Shown here: positions 1 through 64,000 of the stretch, one piece after another
Numbering within the stretch: position 1 is the first letter of the stretch
Layout of the letters: each line of letters opens with the position of its first letter
NCBI GenBank assembly: GCA_013265495.1
Contig: MU060796.1
Span: 997,104-1,061,103 of the forward strand
Origin: Vicugna vicugna
Taxonomy: Eukaryota
Direction: 5' to 3'
Length of the DNA: 64,000 nucleotides
Notes under the pieces: generated by a model
Seen by the model: the letters and a program-made list of their open reading frames with translations, nothing else
Told to the model about the DNA's origin: nothing
Databases searched by the model: none
Program-made: the position numbers and the translations under genes

Positions 1-129
1 CCTCTGAGATGCCTTGGGTGATGATTGAAAGTTGGGGTATCAGCGCCTGGAGCCCAGATAGCTGAGAGGTTAAACAGAGACTCTGAGGCCAGCCTGTATT
101 GCCTTAAGTCCCGTCTCTTCCTTAAGCTG

Positions 130-305
130 GGTGACCCCGGAGCACCTTCCAAACCCTCCGGTGCCTCAGTTTACTCATCTGGAACCTGGGGGCAATTAGG
201 GTTGCTGGCAAGCTTAAATGAGGAAAGGTTTTCTGTGCACTTAATTCAGTGCTTGGCACTTAAAAGAATTCAAGAGATTCTTGCTATTGGTATTGTCATT
301 ATTAA
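130..305 (+). mobile_element. MIR SINE fragment
   Basis: MIR core-like cctcagtttactcatctgg ... cagtgcttggcactt ... gctattggtattgtcattatt; ends approximate. Confidence 0.75.
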
Positions 306-789
306 TTCTAAAAATAGCTTGTGGAACTATCTCATATTCATGCCTGTCTCGTGCACGCTCCAGGCCAACAATGAGGTGAGGTTTTCTTCAGGTCCTGCCT
401 GGCTAGGTTCCTCCTGCAAGGAGACCTATTTTCCAGTGGAAAATATTTTTAAGGAAATTATATTCAACTCAAGTACATTTACATAATAATATGCATATCT
501 AAAACCTGACTAAGCCAGGCTGCCCCTAGCTGTGGGAGCAGAGGAGGCCATATTTAAGAATACAAATTACTTGAGGAATATGTTTCTGCGCCCTGGACTG
601 CTCCCAAGGAACACACGTGGGCTGTGATTAAATGGCAAAACTGGACGATACCAGAGGAATTAAGAAGAAAGAGAACCCAGAACTGCACATAGTGGTCCAA
701 TCTAGAAGATGGAGTTTGGAAAGGATGAGCCTGCGATGGGAGTGGTGGGGATTTCTCAAGGAGAGAGTAGGTCCTGGGAGAATCATCTG

Positions 790-995
790 AATCATTCATT
801 CAGATATTCAACAAACTTTTATCAAACGCCAGGGACAGTTCTAGGTGTTGGAATAACATACTTAACAGGTCAGACCTAGTTTCTGCTTTCATCAGGTTTA
901 CATCCCAGCGGAGAGAACAGACGGGACCAGCAAACCTTTCTTATCTTTATAAGGTCATTTCAGCCAGACATAAATGCAGTGAGGAAAACGAAGCC
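790..995 (-). mobile_element. L2 LINE 3' end fragment
   Basis: cattcattcagatattcaacaaac...ttctaggtgttgg resembles the reverse complement of the L2 3' terminus. Confidence 0.7.
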
Positions 996-1675
996 CACCT
1001 TGCTCCCCTCTCTCAGAGCAATGAGATGCTTCACAGAGAAGCTGCTTGAAGACATCTGAGGACATGGATGCTTCTCTCCTTTTTTCCATTCTGTATGACT
1101 GGAAAAATCATACCCTTGCTGGAGCCTTTTTCTCTTTAGAATGTGAGACCCATCATTCTAAGCCCCCAGCATGGAATTCTCTGAAAGGCAGGTCATCCAA
1201 TAGTTACCTAATCCAGCCCAGTGCAGCAAACACGCAGTATGTCTGTTGCCCAGTTCCCAGGTCCTGAGCCCATGGCAGGCATCACCAATCCATTGCGATA
1301 TTGCCTCAGACACAGTCTAACTCCAGGCAGACCCTATCAATCAATCAGAGTGAGCACTAGTGGCCTAGCCTTTGGCCTCTACACAAGATGAGATTATGGA
1401 CGACTAAGAAGATATGCACTTTCCTTGCTCATTGACACAGTCAGAAGATGTAGTTACTACATTACACAAGACAGGGAGAGACTGCTACATGATTCAGCTA
1501 TTCTTACATACTATCCTTACTATAGTAGCATCTCCCATCCATGGCATCCTGACCCACCAACAGCAGGTCAGGGCTCCCCAGCTGAAGCCCTCAGGGACCT
1601 GCAAAGCTGGACACTATGGCCCGGCCCCTTCCTCAGTACCACACAGAACACCCCTCTCTGAACTTTTATCTCAGA

Positions 1676-1890
1676 GGCAGCATTGGATGGGCTGTGGAGT
1701 TAGATCAACCTGAGATTAAATGCTGACTCCATCCCTTGCCAGCCATGTGATCTTAGTTTCCATAAGTCATTAGTTTCATCGTACGTAAAATGGGGGAAAT
1801 GACAGTATTCAACTCAAATGGTGGGCATTAAGTGAGCCAGTATTTTCAAGGCCTTGTACATAGTTACCTCTCAATAAATGTATTCATTGT
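1676..1890 (+). mobile_element. MIR SINE
   Basis: tagtttcatcgtacgtaaaatgggggaaatgacagt ... ctcaataaatgt. Confidence 0.65.
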
Positions 1891-2277
1891 TTTTCTTATT
1901 ATTGTTGTTATCAGTTAACATGAAAAAAAGAAAGGAAGAAAGAAAGAAAAAAATCTGCAAGAGATCTTCACTGGGACAAAAATGCCTGTTGCCTGCTAAA
2001 TAATGCAGAGTGCTTGCCCTTTCTGACTGCAAAGGTTTAGAAAAAGGTTTATGTGATTTTTGCATTTTTCTCCAACAGGGAGCGAGAGCCAGGAGAGAGG
2101 GTGCCAGCAGGGGGACGTGTCTCTAGCAAAAAAAAAAAAAAAGAAAGAAAAAAATCCGCATTCAATAAATGGGAAAATTATTTAAATAAGCAATCCTGAA
2201 GAAAAAAATATGGAAGCCAATTTTATTCATAAAACAACTGATTTACAGCATTCTAGCTAAGAGCAGCTTTTAACTCA

Positions 2278-2421
2278 NNNNNNNNNNNNNNNNNNNNNNN
2301 NNNNNNNNNNNNNNNNNNNNNNNNNNNNNNNNNNNNNNNNNNNNNNNNNNNNNNNNNNNNNNNNNNNNNNNNNNNNNNNNNNNNNNNNNNNNNNNNNNNN
2401 NNNNNNNNNNNNNNNNNNNNN
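2278..2421. other. N-run, 144 nt (masked or unknown sequence)
   Basis: Direct count; unique AT-rich flanks. Confidence 0.99.
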
Positions 2422-3135
2422 CATAATGAATGAATTTTGCCCCTGGGTTTAGGCTTATATCTTGGCCTGATTTTGCATGGAGAAATTCTGCATTATAATG
2501 AAAGGCAAAATGATCACACATTATAACTGCAAGGTTTTTTTTTTATCACTGCTTAGAAGGATCCTACAACTGCCACCAAAACAGGAAAAAAATATATGTA
2601 TATTCCACATAAACAGGCATATGGTGAGATGTATCATTCTTTGAAAGGTGAGAAACCTTGACAATTATCAGCCCTGAAGAAGTAAATAAGAAATTTTATA
2701 ATAGCCAAGTATCACGAAAATCTACCAAATTTTAGGCGAAGGAAGGGTTGCTTAGATTTCTTTTGTCATCTAAACATTCTTGAGGCTGATCTCCTCAGGC
2801 ATTTCTCAAATGGCACATACAAACTAAATCAAATAAAGACTTGTTCTCATTTTCATGAGCTGTTGAGGACCTTTCAAAATTAAACAGAAGCTCCTTCTTC
2901 ACCTTCACTCTTAACCCCAAACTTCTGGGGTAAAAAGTCAAATTGTATTCAACAAACGTATGTGCGTTCTTCCTTGCACCAAATCCTGTGAAAATACAAA
3001 GACAAATCTGGAAGGACTCCTTACTTTCTGGAGCAGAGGATCATAACATCAAATATGAAAGGGGATCTCAGTGATTAGTTTCCTTTTGTAGAAAAAAAAA
3101 AAAAAAAACCCTGAGGTCTAAAAATGGCAAACTCA

Positions 3136-3211
3136 GGGGGAGGGTATAGCTCAGTGGTAGAGTGCATGCTTAGCATACATGAGATCCTGGGTTCAATCCC
3201 CGGTACCACCA

Positions 3212-3242
<31 letters not shown>

Positions 3243-3309
3243 AAACTTCCTTACCTTCCCCTCAAAAAAAAAGAGTTGTAATAAAAAAAATTTTTTAAAT
3301 AAAAAAATT
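3136..3309 (+). mobile_element. Camelid tRNA-Ala-derived SINE (vic-1 type)
   Basis: Head ggggagggtatagctcagtggtagagtgcatgcttagcat...gggttcaatcccc with A and B boxes, (AAAT)n tail, TSD aaaatggcaaactca (3121-3135) / aaaatggcaaataca (3310-3324). Confidence 0.95.
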
Positions 3310-4327
3310 AAAATGGCAAATACATGAAAAGCTCTATTTCCTTACTTTTAAAGCAGGAAAATTTCTACTATTGCCCTCCACCATCCCCTTCCACCAAGTT
3401 CACCCACCCAACCAATGAAGAGGCGGTGTCCACTGATGACGTCAGCTGTTTCCACATGAAATCTGCACCTCCTCCACGGAGGCAGGGCTAGGGCACCTTG
3501 GGAGCCAAACTGAAGTTACCCTTTACCATCCCCAGCACAGATTCCAATTTGAACAACAAATCAGCTGTCCATCACCCAGGACGTTGCACAAAGCATGATA
3601 TTGGCTTCATTCAACAGCTTCTGTTCTTTCACTGACATTTCTGTCGTGCCGGCTTCTACCTTCAATGATCCCTAAGATGAGGCAAGCACGTTCAGCATCA
3701 TCGAAAGAAAACAAAAGTTTCCAAACATTTGCTGGCTCTGGAATTTATGTGTAAGAACTCATGTTTGAAAGGTTTTACTTTTTATGTTAAATGACGACAC
3801 TATAAATCTCACAAACTGCATAAATCAGACTTGACGCCAGCCCCAGGAGTGAGGCTGGGACCGATTTATGATGAGGCACGAGAGAGGAACAGTGTATTTT
3901 ATTTGTTTTACCACCTGGCATTTACATGCAGAGGAGCCTTGGGGAGCCGGCCTGTATGGACCAGGGAACAGTCCACAAGGTTACAATAAATCCACCTGCG
4001 ACGGGCAACCCACTTTGGGTTAAGAACTTGGACTCAAATAACCACAAAGATATGCTGTCTGATGGAAGATTCTTAATCCTGAGTAGAAATAGTGCTGGAT
4101 TGGGAGCCGAGGGTGACGATTCTCAGGCCTTGGTTAGCTTCAAACACTAATTATTATTGTTCATGGAGAGAGTCTTTTGTAGACTTTTTCCATCTTTGTT
4201 ATTGGGAAATTCAAGATCAATATGTAAGATTTTACGGGATGTTTTATGAATTTTAAAATTATGAAAATTTGCCTTCAAGAGTCCCGAGCTTTAAAGGCAT
4301 CTCAGTGAATCTTGTTCTGGGATAATA

Positions 4328-4680
4328 TTCATTTATTAAACACATATTTAATGAACAGCTACTAAGTGGCAGGTGTATCTTCTTGTGGAGTTGACCATCG
4401 AGAGGAGGAAACAGAAAATAAAAGAATAATACTCAGATGAGAATGACTGCTACAGAGGAAAATAAAAAGTGATGGAAGTGCTTTATTAGACAGGATAGTC
4501 AGGCAACATCTCCTTGGTAAGAGGACACTTCATCAGAGACTGAATAAAGGGAAGGAAAGCACCACTGTGGTAACAGAGGTAAGAACATCCAGCCAGTGCA
4601 AAGGCTGGAGTTGGGAGCAAGGTTGACTTCTTCAAGGAAGCCCAGGGGGACCAGGAGGGCGTGGAATAAGTAAGAGAGAG
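4328..4680 (-). mobile_element. L2 LINE fragment (left part)
   Basis: attcatttattaaacacatatttaatgaacagctactaagtggcagg ... cagtgcaaaggctggag. Confidence 0.7.
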
Positions 4681-4682
4681 TA

Positions 4683-5101
4683 GAGGTTTCCCCACTGTCC
4701 ACAAGGAGAGTGTTCCTGTGAAAACTTTCTCAAGTTGAAATAATGTAAGATGAAGAAGCAATCACATTAGGACACATCTTGCTAAGGGACGCACAACATA
4801 CATCCGGGTCAAGCACAGATGCAACTCAAAGCTCTGGCAACTGGATGCGGAGATGCTGAGTATAGTTCCTGGGGAAGGGGGTTGGCGGTGCTCTAACAGT
4901 TCCTGGAAAACAAAAGCAGAAAGGGATTTTCACTTTTCCAATTTTTTTTTCCATAAAAGTGAAAATTCTCTTCAGATTTTCTTGGCTTATCAAAAACAGG
5001 TATTAACATACCTCTTTCATAAAAGCAAAGTGGCATAAAGCAAATTTTCTAAAAGCTTTACAAAAATCTTTCAAAAAAGCTTAATTGACGGGGGATGCCT
5101 G
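4683..5101. mobile_element. TcMar-Tigger-like non-autonomous DNA transposon inserted in L2
   Basis: Degenerate terminal inverted repeats (gaggtttcccc / gggggatgcctg) flanked by TA at 4681-4682 and 5102-5103; L2 sequence on both sides; subfamily not determined. Confidence 0.55.
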
Positions 5102-5103
5102 TA

Positions 5104-5335
5104 ATACCAGACAAGATGGGAGAGGCCATGGGGGGCCAAACCCATGGGAGAATTTGGGCTTTACCTCTGAGTGAGATGGGAAACTTAAGAAAGTTTGAGC
5201 AGAGGGGTAACATGATGTGACCATTGTCTTCTGAACATATCACTCTCTTGTTGGAGGTCAGACCACTGGGAGGCAAAGACAGAAACCAGGAGACCTGCTG
5301 ACACACTATTGCAGAAGTCCAAGCCACAGGTAACG
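5104..5335 (-). mobile_element. L2 LINE fragment (right part)
   Basis: ctctgagtgagatgggaaac...tttgagcagaggggtaacatgatgtga is typical L2 internal sequence. Confidence 0.7.
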
Positions 5336-5948
5336 TAAAGGGCAACAAATTCCTTTGCTCTACCTTAATCTCAACTTGCACCTCATGCATATTTCTCACT
5401 AACCTTTGGACTCATTCTAAGAAAGACAAAATCACAGTTAGACCCAGAGTTTGAGCGCCTTGGATTGTTTGAAAAATGAGCAGTTTCAGAAAATGAAATA
5501 CTAAGTCCAAGGGACATAAGTCCTTTTCCTTCTGAGACATACTAAGGTTGCTGCTGTTCTGTTCATTGTATGATTTTACTAGGACCAGGATGCATCCTAA
5601 GGTGGTAGCATTCTTCCTGATGATTTACCTACAGCCAATTTATTGCCCAGTAGTTTCAACTCCTGGGAGAAGTCTGCTCTGAACGTGTTTACCAATGTGT
5701 CAAGAAGACAGTACGAGAGACCTCATCGGACTTAATTAAAGCCAAACTAGACTTCATAGAAAGAAGGGAGAGAGTACCAAAGAGAGAGGGAGGAGGGGAG
5801 GGGATGAAGGGTGCCCGGCCACATCCTCTTCCCGCAAATTGGTTTCTAGTCGCGTGAGCGTACTGGGAAGAACACTTAGGAGTGATTACTAAGAGAGGAA
5901 GGTTGTGGGGGGGTGCATCGCCCAGACATTGAAGGATGGGGCCAAATG

Positions 5949-6127
5949 NNNNNNNNNNNNNNNNNNNNNNNNNNNNNNNNNNNNNNNNNNNNNNNNNNNN
6001 NNNNNNNNNNNNNNNNNNNNNNNNNNNNNNNNNNNNNNNNNNNNNNNNNNNNNNNNNNNNNNNNNNNNNNNNNNNNNNNNNNNNNNNNNNNNNNNNNNNN
6101 NNNNNNNNNNNNNNNNNNNNNNNNNNN
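5949..6127. other. N-run, 179 nt
   Basis: Direct count; unique flanks. Confidence 0.99.
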
Positions 6128-6763
6128 TCTCCTCTCGCGGTGGTGGTGGCAGGAACACAGAGGGAGTTTAGTTCTGTGGGGTCACGGGGCAGGCAAGGCA
6201 GGCTTCCAAAGTGGGGTTCAAGGACCCGACACTGGGATGGAGAGATGGCATTTCTTTTGTGATTTTCTTCCAAGGTCTCTTCCATTTGTCCTTCTTGGGG
6301 ATGGTTTTCTTATAATTAGCTACTTTTTTCTAAGGGAACACGAAGGAGGTGGAAAAACTCGGAAATGCGGGGGTCATTGTGGGGTACAATTCCTTGAAGC
6401 AAATGAATGTAATTGGAGGTCTCATTAATTCTGAGGCGATGCCCAGGTGCCCTGTCTGCTCCATCAGGAGGGCGGGAGAACTCTCCAGGAGATGCGAGCA
6501 TGTTTGAAAACAGAGAGGGGCAGGCAGCCCCGGCTTCTCCTGCCAAAGAACCTCCCCAGGCTTGGGGGCGGTGAGGGGCGGGGGGGTGGTCCTGGGGTGA
6601 AGAGATGGTGGGAAACACATCTCTCCCACCTCCTCCCACAGCCACAAAGCACACCAGCGCTGTTGATTTCTGTCCCGCTGGTCTGGGCGTTAGAGCAGCA
6701 GCCCGCCAATGCTTGAAAGAAATGTGCCTTGCAATTTACCATCGCCTCTAAATTCGTATTCAG

Positions 6764-6927
6764 NNNNNNNNNNNNNNNNNNNNNNNNNNNNNNNNNNNNN
6801 NNNNNNNNNNNNNNNNNNNNNNNNNNNNNNNNNNNNNNNNNNNNNNNNNNNNNNNNNNNNNNNNNNNNNNNNNNNNNNNNNNNNNNNNNNNNNNNNNNNN
6901 NNNNNNNNNNNNNNNNNNNNNNNNNNN
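6764..6927. other. N-run, 164 nt
   Basis: Direct count; unique flanks. Confidence 0.99.
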
Positions 6928-7470
6928 AAGGTTGGGCTTATGAGAGCGGGAGAGCGGAGGGAAGGGCCTCCCTCTGGTTAGTAATGAGGTCTTTGATGTT
7001 CGATGCAGTTACTCCCTTTATGCTCATCAAGACAGATATTTAGTCCAAGGGAAAAGGAAAAAAGCGCCAAGTTACTCTCTTAAAAGGCAGCCGTGGACCA
7101 TGTACTAAGCTCCACTACTCTTAAAAGCAAACATTTAATCTGTATTTTAAAGGCCTCTCCCAATGCCATCAACCCCCACCTAATTGATTTTTTGTTCTGA
7201 AAGCTCTTGTTCCTGGTGTTCTTGGCACGACTCGTCCCACATTCTTCTGCCCTGTTCCACGCAGCCACACAGGGCTGGCATTGATCTGGGTTGTGCAGCT
7301 GAAGACTCACCAGTTGTTAGAAATTTAAACACTTCCACGCCAGTAGGTAAATGGTCTTGGTCCAAGTGCCTGTGCCCACTCGGTGCCTGGACACCCTAAC
7401 CCTTCCCCAGTTGTCCTCCGGACACAGCAACTAATGGGTTAATGCCTGGCACTCCAGGGGACATGCAGAA

Positions 7471-7795
7471 TGTTATAGGCGAATTATATCTCCCTCTCCC
7501 CAAATTCATATGTCGATGTTAGGACCATTTAGGGAGGTAATTGTTACAGGGAGCCATAAGGATGGGGTCCTAATCAGATAGGATTGGTGTCCTTATAGGA
7601 AAAAGGAGACCCGAGATTGCTCTCCAGAGATAAGATCGTGGAGAAAAGGTCACATGAGGACACAGTGGGAAGGCAGCATCTACAAACCAGAAACCAGCCC
7701 TGCCGGGACCTTGATCTTGAACTTCCAGCCTGCAGAACTGTGAGAAAATACAGTGACATCTCTCACCCCGACCACCCTGACAGCCTCTTAAAGAC
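7471..7795 (+). mobile_element. MLT1A-like ERVL-MaLR solo LTR
   Basis: tgttatagg...ccccaaattcatatgt ... gtcacatgaggacacag ... gaccttgatcttgaacttccagcctgcagaactgtgagaaaata. Confidence 0.8.
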
Positions 7796-7799
7796 TAGG

Positions 7800-8392
7800 C
7801 TTCCTGCTCCAGACTTTCTCCCTCCCCCACACCCACCTCTCTGCAGTCGACATGACTTTCCAAAACTCCAAGCACATCGCTGCCCTGCTTGAAACTCTTC
7901 AGTGGCACTCCATCAGCCTCGGATGGAATCCAACAGCGCCTGCAGGTCCCGCAGGGTCGAGCTTCAGCCTTCCAGCTTTTGTGTTCGCTTTTCCTTGTGC
8001 CAAAACAGCCCTTCCATGCCCTTCCGCTGGCCAGCGCTCACATAGCCTCCCCGGGGACAACCACTCGCACAAGTCTGTGGGGCTGTCATTCTGAGGCCCT
8101 TGAACTCCTCGTGTGGACTCTCGCCTCCCTGGGATGGCTCCTCTGTTGAGAGGTCCACCTTACGATGGATCTGAAATCACCTCCCCATAAGCTCTCCTCT
8201 CTGGTCCTCCTTCCTTCTTACTCTCCTTGTCCCCCAGCAATCTTTGTAGCCTTTTAGGTTTTCCTTCGTTCCGTGGGGCTGAGACAATATCATCCTTCTT
8301 CACTGCTGAATTTCCAGTGCCTACCACGCCTGGCTCAGTAGGCGCTAAGTAAATCTGTACAGAGTAAATGAAGGAAGATTTGGAATAAGATG
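7800..8392 (+). mobile_element. L2 LINE 3' region
   Basis: ccctgcttgaaactcttcagtggc ... gcctggctcagtaggcgctaagtaaatctg...gtaaatgaa. Confidence 0.7.
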
Positions 8393-9340
8393 CTAGAGCT
8401 AGAAGAAGCCTTCGGAAGGCTCAAGTTCCACTTCCTCATTTTACGGGTGAACAAACCAGGGCTCAGCCAAGGAAAGAGAATGCCTCAACGTCACAGGGCA
8501 AGAGAGTGGCCAGGCCAGGCTAGAATCTATTGATCCGAAAGGACTAGGAGCAAAATGGGAAACTCCAGTCCATCTCCGGATTCTCTGAGTAGGGAGCCGA
8601 TAGGTCCTTTTCCCAAAAGCATCACGGGCATCATGCAACCTTAAGTGAATATCTATGCCTGGTCCACTGCCATTTTTTCTAGGGACTGGGATGCAAGATT
8701 GATGAGATTTAAAATGGTGTCGTATTCTGGGCATTCATAACTTGGACTGGAGTGCAGGAAATCCTGCTCATCTCACAGAGGGAGACAAATGTACTCTGGA
8801 AAATTCCCGGAGGGAAGGAGGGCATCCCGGGGAATCTCCATCTACACAGGCAAGTCTGTTCTAAATCAACCAGAGAAAGGGGTCCAGGGTGGTTCCTTCA
8901 CATTCCAGAAGGTTCCTGAAGCAAGTCAGTCTGGTGGAATGGGTGTTTCAAACGGAAGGCAGGAGAGGGGCAGCTGGAATGGCGGTGGAGGCTTCGGGCT
9001 CTCCCTCGCTGGAGAATGGCTTCATCCCAAAATGTGCCTCCCCTCCCTTACCTTGAAGTTCCACTTCTTCCAACAAAGGCAGAGTGAAGGCTGCCTTCAG
9101 GGACTCAAAGAAAATCTCCCACACGCCAACCAAGAGAGAGGGAGGGAGGGAGACTCTCAGAGATTCAGAGAGAGAAAGCTGGATTCCAAGAGAGAGACGG
9201 ACAAAGAGAGTCTAATTAACCCAAAGCAAAGGAATAGAAAGTGAGACAGATGCTCAATGACTTTCAACATACTAATAAAGAAGGAAAAATTTATTCCAAG
9301 AAAAACTTATAAAAGGGAAAGACAAAAAATACATATTACA

Positions 9341-9462
9341 GGGCGGGGGTGGTATAGCTCAGTGGTAGAGTGCATGCCTAGTATGCACGAGGTCCTGTGT
9401 TCAATCCCCAGTACCTTCATTAAAAAAAGGAAATAAACCTAATTACCTCCCCCTCCAAAAAG
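9341..9462 (+). mobile_element. Camelid tRNA-Ala-derived SINE (vic-1 type)
   Basis: ggtatagctcagtggtagagtgcatgcctagtatgcacgaggtcctgtgttcaatccccagtacc, then aaataaacctaattacctcccc tail. Confidence 0.92.
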
Positions 9463-9504
9463 ATACACATTATTTCCCTCTCTCTCCTTCTTTTCCTTTC
9501 TTTT

Positions 9505-9580
9505 GTTTCAGCTGAGAAGACTGAGGCCCAGAGAGGTGAAGTGACTTGCCCACGGCTGCACAGCAGGGCAGAGGTGCAGA
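9505..9580 (-). mobile_element. MIR fragment
   Basis: gactgaggcccagagaggtgaagtgacttgccca. Confidence 0.6.
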
Positions 9581-10457
9581 TACACCTCTGCTGAAGCCTA
9601 ACGCAGGAGCCCTACACCACACCCACGCCACACGACAGGTCAGACCACAGGCAGCGGAGCCGGCAAGGCAGGGTGAGAGTCGGGATACGGCTGTGGAGTT
9701 GCACTCCTGACGAAACTGATGTGTTTGGTACCTCTCGTGGTACATGCATGTCCTCCGCATCGCCCCTGTGTGTGCTTCAGTGTCCATATTGTCAGTTCTT
9801 ATAATGCAGGAATGATAGCAGTATCAGTTCCACAGTTGTGACTTGAGAATTAATTGTGATGCGGCCAATGCCTGGCATTGAGTAGGAACTCAACAAAATG
9901 TTACCTTTTGAGGCTGCCATCAGCTTTTCCCATTCTTCTTTCATGATTCCTTTCCAAGACCTGCGATCTTGGGAGGCTTTGCAAGAATGCCTTTGATAGC
10001 TACAATGTTGTTAACTCACCTCCCCGGGCTGGCGTGGGGCTCGACTAAGCTGACAGCTGTAAAGCGCCTGCAACAAGGGCTGGTATAAAGCAAGTACCAA
10101 GAGCTGCTTCTTTCGTTACGGAGAGCGATGTATAGGCACATATGTACACCGACTCTTTCATTCAGTAATTCAATAAGCACCTGAATTCAATAAGCACCTA
10201 TATATTTATGAATGACTTTTACCTCCGTCTATAAAGACTCATACTTCTGGGCTTCATTTCCTGCCGTGTTATTTGGGGAGATTCTCCACGTGGATCTTTT
10301 CTGAGGATGGAGGAACAAGCATTCTGGGAAGGTGGCACAAGGAGAGCCATTTTTCCTGGTGTCACAGGGGAGAAACTTCTTAATCCAGACCGCGCTGACT
10401 TCTCCCCTCCCAGATCAGCTCAGACCCCCTCTCCTCGAAGGCAAGGCAAAGGCAGGC

Positions 10458-10653
10458 NNNNNNNNNNNNNNNNNNNNNNNNNNNNNNNNNNNNNNNNNNN
10501 NNNNNNNNNNNNNNNNNNNNNNNNNNNNNNNNNNNNNNNNNNNNNNNNNNNNNNNNNNNNNNNNNNNNNNNNNNNNNNNNNNNNNNNNNNNNNNNNNNNN
10601 NNNNNNNNNNNNNNNNNNNNNNNNNNNNNNNNNNNNNNNNNNNNNNNNNNNNN
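10458..10653. other. N-run, 196 nt
   Basis: Direct count; unique flanks. Confidence 0.99.
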
Positions 10654-10801
10654 AAAGTTTTCGGGCGGGTGATTTAAGGAGGCCGGACCAGCCAGCACCC
10701 TCGACTCCTCAGTTGCTGGGACTTGGACAAAAGAATGAACTCTGAACTTTTCCTTTGACGGATGGAGGTCATTAAAACCATGATGGGGGCTCCTTCAAAG
10801 G

Positions 10802-10933
10802 NNNNNNNNNNNNNNNNNNNNNNNNNNNNNNNNNNNNNNNNNNNNNNNNNNNNNNNNNNNNNNNNNNNNNNNNNNNNNNNNNNNNNNNNNNNNNNNNNNN
10901 NNNNNNNNNNNNNNNNNNNNNNNNNNNNNNNNN
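10802..10933. other. N-run, 132 nt
   Basis: Direct count; unique flanks. Confidence 0.99.
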
Positions 10934-12194
10934 ATTGACAGGGGCCAGAAGTGCGCCGACATTCCCTCCACCACCCATTCAATGGGTGGCTGCCCCAATT
11001 GTTCCCAAGCAGGGGCCACCACAATAAATGCTCGGGGTCCTTTCATGGGTACCCTGGACCAGCGCGAGAATCCAGAGAAAGCTGCACCACCAACTCCCAC
11101 TTTAAATTCCATCCATTTTAATAAAGTGCCGAGAGACCTCCAAGCAGCTTAAAATATTAAAGGTTTCTTTTAAACATCTGGAAGATAACATCTCATTACT
11201 AGATGGTGCTCGAGGTTATTAATATGTAATCAGAGCTAATCCCATCAACACAAACAAACAGCAAACAAAAGCCCTTCCCCGAGAAGCATCATCTCCTCAG
11301 AACACAGAAGAGCCCCCAACAGAGCTTCCAGGCGACACGGCCCCCCCAACCCCCATTCCCACCACAGCACAACCAGCTGGGTCCACATGCTGCCCCTGGA
11401 GGGGCAAACCCAGAAACGTTGACCTCCTGGCAGTCAGCAGGACAAGTCAGCCAAATAGATTGACTGCAAATGACTTGAGTCATCGAAGTTCAACCATGAA
11501 GGGAAATGAAAGCTCAGGAAATTTCACCTCCCTCTTCTATTTTTTTTTTTTTTATAAAAGGTGTTTTTGCTTTTCTCGAAAGGGTCAGAAATGTTGATCC
11601 CAAAGGTCTGAGCGGGAATATAAATGGATGTGGAGAAACTGGAAGCTGGGTCTGGGGGGAGCAGTGTGCTGAATGTCTCGTCAGGATCACTTGCCCGGCA
11701 CGTTACACACACATGCACGCGGGATGCCGAATTCGGCACCCCTCTCCTGCCAGGGCAATGGTTATTAAGGGTAACACGATCGGATGAGAAGGCAGCACAT
11801 GGGCAACCACAGAGCCCAGAGGAAACAGCTGTGCAGACAAATAAATGAAGGTCCTGCCTCCCTAAAAGGCACCCACAAGGCAGAGCCACATCCTTTGCAT
11901 TGTCCGAGGACAAGTCATTGCGGGTTCTCCAGCAGTCGGTGGTGTCAGCAAGGCTGGAGGAAAAAGTGATGACTTGCCGGCCCCAGGAAGAGGCTCCGGA
12001 AGCACCTCGCTGATGGAAGTCCACTTTAACCCTTCCATCCCTCCTTCTCTGACAGTGAAACTGAGACAAAGGAGCAGGTTGACCTCTCTTGAGTCATAGA
12101 AAAGACTAGAGTCAGGAGAAATAATAAGGACTTTCTCTCCAGATCCCCAAGGAAAATGGTCTGGTTCATTCTAGCAGTTAACTGTGGTGTAACA

Positions 12195-12570
12195 AACATC
12201 TTTTGAGCATCAGCAAGCAGTGTCCTAGGTGCTGGGTTATGTGATAATGAGAGACACAGCCCCTTTCTTTATTGGAAGAAGGAAATTCAACAGATAATGA
12301 CTCAAATAATGAATATTCTGAGAGCTACTATAAGGGAAAAAAAGAGGGTCTCCTAAGGAACGAAAACAGAGAGCTGCTCCAGTCTGGTGGGTTGGAAAAG
12401 GCTGAGTGGTAACCCCAGGTTGGGATGCTGGAGGGGTGCTGCTGTGAGTGGAGGTGGTCCAGGCAGTGGGAACAGCACGTGCAAAGGTCACACAACAAGA
12501 CGGGGCAGATGGCTTGGACTTACACAATAAGAACAAAATGATGGGGACAGGGTAGCAGAGAACTTCCATC
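12195..12570 (-). mobile_element. L2 LINE fragment
   Basis: aacaaacatcttttgagc...gtgtcctaggtgctggg ... gggaacagcacgtgcaaagg. Confidence 0.6.
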
Positions 12571-13094
12571 TCAGCAGCCTCAGTTTCTCCTCAAAGTTTA
12601 AACATCAGGGTCCAAACAGTGGGTGGGCACCCAAGGGTAGGGAATGGAGGGGCACACCACCATGGGCTTGTGGATTTAAGACTTCACTGCAGAGCCAAGT
12701 TAAAGAAGGGGGAGAGGGAGGGGAAGAAGACGATGGACAGGAGGGAGAGGGAGGAGGAAGAGGACTAGAAAAGCAAATTGGGTTATTCGGTACAGTCAGT
12801 CCTGACAAAGGTTGGAACAGAAATATCTGGAACTATCTGGAAGGTGGCGATCTATCCAATTTCTCATCCTGCTAGATCTGCCCTGGGGCAAAACACCCAC
12901 CAATAGCCTCTGGTTTGAGTTAATCCCATGGTGGGGGGAGGCGCGGAGAGCACTGCAAACAAACATGCATCACATTACCCAGTTTAGGGCTAAACTAAAA
13001 TTCTTGCTTCTAACCATCCACTGCTAAGCAGTTTTATTTATTAAAAGATAAAAGTAAAATCCACTAACTTGACTTCTATTGATAACTTAAATTT

Positions 13095-13310
13095 CCTCAT
13101 CGTTTTTCATGGGTCAGGCACCCTGCCACAAACTTCAGCCTCGTTTAATCCTCATGAAACAGAAAGTGCATATGATTATTATACCCATTTTATAGATGAG
13201 GAAACTGAAGCTCCAAGAAGCAACTTTAGGCAAAGTGACACACACCGCTGAGAAACGTGGATTCGGAATTTATACCCAGGTAGGCTGGCTCCAACTCCAG
13301 CATCCTTTCC
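13095..13310 (-). mobile_element. MIR SINE
   Basis: tttaatcctcatgaaac ... cccattttatagatgaggaaactgaagctc. Confidence 0.75.
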
Positions 13311-13590
13311 TTGAAAAATTGCACCCTTTTCCCTTTCTCCTGGGAGAGAGGAAATAAAGGAGATTCTACTTCCGTCCCATCACACTCAGCTCAGATGCCC
13401 ACTATGGTCTGGATGGAGCAACGCGGTTTGCCCAGAGACACGGCAAGGGGCCCGTTTCTGAGCCCCCGTGGGGTGAGCATCACCCAGGTTATAAGATGGA
13501 AGGACCGCTCTGTGCCCCATGGCTCGGCGCAGGGTGGCCCTGCTCTCTTTACTGAAAACATCTCAGTTAAATATGCAAGCGTGCTTAATT

Positions 13591-13738
13591 NNNNNNNNNN
13601 NNNNNNNNNNNNNNNNNNNNNNNNNNNNNNNNNNNNNNNNNNNNNNNNNNNNNNNNNNNNNNNNNNNNNNNNNNNNNNNNNNNNNNNNNNNNNNNNNNNN
13701 NNNNNNNNNNNNNNNNNNNNNNNNNNNNNNNNNNNNNN
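13591..13738. other. N-run, 148 nt
   Basis: Direct count; followed by a CpG-rich unique stretch. Confidence 0.99.
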
Positions 13739-14060
13739 GAGCAGGCCCGCGGTGGAGGCGGCGGGCCGAGCCGTCACTCAGCATCCGAGGGGGGAGAGTG
13801 ACAGCGGCAGCTGACGGCCCCTCCCGCGGCCTCCGGAGAGGCCCCCATGATAAAGCGTCCTGCTTTGTGGTGTAATCAACTTGCTATACATGCATTACCT
13901 CCTAATGAGCGCCGTGTTTAAACAAGTGTATAGAACACATCTGTCCGGGCCTTGAGACTCCAGGCTGTGTGACCAATTTTAGCATCTGAAAGTTAAATTA
14001 ATGGTAAAGGGTTTAATTGTGAGTAAACAATGCCGCATTAAGGAGCAGTAAACACAGCAG
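13739..14060. promoter_or_regulatory. Candidate enhancer / conserved non-coding element
   Basis: 13 CpG in about 120 bp next to an N-run; FOX-type TGTTTAAACA (13915-13924), GTAAACA (14023, 14048); GATAAAG (13849); several TAAT cores. Function is inferred. Confidence 0.45.
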
Positions 14061-15234
14061 TGGGGACCCAGCGACCGGCTCTGGCATCACAGATGTGGCC
14101 GCCTCCGTGTGACCGTTAACAGTCTCCCCCCCGCCCGGACTTTCTGACAGTGTCTCGAAGCCCATTTGTCATCTAAATGGTCCATCCCCTTCTCAAACAT
14201 AATTTTGGCCCATGGTCCGTTCACGGGGCCGCGGGGTCTGTGTTCTTTGGAAGGTGGGCGAAAAAATCCCGAGGCAAGTGGGGAGGGTCTGGAGAAGATC
14301 CAGCTTCTACGATGAGGCGTAGGGTGGGACGGGAGGGGGACAGAGGCCCCCCTTATTTCCAGGCAATCAGCATCAGTCCGTAGCGGTGAGGCTGCCTTAG
14401 ACTCCAGGCTTCAATGGCATTGATTCCAAACCTGGTTTTAAAACACCCTAGGGTGTCTCCAGTGAACAAAGGATGCCTCGAAAGCAAATTAAGTTCCCTT
14501 TAATTAAAGATCATAACGTACGCCACAGAACATTCCGTCACGGTAGGGGCAAGGAAGAGGCTGTCGCATAAAATAAAAGGGCTCCATGACTCAAAAAAAC
14601 TGAGCATTACACAGCGAGGGCTCTGTGCCTTTCCCGTGCAGTGACAGCTGGCATCGCCGCCACCTTGGTAACTGGGTCTGGCCATCCGTGGGTGCGGCAG
14701 CGCGGACGGGCTCGCCCCATCGGAGCATACTGAGAGTGAAGGCTTGGCTTCAGGAAGGAGATGGACACTGGTTTGGTCCTCTTCGTCTTTCTCTCTATCA
14801 CCTGCAACCTGGTCAGGTGGGAGACGTCTCAGGGGACCAGGCCCTGGGAAGGGGTAATTCTGAGGATGCCAAGGGCTCAGGATGATGCTCTCCTGAGGGG
14901 CATGGCATCTCTCTGCACCTTTAGCTGTCCACACCTGGGAAGGCCTGCAGCCAGTAACTCAGCCAATGAGAACTTCCCTTTCCTTTGCCCTCCCTGCAAC
15001 TTGAACAAAAGAGTGTGCCGGGCAGCCCAGCCCTCCTTGGAAAGACACCCCATCGGGGATCGGCAGGCCTGAAGCCTCAGCTGTGAAGAGGGGCCCTTGG
15101 TTTCCTCTCCCGTGTGTCTCTCTAGGACCTTCCAGGAAGGGGGCTGATAGTGGCCAAGATCCAGTGTCAAAGGCATTAGGCTTCTCTCTCTCTTCCTTTA
15201 AATGTAGAGGTGTGTGGTTTCAAAGACAAAATAG

Positions 15235-15425
15235 TCCTGTGGCTGCACACCCAGACTCCAGGGCCAGTCAAATCCTGGCTCTGCTGCTTTCACCTCTTTG
15301 TGAGCCTCAATGTCTTCATCTGTGAAATGGGCTGTTGAGGGGATTGAATCCTTTTGTACACATAGAGGGCTTCCAACAGTCTGTGGCACAGAGTAAGTGC
15401 TCAGTAAATGTCAGACGCTATTGTG
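15235..15425 (+). mobile_element. MIR SINE
   Basis: caaatcctggctctgc ... gagcctcaatgtcttcatctgtgaaatggg ... gtaagtgctcagtaaatgt. Confidence 0.75.
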
Positions 15426-17710
15426 ATGGGTGTGTGACGGGTACCCCTTTTAATGAGACTTAATCTAGCTGACAGGCAGGAAGAGCTCGAGGAAAAGCAG
15501 GCCCACCGTCATGTCTGGGTCACCCTGAGCCACTAGGCTCCTAGTTGGCCGGGGTGCAGGCGCACTAAGCCTGCTTCTCTGCACTGCCTGGTCCACCCTT
15601 CTCGGCACCGAGGACCCACAGCAGCCCTGACCCTCTGGCCAGCAGCTGTGGATGTGAGGGCACCATCCCTGCCTAACAGTCCACACTGGTCAGGTCTCCA
15701 GCGCTCAGTTCCCAAGAACTGGTAAGTAACATCTCACCTCCTAAAACTAGCTCCGAGTCCTACCAGACCCCTAGCTCCAAGTTGTGTCCAAATTTCTTGG
15801 AAAGCTTTCCAACATGTTGACTTCTTTTCTATGTTCTGAATACAGGTAACCTCATGTTTCTATTTCTGATGCCCCTCTTGCTAAGGACTTTTTTGTCCTT
15901 TTTTAACCCTCACTGGCTTTCTATATTTGGGCTGGGCAGATCTGTGTACCTCCTGGAGACCCCAGAAATTCTAAACATGAGCGGTGAGAGTTCACTGAAT
16001 GGGGGCGCTAGGGGACCGGCCTGCAGTGGCTTTGAGAGCAACAGATGGTGGAGGAGGAGGGAAGGGCAGAGGGAGGGGGTGGGGGATAGGGTGGAAGATT
16101 TCTGCTGAAACCCTCTTCCCCCATTCTCCACTCCTGCTCCAGGCCACCCTTTTGGTGCCAATCTACAGAAGCTCTGGTGTCTTCAAAAGAGGTCCAAGAA
16201 ATTATTGCCTTGCTTTGCTGTAGAAATAATGGATTTCTGTTGCCACTGAAACAATGTTGCCAAGTTTTTGCTATTGTCTCTCGGTTTGAAATTATTCCTA
16301 GTTCAACAGGTGCCCCGTCTTGTCCCATCTCTGACAACCAAGCCCCTGGTGTGAGGGATGGAGATTAACCAGGTTGAGATGCCCCATGTGTGACGGAGGA
16401 GGCCTTCAGTGTTTCCAGGTAGCCAGAACCAGAGCGCATCACCCACCTGCAACCTGGCACGCTGTCTGCTCCTGCCAGTTCCAGCCTAGTCACCCAGAGA
16501 AGGTAGAATTAGTGCAACTTAGTGCAACCTGGGGTTTCAGCAATAGCTTGTAGGCATGCAAAAGATGTTCGTAGTCCCTGAGAAATGGGAGGAAATTTGG
16601 AAACCCTCTCCTTCAATGATTTATCCCCCAAAACTTTTCTCTGCTGTGAAATTCTAACTTCAGATGAAATCTTCTGCAGAGATTAGGAGCAGAGCCCTAA
16701 CCCCCAGACCTCAGTTCCCACCGTGATGCACCTTGCAGCACATCTGCTGTGGTTTTCACCACCGAAGAGGGCTGAGAATCACCACATCTTGTCTGATTCC
16801 ATTTGCTGGTTGAGAAGACTGGGGCCCAGAGAGGTGCATAGACTAGTGGGAAATGAAACAGCAATCAGCGGACAGACATCTCAAACCCACCTGCAGTGGC
16901 CCGGGGGTAAAATACACACCCACCCCAAACACCGTCGTCTTCATTGTTCTCTGCGGCCCAACCCAGTGTTGGTTGTCCCTCTCCCCCACCCAGACGTTTT
17001 GTCCAAGGGACACCCTGTGTATCTCTAAAAGGGAAATTCACTCATTTTCTGCCCCTCCCTTTTTTGTTTTTAAACACTGGCCCCGGATTCAGCCATTCTA
17101 AGTAGGAAAGGAAAAAAACATAACCCACTGAGGCAACAGATGCGGCTTTCCTCCCTCCTCTGTGACTCGAGTTTAGTTTGCCTTTCAAGCCCATTTTCAC
17201 CACTTATTGATTTTAGTTTTCTCCTGGTCTATGAATGACAACTTGAATTAAGACAACACGGGCTGAGAAGCCACGAGGCAGTGCTAAATGATGTCCTCTG
17301 CTTCATGGTGAGACACCTCACGACCGCGCAGTCTCCTGCCCACCCCCGGTCTCCCCAGGAGCTGGCGCGGGGTCCAGGGCGGTCGGGATGAAGGGAGAGC
17401 CGGAATCGCACCTCCCAGCCGCCAGCCGCACAGACTCTTTACCGACAGAGAAGTGGCTTCTTAAGGGCCGAGGCTGTGTTTTTAATAAACAGCAGCTCCA
17501 GAACAGCCAAAAGATTCAACCCTGCCACCGCCTCCACCCAGCAGAAAAATAAACCTAAGTGTTCTAGTTGCTCCGGACTCAACAATTGCAGAAAGAAAAC
17601 CCACCAAATCAGCCTTAAGTAACTCAACTCTCCCGTCTTCCAAAGCTCTTCACCTCGGACAACCTTCAGACAGAAATGCCCTTTTATGACACCTTAAAAG
17701 TTACACTGAT

Positions 17711-17857
17711 GTGGGGGAGAGTATAGCTCAAGTGGTAGGGCACATGCTTAGCATATACAGGGTCCTGGTTCAATTCCCAGTACCTTCTCTAAAAATTAAA
17801 TAAATAAGTAAATCTAATTACCCCCTAAATTTTTTTAAAATAAATAAGACATTTTTC
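17711..17857 (+). mobile_element. Camelid tRNA-Ala-derived SINE, more diverged copy
   Basis: gggggagagtatagctcaagtggtagggcacatgcttagcat...ggttcaattcccagtacc; TSD aaaagttacactga (17696-17709) / agaagttgcactga (17858-17871). Confidence 0.9.
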
Positions 17858-17879
17858 AGAAGTTGCACTGAGGATATGT

Positions 17880-18250
17880 CCTAAATCTCAATCTGTACGT
17901 AAAATTTTTTAAAAAAACTTAACACACACCCTTTGATTCAGAAACTGTATTTTTGTCAGTGCATCTTAAGAACATAACCAGGTCAGTGAATAATGTTCAC
18001 AGAAGGACATGAATCGCAGCGCTGGTCGTGATGGAAGTGGACAAAATCTAAAGATGTGGCAAGAGGGAATTGGTAAATAGCTTTTGGTAAATCTGTTCAA
18101 CTAAATACTCTGCAGTCATTTAAAATGAGGATGCTGAACAATATTTATTTACCTGCAGAGATGTTCTCAATACATATTGCTAAGCAGGTAAGAAAGTTAA
18201 GAAGCCACATGTATAGCCCAATTCTTGAAAAGCAAAACAAAACAAAATCT
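17880..18250 (+). mobile_element. Old L1 (L1ME-like) 3' fragment
   Basis: aaatctaaagatgtggcaagagggaattggtaaata ... aaatactctgcagtcatttaaaatg. Confidence 0.55.
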
Positions 18251-19299
18251 TCATGGAACTCTTCTTACTGTTATTTGCATAGAAAAAAAGAAAGAAAGAA
18301 AGAAAATTGAGGTAAGCCAAAACATTAAGCTTTGAGGAGGTTTTAATTCCCTCCTGATTTCTGAATTTATTCATTCATAATCGGGGGGTGGGGGAAATGA
18401 AGCAAGGTTCCTGTGGGCAGCAGACTTGCACGGGCCGAAGGATGGCCTCAAATCGTGCTCCCAGCTTTCTGATGTCCCCCGAAGACAGCTCCTGCCATGT
18501 CATATGTGGAGCTCAAACAGCACCAGCACAACAAACACAGGCCACTTCGCATTTTCTCGTATCTTCCCACAGCCAGCAGGAGGCACTGCATGGGTTAGAG
18601 TTAGGAAAGCCCCTTCTCACAGTCATTTCGGAACGCAAGAAGTTGGAATCTTTTCTCTTGACCAAATCGGCAGAGAAGACAGAGGCTGAGAGAGAGAGGG
18701 AGGCCGAGAGGCTGACTGAGTCTAACTCAACATCAGGACCAGGAGCAAAGCTCATCTCAGTGGCTTCACTGTATCCCCAAAGCCAGAGATCCAAGCTCCT
18801 GAGTGAGGATCAGACTGATAGAAGACCTCTCCCATCAAAAAAGCTCCCAAGAAGATATTTCTAACTCGCTCTGGGGTCATGGACAAATTTGGGACTCTGA
18901 TGGAAACTATAATCCTCTCCCAGAGAAAGACGAGTGAATTGAATTTTGCACACAGTTCAGGGGCTTTGGGGCCATCCATGGGCCTTCTGTGGGTGACCAT
19001 GGGTCAGGAAGTCATGAGAAGGCTCTAATCCATGGGGACCTGTCTTATTTTTCACTCAGCACCAATCTCCCGTTTTGCTAAATGCTCACCCACACGCTTC
19101 GCATCCACCACCAAGTTCCAGCCTCCTTAAAGGCAGGGCATGGGGACTCCCTGGAGCAGGCCAGATGAAGGCCAAGAGGGGGAGGGGGAGATGACGGGGA
19201 GGCTGGGAGCAGAGGAGTGGAGGTGGCTGAGCCCACCCCCACTCCCCCAGCACAACACCTTCTGCTCTGACACCGAGGGTGCCATCTCATCACTCCACA

Positions 19300-20730
19300 G
19301 CTGCCTGGAGGGACTCCCTCACAAGCAAGAGCATCTTATGTGTTTTGCAAGGGTGTTAAAGAGGGCAATTAAAGGGTCCCACAAGTCAGACCTCACGCAC
19401 GATCCTTCCAGATTGGAGGCCCTGCCTTTCTGGGGCCAGCAACAAAAGGTGTTAATAGCCTGATGAGGAGCTCGTGCTGATAGATGGCCCATTATGGTGA
19501 TCGCTCTTGTGCGAATGGCAAATAGGTTTGATCAATTAGATTTTAATGTAAAGTGGGGCCTGGGGGAGAAAAACAGCAACCGAGAGAGGGAAGACCCTTT
19601 GTTACTAATGTGTCTGAAAAAAGCACTTAATTGAGGTCATAATAATATTAGCAGTTCTCATCATCAATAATTCAGCCTTATTTATTACTAGCCGATAAAG
19701 TCCTGTCAGGTAGGGAATATAGGGGGCTTTTGTTAAAGACAGGATCCATGGGATTTCCTCTCCCTCTCTTTCTCACCAGCCACAGCCCCTGGACCACAGA
19801 ACATCTAACTCAAGATCCTCTACATAAAAATGGATGACGGGAAGATAGAAGTTTGCCGCGAGGTACAAGTTAACCCCGCTCCTGTATTCCCCTACTCCAA
19901 ACAAACAAAAAAACATTTACAACCTTTTTTCTGAAACAGTCGCCAACTAATTTTGCTGAAGAAATCTGTCAGGAGAAAAACAAATCCTAGTCTCGCCTGA
20001 TTTAGGGCCCTGAAGGATGACATAAATTCTGCCTTTTCACACACTTTCAGTCACCTGTGGTTTGTTATCTTTGAGAGCAAAAAAAAGAGAAGGCGAGGGA
20101 GAGCGGGTGCTAAATGAATGTATAATTGTACGATTAAAGATGCGAGCACCAGTGTTCAAATTTAAAATGTATTAGTCTCATAAAACCGCCTCATTAGTCT
20201 CTGTGTCTTAAAGGACATACTCGTCCATAATGAGGCAAACGCAGGAAATGGCACAGGGGTGAGAGCAAGGGGAAGGAGGAGATATTTGAGCTGGTTGCCA
20301 TTTCATTTTTCAGAAAAGGGGGAGGAAAAAACACTTAATAAAGATAATTGGGCTGGTCATGCCTGTTCCCATCTGGAATCGCAACACAGACAGACCCCAG
20401 GGCAGACGATCGGTCATTAACCAGGAAAATAACCTATTTGGAAAGGGATCCGTTTGTTTTATAAATGATGCTCCACTTTAGAACAGCTTAACCGCAATCA
20501 TAATAAAAGTTCCTCGAAAACCCAGCCAGGGGACGGGGCTGAAATATCGATCCGGCTTCTGCTGATAGTGGCTGGACCTGGCTTCCGCCTTGCTGGCAGG
20601 AAACAGCTTTTGAAGTTCTGCTTTTCTCTCTTTCTTTTTTTTTTTTTTTCCCCAAGTCTAAATAGAATTTAAACTGCCCTTCGGTGATCAGTGGCTATTA
20701 GCGGCCTTGGTTAGGAAATACCGAGTGGCG
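19300..20730. promoter_or_regulatory. Repeat-free block rich in homeodomain-type motifs (candidate enhancer cluster)
   Basis: No recognisable repeat over about 1.4 kb; TAATTG/CAATTA, CACTTAA x2, CTCATAAAA, CTGTCA, GATAAA, AGGTCA. Function is inferred. Confidence 0.4.
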
Positions 20731-20932
20731 GGGTCAGAAAAGGTGGCCCAGGTTGAGGATGGAAGGGGGTGAGGAGGCCCCGAGCGGAGGGGAAGGGAGG
20801 TCAGCTCTGAGCTCAGTAAGTGGGAAACGGATTGCTGCAGTGGGGCCGTCCTGGTCTGCCAGGCAGCCCAGGGACAAGGACTTGGAAGGATTAATTCGTC
20901 CCAAGCCCCAGCCTGGCCATTGTGCTATCCCC

Positions 20933-20933
<1 letters not shown>

Positions 20934-20973
<40 letters not shown>
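20934..20973. repeat. (AC)20 microsatellite
   Basis: Perfect dinucleotide run, counted directly. Confidence 0.98.
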
Positions 20974-20975
<2 letters not shown>

Positions 20976-21288
20976 CAGAGGCAGTCAGAAAAGTCATTCA
21001 TTGAGGCCGAATTGGAATTGTATAGATCAAGGCGATGAGGAGAAGCCCGGTGGGGCCCTGATGGAGCAGACAAGGGGGAGCGATGACTATAATTAGAAGT
21101 CAGGTTTCAGTGGCAAAGCTCCCCTGATCCACCTATTTCCAAGGAAGGCTGCTTAGCTGCTTAGGAGGGCGTGTGAAAGTGGGGTCTTCTGAGACAAAGG
21201 AAAACGGAGAGGTGGGGATGGGACCTCCATGCAACCTGCCTTCTAAGGATAAGGAGGGATCTGGGCTCTGAAGGCTCCAAGTCTACAC

Positions 21289-21553
21289 CAGGGATTCTCC
21301 ATCGGGGCGATTTTACCCCCTGCCCCCTCCTCCTGCCAACCACTGCAGGGGACATTTGGCAATGTCAGGGGACTTTTAGGGCCGTGACAGTGGGGGTGCG
21401 GGGCAAGGGGCTGTTGACATCTATGGTGTAGAGGCCAGGGAAGATGCTGAACATCCCAGAGTGTACAGGACAGCCTCCCCACCACCCCCCACCCACCCAC
21501 ACGGCAGAATCATCGAGCCGCAATGTCAACAGTGCCAAGACTGAGAAGCTCTC
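21289..21553 (+). mobile_element. MER20 hAT-Charlie DNA transposon
   Basis: cagggattctccatcggggcgattttacccc ... ggggacatttggcaatgtc ... tagaggccaggga ... aatgtcaacagtgccaagactgagaa. Confidence 0.85.
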
Positions 21554-21859
21554 TCTGACTCACACCCCACCCCCTATCTACTCAGAGCTCACTCACTGAA
21601 AAAAAAAATCTGACTCTCCAGTTCACTCTGGTCCCCATAACGCCAGCCTCTGCCCTCACACCCGACTCCCTCCGTTTCCCTTCAGTTTCACCGGTTAACG
21701 TGTTCCAGAACAAAACGTCTTCCTTTAGAGGATCTCAGGAACAGAGTTCCAGACATCACTGCCTTAAGGTGTTGGTCTCAGCCTGGCAGCTGAAGTTCTA
21801 AAGAGGGAGAAGATTCATCTGTGACACGGGACCCACGTGCTCTCCATCTCATGACATGA

Positions 21860-21992
21860 TGTCCTCCACAAGGTCACATCTTGATGGCACCGTCTGTAAA
21901 ATGGGTATAATAATGGTGCTGCCTCCTAGGATTGTGAGGAGGAAATGAGAAAATGTTTAGCCCAGCACCAGGCTTGTATTAGGTGCTCAAAA
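21860..21992 (+). mobile_element. MIR fragment
   Basis: tctgtaaaatgggtataataatggtgctgcctcctaggattgtgaggagg. Confidence 0.7.
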
Positions 21993-22100
21993 AGGAATAG
22001 AGGATGAGAGAGGAATAGAGGATGAGAGAGAAAAAGGGAAGGACAGAGAGAGAGAGAAGGGGGAGGGGGAAGAAGAGAGAGAAAGGAAGAGAGAGAGAGC
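21993..22100. repeat. Purine-rich low-complexity tract with an 18-bp tandem duplication
   Basis: aggaatagaggatgagag x2 (21993-22028), then (GA)-rich sequence. Confidence 0.8.
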
Positions 22101-22380
22101 ATGTGTTGGCTTCCAACTGGTGTCAGGCACTGTACTGACAAAAATCGCCACCACCACAAGAGCCCACCAGGTGTCCATCACCCATCAAGGGACAGCTGCC
22201 ATTTTCTAATCATAAAGAATAAAGCTAATGCACAGAGCTCTTTGGAATTATCATCTCCATCATCTGCAAAGCTGAAGTGTGTGTCTCAGCAAAGCCCCGT
22301 CCACCTTTCCCCTCTTTTCTCTACCTTGATTCTAGAAAGAGAAGGGGGAGGGTGGGGCATGGCCTTACCAAATTTCTCCC

Positions 22381-22632
22381 NNNNNNNNNNNNNNNNNNNN
22401 NNNNNNNNNNNNNNNNNNNNNNNNNNNNNNNNNNNNNNNNNNNNNNNNNNNNNNNNNNNNNNNNNNNNNNNNNNNNNNNNNNNNNNNNNNNNNNNNNNNN
22501 NNNNNNNNNNNNNNNNNNNNNNNNNNNNNNNNNNNNNNNNNNNNNNNNNNNNNNNNNNNNNNNNNNNNNNNNNNNNNNNNNNNNNNNNNNNNNNNNNNNN
22601 NNNNNNNNNNNNNNNNNNNNNNNNNNNNNNNN
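22381..22632. other. N-run, 252 nt
   Basis: Direct count. Confidence 0.99.
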
Positions 22633-22869
22633 GCTGGGGGAAAAAAGGGGAAAAAAAAGTTACCATTAACATTTTTATTTCTTTAAAAAAAAAAAAAACA
22701 ACACACATAGCAGTCTCTTTTTAATGAGTGTGTTCACAACCTCTTTTTGAACCATTACCAGGGCTCCATAGGACACCAGGTGAAGTGATGGAAGCTGTGA
22801 GGCTTACTGACAAGAGAAGCAAGGTGGGAGGAAATTGCATCACCCACCCCCCCATCCCCCCCCAACCTC

Positions 22870-23041
22870 NNNNNNNNNNNNNNNNNNNNNNNNNNNNNNN
22901 NNNNNNNNNNNNNNNNNNNNNNNNNNNNNNNNNNNNNNNNNNNNNNNNNNNNNNNNNNNNNNNNNNNNNNNNNNNNNNNNNNNNNNNNNNNNNNNNNNNN
23001 NNNNNNNNNNNNNNNNNNNNNNNNNNNNNNNNNNNNNNNNN
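22870..23041. other. N-run, 172 nt
   Basis: Direct count; separated from the next run by a 20-nt island. Confidence 0.99.
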
Positions 23042-23061
23042 ATGAAAGCCGTTGCCTGCTG

Positions 23062-23306
23062 NNNNNNNNNNNNNNNNNNNNNNNNNNNNNNNNNNNNNNN
23101 NNNNNNNNNNNNNNNNNNNNNNNNNNNNNNNNNNNNNNNNNNNNNNNNNNNNNNNNNNNNNNNNNNNNNNNNNNNNNNNNNNNNNNNNNNNNNNNNNNNN
23201 NNNNNNNNNNNNNNNNNNNNNNNNNNNNNNNNNNNNNNNNNNNNNNNNNNNNNNNNNNNNNNNNNNNNNNNNNNNNNNNNNNNNNNNNNNNNNNNNNNNN
23301 NNNNNN
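23062..23306. other. N-run, 245 nt
   Basis: Direct count. Confidence 0.99.
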
Positions 23307-23504
23307 TTACAAGTTTGGGTTTGGTTTTTTTTCCCCTCTCCATCCACTGATGACTTTAAAACTGCAGCAAATTATCTTTTTTTTACACAAGTCTGGCAAT
23401 TACAAGGTTTTAATGAAAGGCATTTTTATAAATGGACCCCTTCCCTCTCCCCCACCACTACCCCCAAGGGTGCTTATTAAATGGGGGCGGTTCTAAAATG
23501 TGGC

Positions 23505-23945
23505 GTCACAGGGATCTTGGTGGCTCGTGGCTTAGGCAAGTTCGAATCCTGACTCAGCCACTTACTGACTGTGTGATTTTGGGCCGATACATCCTTAGGC
23601 TCAGTTTCTTCATCTGTAAAATGGGGGTCGTGACTGCTGTTCTTCAGGGTCACTACCATTGGGCAGTCTCTGGACTGCACCCAGGTGCCCAACCAAGGGG
23701 ATGGGTGGGGGCTGGATTCCAGCCCCTATCCACTTGGCCGCCAGGGATGGGGCTGGGCCACATCCTCCCAGGAAGGAGCGTCTTCCCTAATTCAGGTGCT
23801 GAACGACCAAGCAGCCCCAGCCGACCTCACCGGGAGGTTACGAGCTTTAAAATGAAATAATGCAGGCAAAGCACTAGAGTGACGTCTGGTACCTAGTAAA
23901 TGCCCTGATTTCATTATGATGGTGATGGTGGTGATGATGATGATG
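23505..23945 (+). mobile_element. MIR in two pieces (about 23505-23645 and 23835-23945) ending in a (GAT/GGT)n tail
   Basis: ttcgaatcctgactcagccacttactgactgtgtga...ctcagtttcttcatctgtaaaatgggg; later aaagcactagagtgacgtctggtacctagtaaatg. Confidence 0.65.
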
Positions 23946-24534
23946 AGTCCACAATGAAATGTCACACCGCTGCTGGATTTCCTATTTCAGAGGAAGAGTT
24001 CCAGCCCTGTCTTCACCCACATCGAAGACGCCATCATCAAGACCTGCCTGTGGGGGCCAGGTTCTGGAGTGATAGGCCCCAGGTGATTGGTTCTCTCTGG
24101 CTCCCTAGACCCGCTGCCCAATCTCCGCACGAGAGTAGGCAGGGGTGCCCTGTTGCCTGTTAGATTTGGTGCCTTCCTCCTCAGCCGGCCGCGGCGGCGC
24201 AGTAAATCCCAGGCCTTCACACAGCCTCACGCAGCTGGGAGCAGATTCCTACAGCCTGGGAGGTCCCTTTGGGGACCACCTTTCTTTCCCTTCTCCCAGC
24301 TTTGAAGGAAGTGCCCACCCAGGAAGGAGGCACAATGCCCCCCTCTGTTGGCTTTCCCGCCTCACTATTCCCTGAGACACCCATTCAGTCACTGCCCCCA
24401 AAGCTAAGCAGTGGAGACCCCAGCTGCCCCTCCAAGGAAATGGATAGAGAGGAATTTCCACCACGAAGCTCCAAGCTTACACCCACATCATGCGAGCCTC
24501 ACCCCGTAACTCGTGTCTCCCCCTTGCCTCAGGC

Positions 24535-24660
24535 CAATTCTGGCTTCAAATCAGGGCTCTCTACTACCATCTGGGTGCCCTGGTGCAAGTCACATTCCTG
24601 CTCTGAGCCTCAGTTTCCTCATCTGTAAAATGGGAATAGAAAGAATACCCACTTGTCAAA
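24535..24660 (+). mobile_element. MIR fragment
   Basis: ctctgagcctcagtttcctcatctgtaaaatgggaata. Confidence 0.75.
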
Positions 24661-25194
24661 GCTAAAAAAAAAAAGCAGCTGGCAGCAAACCACATAGAAG
24701 AGGACAAGATCACTCTCTTCTAGGCCCCAGCTACACAGAACAGGCACCTGCTGCCCAGCCCCAGACCAATGGCCAAAAGCCCTGACCACAGTTCACGGAG
24801 CTCAGAGCACCTCCGTCCATTTCAGGGGCAGTTCAGAGAGCCACTGCCCGATGGAGATGTCTGTGTTGATGGGAAGAAGCAAAGGGCCTCCCACCTACTC
24901 ATGCTTGCCAAAGCCTGCCATCTGGGGGCACTGGCATGCTGCCTGCAGGTTTTAATGTTTCAGGAGAGAAAAGTGTTAGAAGACTTTCTGATCTCACAGA
25001 GCAAGAAGTGCGGGTCAAGAACGCAGGGGCCCCCCAGCTGGCAGCTTCATCGTGGCGTGCAGGATGACGTCACTGGACCAAGTATTCTGCTGTTTACAAA
25101 CAACGAGCGGTGTGCTCCCACTACCACCTCCTTTACTTCGATAAGCCCAGGATCCTGGTCTCCCGAAGCTAGGGAATCACATCTAAGGACAGAG

Positions 25195-25590
25195 CATGGA
25201 GCGTCTTCCAGACAACGTGCTTTGTCGGGAAGCAAAGTTAACAGAGCAAGATTGGGTGCACACGTTTATTTGGAAGGTGAGCTCAGGAGGCACTATGAGG
25301 GGTGGGGAGGTGAGGCGAGGAAGGGACGAGAATCTCTAGAGTGTGTCTTGATGAGCCAATTATTAATATGGGCAACTGGGGCTGAAGTTTGACAGGCACC
25401 CTCTGAAAGACGATACTACAAGATGCTCCCACTAAGAGTCAAGAACCTGGGCTACTTACCTACCAACACCCGTGTCTCACTGGTTGAGGCTGTTCCTTGG
25501 GGCTTCAACTCTTGGGATTGTCCTCCTCACAGGCCATGAGACACTCAGCCGCTGGAGAGTAGGGAAACTGACTACAGGTGACCTCCTAGT
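25195..25590 (-). mobile_element. ERVL-class LTR remnant (LTR16/LTR33-like)
   Basis: gtttatttggaaggtgagctcaggaggcac...gggcaactggggctga...ctggttgaggctg resembles old ERVL LTRs; subfamily uncertain. Confidence 0.55.
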
Positions 25591-25629
25591 GTCTGCCACT
25601 CTCCAGTCAGCTATCTGAGGTAGCCACTA

Positions 25630-25760
25630 TTCCTTGCCCCATTTTGCAGACGGGGAAACTGAGACTCAGCTAGACTTACAGTCACACAGGGAGAAAACAG
25701 TAAGGCTGGGACTTGAGCCCAGTCACCACTGACTCCAGAACCAGTGCTCTGACCCTCCAA
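25630..25760 (-). mobile_element. MIR fragment
   Basis: ccccattttgcagacggggaaactgagactcag. Confidence 0.7.
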
Positions 25761-26694
25761 GCTGCACTGCACATCCCATGTAACCCCCAAACAGTGCCGT
25801 GAAACGTGATATAAAATAAGAGTAGATGCTAATGGCAGTCAAGACTAGAAAAAGTATATCTAGAAAAAATAACACTTGCTTGTTACTATGGAACAAGTGC
25901 TCAGCACACAGCAAATGCTCCACAGGAGTTAACGTCTATGCTTTCAACTCTTTGAACCCCTTTTCTGACTAACATGCAAACAATCTCCCTTTGGAGGAAA
26001 AAGCCGAAGCTCAGAGGACTAAGAGCCTGGCACGCTCTTTCCCAGCAACCAGAACAGATGTACAAGAGATGAAGGCGCCCCAGATGCTGGTGCAAACCTG
26101 TCTACCCAGGACTGGAACCCAGGAGTTCAGATCGAAGGCCAGAAGAAAGTAGCGGGGGCTGCACCCTGGGACCCCCGGAGCAGATTAGGCTAGGAAGTGA
26201 GGCTGGGAGAGAAAAGAAGTTGGGCATAGGCCACTCCAAGGGCAGGAGCCCCACCATGCGGACGTCCCCTGAGTGACCCTGGAAGCCTAGTTATGGTGCC
26301 ACCCTCAAAGAACCTTCCTAAAATGTTCCATTAGCCAAGTTTTCTTCCCCTGGGATGCTTCCCAAATCTGAACTGGCACATTTATAATATCTGAAGATGC
26401 TCAGTTCAGCAAATGTCACTTTTCTGTGGGGCCACCCCCACCTCCCAAAGAAACCTGGATGTTTCATGGTGCATTCAGCCTCAGTGCTGGAGCTTGGCAG
26501 TTGCCTGGCACTGCAGGCATCACCCTTGGCAGCAGACCAGTTCCTCTCCCTGATGGGATTGTTCTACTGGCCCAGAGACCCAGTATGAACCCTAAGTCAC
26601 CCTGGGCACTGACTTCAGCAGGTGTAGTTGTTACAGACAAGGGGCTACCAGAATCACACAGGTCTGATTTCATATCCTGCCTCTGTCACGTACC

Positions 26695-26860
26695 GGCTGG
26701 GCAATGCTGAATTGTTCTTTATCCTCTCTGAGTCTCAGTTTCCTCATCTGTTAAAGGGGATACTTCTGGTTACTAATCTCAAAGGGATGTTTCTAAGACT
26801 AAGAGAGATACTGCATATGAAGAACTTGCTTCCCTAGTCTAGCATTTTGACAGAATAGAT
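26695..26860 (+). mobile_element. MIR fragment
   Basis: ctctctgagtctcagtttcctcatctgttaaagggg. Confidence 0.7.
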
Positions 26861-27629
26861 GTTTAGGAGAAATCTTCCTGCAACATAATACCCATACACT
26901 AAAAAAATGTTGGGTAAAATTATTTTAGAAGATTATTATTTTTTTTAATGCATGAGTGAGCAGGCAGGACCAGCAGATGGAGAACACTCCAAAACAGAGA
27001 TGACGTGGGCATGAACTTGTGTTTGCGTGTGGAGCAGCTGCTAACACCTGGTGGACTTAAGTCTTTGTTTGAAAGTGTCTCTGATGTGTGGAGAAGTGAA
27101 GACAAGACTTGGGACCTAGCTGTTAAGACTGGGGACCCTGGGAAGGTGAGGTCTACCCCAGTGAGTAAAAAATATCACCTCATATCTCAACAAAGCTGTT
27201 AACAAAACAACCCCCCACCCCACAGAGGAGAGACCATGGAACTGCTACCAGTCTCCCCCGCAAGCTCTTAGTCATGAGGCTCGCATGGGTTTGGAGTCCA
27301 AATCCACTCACAGCATCCACATACATGGCATGAAAAGCCATAAGCTAACTATTTGGTTTAACGTGTTCCCATGTTGGCAACTAACCAGGAAACTTGGCAG
27401 AAGCGAACGCAGACTTTCTCTAAGTAAAGCCCAGCAAACCAAGCCTCCAAACGCTCCTGCAGACAAAGGGCCCCAAGAACAGGACCACCAGCCGAATCAC
27501 AAGGAAGCAAACCACCATGAGAATAAGACCCGCGATGTCTGCAGATACATGAATGGACAGAAGCAGAATATAAAACCAAGCAGGTTGACTATGTTCTTAG
27601 AACGAAACGAAACTTTTCCAAGTAGAGGA

Positions 27630-27945
27630 TACACACAACTACGTTGACAAATCTCAAAAATGTACTATTGAGTGAAGGAAGTCAGACCCGGAAGGGCACG
27701 TGTTGTGTCATTCCATTTAGGGAAAGGTGAACACAGCCAAAACCATCTATCGTGGTGGAAATCAAAGAGTGGTTTCTGTGGAGAAGGTGAGTGGTGGTAG
27801 GAAGGGAGCGGGGGAGCTCCTGGTGGTCTGACTCTTCACCGGGGTTGTGGTGATGTACGTACATTCGCTTTGGGAAACTTCATCATGCTGTAAACCTCTG
27901 ATTCCTGCACTTCTCTCCATATAAGTTATACTTCAATTTTCAAAA
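27630..27945 (+). mobile_element. Old L1 (L1MC/ME-like) 3' end
   Basis: aatctcaaaaatgtactattgagtgaaggaagtcagac ... taagttatacttcaattttcaaaa. Confidence 0.7.
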
Positions 27946-27949
27946 GGAA

Positions 27950-28745
27950 CTGGATGACTTGAATAAATTAGACACCGCTGAGGGGAAATCAGTGAACCAG
28001 ACGACAAGTCTGAAGGACTTACTCGACTGCAACACAGTGAGAAATAGAGGTGGAAATTTTGGAAGAGAGGTTTAAAAATAGGGAAAATAAAGGGGAAAGT
28101 TCTAGCAGACATCTACTCTGAGTTCCAGAAAGAGGGGATAAGAAATTAGAGGGGAGGCAATATTCAAAAAAATGGCTGAGAAGTTTCCAGAATTGATGGA
28201 CGTCACCGGTCCTCAGGTCTTACTCTGTTCGGGCTGCCATAACAAAATACCAGAGACTAGGTAGCTTATAAACAAATAGTTATTTCTTAGAGTCCTGGAG
28301 GTTGGGAAGTCCAAGATCAAATTGCTGACAGATTCTAAGTGTCTGCTAAGAGCTCGCCTCCTGGTTCGTAGGCGGTTACCATCTCGCTGTGTCCTCACAT
28401 GGCAGAAGGGATGACGGAGTCTCTCCGGGGCCTCTCTGGTAGGGGCACTAATCCCATTCATGAGGGCGGAGCCCCCCAGAGGCCCCACCTTCAAACACCA
28501 TCACACTGGGTGTTAGATTTCAACATCAGAACTCGCCGGTGACACAGATAAAGTAGAACCCCCTCAGATTCAGGAATCTCAAGCAGACTAAATGAGTAAG
28601 CATCCATGCCAGGACATATCTTAGCAGAAGAACACCGAGGACAAAAAAGAAGGTCTTAAGATCACCTTGAAATAAAAGAAATATTACCTCCTAAGGAGCA
28701 GCTACCAGAACAGTGACTGACTTCTCAGTGACGACACAGTCACGA
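27950..28745 (+). mobile_element. Decayed L1 ORF1/HAL1-like region split by an MLT1 LTR
   Basis: ttagacaccgctgaggggaaatcagtgaac ... atggctgagaagtttccagaattgatg...cctcag | cctcagattcaggaa ... gactgacttctcag. Confidence 0.6.
28217..28562 (-). mobile_element. MLT1A-like ERVL-MaLR solo LTR
   Basis: gtcttactctgttcgggctgccataacaaaatacc ... ggaagtccaagatca ... cctcacatggcagaaggg; 5-bp TSD ctcag at 28212-28216 and 28563-28567. Confidence 0.85.
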
Positions 28746-28824
28746 CACACCGTGAGCACTCAGCAGGTGGAAGCTATCGCTGCCAGTGCTCGGAACAGTA
28801 ACAAGGGTGCCAGAAACATTCACA

Positions 28825-29000
28825 TCTCAGCTCTGCCACTGGCTTAATTGGGCAACCTGGAGTAAATCATCTTAACTGTAAGAGCCTGGGTTTCCTTGTC
28901 TTAAAAACAAGGTTTTGGTAAAGATGAAATGAGATGATGTAAGTAAGGTATTTGGCACCATATCTGCCACTTAGTTAATGAAAAATAAACGCTGGCTACA
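28825..29000 (+). mobile_element. MIR fragment
   Basis: ctcagctctgccactggctt...gagcctgggtttccttgtctt...aaatgagatgatgtaagtaa. Confidence 0.65.
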
Positions 29001-29549
29001 AAGTCAGCCCCCTGATGGGTCAGAGCAGGAGTGATGAGGGTCAAGTTCATCTCAAATTAACTCCTAGAGGCTACGACCCTGGAATCTCACTTGAAAGCTC
29101 AGGTAAGCTCTCTACGAATAGAAAATATTTCTCTCGAAAATACCAGCCCAGGACAGACGTACACAGAAGTTCCAAGAATGAAAATTCAGTGGAAACCCAT
29201 TCCACAAGCTGGTCCCAAGCCGCCACCATTTCTGCGGACAACACTCCCTACACCCAGTATACCCATTAGATGAAGAAACATGAGTTTAATCATCTTCCTT
29301 CCCATTACGTTCTGCATGTCACTTATCAGAGTGACACAGTGGGATCACAGTGGGACCTCGCAGAGACTTCAGGAAGTTAAGCAGAGCAGGTTAAGAAGTG
29401 GAGACTCAGAAAGATGAATGGCTTGCCCTGGCCTATGGCGCACGTAAATGGCGGGTAGAGCTTGAACACAGGCCTTCTGGCTCGCCCTGCTGTCTCCCAT
29501 CTAGGCCTTAGCCATGGACTCCAAAGCTCATCCCCCAGATCTTGGAATA

Positions 29550-29815
29550 AATGCCTCTCTTTCATCTTTCAGGTCTCAATTTAAACGTCCCTTCCTCAGA
29601 GAAGTCTTCACTAACCACTACCTCTCATCCTCCACCACCGCATCCTTTCACTTCCAAGAGAGTACTCTCCATCATTCCTAGTTACATGCTGTTTGTGGCC
29701 TGTTTGTTTAATGCCTTTATTCACCGGAGCATCACCCAATGCTGCCAGAGTGCATGGCATGTGGTATCCATTCAATACATGTTTGGGGAGTGAATAAATG
29801 TAAGTTGCATGAACT
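29550..29815 (+). mobile_element. L2 3' end
   Basis: ttcaggtctcaatttaaacgtcccttcctcagagaag ... cattcaatacatgtttggggagtgaataaatg. Confidence 0.65.
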
Positions 29816-31394
29816 CATTCAGCTAAGTGAACCCATTTATGGTGTTATCTCTAATTATGTAAACAGCTGTAACATCACGTAATGGGGGTCAAAAACTATA
29901 TCCAATATTTCTTCTTACAACCCTTCCCCAGCCCACACTGAGCAATGCTCACAAGACAAAAAGCACTGAATGAATAAAGGGAATGGTTCCTATGTGGGAC
30001 CGTAAGCCTCTCTGGCCTGCTGCCCCTTCTCATCTAAGCCTCTCCTGGAACAGAAGAGCCAAGATCAGTAGGAATTAGAATAAATCCATCCGTGGAAGCC
30101 ATCTCTCACCTCCATGTAATCATTTTAATTAAAGGAATAAAATGAATGTGAGTGCGTCCCATCTGATGATCCCCATTTATAAAGCATCCTCCTGCTCATC
30201 CACCTTTATTTTCTAGCTCGAGGACTTTGCTGAGTCCCATTCCATCTCTGGATGGTATAGGAGAGGGGATGGAATGGAGGAGAAAGAGGAAGGAGGTGGA
30301 AACACATTGAAACAAAAAAAGACGGGGGAGGAGAGAATGAAACAGTGTAAGGTTGGCCACACATTTGTCATTAAGTCACAGCCGAATCCCAGTGTTTGTG
30401 TGAGGTGGAATTACCTCATTCTTTTAGCCTGTGAGTCTCTGCGACCCACCAGTCAAGTATGTGATTGGATTTCAGCTCAACAAAACCTTAAATTACACAC
30501 CTATTGTGCCTGAGCTAAGCCTAGTTTCGCACAGTGGAGAAGGCTTCTCCCGGCCCCCTTGGCAGTGTTCGATCCAGCGCTGATCTCCTCCGCTGGCTGA
30601 TGAATGCGTAATAGGATTAGAGTCTCATCTCAAGCAACATGGTAATTGTCGTGTTGGGTGCAGGGACAAAGGCTGGGGTGATGGGTAGGGGCTGCACAGT
30701 GGAGATGGGCCTGTCCCCCCAAATACGCCCGCTGACATAGAGGGATAGGCCAAGGGCCTCAGGGAGGGCAAGGCCAAGTCCTGGGGAGAGGCCAAATGAC
30801 ATTTACTGAGGATCTCCCAAGGTCAGGGACTGTCCTGGGCACCTGCACAGAGGTATCTATCTCATCGAATGCTCACAATTGCTCTCTGAAGTGTGGGAGG
30901 GAAAATCTTTTGGGTTTTTCCTGCATCTATTCCCCACTTCTGGATACAGGACCCCCCTTTCCATGGGGAACCAAACCATCCCCACTTTCAGAGGAAAACT
31001 CTCGTGGGACCATCTCCACCTCCAGATCCCAGGGAGGTCACGTGACCACGCCAGGCTAATCAGAGACACCAGTGTTCACTGCAGAACTGTTGTCAGTATC
31101 CACCTACCCAAGGTCACACAGCTGATCAGTGGCAGAGCTGGGATTTGGGCCCAAGCCTATTCATTCTAAGCCGTGCGTGCTTCACAGTATACTGGCCGTT
31201 CCCACCAGCCGGCCTGGGCCTGCTCTGTGGAAGGGCTCAAAGCCTCTGACACCACAAGGGAAGAAACACGAGCAACCTGGGCGAGCCAGGGCACATTTCC
31301 GGGTGGAGAAGGTCAAGATACGTTTTCCCTTTCTGCCAAAACCTCCTTCTGGCCATTACTCACCTTCTTTCCCACCCTAAGCCCAGAGCGGACA

Positions 31395-31582
31395 GAGGTT
31401 TGGAACAGTGGAAATAACGAGGGCTTTGGAGACAGACCCACGTTCAAATCCTGACTCATCCGTTTATTCTGGCTGTGTGGCTTTAGACAAATAACTTATC
31501 CTTCCTGAGTGTCAATTCTCTCAGCCATAATGTGGAAATAAGTATACCTTGGGATGATTATGAAGATTAAGCAGATAAAATA
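31395..31582 (+). mobile_element. MIR SINE
   Basis: ggctttggagacagacccacgttcaaatcctgactc ... ggatgattatgaagattaa. Confidence 0.75.
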
Positions 31583-31584
31583 GA

Positions 31585-31925
31585 TGTGTCTATTATGCTT
31601 TTTGGCTTCAAGGAACAGAAAAATCTCACTTACTGTGACTTAAACAGAGAAGCATGTATTTTTCTTGACTAACAAGACAACAGGAGTAGACACTTCCAGG
31701 TTAGCTCAGTGGCTCTGTGATCCACCTGGCTTTCTTTCACCATATTATAGTTACGAGGTAGCTGCAGTGGTCCTAAGTGCTGAACCCTCAGGACAGAGGA
31801 CTTCTGTTCCCATATCTCTCTCCTTTTACAATAGAGAATCCAGCACACTTGTCCTTACATCTCACTGGCCAGAACTGGATCGCATGATCACCCCTAGCTG
31901 CAAAGGATGCTGGGAAGATGAGATT
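31585..31925 (-). mobile_element. MLT1 (late, K/L-like) LTR
   Basis: ttggcttcaaggaacagaaaa ... catctcactggccagaactggatcgcatgatcacccctagctgcaaaggatgctgggaa. Confidence 0.65.
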
Positions 31926-32694
31926 TTGAGAAAAGGGAATGAGGTGCCTAGCTCACTTTATCCTCTGGTCCTCTATTAACAGGAATAAGGAGGAAGGAAG
32001 GACTGTCTCCTCCAGGGAGAAAATCAACAACAGTTGCCAGATTCTATGAAGCCCCCTGGGCAGAATCTGACACATATAAAATACCCCTATAACTAGAAGT
32101 GCTATTATTATTATTATTACACTAAATGTTCTGCCAATCACACAGAAAGTGCCTTTGGAGCATCCTTGCCCTCGTCAGCGCCAAGCTTCAGGAAGCACAA
32201 CACGCGCAGGCTCGGCTTCCCCTCCCGCACCCACACAGCCGGACCAGGAGGAGGCGGCTTGCTCATGACAGGAGGAGGTGCCTTGTCCCTCACCATGGAA
32301 AGCAAGGGTCATGGCGGTCTCTGCCTCTGAAGAAGACAATAGAGAGGCGGTCTGGAGCTGAACGTTCCCGTGGAAGACAGATTTGGGAAGTCACGTGCAA
32401 CAGGCGAACTGTTCAGTGGTTACTGAAGCCTCTCTGGAACTGTTGTCCAAGGGGTTGCTTTGAGCTGCAATTCACAGCCCGCTGCTTCTGCAACTCAAGC
32501 CCTGGCCCCTTCCCACCCACCCCTCACCAGCCTCTCCGCCTTGTTTACAAGAAAGATGATAGCTGTATCTCCCCCCACCCAAGAAAGAGACTGAGGACGA
32601 GACACCAAGGGGAGCAGCTCACTCTGGGAATATACAATATAGTGACCCATCTCCTAGTCCCTCCATGCTCACCAGGTCCCCAGTGACTGAGACG

Positions 32695-32830
32695 TTCATT
32701 CATTAATTCAGTCAATCTTACATTCGACAGATAGTTTTGAGTGCCTACTATTTACCAGCTTCATTCTAAGCGCTGGGGCTCCAAGCCAGCAGTAAGCCAC
32801 ACATGCCACTTGCCTCACCTTTGCACAGAA
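32695..32830 (-). mobile_element. L2 3' end fragment
   Basis: ttcattcattaattcag ... tttgagtgcctactatttaccag. Confidence 0.55.
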
Positions 32831-32919
32831 CGTGCCTCCACACCCCCTGGGGATGTTCTAAGGATGCTTCCAGCATCCCAGTTTCTCCCACTCAATTCGT
32901 ACGTCATCCTAATCACAGG

Positions 32920-33630
32920 CATCACCTCCACGTCACATCCTCCTGGATAACCACAATCAAAAAGATGGACCATAACATGTGTCGGTGAGGGCGTGGAGAA
33001 ACTGGAACACTCACACATGGCCGGCAGGAACGTAAAATGATGCAGTCGCTTTGGAAACTGTCTGGAAATCACTCAAAAGGTGAAGCATAGAGTTATCCTA
33101 TGATCCAGAAATTTCACTCTGAAGGGAATTTGCTCAAGAGAATTAAAAACAGATGTCACAAAGAAACCTTTACACAAATGCTCTTAGCAACATTATTCAT
33201 AAGGACCAAGAAGTGGAAACAATTGAAATGTCCACAGACATTTCTTCAGCCATAGGAAGGCACGAAGTGCTGATGCACGTTACAACATGGGTGACCCTTG
33301 AAAACACTGTGAAAAGGGAAAGGAGCCAGACACAGCAGGCCACATATTGTAGGATTCCACTTCTATGAAATGCCAAGAATAAACAAATCCACCGAGACAG
33401 AAAGTAGATTTGCGGTCGTCAGAGGCTGGGACCAGGAGGGAATGGAAAGTGACTGCTAAGGGGCGTGACATTTCTTTTGAGGGGATGATGAGAAGTCTCT
33501 GGGGGATCATAGGATTAGACAGTAGTGATAGTTGTACAAACTTGTAAAAAAAAAAAAACACTGAGGCATATATTTTAAGAGGGTGAATTTTATGATGATA
33601 TGTGAGTTATATTTTTTTTTTAAAAAAACC
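32920..33630 (+). mobile_element. L1MB-like 3' region
   Basis: gtggagaaactggaacactc...aaaatgatgcagtcgctttggaaac ... acaacatgggtgacccttgaaaacac ... gggtgaattttatg. Confidence 0.9.
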
Positions 33631-35297
33631 AAACCCAAAATCATTCCCCAGCCCCGACTGCCATAAGAAAATGAACATGTAGCCGGAGAAGCCGCGGCCG
33701 CCCCATTTGCTTCCTGTCCTCGTTGGCATCAGTCCTCCTGGAGAGGTCTGGTGCTTCGCTCAAGAGCCCTCGGCCTCCTGAGACCCTGCTGCCAAGGGCT
33801 TGCTGTTGGCGACCGAAGCCTTTCCCTCCGCCCTCTTCTGCCCTGAGTTCACTGCCTGAGAAGGCAGCCATGGTGGACACCGGGCACGTCCTTGGGAAGG
33901 ACACTGGGGTGGCGGCCTCAGCGGTGTCTTGTCACCAACCAGCCTGGCCTGACCGTGTGATCCCGAGAAGGAGAAGAGGAGCACTCAACAGTCCCCAGTG
34001 CCACCGGAGGTGACTTTTGTCACAGCCCCTGCCCCCATCAGAGCCAGTGCACCTGCATGGAAGAGTCAGCAGAGATTCAACATCAGGTTTTTTTTTCCCC
34101 CTTTAAAAAATTAGTCACACTGTAGTTAAAGTCACCGGATGGAATTTTCTTCCACGCACAAGAAGCTGGGGTAGAAATGTCAGGGGATCTTCAGCCTGGC
34201 CAACTCTTTACAAAGCCAGTTAACAAGAACCAGCCTCCTTAGAAGTAGCTAATGCCTTTAAGTAGAATTTCCCCCCTCCTTTCCATGAGAAGTAGTATCT
34301 TCATGGGAGCTAGAAAACAAAGCTCAGTTCCCACATTCCCAAAGTTAAGGGCTCTGTGTTTCCCAGCAGAACACCTGCTCCTTTCCCTCTCAAAGACTCC
34401 AGTGCCCTTCACTACTCAACCTTCAGGCTTATGTGAAGATCTTCCTGCCCTATGGAAGGACATGAAAACCTGGTGTCATGGCAAGGGTTGGATCGGGAGG
34501 ATAACTCCAATGACTGCCCACTTGCCTTAGGTACAACAGAATCACAGTCTAACAGGGTTGAGGCTCAATGCAGGTGGCTGCCCTACTGGCAAGGGGTGTT
34601 TCTGAATCTCAAAAATGATGGTGTCAAGATGAAAAAACAGGGGCCTACGGGTGCCCCAAACTCAAGGCTGCTGTTTCCAAATGGGGATCAGCCAAATGGG
34701 AGGAAGGATGCACACAGGCATGAAGGCCTCCAGCCCCAGGACAGAAGGAGGAGTTGCCCTTGACCCTGCAGTTCTCTCTGGGTCACCACGGAGAACCCAC
34801 CAGAGAAATGTTTAACCTGGTCAGCACCTGTTGGCATCTCTGGCACCCAGGGGACAGGGTTGGGTGGGAAAGTGGGGTAGCCCAGAGTCCTCACTGAGTC
34901 CATTAGTTCCTGTGACACTGCGACCTTGGAACTGCATCTCTGAGCATCCAGGGGCCTCTTGTATGAGACAGGCACTTTTTACGCCAGATTTACTCTCCTT
35001 CTGGGGCAGATGTGAAGATCAAGAAAGGTCACAAATAAGACCCACGTTAATGTTCCAGAATGCCATGAAAATCTAAAGGAGGAATATATAGCAAGGAGGA
35101 AAAACCTATTTGTCCAAAAGAGTTTTTCGTCCAAAAGAGTTTTTCAAAGATGTCAGAAAACCCTTGTTGCTCACTCAGTCCCTCCTGAGAGTCTGTCTGC
35201 TCCTTGGATTTACTGTGTGCTCTGGACGTTCCAGAACAAGCTTCCAGAGGAGACAGTCTATTCATATCCAGACATCGAGTTATCATGATTTTATGAC

Positions 35298-35545
35298 TCA
35301 TTCTTCCTTCAAACATTTATTAAACATCTACCCGACGCCAGGCCCTCGGCCAGACTCTGGGCTACGGCACAGCACACACAATCCCTGACCCCTTCCAGTA
35401 GGACAAATAGACATAAAAAAGGAACATGACAGCCGTGGAGGCTCTGGAATGACGTTCAGGGTTCACTGAGGATGCAGCTGTGTGCAGGGTGACATGAGTG
35501 AGGAGAAGCTTCAGAGAAGCATGAACCTGTTGCTGTCAAAAGACT
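35298..35545 (-). mobile_element. L2 3' end fragment
   Basis: tcattcttccttcaaacatttattaaacatctac...gccaggc. Confidence 0.6.
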
Positions 35546-35574
35546 AAATGTTAGGGTCATACAAGCCCAGGTTT

Positions 35575-35775
35575 CTATAGCAACTTCTATGATAGGGTGA
35601 CCTGGGACAAAAGACTTCACCTCCCCTAGCCTGGGCTTACCCACCTACCTGCAATAGAAGAGAACAGTACCTACCTCACAAGGCTCTTGGAAGAATTAAA
35701 TAAACGATGTGTGCAAAGTGATTAAGATGGCTCCTGGCACATAGTCAGTGCTCAAGAAATGGAATGATGCTAAGC
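35575..35775 (+). mobile_element. MIR fragment
   Basis: gtacctacctcacaaggctcttggaagaattaaataa ... cctggcacatagtcagtgctcaagaaat. Confidence 0.7.
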
Positions 35776-36979
35776 TGACTCTTGAAAAATGACCAAATGT
35801 TCCCCAGGGGGTTGGAGAAGTGGAAGGATGGACGGGTAGGGGAAATGTGTATGTTCAAGAAAGACCCAGAAGCCTAGTGCCCTTGGAGAATTGTGAATTG
35901 GTGATGGGGCCCTCCTTCCCGGACCCCACCTCACCACCCCCCACCAGACTTCTGTGTGTTCAGTCCTCACCCACCGAAGCCCACCATAATGACTTCCGCC
36001 TAAGAAAGCCCCCTCCAGGCCCTCAAGTTTGTTGCCCCCACTTGAATGGAAGCTCCTTGTGGGCAGGGTCTGTCTCTTTGACCCCATTTGCCCTGCCCAC
36101 CCAGAAAACTGGGCCATACAGCTCATCCAACCACCGGATTTAAGTCCAGGCTGGTTCCGTCCCAGCTCAATTGGTGCGTGTAACCCTTAAGTCCCTACCC
36201 CACAGCCTCTCCAGGCCGCTCAGGGAGCAGGTGGCTTGGAAGCCACGTCATGTGGTTGAGCAAGCGATGTCCAAAGAATGTGACCAGATCGGTAAGGGGA
36301 GCCTGGGCGGACAGCAGGAGGCAGGGCGTCCCTCGCGCACAGAGAGTATCCCCCTTCCTCACAATTCTTCATGGAATGAGAGACTGTTTAGCCGGTGAAT
36401 AACTTCCCTAAAGAAATTCTTCTGTGGTATTTCACCATCCCCAGCTGGTGTTTCTTGGCAGCTGAAGCAAGATAATAACCGTGTCAAAATGGCACCCACC
36501 ACCTTGCAGGAACAGGGCACGACTTGTTACCTGCGCATGCCCACGCAGCCTCCGCTGCCCTATCTCCTCCCCAGGCAGCTGGGGGGTGGGGGGGTGAGGG
36601 GTGGGGCGGCTCACTTCCAGGGCAATTTCTTTAGCTTTACATCAGACAGAAAGCCGGTGGCATGAGCCAGCCCCAAGGTAGATGGCCACCAGCTGCCTAC
36701 CAGCTCTCCCAAACACCACACCCCATCTCCTCTTCCAGGAACCCCTCCCATGCTCAGTTTTACCCCGATGTACTTGGACACATTTGAAAAAAGAATCTGC
36801 TTAATAAATTACCACCCCTACATGACCTGACAATCGCCACAGATAATCCAGGGCTATTAGAAGGCTTGTTTACAACTCATCTAATTTCAGGTTGTGCAAA
36901 TCCCAGCAAGTTAGGAAAGGTGTCAGCCTTCCTTCGGTTAATGGTACAACTTGTATTCACAAATTATATGTCATTGATC

Positions 36980-37375
36980 CAAAGATGTTACAGGCATTTA
37001 AAAAAACAAAAGCCATGCCTCCTCCCTTCCAGCCTCTCCCTCTGGGAATTTATCCGTAAGAAAACTATAGGGAACCGTGCGGGGGCGGGGGCGGGGGGAG
37101 TTAGTCCAGGTCTGTTCTTTGCAGTGTTATTTATGAAAACAAACCTTTAGAAACAACCTACATGCAGGGCAGTAGGGGATTAGCTAAACAAACCTTGGAA
37201 CGTGCATACCATGAGATGCTAAGCAGCCGCTTAAAACACGGATGCAGAAGACAGCACGGTGACCTGGGGAAGATACTAATTATCTATTGTTAAATGAGGA
37301 AGCAAAAGTAGGTTACAGAGCAATAGCTACAGTTAATTCCATTAAAATATTTTATAGAAATATATTTACTCTCAG
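36980..37375 (+). mobile_element. Old L1 (L1ME-like) fragment
   Basis: ctctgggaatttatccgtaagaaa ... tagaaacaacctacatg...gtaggggattagctaaacaaac. Confidence 0.6.
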
Positions 37376-37399
37376 ATGGGTGTGCTCAGCAGGCAGACA

Positions 37400-37605
37400 G
37401 ACAGGTTTGGGGTTTGTATCTTACAAGCGCTGTGACCTGGGGCAAGTTCTATAAACTTTCGATGCCTCAGCTTCTTTGACTGTAAAATGCAGAAAATGCC
37501 TCCTTCATACAGCTGTTGTAACGATCAGATAAAATTATCTATGTAAAGCGTTCGGCTCCATATCTGATACAAAATAAATGTCCAGTAAGTGGTGACTCTT
37601 GCTAT
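37400..37605 (+). mobile_element. MIR SINE
   Basis: gctgtgacctggggcaagttct...gcctcagcttctttgactgtaaaatg ... atgtaaagcg. Confidence 0.75.
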
Positions 37606-39149
37606 CATTTTTTACGTAAAAATGGTTAACTCTGGGTGGTAGAATTATAGGCACTTTTTTAAAATGTGTGGTTGTTTTTGCTCGTCCATCTCCCAAAAGG
37701 TATGGCTCTCGTAATGACCAAAGAATATTTTAAAATTGATAAAGTTGTTGCTTTTCAAGAGGCAAACTGGAACTAATGAAAGGCGAGGTATGTTTGTGAC
37801 CTCAGCAGGTGGGGCTGAGAACCTCATCCGATAGCTCCCTCCGCCCAGGAGAGGAGAGCAAAGAGCAGCTGGGGCTCGCGTGGATGCACGTCCAAATCAG
37901 GGGCGGGGAGGACGCTGGGGAGGGATGGCCCCACAGGTTTGGAAACAAGGTGTACGTGCCTGGTGCCGCCCCATCCCTGTCTCCTCACTCATCTCACCTC
38001 CTCCGGTAGTTTAGGGGGCAGAAGAGCTTGAGCCCTTCGTGGAGTGAGAAGAGGGATGGAGCAGGTTATTAATAAAGCAGAGGAAGGAGGAGTTGAGTTG
38101 GGGTGGGGGACTGGGGTCGGTCCCAATGAAAGGGGACCATGGGTGGCTCAGAGCTACTAGAGGTCGGCATGTTTCCAAAAACCCAGATTTGATGGCCTTT
38201 GCCTTGTCCAAGGAGCCCAGAAGGTCAGAGGCACAGTCTCAAGGCTCTGCAGGTCTGGGCCACTTGCTATAGGGCCCAAATGGTCCTTGTCTGGGCCACC
38301 CTTTCCTGAGCCACTTCGCTCAGAGTCCAAGCAAGTATCCCGGGCACTTTGGAGCCTCTTTAATTAGACTTGGTCTTCCAGGTCATGAAGGGTGTGGCAG
38401 CAGTGGCTGGGGGCAGGGGAAGGGCTGGGGACCATTAAATCCAAAGCCAGTCTCCACCCAGAGCAGGGTGGTGTCCAGTGACAGGGCCCGAGGTTCCTCC
38501 TTCTCACAGACAGTTAGCAGCCCAGGGACAAAAAGCTGGGGTCAGACCCAGTCCTGTGCTGGAGGTGGGGGCTGGGCTTGGTTCTCGGGCGGAGAAACCC
38601 AGAGCGCAGGGAAAGGGTGGAGCTGCCTGCCTGGGGCTGTGGATGACGGCTGAGGCCGGAGAGGACGCTGAGAGGAGGCAGGCCCCGTTCCAACGACCCC
38701 AGCCTGGCGCTTCAGTCCCCGAGGTGGGAACTCAAGACCGCCTGACAGGAGACCCAGGAGCGTCCCATCCGAAACCCTGGCGGCTCCACCTGGCCCTCCA
38801 CCCCACCTGCCATCTTAGGGACCGCAACGTAATGCAGGACCTGAAGGAGACGATTCCACTTTCCTCATGGAGATGCCTGCAGAGTCTGCTCTTCCCCCTA
38901 CTGAGGAAGAGGGGGAGGCAAGCTCGGGTGGGAGTGCCCCCTGGCCTCAGAGTCCCCAGCTCCGGGTGGTGGGGGGAGGAGTGGAGGAGGGGGGAGGCGC
39001 ACCTGCCTTCTAGAATCTCTGCCGGGAGCACACGTCAGCCACCCTCAAGAACAGGCAGCACTGGTTATGACTGATCAGCATTACAAAGCCATTTCTCAGG
39101 AATGTGGACCACTCCGGCTCCCCAGACCATCTCCCTCTATGCCACTGCT

Positions 39150-39785
39150 TCAAAATGAATCATACGATATCACCTCACACCCACCAGCATGGCTCTAATC
39201 CAAAAAATGGAAACTAACATGTGTTGGTGAGAAATTGGAACCTTCCTACAGGGTTGGTAGGAACATAAAATGAAACACAGAATCACCGTATGACCCAGAA
39301 ATTCCACTCCTACGTAAAGACATAAAAGAATTGAAAGCAGAGACTCAAACAAGCACAAGTACATATATGATCACGGCAGCATCACTCAATAGCCAAACGG
39401 TAAAGACAACCCAAATGTCCATCAGTGGATGAATAGATGTTTTTTAATGTGGTCTAGAAGGTGAAATGCTGACACGTGCTACAACGTGGATGAACCTCAA
39501 CAAATCACGCCAAGTGAAAGAAACCAGACACAAGAGGTCACGTGCTGTATGATTACACTTACATGAAATGTCCAGAATAGATAAAACCATAGAGACAGAA
39601 AGCACATTGGCGGTTGCCAGGGACTGGGGTAGGGTCGGGTAGCAGCTACGAGTGACAGCTTAATGGATAAGGGGTGATTAAAAAAAAATGTTTTGGAACT
39701 AGATAGAAGTGATGGTTCTGCAACATTTGAATGTACTAAATGATGCTGAGTTTTAAGTATACAATTTACATAATTTTCTCATATA
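39150..39785 (+). mobile_element. L1MB-like 3' region
   Basis: tatcacctcacacccaccagcatggct...tatgacccagaaattccactcct ... caacccaaatgtccatcagtggatgaatagat. Confidence 0.9.
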
Positions 39786-39789
39786 ATGA

Positions 39790-39960
39790 ATCATAGCCAG
39801 AAACTTCTTCATGCAGGACCATGTGTTTCACCCACATGACCTCATTTCATCCTCAGAACAGGCTCATGAAACAGAGATTTATTATCCCATTTTACTGATA
39901 AGAAAACTGAGGCTCAGAGAGGTCATGTCATTTGCCCAAGGCCTCATAGCTCGTGCTCTG
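39790..39960 (-). mobile_element. MIR fragment
   Basis: tattatcccattttactgataagaaaactgaggctcagagaggtcatgtcatttgcccaagg. Confidence 0.75.
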
Positions 39961-40689
39961 CCCGCGGCAGAGCAGAGAATTTATTCACTGCATTGAGGCT
40001 ATCTTAGAACTGCCTAGAAATTCTTCCAAGCTGAGTAAGATGGCTCATAGGGAGCTGGGGACAGGCATCCGGCCCCGGGTGCTGCGGGATCACGGAGTCT
40101 CAGTGATTCCATGCAGCATTGGGTGCTGGGATTCTGAGAATGGTGGCAGGGAACTGTTCGGGGAGAGGGGGCCCTAAGGTAGAGCATGGTCCGTATGAGA
40201 ATTGTGGGGGCTGGGGCTGGAGAGCAGGCTAGGGAGATCAAGACCCTGCTCTGAGGGAACCAAACATCTTGGGTGGCAAACTGCCCTTGATCCTTCAGAC
40301 CAACTCTGCCTTCGCTCTCCAGTCCTTGTCATGGAAACCTAACTCAGAACAGAGGCCACACAAGGGAGTAGAAAGAGCCATGGCTTTGATGTCAGAGCCA
40401 TCACGTGCCCTGGGTCTTGGCGGGTCTTCTCCTCTCCCTCCTCCTCCTTCACTACCATGGTTAAGATGTACTGAGCACGTGCTATGCATCACGCGCTGTC
40501 CCAGACACTGGAGCCTAGATCTCTACAACAACCCTTTGATGCAGGATGGTGGTTACAGTGGTTAACCTGACATCATCCAAACCCACACCCTCCTGCTGCC
40601 CTCCAACCCCCAGCCCACCCCACCCGACCCTTGCTGTGTTTAATCTAAACCTGATCCGGCAGTCCCATCCCCCTTGCTATCTATAGGAT

Positions 40690-41030
40690 CGTGAAATCAG
40701 CGTGGGACCTGATTTCAGCCAGTGAGGCACGGAGGGAAGACTGTTGGGTCTTCTGACAACAGTTCCCTTGCTCTAGGAAAAGCTGGTCCTTCCTCCTCCT
40801 CCCCTGGATTTTGCCATATCTGGATGTAGTGCCAGAAGCTGCTGCCATCATCCTACCTCCAGCCTGAGGATGAAGTTAATATGGAGATGACAGAGCAGAG
40901 ACATGGAAGGACATCACAGAGCCATGGATGACACTGGGCTGGCACCTTCTGGTTACATGAGAGAATAAACTTACTGATTATTTAAGCCTGTGTTTGCTCT
41001 TACTTGCAGCCAAAAGGATCCTAACTGACA
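40690..41030 (+). mobile_element. MLT1J-like LTR
   Basis: gaagctgctgccatcatcc...tgaggatgaag ... ttacttgcagccaaaaggatcctaactgaca. Confidence 0.7.
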
Positions 41031-41039
41031 GATATTTAA

Positions 41040-41160
41040 TTCAAATGAGAGCTCTGAGGCTTATAAAGGTTAAGTAACTGGCCTAAGATCCCGCAGGTGG
41101 TGGACTGGGATCTGAGCCCAGACCATTTGGCCCCAGAGCTCCACCCTTCACCATTGTGAG
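41040..41160 (-). mobile_element. MIR fragment
   Basis: ctgaggcttataaaggttaagtaactggcctaagatc...gggatctgagcccag. Confidence 0.65.
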
Positions 41161-41499
41161 ATGATGCCTGCCTCTTCGGATTGTTGTCACCGCAAATAAA
41201 GTGTCTGGCACGAGTGAGGATGAAGATATCTACTGCACAGGAAGGGATAAAAATATCTCCCCCACAAGAGACGCAGAGGGATGCTCAGGGAACATGAAAT
41301 CCACACCCTGGTTTTCAGCCCTGACTTGGTGTCCATGCATTCCCAAAGGCTCAGAGGCTAGACTGCCTCCACACTCCTGCCAACTTATGTCCCTCCAAGA
41401 AGAACACAGGTTTCTAAATTCGAGCCCCAGTCCTCCTATTCCAGGCAGCCTTCCAAGATGTACCCCATGCATCCCCAACCCCCACCCGCAGGAGCCTGT

Positions 41500-42125
41500 G
41501 ACCTTCCCACACATACTTCAGCAATTTTGAAATCGTCTGTTGCTGTGATCCACGCAGCAGCCAGAGGGATCTTGCAAAAACTCAGATCAAAATCTCATCA
41601 ATCACCTGCCTAAAACCCTTTCACTTCTTCCCACTGCAGATGGGATAAAACCCATACTCACAAGTATGACCCACCAGGCCTCATATGTCCAGCCCTGCCT
41701 TGCTTCCAACTTCACCTGGTATTAAGCCCCCCATGCCACTCCACTGCAGCTTCACTGGCCTTTTAGTCCCTCAAACCTGGGTAAGTCGTTCCTAGCCAAA
41801 GGCCTTTGTCCTTACTGGTCCCTTAGTGGGACTGACGCTGGTCATCCAAGGTCTCACCTCATCTCAACGCTCAGGACTCTGGAGAGACCTTCCCGGGCTC
41901 ACCCTGTCTCAGTCTCTTCCATGCCACCCACATTTACTTCTCTACATATCTCCTAGGCTGCTCTGATACAGTTTCCTGTTTGTATAATTTTATTTCATTA
42001 TGCTCCATCACCCCCCTAGCGTGAACTCTGCCAGAAATGGAGGCGTGTCAGTTTAGATTCACTGCCAAATTCTCAGCACCCAGAATGATGCCTAGCACAG
42101 AGTAGGTGCTCAGTAAACACAAAAG
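41500..42125 (+). mobile_element. L2 LINE 3' region
   Basis: ccacgcagcagccagagggatctt...cctgcctaaaaccctt ... atgcctagcacagagtaggtgctcagtaaa. Confidence 0.8.
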
Positions 42126-42284
42126 GAATAAAGCTCCATCTCTGCATGAAACGTGGCTGTCTTAGTAAGAGATGCAACACTCCTTGACGGGAGTGGTTAG
42201 TGCACTCACTCTCATCCTGACATTTTAAGAACCTTGTAGTCATCAGCGTACGCTTTTCTCAGATTCACAGTGAAAAAGCACAGA

Positions 42285-42480
42285 TGTTGAGTTCTCACCT
42301 CAGCTCTGCTGGTTTCTCATGATGTGACCTTGAGTAAGTCACTCCACCTCTCTCTGTGTGCCTCAGTTGCCCTGACTGTGAACAAGGATGATTACTCTCA
42401 TGGTGTTATTGTGAGGAATGGGTGAGAAAACACTGGCTTTGGGCAGAGTGTCAGGTATGCAGAGTGCTCGATGTGAAGGC
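42285..42480 (+). mobile_element. MIR SINE
   Basis: tgtgaccttgagtaagtcactccacctctctctgtgtgcctcagtt ... gttattgtgaggaatg. Confidence 0.7.
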
Positions 42481-42526
42481 ACTGACTTTGTTTTGTCAGA
42501 AACTAAAAAGAGGAAGGGAGGAAGGG

Positions 42527-42658
42527 NNNNNNNNNNNNNNNNNNNNNNNNNNNNNNNNNNNNNNNNNNNNNNNNNNNNNNNNNNNNNNNNNNNNNNNNNN
42601 NNNNNNNNNNNNNNNNNNNNNNNNNNNNNNNNNNNNNNNNNNNNNNNNNNNNNNNNNN
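42527..42658. other. N-run, 132 nt
   Basis: Direct count; unique flanks. Confidence 0.99.
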
Positions 42659-43394
42659 CTGTAGGTGCTGTGACAGCAGCCTGTCTGCCCCTGGGGCACT
42701 TGGAGCGGCATCTCAAGATGGGCCCTGGGGAAGGAGAAAGCAGGAGGGGTAGACCCTTGCCAGAGCCTTTCCAGTGAGTTCCCCGATAGGCTCAAGCAGT
42801 GCTGGTGCCCAGAACACAGCACTCCCCCTCCAGGCTTAATCTGGGGCTTGAGCTTTGGGGCCCCTGGGGGACGGGGCAGGGGAAATCCACCCTGAGTCCC
42901 CCAGTTCTTTGCAGAGGCAGCCACTATTAGGAGAAATCTTCATGCCAGGATGAGTTGGGTCTTAATAGCTGCTAATTGGTCATAAGGCAAATAGGGGAAG
43001 GTATTAACGAGCAATCCATTTGGCTCCAAGTGAACGGACCATAACCCAGAAGGATTTTACTGGTCTGTCTCTGCTTTTTAAGAGTTTTCATTTCAAGAAT
43101 GGCTTGGCCCTAAAATGGTCCATTGTGACTGAGGCTGTGTGATAATGGGGGAAATATCTGAGGATCATGGGACTCAGGCACCTGCAGTCCACCCCGCCCA
43201 TCTTCCTGTCTTCCTGCTGTGCGCGGGGGTCTTCCAAGACCTAAGTCCACCCCGCCGGCCCCCAACATCTCTTGCCCACCTCACTGACCCTTCCAGGAGG
43301 AGCTGCCCCCACTCTAACAGAGAATCCACCCTCCTTTCTACCTGGCCTTATCCTGAATGGTCAGAGAATAGAACATTCTCTTTAACTGAGAATT

Positions 43395-44480
43395 ATCATA
43401 TCTAGCATGCATGGATTGCCAGTTTTCTTTTTTTCTTCCTTTTTTCTTCATTTATGGTTCTTAGCACAATCTATACAAATTAAAAATTCAGCAGAAAGAT
43501 ATACAGTAGAAAATGAAACACTCTTCCACATAATGTTACTTTTCAGAAAGAACCACCATTAACATTTGGATATAGAGCATTCCAGATGGATGAATGGATA
43601 AATCTTACTTTTGATATTAAGTATTTCAGAGATTAACATAACTAATGTTCAAGAAGGCACCATCCATCTTAAGAAATAGAACATTACAGACAAAATTGAA
43701 AGCTCCTGTGTCTCTTCTTTGTATCATTCCATCCCTCCCTCCCTACCCAGGAGTAACCTTTGCCTAGAAATGATCATTTCTACACCCGGGACACCATCAC
43801 TACTTGTGCTTATAGTCATAAAACAATATATCACATTGTTACAGAAATAGAATTATCATATATGCAACCTTCTGCAACTTGCTTGTTCCCCTTCTGCATT
43901 GTTGGCTGCAGATTCTCCATGTAGTTACATTATGACACTGTTTCATTCTTTTTTAACCCAGTATCGTATTTTACTGTGTCATCGTACCACAATTTATTCA
44001 CCCATTCTCCTGTTGAGAAATACTGGTGTCGTTTCTCATTTTTCACTTTACAAACGATGCTGCAGCGCATCGTTTGTATCCATCTCCTTGCGTATATGTG
44101 CATAAGTTTCTCCAGAGCATAGAGCTGGTCAGATGTCTGTCACGGTATATGACTGTTTCCTCTTTAGTGAGCATTAACAAATTGCTCATCAGAATGGCTG
44201 TACTAATTTGTATTCCTGCCACTGAATATTATTTAGTAGAATCACTAAAGAGAATAATTTGGTAATATTTATTGGTACATGAAAGTATGTGTTGTTCCAC
44301 ATTCTCCACCACCAATGTGGTGTTGTCAACATTCAAACTTTGGCTGATCTACTGGATGTGAACTGATATTTCATGGTTGTTTTCATTGCATTTCTGTGAT
44401 TACCAATGAAACTGAGCATCTTTCATATGTTTACTTGCCTTTTCTGTTTCCTTTTCTGTGAATTGCCTGTTCGTGCTCTT
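43395..44480 (-). mobile_element. Old L1M fragments (antisense)
   Basis: ccacaatttattcacccattctcctgttga ... atttcatggttgttttcattgcatttctgtgattaccaatgaaactgagcatctttca. Confidence 0.8.
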
Positions 44481-44954
44481 TGCCCAATTTCAATGGATAG
44501 ACAGATAGATAATATAGTTTAAAAAACAATTTTCAAAATAGCACACCATAAAACATTTCCTGACATATAAGAACCTTGTATAACCCATAGTCTATATAAT
44601 ATTCTGCAACATACCCTTTGTACTCTTACTACAACTTACACATCTTACCAGGCTAGCAATTTTTCATGTTATTTTGCGATGACATCATATAGGTATATTA
44701 ATGATTTATTAACCATTTCTCTGATTGACAGACACTTAGATTATTTTCATTTGTTTCCATTATAAATAGTGAATATTTTGTAGCAATATATTTAGGTATA
44801 AACACAGCTGTTCCTATAGAAGACAGCCAATTCTCAGTGAGTGAGTTGTAAGTAGTGATATATAACCCAAAGGACATTAGAATCCAATAAAAAGTTCAAC
44901 GAAATAAAGTCGGCATTAAATTTCTTCTAGACTTAGTTCCTCCTTTAAAAAAAA

Positions 44955-45465
44955 ATGTTTAACAATTCAAAAAATAACCTGTGAACAACCAAGTTGGAAA
45001 TGTTTGGCAAAATCTGCTAAAGTAAACATGCACCTACTTATGACTCAGCAATTCCATTCCTGAGTATCCACCCAGCAAAAATAAGTTCACAGATCCATGA
45101 AAAGACATGTATGAGAAGGCTCTCAGCAGCTTAATTCATAAGCAATTTAAAATTGGTCATGAGTCAAGCGTGTACCAGTGGAGAAGTACAGTAACATGGA
45201 TGGATCTGAAGACATCACACTGAACTGAAGATGCCAGACACACAAAATATACCCTCTCCCATCTCACTTATATGAAGTTCAAGAACAGGCAAAGCTACTG
45301 TGTAATATTAGAAATCAGGGTAATGCTTACCTCTCGAGGTGAGAGTATCGAGGGGAAGGGGGCACAGTGGGGCCCTCAGAAGTTCTGGAAATGTTCTCTG
45401 TCTTGATCTGAGTCATGTATGTGTCTGTAAAAATTCGTCGAGTTTTACCTTTTAGAGGTGTATAC
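44955..45465 (+). mobile_element. L1M (MC/ME-like) 3' region
   Basis: tatgactcagcaattccattcctgagtat...ccatgaaaagacatgtatgagaagg ... tatatgaagttcaagaacaggcaaa. Confidence 0.75.
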
Positions 45466-45469
45466 TTTA

Positions 45470-45860
45470 GGATGGACCTAAAGAGTATTGTGCTTAGTGA
45501 AATGTCAGAGAAAGGCAAATACTCTGTTCTCACATCTATGTGGAATCTAAAAAAATAAAGCAAATGGAAGTATATAAGAAAACAGAAGCAGAGAAAAGAT
45601 GTAGAGAAAAGGCTAGTGGTTACCAGCAGGGAGAGGGGAGAGCGGAGGGGCGAGAAAGAGGTGTGAGATTAAGAGACACAAACTTCGTATAAAATAGTTA
45701 AGCAACAACGAAATATTGTACAGCACAGGAAAATACAGCCATTATTGTGTAATAACTTTCAATGGAGTATTATCTATAAAAATACTGAATCACTATGTTG
45801 TACACCTGAGACTAACTTAATATTGTAAATCAATTATACCTCAATAAAAATATTTAATTT
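45470..45860 (+). mobile_element. L1MA/Laurasiatherian-type L1 3' end
   Basis: ggatggacctaaagagtattgtgcttagtgaaat ... ctagtggttaccagcaggg ... aatattgtaaatcaattatacctcaataaaa. Confidence 0.85.
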
Positions 45861-46084
45861 AAAAGTACACTATAATAAATATCATTGCAGCTTAAAAAAA
45901 AAAAAGAAATGTATACCTTAGATTTACTATGCTATAATAACTTCTTTTTCTTAAAGAAACAACCTTGTTATTTTAACTTACCATTTGTTTGGATTCTGCC
46001 TCAGTGAATGGAAGGAAACTGATTTTATTGAGAGCCTGCTAAGAGCTAACCAGCAAACTAACCATCTTGATAATTTTTTTAATT

Positions 46085-46220
46085 CTTTTTTTTTTAATTT
46101 TATTTTAGGGGGAGGTAATTAGGTTTCTTTCTTTATTTTTTTAATGGATGTACCAGGGATTGAACCCAGGACCTCATACATGCTAAGCATACACTCTACC
46201 ACTGAGCTATACCCTCCCCC
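46085..46220 (-). mobile_element. Camelid tRNA-Ala-derived SINE (vic-1 type)
   Basis: Reverse complement reads gggggagggtatagctcagtggtagagtgtatgcttagcatgtatgaggtcctgggttcaatccctggtacatcc; TSD tgataattttt(tt)aatt at 46068-46084 and 46221-46235. Confidence 0.95.
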
Positions 46221-46235
46221 TGATAATTTTTAATT

Positions 46236-46560
46236 ATAGTTTTTATAACTACCTCCATGATACAGGTAGGATTGCCCCTTTGTTTACAGAGGAGGAAACT
46301 GAGGCATGAAAAATGTAGGTAACCTTTCCAAGGTCATGGAGCCATTTCAGCTCAGTTCATAACCATCTGAATTGAGACTATAACAGCTGACTGTGTGAGG
46401 CATTCTTCTCAATGCTTTCCATGTCTTATCTTATCTGCAACGAGGTCCTATGGGACAAGCACCATTATTCATCCCCATTTTACAGACGGAGAAATTATGG
46501 CATAGAATGTCACTTCCCTGAGGTTGCACAGCCACTAAGTGGAGGAGCCCTGATCTCATT
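46236..46560 (-). mobile_element. Two MIR fragments
   Basis: tttacagaggaggaaactgaggcatg; catccccattttacagacggagaaa. Confidence 0.65.
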
Positions 46561-47539
46561 TCTGTGCGACACAAGCCCCAGTTCCGAGTTTTCTAGCTCA
46601 GAGGCAGTGAGTGGAATGTGCCTCACACTGGATGATGCTGCGGACGCTTTGCCTTCAGTGACTCACAGCTTTTTGCTTTGTTTCAAGAACTTCTGGTGGA
46701 AGCTTGTGTTTATGTGTTGGCTTCTTTTCCACACTCACGCATCTGTTTAGAAAGTCAGAAAACAGACCCGTCCAGTATCAAATCCCAAACATTCCAAGAT
46801 ACATTAGCTGGCAGGTCTCCCAAGGCAAAGGGGAGCAGGCAAAGGAGGGAGAGATAGAAGATAGAGAATTCCCCCTGTTTGCCTCTGCACCGAGCCAGGC
46901 CTTACCACCCCAGACCCCAGGGACTCCAGCACAGTTAATAAACCAGCGGCAAGAAGCTTGTGGCTACTATTTGTTGCAGAATTGGCTCTCACCTCGGGAC
47001 CACAATTTAATGGGAAATACAGCCTGATGTAAGTAAACGCCGAGGGTTAATGAAGATATGATGATTTAAGACAATAGGACCAGTTAGCCATCCTGGGCAG
47101 AGGGTGAGTGGCAGAAACATCTCTCTCACAGAAGGGGAGAAAGAAGAAGGGGTTGGGAGAGGGCAGGAAAAGGGGGAAGATGCCTGACCCACCAATCAGT
47201 TTATTGTCTAACAGAGCCATGCAAACGAGCAATCCTATTACACAGCCAGCCCTCCTTGGTGTTACTATCCACCAGCCACAGGGGTTCCATCTCAGGCCAC
47301 AGTCCTCAGTACCAGCTGATAAACCATTTCTGCATAAAGGGGAAGAAATCCCCATCGCTGTACATCCTCAGCCCTCAGACCCACCCATTGAAGTCAGCCA
47401 CGAGGTCTGGGTCCCTTTCCCCACCTCTGTAGGGCAGGTAGTGTCCCACAGAGTCCTTGGATGGAAGAAATCAGGCTGGGAGGAGAAGGAAGCAGAGCCC
47501 AGGGGAAGCCACAGGGACCCTGGATTCACTAAAAGCAGC

Positions 47540-47735
47540 AGCAATTAAAAGCCCAGACACTACCTACTGAGAGCCTACTGTGTACGTGGCCCTTTACATA
47601 CGTCACCTCTAATCCCTGCCATGACCCTACAAGGGGTATGTATATATTAGCCCCATTTTCCAGAAGGGAAAGTCGAGGCTCAAAGGAGCTTAAACAGTCA
47701 TTTGCCCCAAATTTTGGCCTGGCTGACTCCAAAGT
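47540..47735 (-). mobile_element. MIR SINE
   Basis: attagccccattttccagaagggaaagtcgaggctcaaagg...tcatttgcccca. Confidence 0.7.
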
Positions 47736-48724
47736 CCCTCGTTGTTAAGAGCACAGCCTCTCTCTACAAAGGAGGAAGGAAGGAAAGAGGAATTAGGGGA
47801 AGCAAAAATATCGACATAATGCTTTATAGATAGTAAGCACTCGCTGAGTATTGGCTACATATATCAGAGAGAACTGAGACCCTTCCTGATCATTTCCGGT
47901 GGAGATGGGCCATTCTAAGCCCACCACTGTCTGGGGTCTCCCCAAGCCTGGGCCAAGGACATCGCCTAGGAGAAACCGTGGCTCCGTGGGAACATACACT
48001 CTCTGAGCCTCCCCTGACAGCAGCTTGGGTTTGGATCCAGTTTGGCTACTAAAGGCTGCTGAGTCAGAGAACATGGAAACGTGGAGGAAGTGAGTTCTGC
48101 AGGTCCGTTAGGTCTGCTCAAAAAGGCGAGCAGTGTCCCACGCGTCGGGAAGGACTTATGAGGGCTGGAAGGGTTCTGCGTGTCAGGAATGGGCCCTGCG
48201 GACTCAGGTGCTGGAGCTTTAAGGAAAGCCAGGCTCACGGTTGGCCTCCAAGTAGACACACCCATTCAAGCCCTTCAGTGGCCTGAGGTGGAGTGGCTTT
48301 CAGCCTTTACACTGGAAGGGGTCAGGCACAATTTCAGTCCAGCCCAGCCCTGCAGGCAGGGTAGGCGGCCTGGAATGGTGGCAGCCTGGAGTCCTAGAGA
48401 AACCTAGAGAAAGACGTTGCTCTGGCCGGTCCCCCGAGGCCAGCACACGGAGAAACAATACCAGAGTAGTCCCTGGAGGTGAAAACAGGCTGTGCAATTC
48501 CTACCAAGTGAAGAGGGAAGCGCCTTGGGGGACAACATCAGCCGGGTAAGGCTCTTAGTCTACAAAAGGAAACCCAGGCGTCCCAGAACAGAGCTGCTGG
48601 AAAACCTGGATTCTGAACGTGGAATTGTAAATATATGTCATTTCCAAGCCCTTACCCACAGCAAGGCCGTCGGGATCCGCTCAGTCACACGTGCCTGGTC
48701 GCTGGGGTAATTTTCAGTTCTGAC

Positions 48725-48868
48725 CAGCTGCAATCTGGACCCTGGTTACATTAGCTGTGCAAACATGGGCAAGACATCTGGTCTCACTGAGCCTCGTCTT
48801 CCTCATCTTGTCCCATAAAGTGCCCTTATTTCTGCTCCTCTCAGCGACTTGTAATATTCACTTAGCTG
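48725..48868 (+). mobile_element. MIR fragment
   Basis: attagctgtgcaaacatgggcaag...ctcactgagcctcgtcttcctcatct. Confidence 0.6.
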
Positions 48869-48869
48869 C

Positions 48870-49367
48870 ATGAGTGAAAATTCTGGGCAAAATGGCCCAA
48901 ATGTCTAACTTTCCCTGTACCCATGCTCTTGGTCCATCAAGAGGTGGCATCCATTTCCCCAGCACTTGCTTGCATTGGGACTGCCTTGGGACTGGATTTG
49001 ACCAGTAGCATGTGGCTAAGTGACAGGGTTCCATTCTTTCCATGCTTCCAGTCACTCCTGGCATCTCCGCTCTTCCTCAAGAACACGCTCGGGCTAGTCT
49101 CTGGGAGGATGAGACACATGGAGCAGTGCCGAGTCCACCTGACACCTCAGACGTGTGAGAGAACTCATCCAAGCTAAGCCACCTGCAGGCCCACAGCTAA
49201 ACACAGACCAGTCAGCGAGCGAGCCCCACAATGAGCTCAGAACAGCAGACCCACCCCGCCAGCCCAGAGGCCCGTGAGCACACACACAAAAACGTTTCTT
49301 GGTCTATGCCGCTGGGTTTCTGGTGGTGGTTATGCTGCATCATTGTGGTCCTAGATAACAGATACAC
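48870..49367 (+). mobile_element. MLT1F-like LTR
   Basis: ccatcaagaggtggcatccatttcccc ... gggctagtctctgggaggatgagacacatggagcag ... cattgtggtcctagataacagatac. Confidence 0.75.
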
Positions 49368-49458
49368 TCCCACGTATCCATCAATCACCAAATCGATGCT
49401 CAGTTTTAAGATGATGACATTAGACCCACCCCTCCTGGTTCCAAATCCTATGTAGCTG

Positions 49459-50095
49459 TGCACCCGAGCAGGACCCTACGGGACCTTCCAAGGACAGACC
49501 CCCGCACCCCCAGCCCTTGCCATCCATGTCCTCTGCTTTCCTCTCGCCTGAAGAAAAAATTCAGGCTCCTAGGCTTTCCCGAATTCCAAAGAGTACATTT
49601 AATCAGAGAAGTGAGAATATGCAGAAAGAAAGGAAAACAGTCAAGCAAGACCAAATAATAACAGTTGAGCCGTCAAACAAAATCAAGGACATTTAGTTCC
49701 TCCTCAGGGACTATGGGTAATATTCGCAGCCAGATCCTTTGAGCTGTTTTGCAGACACTGAGACCCCCACCAGGTGGGAGGAGTTAACTGTATGCTGACC
49801 ACAAGCACGGAGACCCCAGTCCCGCTAGAACCAGAAGGTTGATGATGTTGACTTCCGATTACCTCACCACCAACCAATCAGAAGACTGTCCACGGGCAGG
49901 TCACCCCCACCCCCACCCCTCGCCCTGTCTTTACAAACCTTCCCCCGAAAGCCTTCGGGGCGTTCGGGCCTCTTTCGCACTAGCTGCTTGGACTCCTTGC
50001 TTGGCGCCCGGCAATAAACGCTGCACTTTCCTTCCCCGCGACCCAGCTGGCTTTACCGCACGCGGGCAATCGGACCCAAGTTTGGTTGAGTAACA
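49459..50095 (+). mobile_element. Solo ERV1-class LTR (637 bp)
   Basis: TG...CA termini (ends gagtaaca), 4-bp TSD gctg/actg, CCAAT at 49874-49878, AATAAA at 50013-50018; interrupts a MIR that rejoins as tagctgtgtgaac. Confidence 0.85.
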
Positions 50096-50270
50096 ACTGT
50101 GTGAACTTACTTCACCTCTTGGCGCCACAGTTATCCCATCTAAAAATGGTGCTGATGATAGAAGAACCTACCTCATAGGATTGTTGTGATGATTAAATAA
50201 GTAAATAGTGTAAAATGCTTAGAACAGCCCCTGGTACCTAGTGAATGCTATGTAAGCATTATATTGTTCT
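50096..50270 (+). mobile_element. MIR (3' part; 5' part at about 49400-49458)
   Basis: ctgtgtgaacttacttcacctct...gaacctacctcataggattgttgtgatgattaaataa. Confidence 0.8.
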
Positions 50271-50574
50271 TAGGAGTTTGCTCTCTGCTAAGTACATTAT
50301 GAATTCATTTTTCCTATCCTCCGCTGATATCACCCTCATCCGGGCCATGGATGGTTTTCTGCCTTTATCCTACTCCCATTAATCTACCCTCTAGAATGAA
50401 GCCAGAGAAATCTTCCCGAAGTGGAGACCCAGTGAGGTCACACCTTGATTCAAACCCTCCAGTGCTGCCCCTTTGGTCCTTGGGAGAGTTTGAACTTCCT
50501 ACATGATTCCAGGGATGAACCAGCCCCTGTTTAATTCTCTGGCCTCCTCTTCCCCTAGTTCTCCACACTTGTCA

Positions 50575-50835
50575 TCAGTGATCACAAGAGAAATCAGAGC
50601 TGTATTGAGCACTAGCTCTATGCCAGGCCTGATTCTAAGCATGTTGCTTACATTACATCATTGGATCCTCATGAGAGCTATTGTAACCACCCTGCGTGGT
50701 AGATGTTATAACCCCTGTTTTACAGATTAGGAAACCGAGGCTTGGCCTGGCCAGAGTCACTGGCTAGCAGCAGAGGAAGGATACAAAGCCCACCCTCGCT
50801 TTCCAGGCTCTGGAAGCCAGTCTGCTTTTGAGGCA
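50575..50835 (-). mobile_element. MIR SINE
   Basis: gtattgagcactagctctatgccaggc ... cccctgttttacagattaggaaaccgaggctt. Confidence 0.75.
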
Positions 50836-51189
50836 GGCACAGGGAGGTGCATTTCAGAGGCGCTAGAAACTCTGAGGCAAAGGTCCTTTCTGCTCTGCCT
50901 TTGGCTTTGGGCCCAGGCCCCACTTGGGCCTCACTCCAGAAGGCATACGAGGGTGTGGAAGCCTCTTTGTCATGGTTATGGATTTTCATTCCGTAAAGTG
51001 CAAGGAAGTTGGCAAACAGTGAGGAATTGCAAGGAGCAGCCGCCTGGCTGAAATGGCAACGCCTTGCTGACCCCAACACCCCCAGCCAAGCGCCAGGCTG
51101 GCCTGGGACTGATTTTCCAGTGCACCTTGCAGCCTGATTCATCATAGGCGTTCAGTGCCACGGGACTTAATCAAAACAACGCTAACAGA

Positions 51190-51490
51190 GGGCCTGCTGC
51201 GTGCCAGGCAACTTTCCGAAGCACATTACGTATCTGGACAATTTAATCCTGACCATAAGCCTGGAAAGTGGGTCCTGTCATTGTCTCTATTTTACAAATG
51301 AGAAACTGAGGGTCAGAAATGTTTGAACATTTCTTCAGGCCCAGAGGCAAACCCAGGAAGTCTGGCTCTGGAATCTGTGCTCTTTTTTTTTTTTTTTAAT
51401 TGAAGTATAGTCAGTTACCAGCAGGGAAAGGGGGTGGGAAGGGATAAATTAGAATCTATGCTCTTAAGCACTGCACCACACTACGTCTGG
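51190..51490 (-). mobile_element. MIR SINE hosting a small L1 insertion
   Basis: ctattttacaaatgagaaactgagggtcaga ... aacccaggaagtctggctctggaatctgtgctc | ttaagcactgcaccacact. Confidence 0.75.
51383..51451 (-). mobile_element. 69-bp 5'-inverted (twin-primed) L1 insertion
   Basis: T15 + antisense L1 terminus aattgaagtatagtcagttac joined to sense L1 piece gttaccagcagggaaagggggtgggaagggataaatt; TSD gaatct(g/a)tgctc at 51371-51382 and 51452-51463. Confidence 0.8.
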
Positions 51491-53689
51491 AGAGAATCCA
51501 AGATGAATTCTTCAAAAAGGGATCCTCTTAGAAGCCTACGAGGGTGGGGATGGGAGGGGGTCCCAAGCGGGAAGAAAGCGCCTGGGCTTTGAGAAGAGCC
51601 ATACAGAAAGGACCAAAAGCCCAGGGGTTTCAGTGGGGCACAGACATTACTATTGCCACCAGGACCTACTTCTCTCTTACTTCTGGACACGGGAAGGATT
51701 ATAATTCCCTGCCTCTAGGACTAGTCATGGCCAGTGAGATGTGAGTCAGCTCAACTCTCTAGCCATCTCTTCCCCTGGCATGCAGAACCCTAGAAGCTTC
51801 CTGTGGAGATGCCAGGGGCATAAGTTGAGCCCCTCCCCTAGCCCAAGTCCCTGAGTGACAGACCCCATGAAGCAGTGTCCGCCCTCCTCCCCACCCCCAG
51901 CTTCCACACGAAGCCATGTTGGACGTAAAGTATGAGTGAGTACTAAGCCTTTGCTTGAAGCCAGTGACAGGTGGCATTGGGGGCTACTTGTTACTACATT
52001 ATAACCCAGCCTCTCCTGACTGGTATAAATGGACCAGTCATGTGAGAAAAGAGGCCATTTCAGGTCTCTCCTACTCTGGCAACCTTTAGAGGTGACATGT
52101 GGCAGGGAGTGAGGAGGAGGGGGAGGATTCTCGGAAAGGGCCGGGTCCTGTTACTTAGATTTCAATGGGAATAGTATGTTCTTTCTGCAGATGAGCAGAC
52201 AGATCTTTCCAATATGACCGGAACACGATCCAAATGTTAAAATTAGAGACAAAACTTAGCTGCAGAAAAAAACATCCCAACATGATCCTTCATTAGACCG
52301 AGTTGAAATAGAAACAGCCCCATTGCGTCTGGGGTAACTAACTGGGGAGAGGGAGAGAAGGGGTGGCAGCAACATTATGTTCAAATACGGAACTGATTTG
52401 GCAGAATTAGGACAAACTGCTACCTCCCCTCCACCACCAGCCTCCCCTGGGTTGAACTTCCTTCTGACCAAAATCTGGTGTCCTTTGCCCACCAAGTCTG
52501 TTTCACAAATAAATGTCACGTTATATCTTTCAAAACTTAACAACATCCCAGAGATCTGTTGATATCACCATTGGGAGATACTATTTTGATGCTTATTTCA
52601 ACCTCCTTAGTGGGGAGAGAGGCCATCCTGGTCTCCCAAGGGTTCCCCAGCATCCTACCGTCAGCCGGGTGAGACACCCAGCCCCCTGCTTCCCCACCAC
52701 AGTCAGGGGCCCTGACCACTGGTACCAAACAGAGCAGCCACACTGTAGAACCACCCAGACATGAAAAATAAGACCTGGAAGCTTGATGAAGCTGAAGGGA
52801 AGCTGTATTTCAGTTGAACTGAGGTGTGACAGGAGATTCTGGCCAGTGCTGGCCCGTCAAGCCTTTATTTATTTGGTCCCCATGAGCTGAGCATCAGTGG
52901 AGCCACCAACTGCTTCCAGAGGCTGCAAATCCGAGGGAAAGAGAGCTCCCCAAAAAATCCACGCATAGGCAAAGACACGAGGTGCCTCATCATTTACTCC
53001 CTTTCTATTCCAAATCCTTCTCTGCTTCTGGGTTCAGGGAACAAGAATCTGGGTCTTCCCCTGGTTCATGTTTTGACCAGAAAAAAAAGCCCAGCTCTGC
53101 CTCAGATGGGGGTAAAGGAAAGAAGGCTAGTGTCATCTGAAGACACCTGTGGCTTCTCCGGGGCTTCGGTCTGTCACACCACAGGCACCTGAGCTGCCCA
53201 TTCTTTATATTTGTGGCCAAGGAAGCATTTGCTTAAGGAAAATCGAAGCATCCAGAGACTACAGCCAGTATGGTTGACATGTGTGTCCCCAGTCGTGCCC
53301 TGTGCACAGTGGGCCCAGGACACCTTCAAGAATCCAGGTACCACTGGGCATGGCGCAGGTCAGCGCCTGCTCTTTGGATCGTGTGGAGGCAGCAGTCATA
53401 GCCACCTTCTTGGTCCTCATACGGGCATCTTCGGTTAACATCCAGCTCCCCGACCAGCCTTGACTCAACACTGTTCCCCCAGCCCCGGAGTACTACCTGG
53501 ATGTGAAATTGGAGACTCAGTTCATTGCATCCTAAAGGTGAAATGACACTGAGACAGGTTGCAGGGGGAGGCTAGGACTAAAAATAAAAGTCAGTGGTTC
53601 CTCATGGGAGTTATTCTAGCTCCCAAGCTATTTTGTTTTCTGAGGCAAAGCTGCCTACAAGGATAACACAATACCTAAATCTTCATACA

Positions 53690-54600
53690 ATCAATATTTA
53701 TTAAGCACTTGCTGTATGCCCGGCACTGTGCTGAGAGTTGTTAGAAACCACCAAACAGACTGGGCCCCCATCTAGGCTATCTGGGGAGGCTGTTATTAAT
53801 CAGAGAATCATACCAGTGAGATAAATACATAATTAAAAGCCAAGGCCTGTGCTATGAATAAATGAAGAACATGATGTAATTAAAAATGGAAAATGAGACA
53901 CAGGTTTTAGGTGGTTGAGGGAGAGGGCATCAAGGAAGGTCCCTCTGCTGAGGAAGTGACATTTAGTAGGAAGCCAGGCAAGGTTGGACTGAAGAGCATT
54001 TTAGGCCGAGAGATCAGCTTGCATGAAGATTCTGACATTAGAAAACACCTGAGACTTTAGAGCAAGAGAGAGAAGGCCTGTTGTGGCTGAACAAGTTGCT
54101 GCGTTGGGAGAGAGAGATTGCAGGTGAGGCCATCTGAGGGACCTAGATATGCAGCGGTCATAGAAAGTATGTCTGGACCGTAGCCACCGTGGCCCAAAGT
54201 AGGGCAGGCCCCAGAACCCCGCAGTGACCTCAAAGGGAGCCTGTGTAGCTGCCCGAGCGAATGTTTCTTGGGGCTTATGTATCCACTGGGCTCCTGCTGA
54301 GTGCCTCAAGCCAATCCATTTACTCCTCACCAGACATAAGTTGAACACATATTCCAGACCATGAGATTCAACAGTGAATAAGGCATAGCCCCTGCCTTCA
54401 GATAGCTCCTCAGCTGTAGTAGAAATTTTGTCCCAAATTCAAATAGTTATAAGACAGTGTGTTAAGTGTGACCATCAGGATAGCTCAGCTTGGAAGAAAT
54501 CATGGATGTCTTCCTGGAGGTGGAAACATGTCCACATTTTGGAATTTGTTAAGGGGAAGAAAAGGCCACTCCAGGCAGAGGGTATAAAGCATTTATAGGC
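53690..54600 (-). mobile_element. L2 LINE fragments
   Basis: caatatttattaagcacttgctgtatgcccggcactgtgctgagag ... ggaaggtccctctgctgaggaagtgacattt; second L2 3' piece from about 54300. Confidence 0.75.
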
Positions 54601-54620
54601 AATGGCACTTCAGTTCTAAT

Positions 54621-54781
54621 CTGTAGTTCATAGTCTATCACACATGAGAATGACCTGGAAAGCTTGGAAAAATTGGGATATGCAGGCTTTGCCCTCCAGA
54701 GATTCTGATTTAATTAGCCGGGGTGGTGAGGGGGAGTGGAGCCTGGATGATTCTCAAGTGCAGCCAGGTTTCAGAACCCTG
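54621..54781 (+). mobile_element. MER5-type hAT-Charlie DNA transposon
   Basis: gagaatgacctggaaagctt...ccctccagagattctgatttaatt ... ggatgattctcaagtgcagccaggtttcagaaccctg. Confidence 0.7.
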
Positions 54782-55439
54782 TCCCTGTTAGTTGTTAGTC
54801 ACAATAAGAAGTTTGGAAGCCGTTGCCCATTTGTCACCCAAGAGGCCTGTTATTTTGCTACCAGGATGTTTGGGATCTGCCCCCAAAGTCCAGAGCAGCC
54901 ATGGGGTAACCTCAGGACAACCACTCCCTATGCCCCAGCCTGGGCAGGACAGTTCGCTCAACCATCTCATCAGTCATGACGAAGAATTTCTGGCTGGGGC
55001 AGTGGAAAGTGAAGGCAGTCCAAGGCAAAGAGTAGGGGGAGGCAGGAGGTGGGCAGGAGGGGTGCACAGCCTCTGCTATACTGTGGGTCTCGGGCCCCCG
55101 CGCTGGCCTTCCAGGCTGCAGGTGCCCACCTGGAAACCGGACTCAGGTACCGATGCCCCAGCATCAGGCATTCCTGCTCCAGATTCACCATTTTGCCCTG
55201 TCCATGGACTGTTATTTTACCTACTGTTTCTTATGGCTTAGTTAAATGTATTTCAAAAGAAAACTTTGTATCACATGGATATTTGGAAATGGAAAGCCAG
55301 TATTCTTTGTCCTCAATAAAAGGCAAACTTAAGAGTAAATCTGACATTTTAAACTAATGCTATGAATGTCGGCTTAGATGCTGTTACCTACTGCAACCTC
55401 TGTGCCTGAAGCCTGCTCTGTCTTCGTTGGTTTTTGGTT

Positions 55440-55695
55440 TTGGGTTTGTTTTTTTTTTTTGGTGTTTATTGTGGTAAAATACACATAACATAAATTTTAC
55501 CATTTTAACCACTTTTACGTGTCCAGTTAGTACAGGGGCATTAAGTGTGCTCTCGTTGTTGGGCACCTATTACCACCATTCACCTCTAGAATTTCTTTCA
55601 TCCCTCCAAACCGAAACTCTGTATCCATTAAACAGTAATCCCCATTCATTCCTCCTCCCAGCCCCTGGCAACCACCATTTTATTTTCTGTCTCTA
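55440..55695 (-). mobile_element. L1MA/MB-like 3' end
   Basis: tttattgtggtaaaatacacataacataaattttaccattttaacc ... ccagcccctggcaaccacca. Confidence 0.85.
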
Positions 55696-55711
55696 TAATC
55701 TGTCTTTGTTT

Positions 55712-56053
55712 TTTGGTGGTTTTTTTTCATTGAAGTACAGTCAGTTACAATGTGTCAGTTTCTTGTGTACAGCACAATGTCCCAGTCATGCATATGCATA
55801 CATGTATTTGTTTTCGTATTTTTTTCATTAAAGGTTATTACAAGGTATTGAACATAGTTTCCTGTGCTTTACAGAAGAATTTTTTTAAATCTATGTTTAT
55901 ATATAGTGGCTAACATTANNNNNNNNNNNNNNNNNNNNNNNNNNNNNNNNNNNNNNNNNNNNNNNNNNNNNNNNNNNNNNNNNNNNNNNNNNNNNNNNNN
56001 NNNNNNNNNNNNNNNNNNNNNNNNNNNNNNNNNNNNNNNNNNNNNNNATGAAG
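55712..56053 (-). mobile_element. Younger lineage-type L1 insertion, 5'-truncated, containing an N-run
   Basis: Poly-T then cattgaagtacagtcagttacaatgtgtcag...gtggctaacatt; 16-nt TSD taat(c/g)tgtctttgttt at 55696-55711 and 56054-56069, followed by aaaa. Confidence 0.85.
55919..56047. other. N-run, 129 nt (inside a TSD-bounded L1 insertion)
   Basis: Direct count. Confidence 0.99.
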
Positions 56054-57749
56054 TAATGTGTCTTTGTTTAAAAGGAGATTTAAAAAGAGTTGGGAAAGTG
56101 TTAAGGGCATATTAGCGTCAAATTGAGACACTCCTTTTCACTTAATTATTATTGAAAGAGGGTTGAAAGACAACAGTTCACTCTCTGGAATTCTACATCA
56201 CAGTGTCACCCAGTGCCTCTCCGTGCCTGGCCTGGACCCTTGGTATTCACCCCACTGGTTGTGGACACTGTGTGTGTGATCCCTGGGTTTCTCTTCCAGC
56301 AACGTGGCCTTCCGGCAAGCACATGATAAAATTGGAATCTAACACACTGGAGAGCAAAGGGATGAGAACTGTCCCCCTAGAGGAACCGTGATTTCCTTTC
56401 CTGCTCCGAACAATGCTGAGAAAAATTATTCCCATTTTCCCAAAGAGGAAACTCTAGCTCATCAAGACAGTCATTTACCCACAGTGACATAAGGAGCCCA
56501 TGCCAGGGCTTTCTGAGCCAACGATAAGCCTCTGTCCTTTCCACCCCACCATACTGATCTCCATAGGCAAGTTTCAAGAGAAAGCCAGCCCGAGAATGTG
56601 AACAATGACAGGGACCATCAGCAGAGTGGCGGCTGGGAGGCTCTGTAAATTCAGTCCGCACTCAGCCAGAGGACTCCTAACCTGCTCATCATCGTCAATC
56701 AGATGGGTGCATGCCTGGATAAGCCTCTTCCCAGTGCATAAGTAGTGCTGTCACTCTCTGGCCATGGGGCCACCAAGCTGGCCCTTTAATAAATGCACAC
56801 AGGAGAAGCTGGCGTTCAGAGGATGCGCCCCCACTACACATGGTAGGGGGAGGGAGCCCCCAGCTCCCTCCTAGGCCTTCACCCTGGCAGACAGCTGTGC
56901 ATACTCACTCTGCATTTGGGCCTTTCAGCCCTGCAGGATTCTGATGCAAATGGATTTGACGCAAACACAGAGCAGCTCCCTCCCAGCTGAGTGCCCCAGT
57001 TGGCTGCCAGTTTCCAGCATCCTCCCTGGATTGCTTACCAACAGCTTTTGTGTTTGTTTAAATAACAGATAGGTAGGGACCTCAGTTAAATATCTTCCGA
57101 GAGAGGCCAAGATTGGAAGTGTTTCCTTCCCCTTCACCCTCCCCACCCCCCGACAGCAGCTTCTGTGTCTGCAACGGCTTCCAGACAGTTCTTTGGCTGG
57201 TCTCCATTTATTTGCTAGGTGGAGATGGATCTATATGAATAAAGCTTGCACATTAGTAGGAATCTCATGCATTTCCAGGCTGAGGGATGCAGCCAGGTAC
57301 CCAGCCTGACCCTGCAGTCACCTTATTATCGATGCCTTCCCCAGGGTGAGATGGCTTATACGCACTGACCTCAGAGAACTCACACACACAAACATCTCAA
57401 CAAAGAGTTGATCACGTTCTTATTTTTAAAAATCTACCATTGCCTTTCATTCATCTTTTCAGGTAGGAGCTTTCCTTACTATAATGAAACTGACTTCTTC
57501 AAAATGAGTCTCAGATCTACATTTTGCCCACAAGGGGCTAACCACCAGATATTGAGAGAAAAGTGTTCTCCTCCAGGCAGTCAGGAGATGATGGGGTGAT
57601 GAATGCAGCCTTCAGAAGAGGGAACCAGGAGTCAGGCTCCAGCCTGGAGGCCTGGGGTGCCTGGTACAGATGGGGAATGGGGCTCTCTGTCTGCAGGTGT
57701 CTGGGGATTGGGAGAGCCTCCTTCACCCCCATCAGGGGCTGCAGTGGCC

Positions 57750-57862
57750 ACATAACTATGTCCCAGAGCTTAGGAGCAGGGACCTTGGAGTCAAACAGAT
57801 CTGAGTCCAAACCAGAGTCCCCTCTCTGGGGCTTCTCTGAGCCTCAGCTCCTTTGTCATCTT
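57750..57862 (+). mobile_element. MIR fragment
   Basis: ttggagtcaaacagatctgagtccaaacc...ctctgagcctcagctcctttgtc. Confidence 0.65.
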
Positions 57863-57934
57863 GAAGAAGCTTGAGGCTTCAGAGAATCCATGCTAACCCC
57901 TTGTCCCAATTCCTGACATACAGTAATGGCTGGC

Positions 57935-58450
57935 TACCATGGCAGACACTGTAGGATGCCTTCTCCACACCATCCATCCTGCCCTCTCTTGCTAGCTGAG
58001 AGATCTGATTTTGTTCAGGGTGGCCCTGGGCCCAGCACTCCACCAACCATGGCAGGCCAGCTGCTAGAGAGTTGTGCTCCCAGCACACCTTGCAGCTAGA
58101 GGTGGTCACATGACTTAGATCTGCCCAACGGCACAGAAGGGGTCATGTGCCACCAGCTTCCTGGGAAGCTCTTCCTGCTCAGCCCCATTCCTTCCCACTT
58201 TTAATCTGCCACCTTGTGACCATTTTATGAGTCTAAGAATGAAAGGCCAGCACACTGAGAATAGCATAAGGGAATGGAAAAAGAGCCTGGGTCCTCCATG
58301 CTATGGTTGGACTCCCTGCCCAAACTGGAAGTGCCCTTCCCCAGACCTCTCGGTGTGCAATATGATTGAATGCTTGCATTGCTTCAGCCTGTTGGTTGGG
58401 TCTTACATTTTATCCTGCTACTTGTAGCCTCAAGCATTCCTAACCGTTGT
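57935..58450 (+). mobile_element. MLT1 (K/L-like) LTR
   Basis: atggcagacactgtaggatgcc ... ccttgcagctagaggtggtcacatgact ... tacttgtagcctcaagcattcctaac. Confidence 0.65.
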
Positions 58451-58879
58451 TCCCAGACCTACCCGTATTTACCTTCCTGCCTGGGGATCTGGGGAGAACC
58501 ACAGCAAAATGCATTTCCAAGTAAGATAATCTACATTTTTAAGATAATTATTTTCTTGACTCAGCAGTTTCAGTGGTTCCAAGATACCAGCTTCAAAACC
58601 CAAAGTAATTCCCATCCTGGGCTGTGACAAGAGCCACGTGGGGGAACTGAGCAGAGGTGGGCAAGCTCTGGGTGTCTGTGGGAAGCTGGCTTCCTCCTCA
58701 CCACAGTCTACGCCAGATGCTTCTGGTCCAGTGAGTTCGGGCAAGCCCCTGACTCCTCCCTCCATACACCTCTGTTTCTTTAGCTGTAAAAATGGGAATC
58801 ATGATACCTACTTACAAAGTTGCTGACAAGACCCTTCTCCAGATAGGGCCCTTCGAAAGCAGAAATCAGCGCCCTGTCT

Positions 58880-59395
58880 ACACGCCTGGGTTCAAAGGTC
58901 CTCCTCCACCTAGCGCCTGCCGACTTCCTGAGCCTCATCGCTCACAGCTCACACATGCCACTCCAAGCTCAGCCACACTGAATTCCCTCAGCTGCTCAGA
59001 CACCCCATGCTCTTTCTCCTCCATGCTGTCCCCCATGCCTGGAATGCTCATTCTGTGGCCTGTCACCTGGCTGGTCCCTGCTTCGTTTTAGCCTCGGCTT
59101 AAAAGTCATGTGCTCCTGGAAGCTTTCCTTGACCCTGCTCACACATATATGTGCACACACGTGCACGCACACACACACACACACACACTCATCCTTTCTA
59201 AGGAACTCTGCTCTGTGGTTCCATTATCTGTTGGTCCCATTAGCTGCCTTCCCCACAGCCTGTGAAATGTCTAAGGGCAGGAACCAGATCCCTCAGGCTC
59301 ACCACTGAACCCCTAGCATCTAGCACAGGCCTGACACACAGTAGGCACTTTGTAAGTATTTATTAATGGAATGAACACTCACAGGAAGTAATAAA
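58880..59395 (+). mobile_element. L2 LINE 3' region
   Basis: gctgtcccccatgcctggaatgctc ... catctagcacaggcctgacacacagtaggcactttgtaagtatttattaatggaatgaa. Confidence 0.7.
59141..59188. repeat. Imperfect (CA)n/RY microsatellite
   Basis: acacatatatgtgcacacacgtgcacgcacacacacacacacacac. Confidence 0.85.
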
Positions 59396-59400
59396 TGGAA

Positions 59401-59635
59401 TTTATTGTATTGTATAGTATATATAGTTAAAATAAACAATGTATAATAAATAAATATACAATAATAAATAAATAATATTTTATATATTATTTATTTAAAT
59501 ACAATTATATATTATTTAAATATAATCATATTATTTATTAAATATAATTATATATTATTTGTTATTTATATATTATACACTATATACATATTATGATATA
59601 TGATACATATTATACATAATTATTATTATATAAAA
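59401..59635. repeat. AT-rich low-complexity tract (TA/ATA/ATT mosaic)
   Basis: About 235 bp almost entirely A/T. Confidence 0.9.
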
Positions 59636-59734
59636 AGGAATTTAGCACAGTTGCAGGCACTTGACAGACATGCAGTCAATTCACATCTGCTAAGAGACAG
59701 CATCTCAGCAGGGGTTAAGCACCCCCCCATGAAG

Positions 59735-59945
59735 CAGTTCTGCCTGGGTCTCAATTCCAGCTGAGCCACTTATGAGCTGTGTGACCTGGGGGAGTCACTT
59801 CACCTCTCTGAGTCTCAGTTTCCTCACCTACAAATGAGAATCCTAGTCATAATAACCTTATAGAATTATTATGAAAATTAAACCAGTCGATAAAAATAAA
59901 GTATCAGTACCTAGTAAGCGTTGGCTATTATTATTATTGTTATCC
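59735..59945 (+). mobile_element. MIR SINE
   Basis: gagctgtgtgacctgggggagtcacttcacctctctgagtctcagtttcctcacctacaaatgag. Confidence 0.8.
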
Positions 59946-60149
59946 AAACTATTATTAGGAAAGAGCTAGGCAACTGAGTGCTGGAAAAGGCCAATCCGCC
60001 CGGGACCCCCCAGCCTGGGTTTTCTCCATCACCCAGATTCTGCCACCCCCATTGCTGCCCACTCTGCGCCCCTGACAGTAAGGCCACCTACCCAACCCAC
60101 GGTACGCCCTCCGCCCATCCCCAGCCTTCCTGCCTGTCCACCAGCGGTC

Positions 60150-60312
60150 ACAGACACACTCGCCTGATTGATAAAGTCCCTGTCTGGTCATTTACGATCT
60201 GGCTGCTGAAGAGGCAGCTCCTGCCAGCTCGAAAAGCAATTAATCTGCAAACAAGCTGGGCGACAGCAGGCCTGGGCATTGCAGTCTCGGGCCGCGGCCG
60301 CTCCGGAGAGCA
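60150..60312. promoter_or_regulatory. Candidate enhancer flank with PBX-HOX-type sites
   Basis: TGATTGAT (60165-60172), TCATTTACGA (60188-60197), GCAATTA (60236-60242), CpG-rich end abutting an N-run. Function is inferred. Confidence 0.45.
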
Positions 60313-60508
60313 NNNNNNNNNNNNNNNNNNNNNNNNNNNNNNNNNNNNNNNNNNNNNNNNNNNNNNNNNNNNNNNNNNNNNNNNNNNNNNNNNNNNNNNN
60401 NNNNNNNNNNNNNNNNNNNNNNNNNNNNNNNNNNNNNNNNNNNNNNNNNNNNNNNNNNNNNNNNNNNNNNNNNNNNNNNNNNNNNNNNNNNNNNNNNNNN
60501 NNNNNNNN
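60313..60508. other. N-run, 196 nt
   Basis: Direct count; 52-nt island before the next run. Confidence 0.99.
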
Positions 60509-60560
60509 ACTGTGGTCCAGGCCGAGACGCTAATGGTTATTTAATGCCCTCATCAGTGTT

Positions 60561-60828
60561 NNNNNNNNNNNNNNNNNNNNNNNNNNNNNNNNNNNNNNNN
60601 NNNNNNNNNNNNNNNNNNNNNNNNNNNNNNNNNNNNNNNNNNNNNNNNNNNNNNNNNNNNNNNNNNNNNNNNNNNNNNNNNNNNNNNNNNNNNNNNNNNN
60701 NNNNNNNNNNNNNNNNNNNNNNNNNNNNNNNNNNNNNNNNNNNNNNNNNNNNNNNNNNNNNNNNNNNNNNNNNNNNNNNNNNNNNNNNNNNNNNNNNNNN
60801 NNNNNNNNNNNNNNNNNNNNNNNNNNNN
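60561..60828. other. N-run, 268 nt
   Basis: Direct count. Confidence 0.99.
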
Positions 60829-61361
60829 TATCATCCACATACCTGCACCCAGAGAAAATAATAAACTCAAGTTTAATGCAGCAATTATCAGCATTTATGG
60901 AACTCTTAAAGCAGTGGCGGCCCTTGGAAGCAGGCGTGGCGGGAGATGCCTGGGGATGGGCAAAGATGCTCCTTCTGGGATGTCTGGGCTTCTCCCAGGG
61001 ACCAGTGTTGGCTACGCTGGTCACGTCTCACCATGGTACCCGGCTCTCAGCTGAGCCAAGTGGAGGGGTGACTTGGGGCTGCTGGCAAAGAGATGTTCCC
61101 AGAGGTGGCTCCCGTCCCACTAATGCCCCCATCTCAGGACATGTGTCTGTGATTTTCCCTACTCTGATTTGGAAGAAATCTACCGTGTGTCAGACCACCT
61201 GCTGGGCCAAGCCACATGTGGCAATAAGAAAGAAAATGTTTGCAGGGACTGGATACCTGGGGACAAATGGCAACAGTGACAAGAACAGCCACTGACCACC
61301 TTGCTCCGTGTCAGGCACAGAGCTAAATACTTTACATATTATCTTAATTCTTCTAATGTCT

Positions 61362-62095
61362 GTGCCAGAGACTGGCTCACTGTTCACCAGACCCACTTCC
61401 TTTTCCTCTTGGGCACCCAGATAAACTACATTTCCCAGACTCCCTTGCAGTTAAGTGTAGGCACGTGCATTAGTTCAGACTGGCTGAGATGTACACATTG
61501 TGATAGGATTAGACATGCAAGGGTTTTATTGGGGGAGGAGGAAGAAGGAACAGGGAGAGATTTCAGGTCACATGAGGGTCTGACTCTTGTGGGAATAAAG
61601 TTAGGAGAAAAGAGAGACAATACTAGTTATGTGTAGAATTACCTTACTGTGTCTTGGGAGCTTTGGGCTTCTCAAGGTCTATATGGGGCACTTCTTGGCC
61701 GCCCACTTTATTCCAACCCTAGCCATGGAGGCTGGTTCCATTTGGGTTTCCGCCAGCTCCCTGCAGTTACAGGCAGACAGCCCCAACCTTGACTCCCCCA
61801 TATTCCTCTTGCCTCCTATCCTGGGACTCCTCTGACATTGTGGGGCTTCCAGGCACCAGGAACCCAGTATTCGCCAGGCTTGTGCACCCTAAAAATGCTG
61901 GGGACCACTCTTGACCAACAGGTGTGGAAATTGATGGGAAAAAGCTTCCCCTTTCATTTTCCAGGGGGATAGTATTGAGACGCATTCCATAACGCATTCC
62001 AGTGCTGGCTCCCCCCAAAACCTGTACACCCTCTCCCCACCACCCCGCTCCTTATTCTACCCCTGCTCAGTTCTGAGTTCCCAAATAGACTAGTA
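61362..62095. mobile_element. Old LTR remnants (MLT1J-like start followed by ERVL-type LTR sequence)
   Basis: tgtgccagagactggc...aaactacatttcccagactcccttgcagtta; then atgcaagggttttattggggga ... gttcccaaataga; subfamilies uncertain. Confidence 0.5.
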
Positions 62096-63027
62096 GCACA
62101 CCAGCCTTTGCCTTAGAATCTTCTCTTAGGGGAATCCAGGCAAAGACAAGGTTTTAATCAGAAATAATCAGGTCCCAAAAGGCTAGAGATTTGAACTGGG
62201 TTTTTAAGTAGAAAATAGAAATAGCTTGGCAGAGAGAAATGGGACAAGGAACCCCAGAAAGACAGGGAGAAAAATTAAGCCAAAAGAGAGAGAGAGAGAG
62301 ACAAAGAAAACCCTCAATTTGCCAGTTAGCCCACTGCCTTGCTCTCAGAAAGTTCCAAATTGCCTTTACTTTCTCAGAATTTCAATCAAAGCTATTCCAG
62401 AGGAAGCAATTTCTGCCAGCGCATGGTCTTCCCCACTGCCCAACCCAGGAGAAGCTCTCAAAACTTTAGCTAGAAGAACCCCAGCAGACATTAGCAATTT
62501 AACTGGGGGAAAGAGAAAAAATCCAATCCACAGGTCATCACAATGTGTTCCATCCGACACAAATGGTTCACTCACCATTGGGACCCTAATGAGAATGTGG
62601 CCCAGACGTGGCTGGGACTTTGAGACAAAGGAAGAGATGGTCAGGTCTCTACAGCAACCCATACTCACACAAACCAATGGAGCGGCAACAAAAACACATA
62701 AGATTTCTCCAACGACACACAGACAACAATAAAATAAGACTTTTCCCTCCGATTTCAAAATTAATGAATTTTAAGGATCTCCTGGCTGCCTGAGCCACTC
62801 GCTCTGTCTGACCTTCTCACACTGCTGGCCTTTCTCTCCAGGATGGAGTGAGGACAGGTCTTGGCTATGTGTGCCCACTGCCATTGGTCACCACCAGTGT
62901 CACCATGCCACAAATTCAGGGCATAAGAGAGATGACTGGGGCAACCACAGCCCCCAGATTAGCAACAAATGGACCCAAGGGAAACTGGGTCCTGTCATCT
63001 CTTTCCTGGGACAAAAGGGGAGCAACA

Positions 63028-63550
63028 TTTGGTTTTTGGTTTTTTACGGTAAAATACACAGAACAAAAAAATTGACTCTTATAATCATTTTTAAGTGTAC
63101 AGTTCAGTGGCATTAAGTCCATTCACATTGCTGGGCTACCATCACCTCCATCCATCTCCAAAACTCTTTCCATCTTGGACAAATGAAAGTCTGCAGCCAT
63201 TAAACACTAACTCCTGATTTCTCCTCCCCACAGCCCCTGGTACCCACCACTTTACTCTCTCATCTGTACGATTTTGACTACCCCAAGTTCCTCCTCTAAG
63301 TGGAATCATACAGCAGTTGCCTTTTTATGACGGGCTTCTTCCACTTAGGGTAACGTCTTGAAGGCTCATCCATGTGCTACTGTATGTCAGAACCTCCTTC
63401 CTTTTTAAGGCTGAATAACATTCCATTGTGTGGGTAGACATTTTGTTTATCCATTCACCCATCAATGGACGTGTGAGTTGTTTCCACCGCTGCTCTAGGC
63501 CCAGATGCACAAATATCTCTTCGAGATTCTACTTTCAATTCTTCGGGGCA
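63028..63550 (-). mobile_element. L1MB-like 3' region
   Basis: tttttaagtgtacagttcagtggcattaag ... aagtggaatcatacag ... ttgtttatccattcacccatcaatggac. Confidence 0.9.
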
Positions 63551-63734
63551 AATGGGGAGGGAACATTTTTGTCACTACAAGTGGCTCCGCCCTAAGCCTG
63601 AAGGGAGGAGGCAGGAGAGTTGTTGAGAACACAGAGTTTGCTGTCGGGCAAAACTGGCTTCCAATCCTGGTTCTCCCCGTTACACTACAGACTGATAAAG
63701 AATTAACACTTGGTGGGCATTTACTGTATCAAAA

Positions 63735-63921
63735 CATTCTTCTCAGTTCTTCTGCATATGGTATTAGCTTCCTTAATCTTCACAGCAATTCTATGAGGTA
63801 GGTACCTTTTTACAGGGGAAGATGGGACATGGAAGTTAAGCAGTTTACCTGGATCTAAATAAGTCCTAGAGGCCAGATTTGAATTCAGGCAGTCTGGTTC
63901 CAGATCTCATATAATGATAAT
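63735..63921 (-). mobile_element. MIR SINE
   Basis: cttaatcttcacagcaattctatgaggtaggtac...gttaagcagttt...gatttgaattcaggcagtctgg. Confidence 0.75.
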
Positions 63922-63975
63922 GAGAAGAAGGAAGAGGAAGAGGAGGAGGGAGAGGAGGAGAAAGGGAGGAGGATG
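63922..63975. repeat. (GAG/GAA)-rich low-complexity tract
   Basis: gagaagaaggaagaggaagaggaggagggagaggaggagaaagggaggagg. Confidence 0.8.
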
Positions 63976-64000
63976 GTAATGATGGTGAAGATTCAAGGAA

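What the first reader, a model, noticed from the sequence alone, without database searches (positions are those of the whole stretch)
2278..60828. Thirteen N-runs behave like masks over conserved non-coding elements, outlining a hidden enhancer cluster
Seen: runs of 144, 179, 164, 196, 132, 148, 252, 172, 245, 132, 129, 196 and 268 nt. Two pairs are separated by islands of only 20 nt (23042-23061) and 52 nt (60509-60560), too small to be contigs. Twelve runs lie in repeat-free sequence although much of the window is repeat, they group into clusters (6-7, 10.5-10.9, 22.4-23.3, 60.3-60.8 kb), and none has matched AG/GT (or AC/CT) exon borders. Known: gene deserts around developmental regulators carry arrays of 100-300 bp deeply conserved elements. 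Inferred: the runs were blanked because of very high cross-species identity, so they mark the cores of long-range enhancers for a gene outside this window.
Basis: partly seen in the sequence, partly recalled or inferred. Interest (0 to 1): 0.75.

Follow-up and report, generated by a model that had tools for sequence, protein, structure and literature searches.

The report
Masked conserved stretches, not new biology
The thirteen N-runs are real and look like deliberate blanking of stretches very similar to human DNA in a gene-poor, repeat-poor mammalian region. What lies under them (probably mostly conserved non-coding elements, at least one probable exon) could not be read, and such clusters are already well catalogued.

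Summary
Observation confirmed. There are 13 N-runs of 129-268 nt at the stated places, with unmasked islands of 20 and 52 nt, and they are clustered (P about 0.01).

They behave like purposeful masks rather than scaffold gaps:
- the lengths fall in a narrow band with a floor near 129 nt;
- the islands are too small to be contigs;
- the flanks have normal complexity and GC, with no left/right duplication;
- only one run follows L1-3'-end-like sequence as read by eye; no in-window repeat family lies within 140 nt of any run.

The operators state that Ns here are gaps or deliberate masks and forbid filling them, so neither conservation nor enhancer function could be tested.

Indirect evidence fits a cluster of conserved non-coding elements. 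The unmasked sequence has no coding signal, no Pfam hit in the 20 longest ORFs and no real CpG island. Young repeats are few and MIRs are many. TAAT cores and CpGs are mildly enriched beside the masks.

"Much of the window is repeat" is not measurable here: only 7% is repeated within the window, so repeat avoidance carries no weight. "No exon borders" also fails: run 22381-22632 has a strong minus-strand acceptor 1 nt outside and a GTAAGG donor 12 nt outside, making a candidate 265-nt exon. Minus-strand T>A and G>C skew suggests the window lies inside a minus-strand transcription unit rather than a pure desert.

Other first-reader notes on this genome report N-runs over conserved exons and elements. 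Low interest: a data-preparation artefact over a known kind of element.

The parts
2278..2421 (.). N-run, 144 nt; AT-rich unique flanks (GC 0.34-0.36), no CpG in either flank
5949..6127 (.). N-run, 179 nt; first of a group of five (5.9-13.7 kb) whose flanks have GC 0.47-0.60 and raised CpG
6764..6927 (.). N-run, 164 nt; the borders allow weak splice readings on both strands (plus: CAG at the left border and AAG|GTTGGG at the right; minus: donor ATG|GTAAAT 24 nt outside), so they decide nothing
10458..10653 (+). N-run, 196 nt; weak plus-strand acceptor (exon start 10441, score 8.0) and donor (intron start 10669, score 6.5) would give a 228-nt exon; borderline after correction for 26 tests
10802..10933 (.). 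N-run, 132 nt, 148 nt after the previous run
13591..13738 (.). N-run, 148 nt, at the edge of the only weak CpG-rich patch (13.4-14.4 kb; GC 0.56-0.61, CpG o/e 0.64-0.77); 4 CpG in the 25 nt to its right
22369..22633 (-). Candidate 265-nt minus-strand exon, with its body hidden under N-run 22381-22632. It has a branch-like TTAAT, a 24-nt polypyrimidine tract, CAG at 22636-22634, and donor TTG|GTAAGG with GT at 22368-22367
   Evidence: acceptor 12.0, local p 0.002; donor 7.8, p 0.025; only 10 of 9229 AG sites score this high; sequence view.
22870..23306 (.). Two N-runs (172 and 245 nt) split by a 20-nt island, so effectively one 437-nt masked element, 237 nt upstream (minus sense) of the candidate exon
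42527..42658 (.). Isolated N-run, 132 nt; CAG on the minus strand directly at the right border but no donor
55919..56047 (.). N-run, 129 nt. It directly follows L1-3'-end-like sequence that lacks a poly(A) tail; the right flank is unique. This is the run most open to being an ordinary gap
60313..60828 (.). Two N-runs (196 and 268 nt) split by a 52-nt island, so effectively one 516-nt masked element. The island is closed in all three minus-strand frames and in two of three plus-strand frames, so it is not one continuous minus-strand coding exon. The flanks are rich in TAAT-type sites, with 5 CpG in the left 25 nt
   Evidence: frames read directly from the island sequence

Best explanation
The N-runs are letter-for-letter masks that the data preparers laid over stretches nearly identical to human DNA. 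They are not holes in the assembly. In this window most of them probably cover conserved non-coding elements of about 130-520 nt. These sit in a non-coding, transposon-poor, MIR-rich region of the kind called a genomic regulatory block. That region probably lies inside a long intron of a gene transcribed from the minus strand. At least one mask (22381-22632) more likely covers a conserved minus-strand exon. Shown: the runs, their sizes, their clustering, the ordinary flanks, the absence of coding signal around them, and the splice signals at one run. Inferred: that likeness to human DNA is the masking criterion, that the hidden parts are non-coding, and that they act as enhancers.
For: Sizes are 129-268 nt with a floor near 129 and islands of 20 and 52 nt. 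There is no flank duplication and flank complexity is normal. Flank GC is 0.29-0.60, not extreme. Clustering has P about 0.01. Notes from other windows of the genome put N-runs on conserved exons and elements (unverified leads).

Support for a non-coding reading:
- open frames running outward from the borders are no longer than at random places (median 145 against 152 nt), and 5 of 13 run lengths are multiples of 3;
- acceptor-ORF-donor candidates are equal on both strands and look like junk;
- the 20 longest ORFs have no Pfam hit;
- there is no true CpG island;
- polypyrimidine content upstream of the masks is not clearly raised.

Support for functional constraint next to the masks: TAAT cores 27 against 16.4 expected, P 0.04; CpG in the adjacent 25 nt 24 against 10.5 expected, P 0.00015.

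Region type: only 2-7% is in-window repeat and there are at least 25 MIR cores. Depletion of transposable elements and the presence of such elements in introns of bystander genes are described for genomic regulatory blocks (PMC5728398).

Minus-strand unit: T>A 5.5% (z about 9) and G>C 2% on the minus strand. This is the direction expected for a coding strand (PMC2839347).
Against: The hidden letters were not read, so conservation itself is unproven. The masking rule is inferred, not documented. The CpG excess comes from a few runs and is not significant when counted per flank (12 of 26 against 32% background, P 0.10). The TAAT enrichment is uncorrected for the nine motifs tried. Strand skew can also come from replication (PMC2839347). 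Masks that extend past splice sites would hide exon borders, so the absence of splice signals at 10-11 runs does not exclude exons. Run 55919-56047 follows repeat-like sequence directly and may be a true gap.
Confidence: 0.55

Rival explanations
1. Most of the masks hide exons, coding or untranslated, of one or more highly conserved genes or a conserved long non-coding RNA. Under this reading they are not enhancers.
For: Run 22381-22632 has a strong minus-strand acceptor and donor just outside the mask. Run 10458-10653 has a weak plus-strand pair. Minus-strand skew points to a transcription unit. Pyrimidine content upstream in minus orientation is slightly raised, 0.572 against 0.509, P 0.05. 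Other windows of the genome are noted to have N-runs on the exons of PTP4A2, ABR and ASAP1 (leads only). RNA-library contigs touch 22712-22852, and RNA runs of other organisms hold 2 of 22 words of 22633-22869.
Against: Ten or eleven runs lack paired splice signals within 25 nt. A multi-exon gene would also have many exons shorter than 129 nt. If the mask has a length floor these should be visible unmasked, yet no coding-like exon was found and there is no strand excess and no Pfam hit. The 52-nt island is closed in all minus-strand frames, and the merged elements of 437 and 516 nt are long for internal exons. The RNA contigs are 102-154 nt at depth 2-6 without joints, and the tool says they are not shown to be transcribed.
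Confidence: 0.2
2. The runs are ordinary scaffold gaps of estimated length in a short-read assembly. In that case their position says nothing about conservation.
For: The scan's program labels them as assembly gaps. Run 55919-56047 follows L1-3'-like sequence. A few borders touch homopolymer or low-complexity sequence, namely the C-run left of 22870 and the G/A run right of 22632.
Against: All 13 lengths lie between 129 and 268 nt, with none short and no conventional fixed size. The 20- and 52-nt islands are too small to be contigs. The flanks are unique, of normal complexity and moderate GC, with no left/right overlap. The runs are clustered (P about 0.01). CpG is raised next to them. Sixteen independent DNA runs hold 92-94% of the sampled words of 7000-10400, the stretch between two of the N-runs, so the neighbourhood assembles easily.
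Confidence: 0.12

Closest known systems
Clusters of conserved or ultraconserved non-coding elements in genomic regulatory blocks (UCNEbase, PMC3531063; review PMC5728398)
   Same: Elements of 100-500 nt sit in groups over tens of kilobases in non-coding sequence poor in transposable elements. They may lie in introns of bystander genes. Homeodomain-type TAAT cores are mildly enriched at their edges.
   Different: Conservation is only inferred from the fact of masking. No target gene, synteny or enhancer activity was established, and the locus was not identified.
Highly conserved exons with conserved flanking intron sequence (for example ultraconserved alternative or 'poison' exons; from my own knowledge, not checked in a paper here)
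   Same: The candidate 265-nt minus-strand exon at 22369-22633 has a long polypyrimidine tract and a 437-nt masked element 237 nt upstream in the intron.
   Different: There are no spliced reads and no gene identity. The exon body is hidden, so neither coding capacity nor a stop codon can be checked.
Estimated-length scaffold gaps in short-read assemblies
   Same: Both are runs of N of irregular length.
   Different: Here the length band is narrow with a floor, the islands are tiny, the flanks are unique and of moderate GC, and the runs are clustered.

Membership tests
Conserved non-coding element (CNE/UCNE) cluster | High sequence identity across distant vertebrates over 100-200 nt or more | not testable with these tools
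   No vertebrate DNA collection was available even for the flanks.
Conserved non-coding element (CNE/UCNE) cluster | Non-coding: no exon, no open frame, no splice borders | tested here: inconclusive
   The flanks carry no coding signal. Ten or eleven runs lack paired splice sites, but 22381-22632 has a strong pair and 10458-10653 a weak one.
Conserved non-coding element (CNE/UCNE) cluster | Clustered arrangement in a region depleted of transposable elements | tested here: met
   Clustering has P about 0.01. Only 2-7% of the window is detectable as repeat and no LINE ORF was found. This is a lower bound, made without a repeat library.
Conserved non-coding element (CNE/UCNE) cluster | Synteny with a developmental regulator gene as target | not testable with these tools
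   The locus could not be identified. The window has no recognisable protein-coding sequence.
Transcriptional enhancer | Activity in a reporter assay, or enhancer chromatin marks | not testable with these tools
   No such data were available. The only hints are motifs: TAAT cores 27 against 16.4, P 0.04, uncorrected.
Ordinary assembly gap | Flanks end in repeats, low complexity or extreme GC; lengths conventional or widely spread | tested here: not met
   Flank entropy and GC are normal at nearly all borders, and all lengths are 129-268 nt. Possible exception: 55919-56047.
Internal exon (run 22381-22632 only) | Acceptor with polypyrimidine tract and donor consensus on one strand at a compatible distance | tested here: met
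   The minus-strand acceptor scores 12.0 (10 of 9229 AG sites score as high) and the donor GTAAGG scores 7.8. The joint local p is about 5e-5, or about 0.001 after 26 tests.
Internal exon (run 22381-22632 only) | Spliced transcripts joining it to other exons | tested here: inconclusive
   There are no joints in RNA-library contigs laid on 22633-22869. Reads that match human DNA are dropped by the tool, so absence proves nothing.

The most novel reading that the evidence does not exclude
The masks might outline an unannotated unit: a very highly conserved minus-strand exon at 22369-22633, for instance a regulated cassette or non-coding RNA exon. It would be embedded among ultraconserved intronic elements that control its splicing rather than acting as distal enhancers.
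Probability: 0.07. Interest if true: 0.35.

Novelty: already known. Interest (0 to 1): 0.15.

Why it matters
Mainly as housekeeping for the scan. In this genome copy, N-runs of about 130-600 nt in unique sequence should be read as purposeful masks over human-like, and therefore conserved, sequence. They may cover exons or non-coding elements, and they are not assembly gaps or biological oddities. The biology beneath is of a well-catalogued kind, so an orthologous human or mouse annotation would settle it at once. Nothing here opens a new question.

Tried and rejected
1. Repeat avoidance as an argument. In-window repeats cover only 2-7% of the window, so avoidance has no statistical weight. No repeat library was available, although MIR, tRNA-like SINE and L1-3'-like families were mapped.

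2. Identifying the locus through proteins. No coding-like exon was found, the 20 longest ORFs gave no Pfam hit, and short ORFs in the AT-rich zones show nothing LINE-like. I therefore did not spend the large protein searches.

3. Rfam. It found only three tRNA-like SINE heads.

4. RNA evidence. The second, on the N-free 22633-22869, gave three short low-depth contigs without joints, which is uninformative. One loose end printed by the tool runs towards the mask; I did not use or copy it.

5. Flank duplication, frame continuity and run length modulo 3 gave no signal.

6. GC rise just outside the borders, reported for conserved non-coding elements: 0.512 against 0.478, P 0.08, not significant.

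7. PBX-HOX (TGATNNAT) and TAATTA motifs are not enriched within 100 nt of the borders.

8. Earlier notes of the scan gave no checked follow-up on the masking rule.
Full report
**The observation**

They are 129-268 nt long and total 2357 N, with unmasked islands of 20 nt (23042-23061) and 52 nt (60509-60560). Five of the twelve spacings are under 700 nt, against P about 0.01 under random placement. No run has AG/GT or AC/CT exactly at both borders. These parts of the observation stand.

**Continuity and frame, the test asked for first**

- Left and right flanks share no direct or inverted overlap beyond shuffled controls at 11 testable runs. One run (22381-22632) shows a slight inverted excess, 11.5 against a shuffle maximum of 9.0.
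- Border sequence has normal dinucleotide entropy, apart from a C-run left of 22870 and a G/A run right of 22632.
- Flank GC ranges from 0.29 to 0.60.
- Open frames running outward from the borders are no longer than at random places (median 145 against 152 nt).
- Five of 13 run lengths are multiples of three, which is chance.

Whether the N count equals the true distance could not be tested.

**Masks or gaps?**

All lengths fall in a narrow band with a floor near 129 nt, and the excess above that floor falls off the way a length threshold would produce. No run is short and none has a conventional gap size. Islands of 20 and 52 nt cannot be contigs. They are what a similarity-based mask leaves where a match breaks.

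Sixteen independent DNA runs from three coded organisms hold 92-94% of the sampled words of 7000-10400, the stretch between two of the N-runs, so the neighbourhood assembles easily. Notes from other windows of this genome put N-runs on exons of conserved genes and on conserved-looking elements; these are unverified leads.

The exception is 55919-56047, which follows L1-3'-end-like sequence with no poly(A) tail and may be a real gap.

**The repeat argument fails as stated**

Only 2% of the window is self-similar by blastn, and 7.4% by sensitive tile-against-window search. I mapped at least 25 MIR cores, four tRNA-like SINEs and five copies of an L1-3'-like family. None of the 20 longest ORFs has a Pfam hit.

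These are lower bounds made without a repeat library. On what I can measure, though, the window is repeat-poor, so thirteen runs missing the repeats is what chance gives.

**Exons or non-coding elements?**

A position-weight scan for splice sites within 25 nt outside each border, on both strands, was scored against the window's own background.

- **One strong case.** Run 22381-22632 has, on the minus strand, a branch-like TTAAT, a 24-nt polypyrimidine tract and CAG ending 1 nt outside the mask. The acceptor scores 12.0, and only 10 of 9229 AG sites in the window reach that. A TTG|GTAAGG donor lies 12 nt outside the other border (score 7.8). Joint local p is about 5e-5, or about 0.001 after 26 tests. 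This defines a candidate 265-nt minus-strand exon at 22369-22633.
- **One weak case.** Run 10458-10653 has a weak plus-strand pair that would give 228 nt.
- **One ambiguous case.** Run 6764-6927 can be read weakly on either strand, which shows how little such readings weigh.
- **The rest.** The remaining runs have no paired signals, and pyrimidine content upstream of the masks is not clearly raised (minus orientation 0.572 against 0.509, P 0.05).

Several points argue against 'all are exons of one gene'. No coding-like unmasked exon exists: candidates are equal on both strands and look like junk. Yet a multi-exon gene should show about as many exons under 129 nt as above it. The 52-nt island is closed in all three minus-strand frames. 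The merged elements of 437 and 516 nt are long for internal exons.

**Hints of function next to the masks**

- TAAT/ATTA cores within 100 nt of the borders number 27 against 16.4 expected (P 0.04, one of nine motifs tried).
- CpGs in the adjacent 25 nt number 24 against 10.5 expected (P 0.00015). The excess is carried by a few borders, mainly 13738 right and 60313 left. Counted per flank it is not significant (12 of 26 against 32%, P 0.10).
- The window has no real CpG island, only a weak patch at 13.4-14.4 kb.

**Context**

The minus strand has T>A by 5.5% (z about 9) and G>C by 2% (z about 3.4) across the window. This is the direction expected of a coding strand in germline-transcribed mammalian DNA, although replication can add to it (PMC2839347). 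The window is therefore more likely a long intron of a minus-strand gene than a pure desert. Conserved non-coding elements in the introns of bystander genes are a standard part of the regulatory-block picture (PMC5728398). The orientation also agrees with the candidate exon.

**RNA**

Words of the unmasked 22633-22869 occur in a few RNA libraries, at a share of 0.32 or less. RNA runs of two other coded organisms hold 2 of 22 words. Laying four of these runs gave only three contigs of 102-154 nt at depth 2-6 over 22712-22852. They carry three shared differences and no joints, and the tool warns that this does not show transcription. The result is compatible with intron or DNA carry-over and decides nothing.

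**Verdict**

At least one run is better read as an exon. 'Enhancers for a gene outside the window' remains inference.

The masks are a product of data preparation, and the underlying class, clusters of conserved non-coding elements, is thoroughly catalogued. This is therefore a low-interest finding. The scan has noted the same pattern on other pieces of this genome.

Noticed in passing
window 22369-22633 (-): Candidate 265-nt minus-strand exon. It has a very strong acceptor (polypyrimidine tract plus CAG) and a GTAAGG donor just outside N-run 22381-22632. Its body is masked and the gene is unknown.
   Followed up: partly
window 1-64000: Window-wide strand asymmetry: on the minus strand T exceeds A by 5.5% and G exceeds C by 2%. 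T>A is strongest at 1-40 kb and G>C at 40-64 kb. This suggests minus-strand germline transcription or a replication skew domain.
   Followed up: partly
window 3133-3234, 9345-9454, 17713-17829, 46104-46223: Four copies of a young SINE with a tRNA-like head (ARAGORN calls three of them Ala or Thr; Rfam tRNA scores 43-48 bits). One is followed by an (AAAT)n tail.
   Followed up: no
window, 25 places (e.g. 23542-23633, 24546-24642, 46467-46555, 59753-59840): At least 25 MIR-core copies in 64 kb, a high density of this ancient repeat alongside very few young repeats.
   Followed up: no
window 55456-55918: L1-3'-end-like sequence runs straight into N-run 55919-56047 without a poly(A) tail. Its first 300 nt belong to a five-copy family (33330, 39528, 51336, 55464, 63037). 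This is the one run that may be a true gap or an insertion boundary.
   Followed up: partly
window 7480-7740: An old interspersed repeat.
   Followed up: no
window 22712-22852: RNA-library contigs from two runs share three differences from the window (22767 C>T, 22768 A>G, 22778 A>G). This is probably another individual or a close relative, not editing.
   Followed up: no
window 59430-59632 and 20934-20973: A complex AT-rich tandem-repeat block (periods 7-43) and an (AC)20 microsatellite.
   Followed up: no
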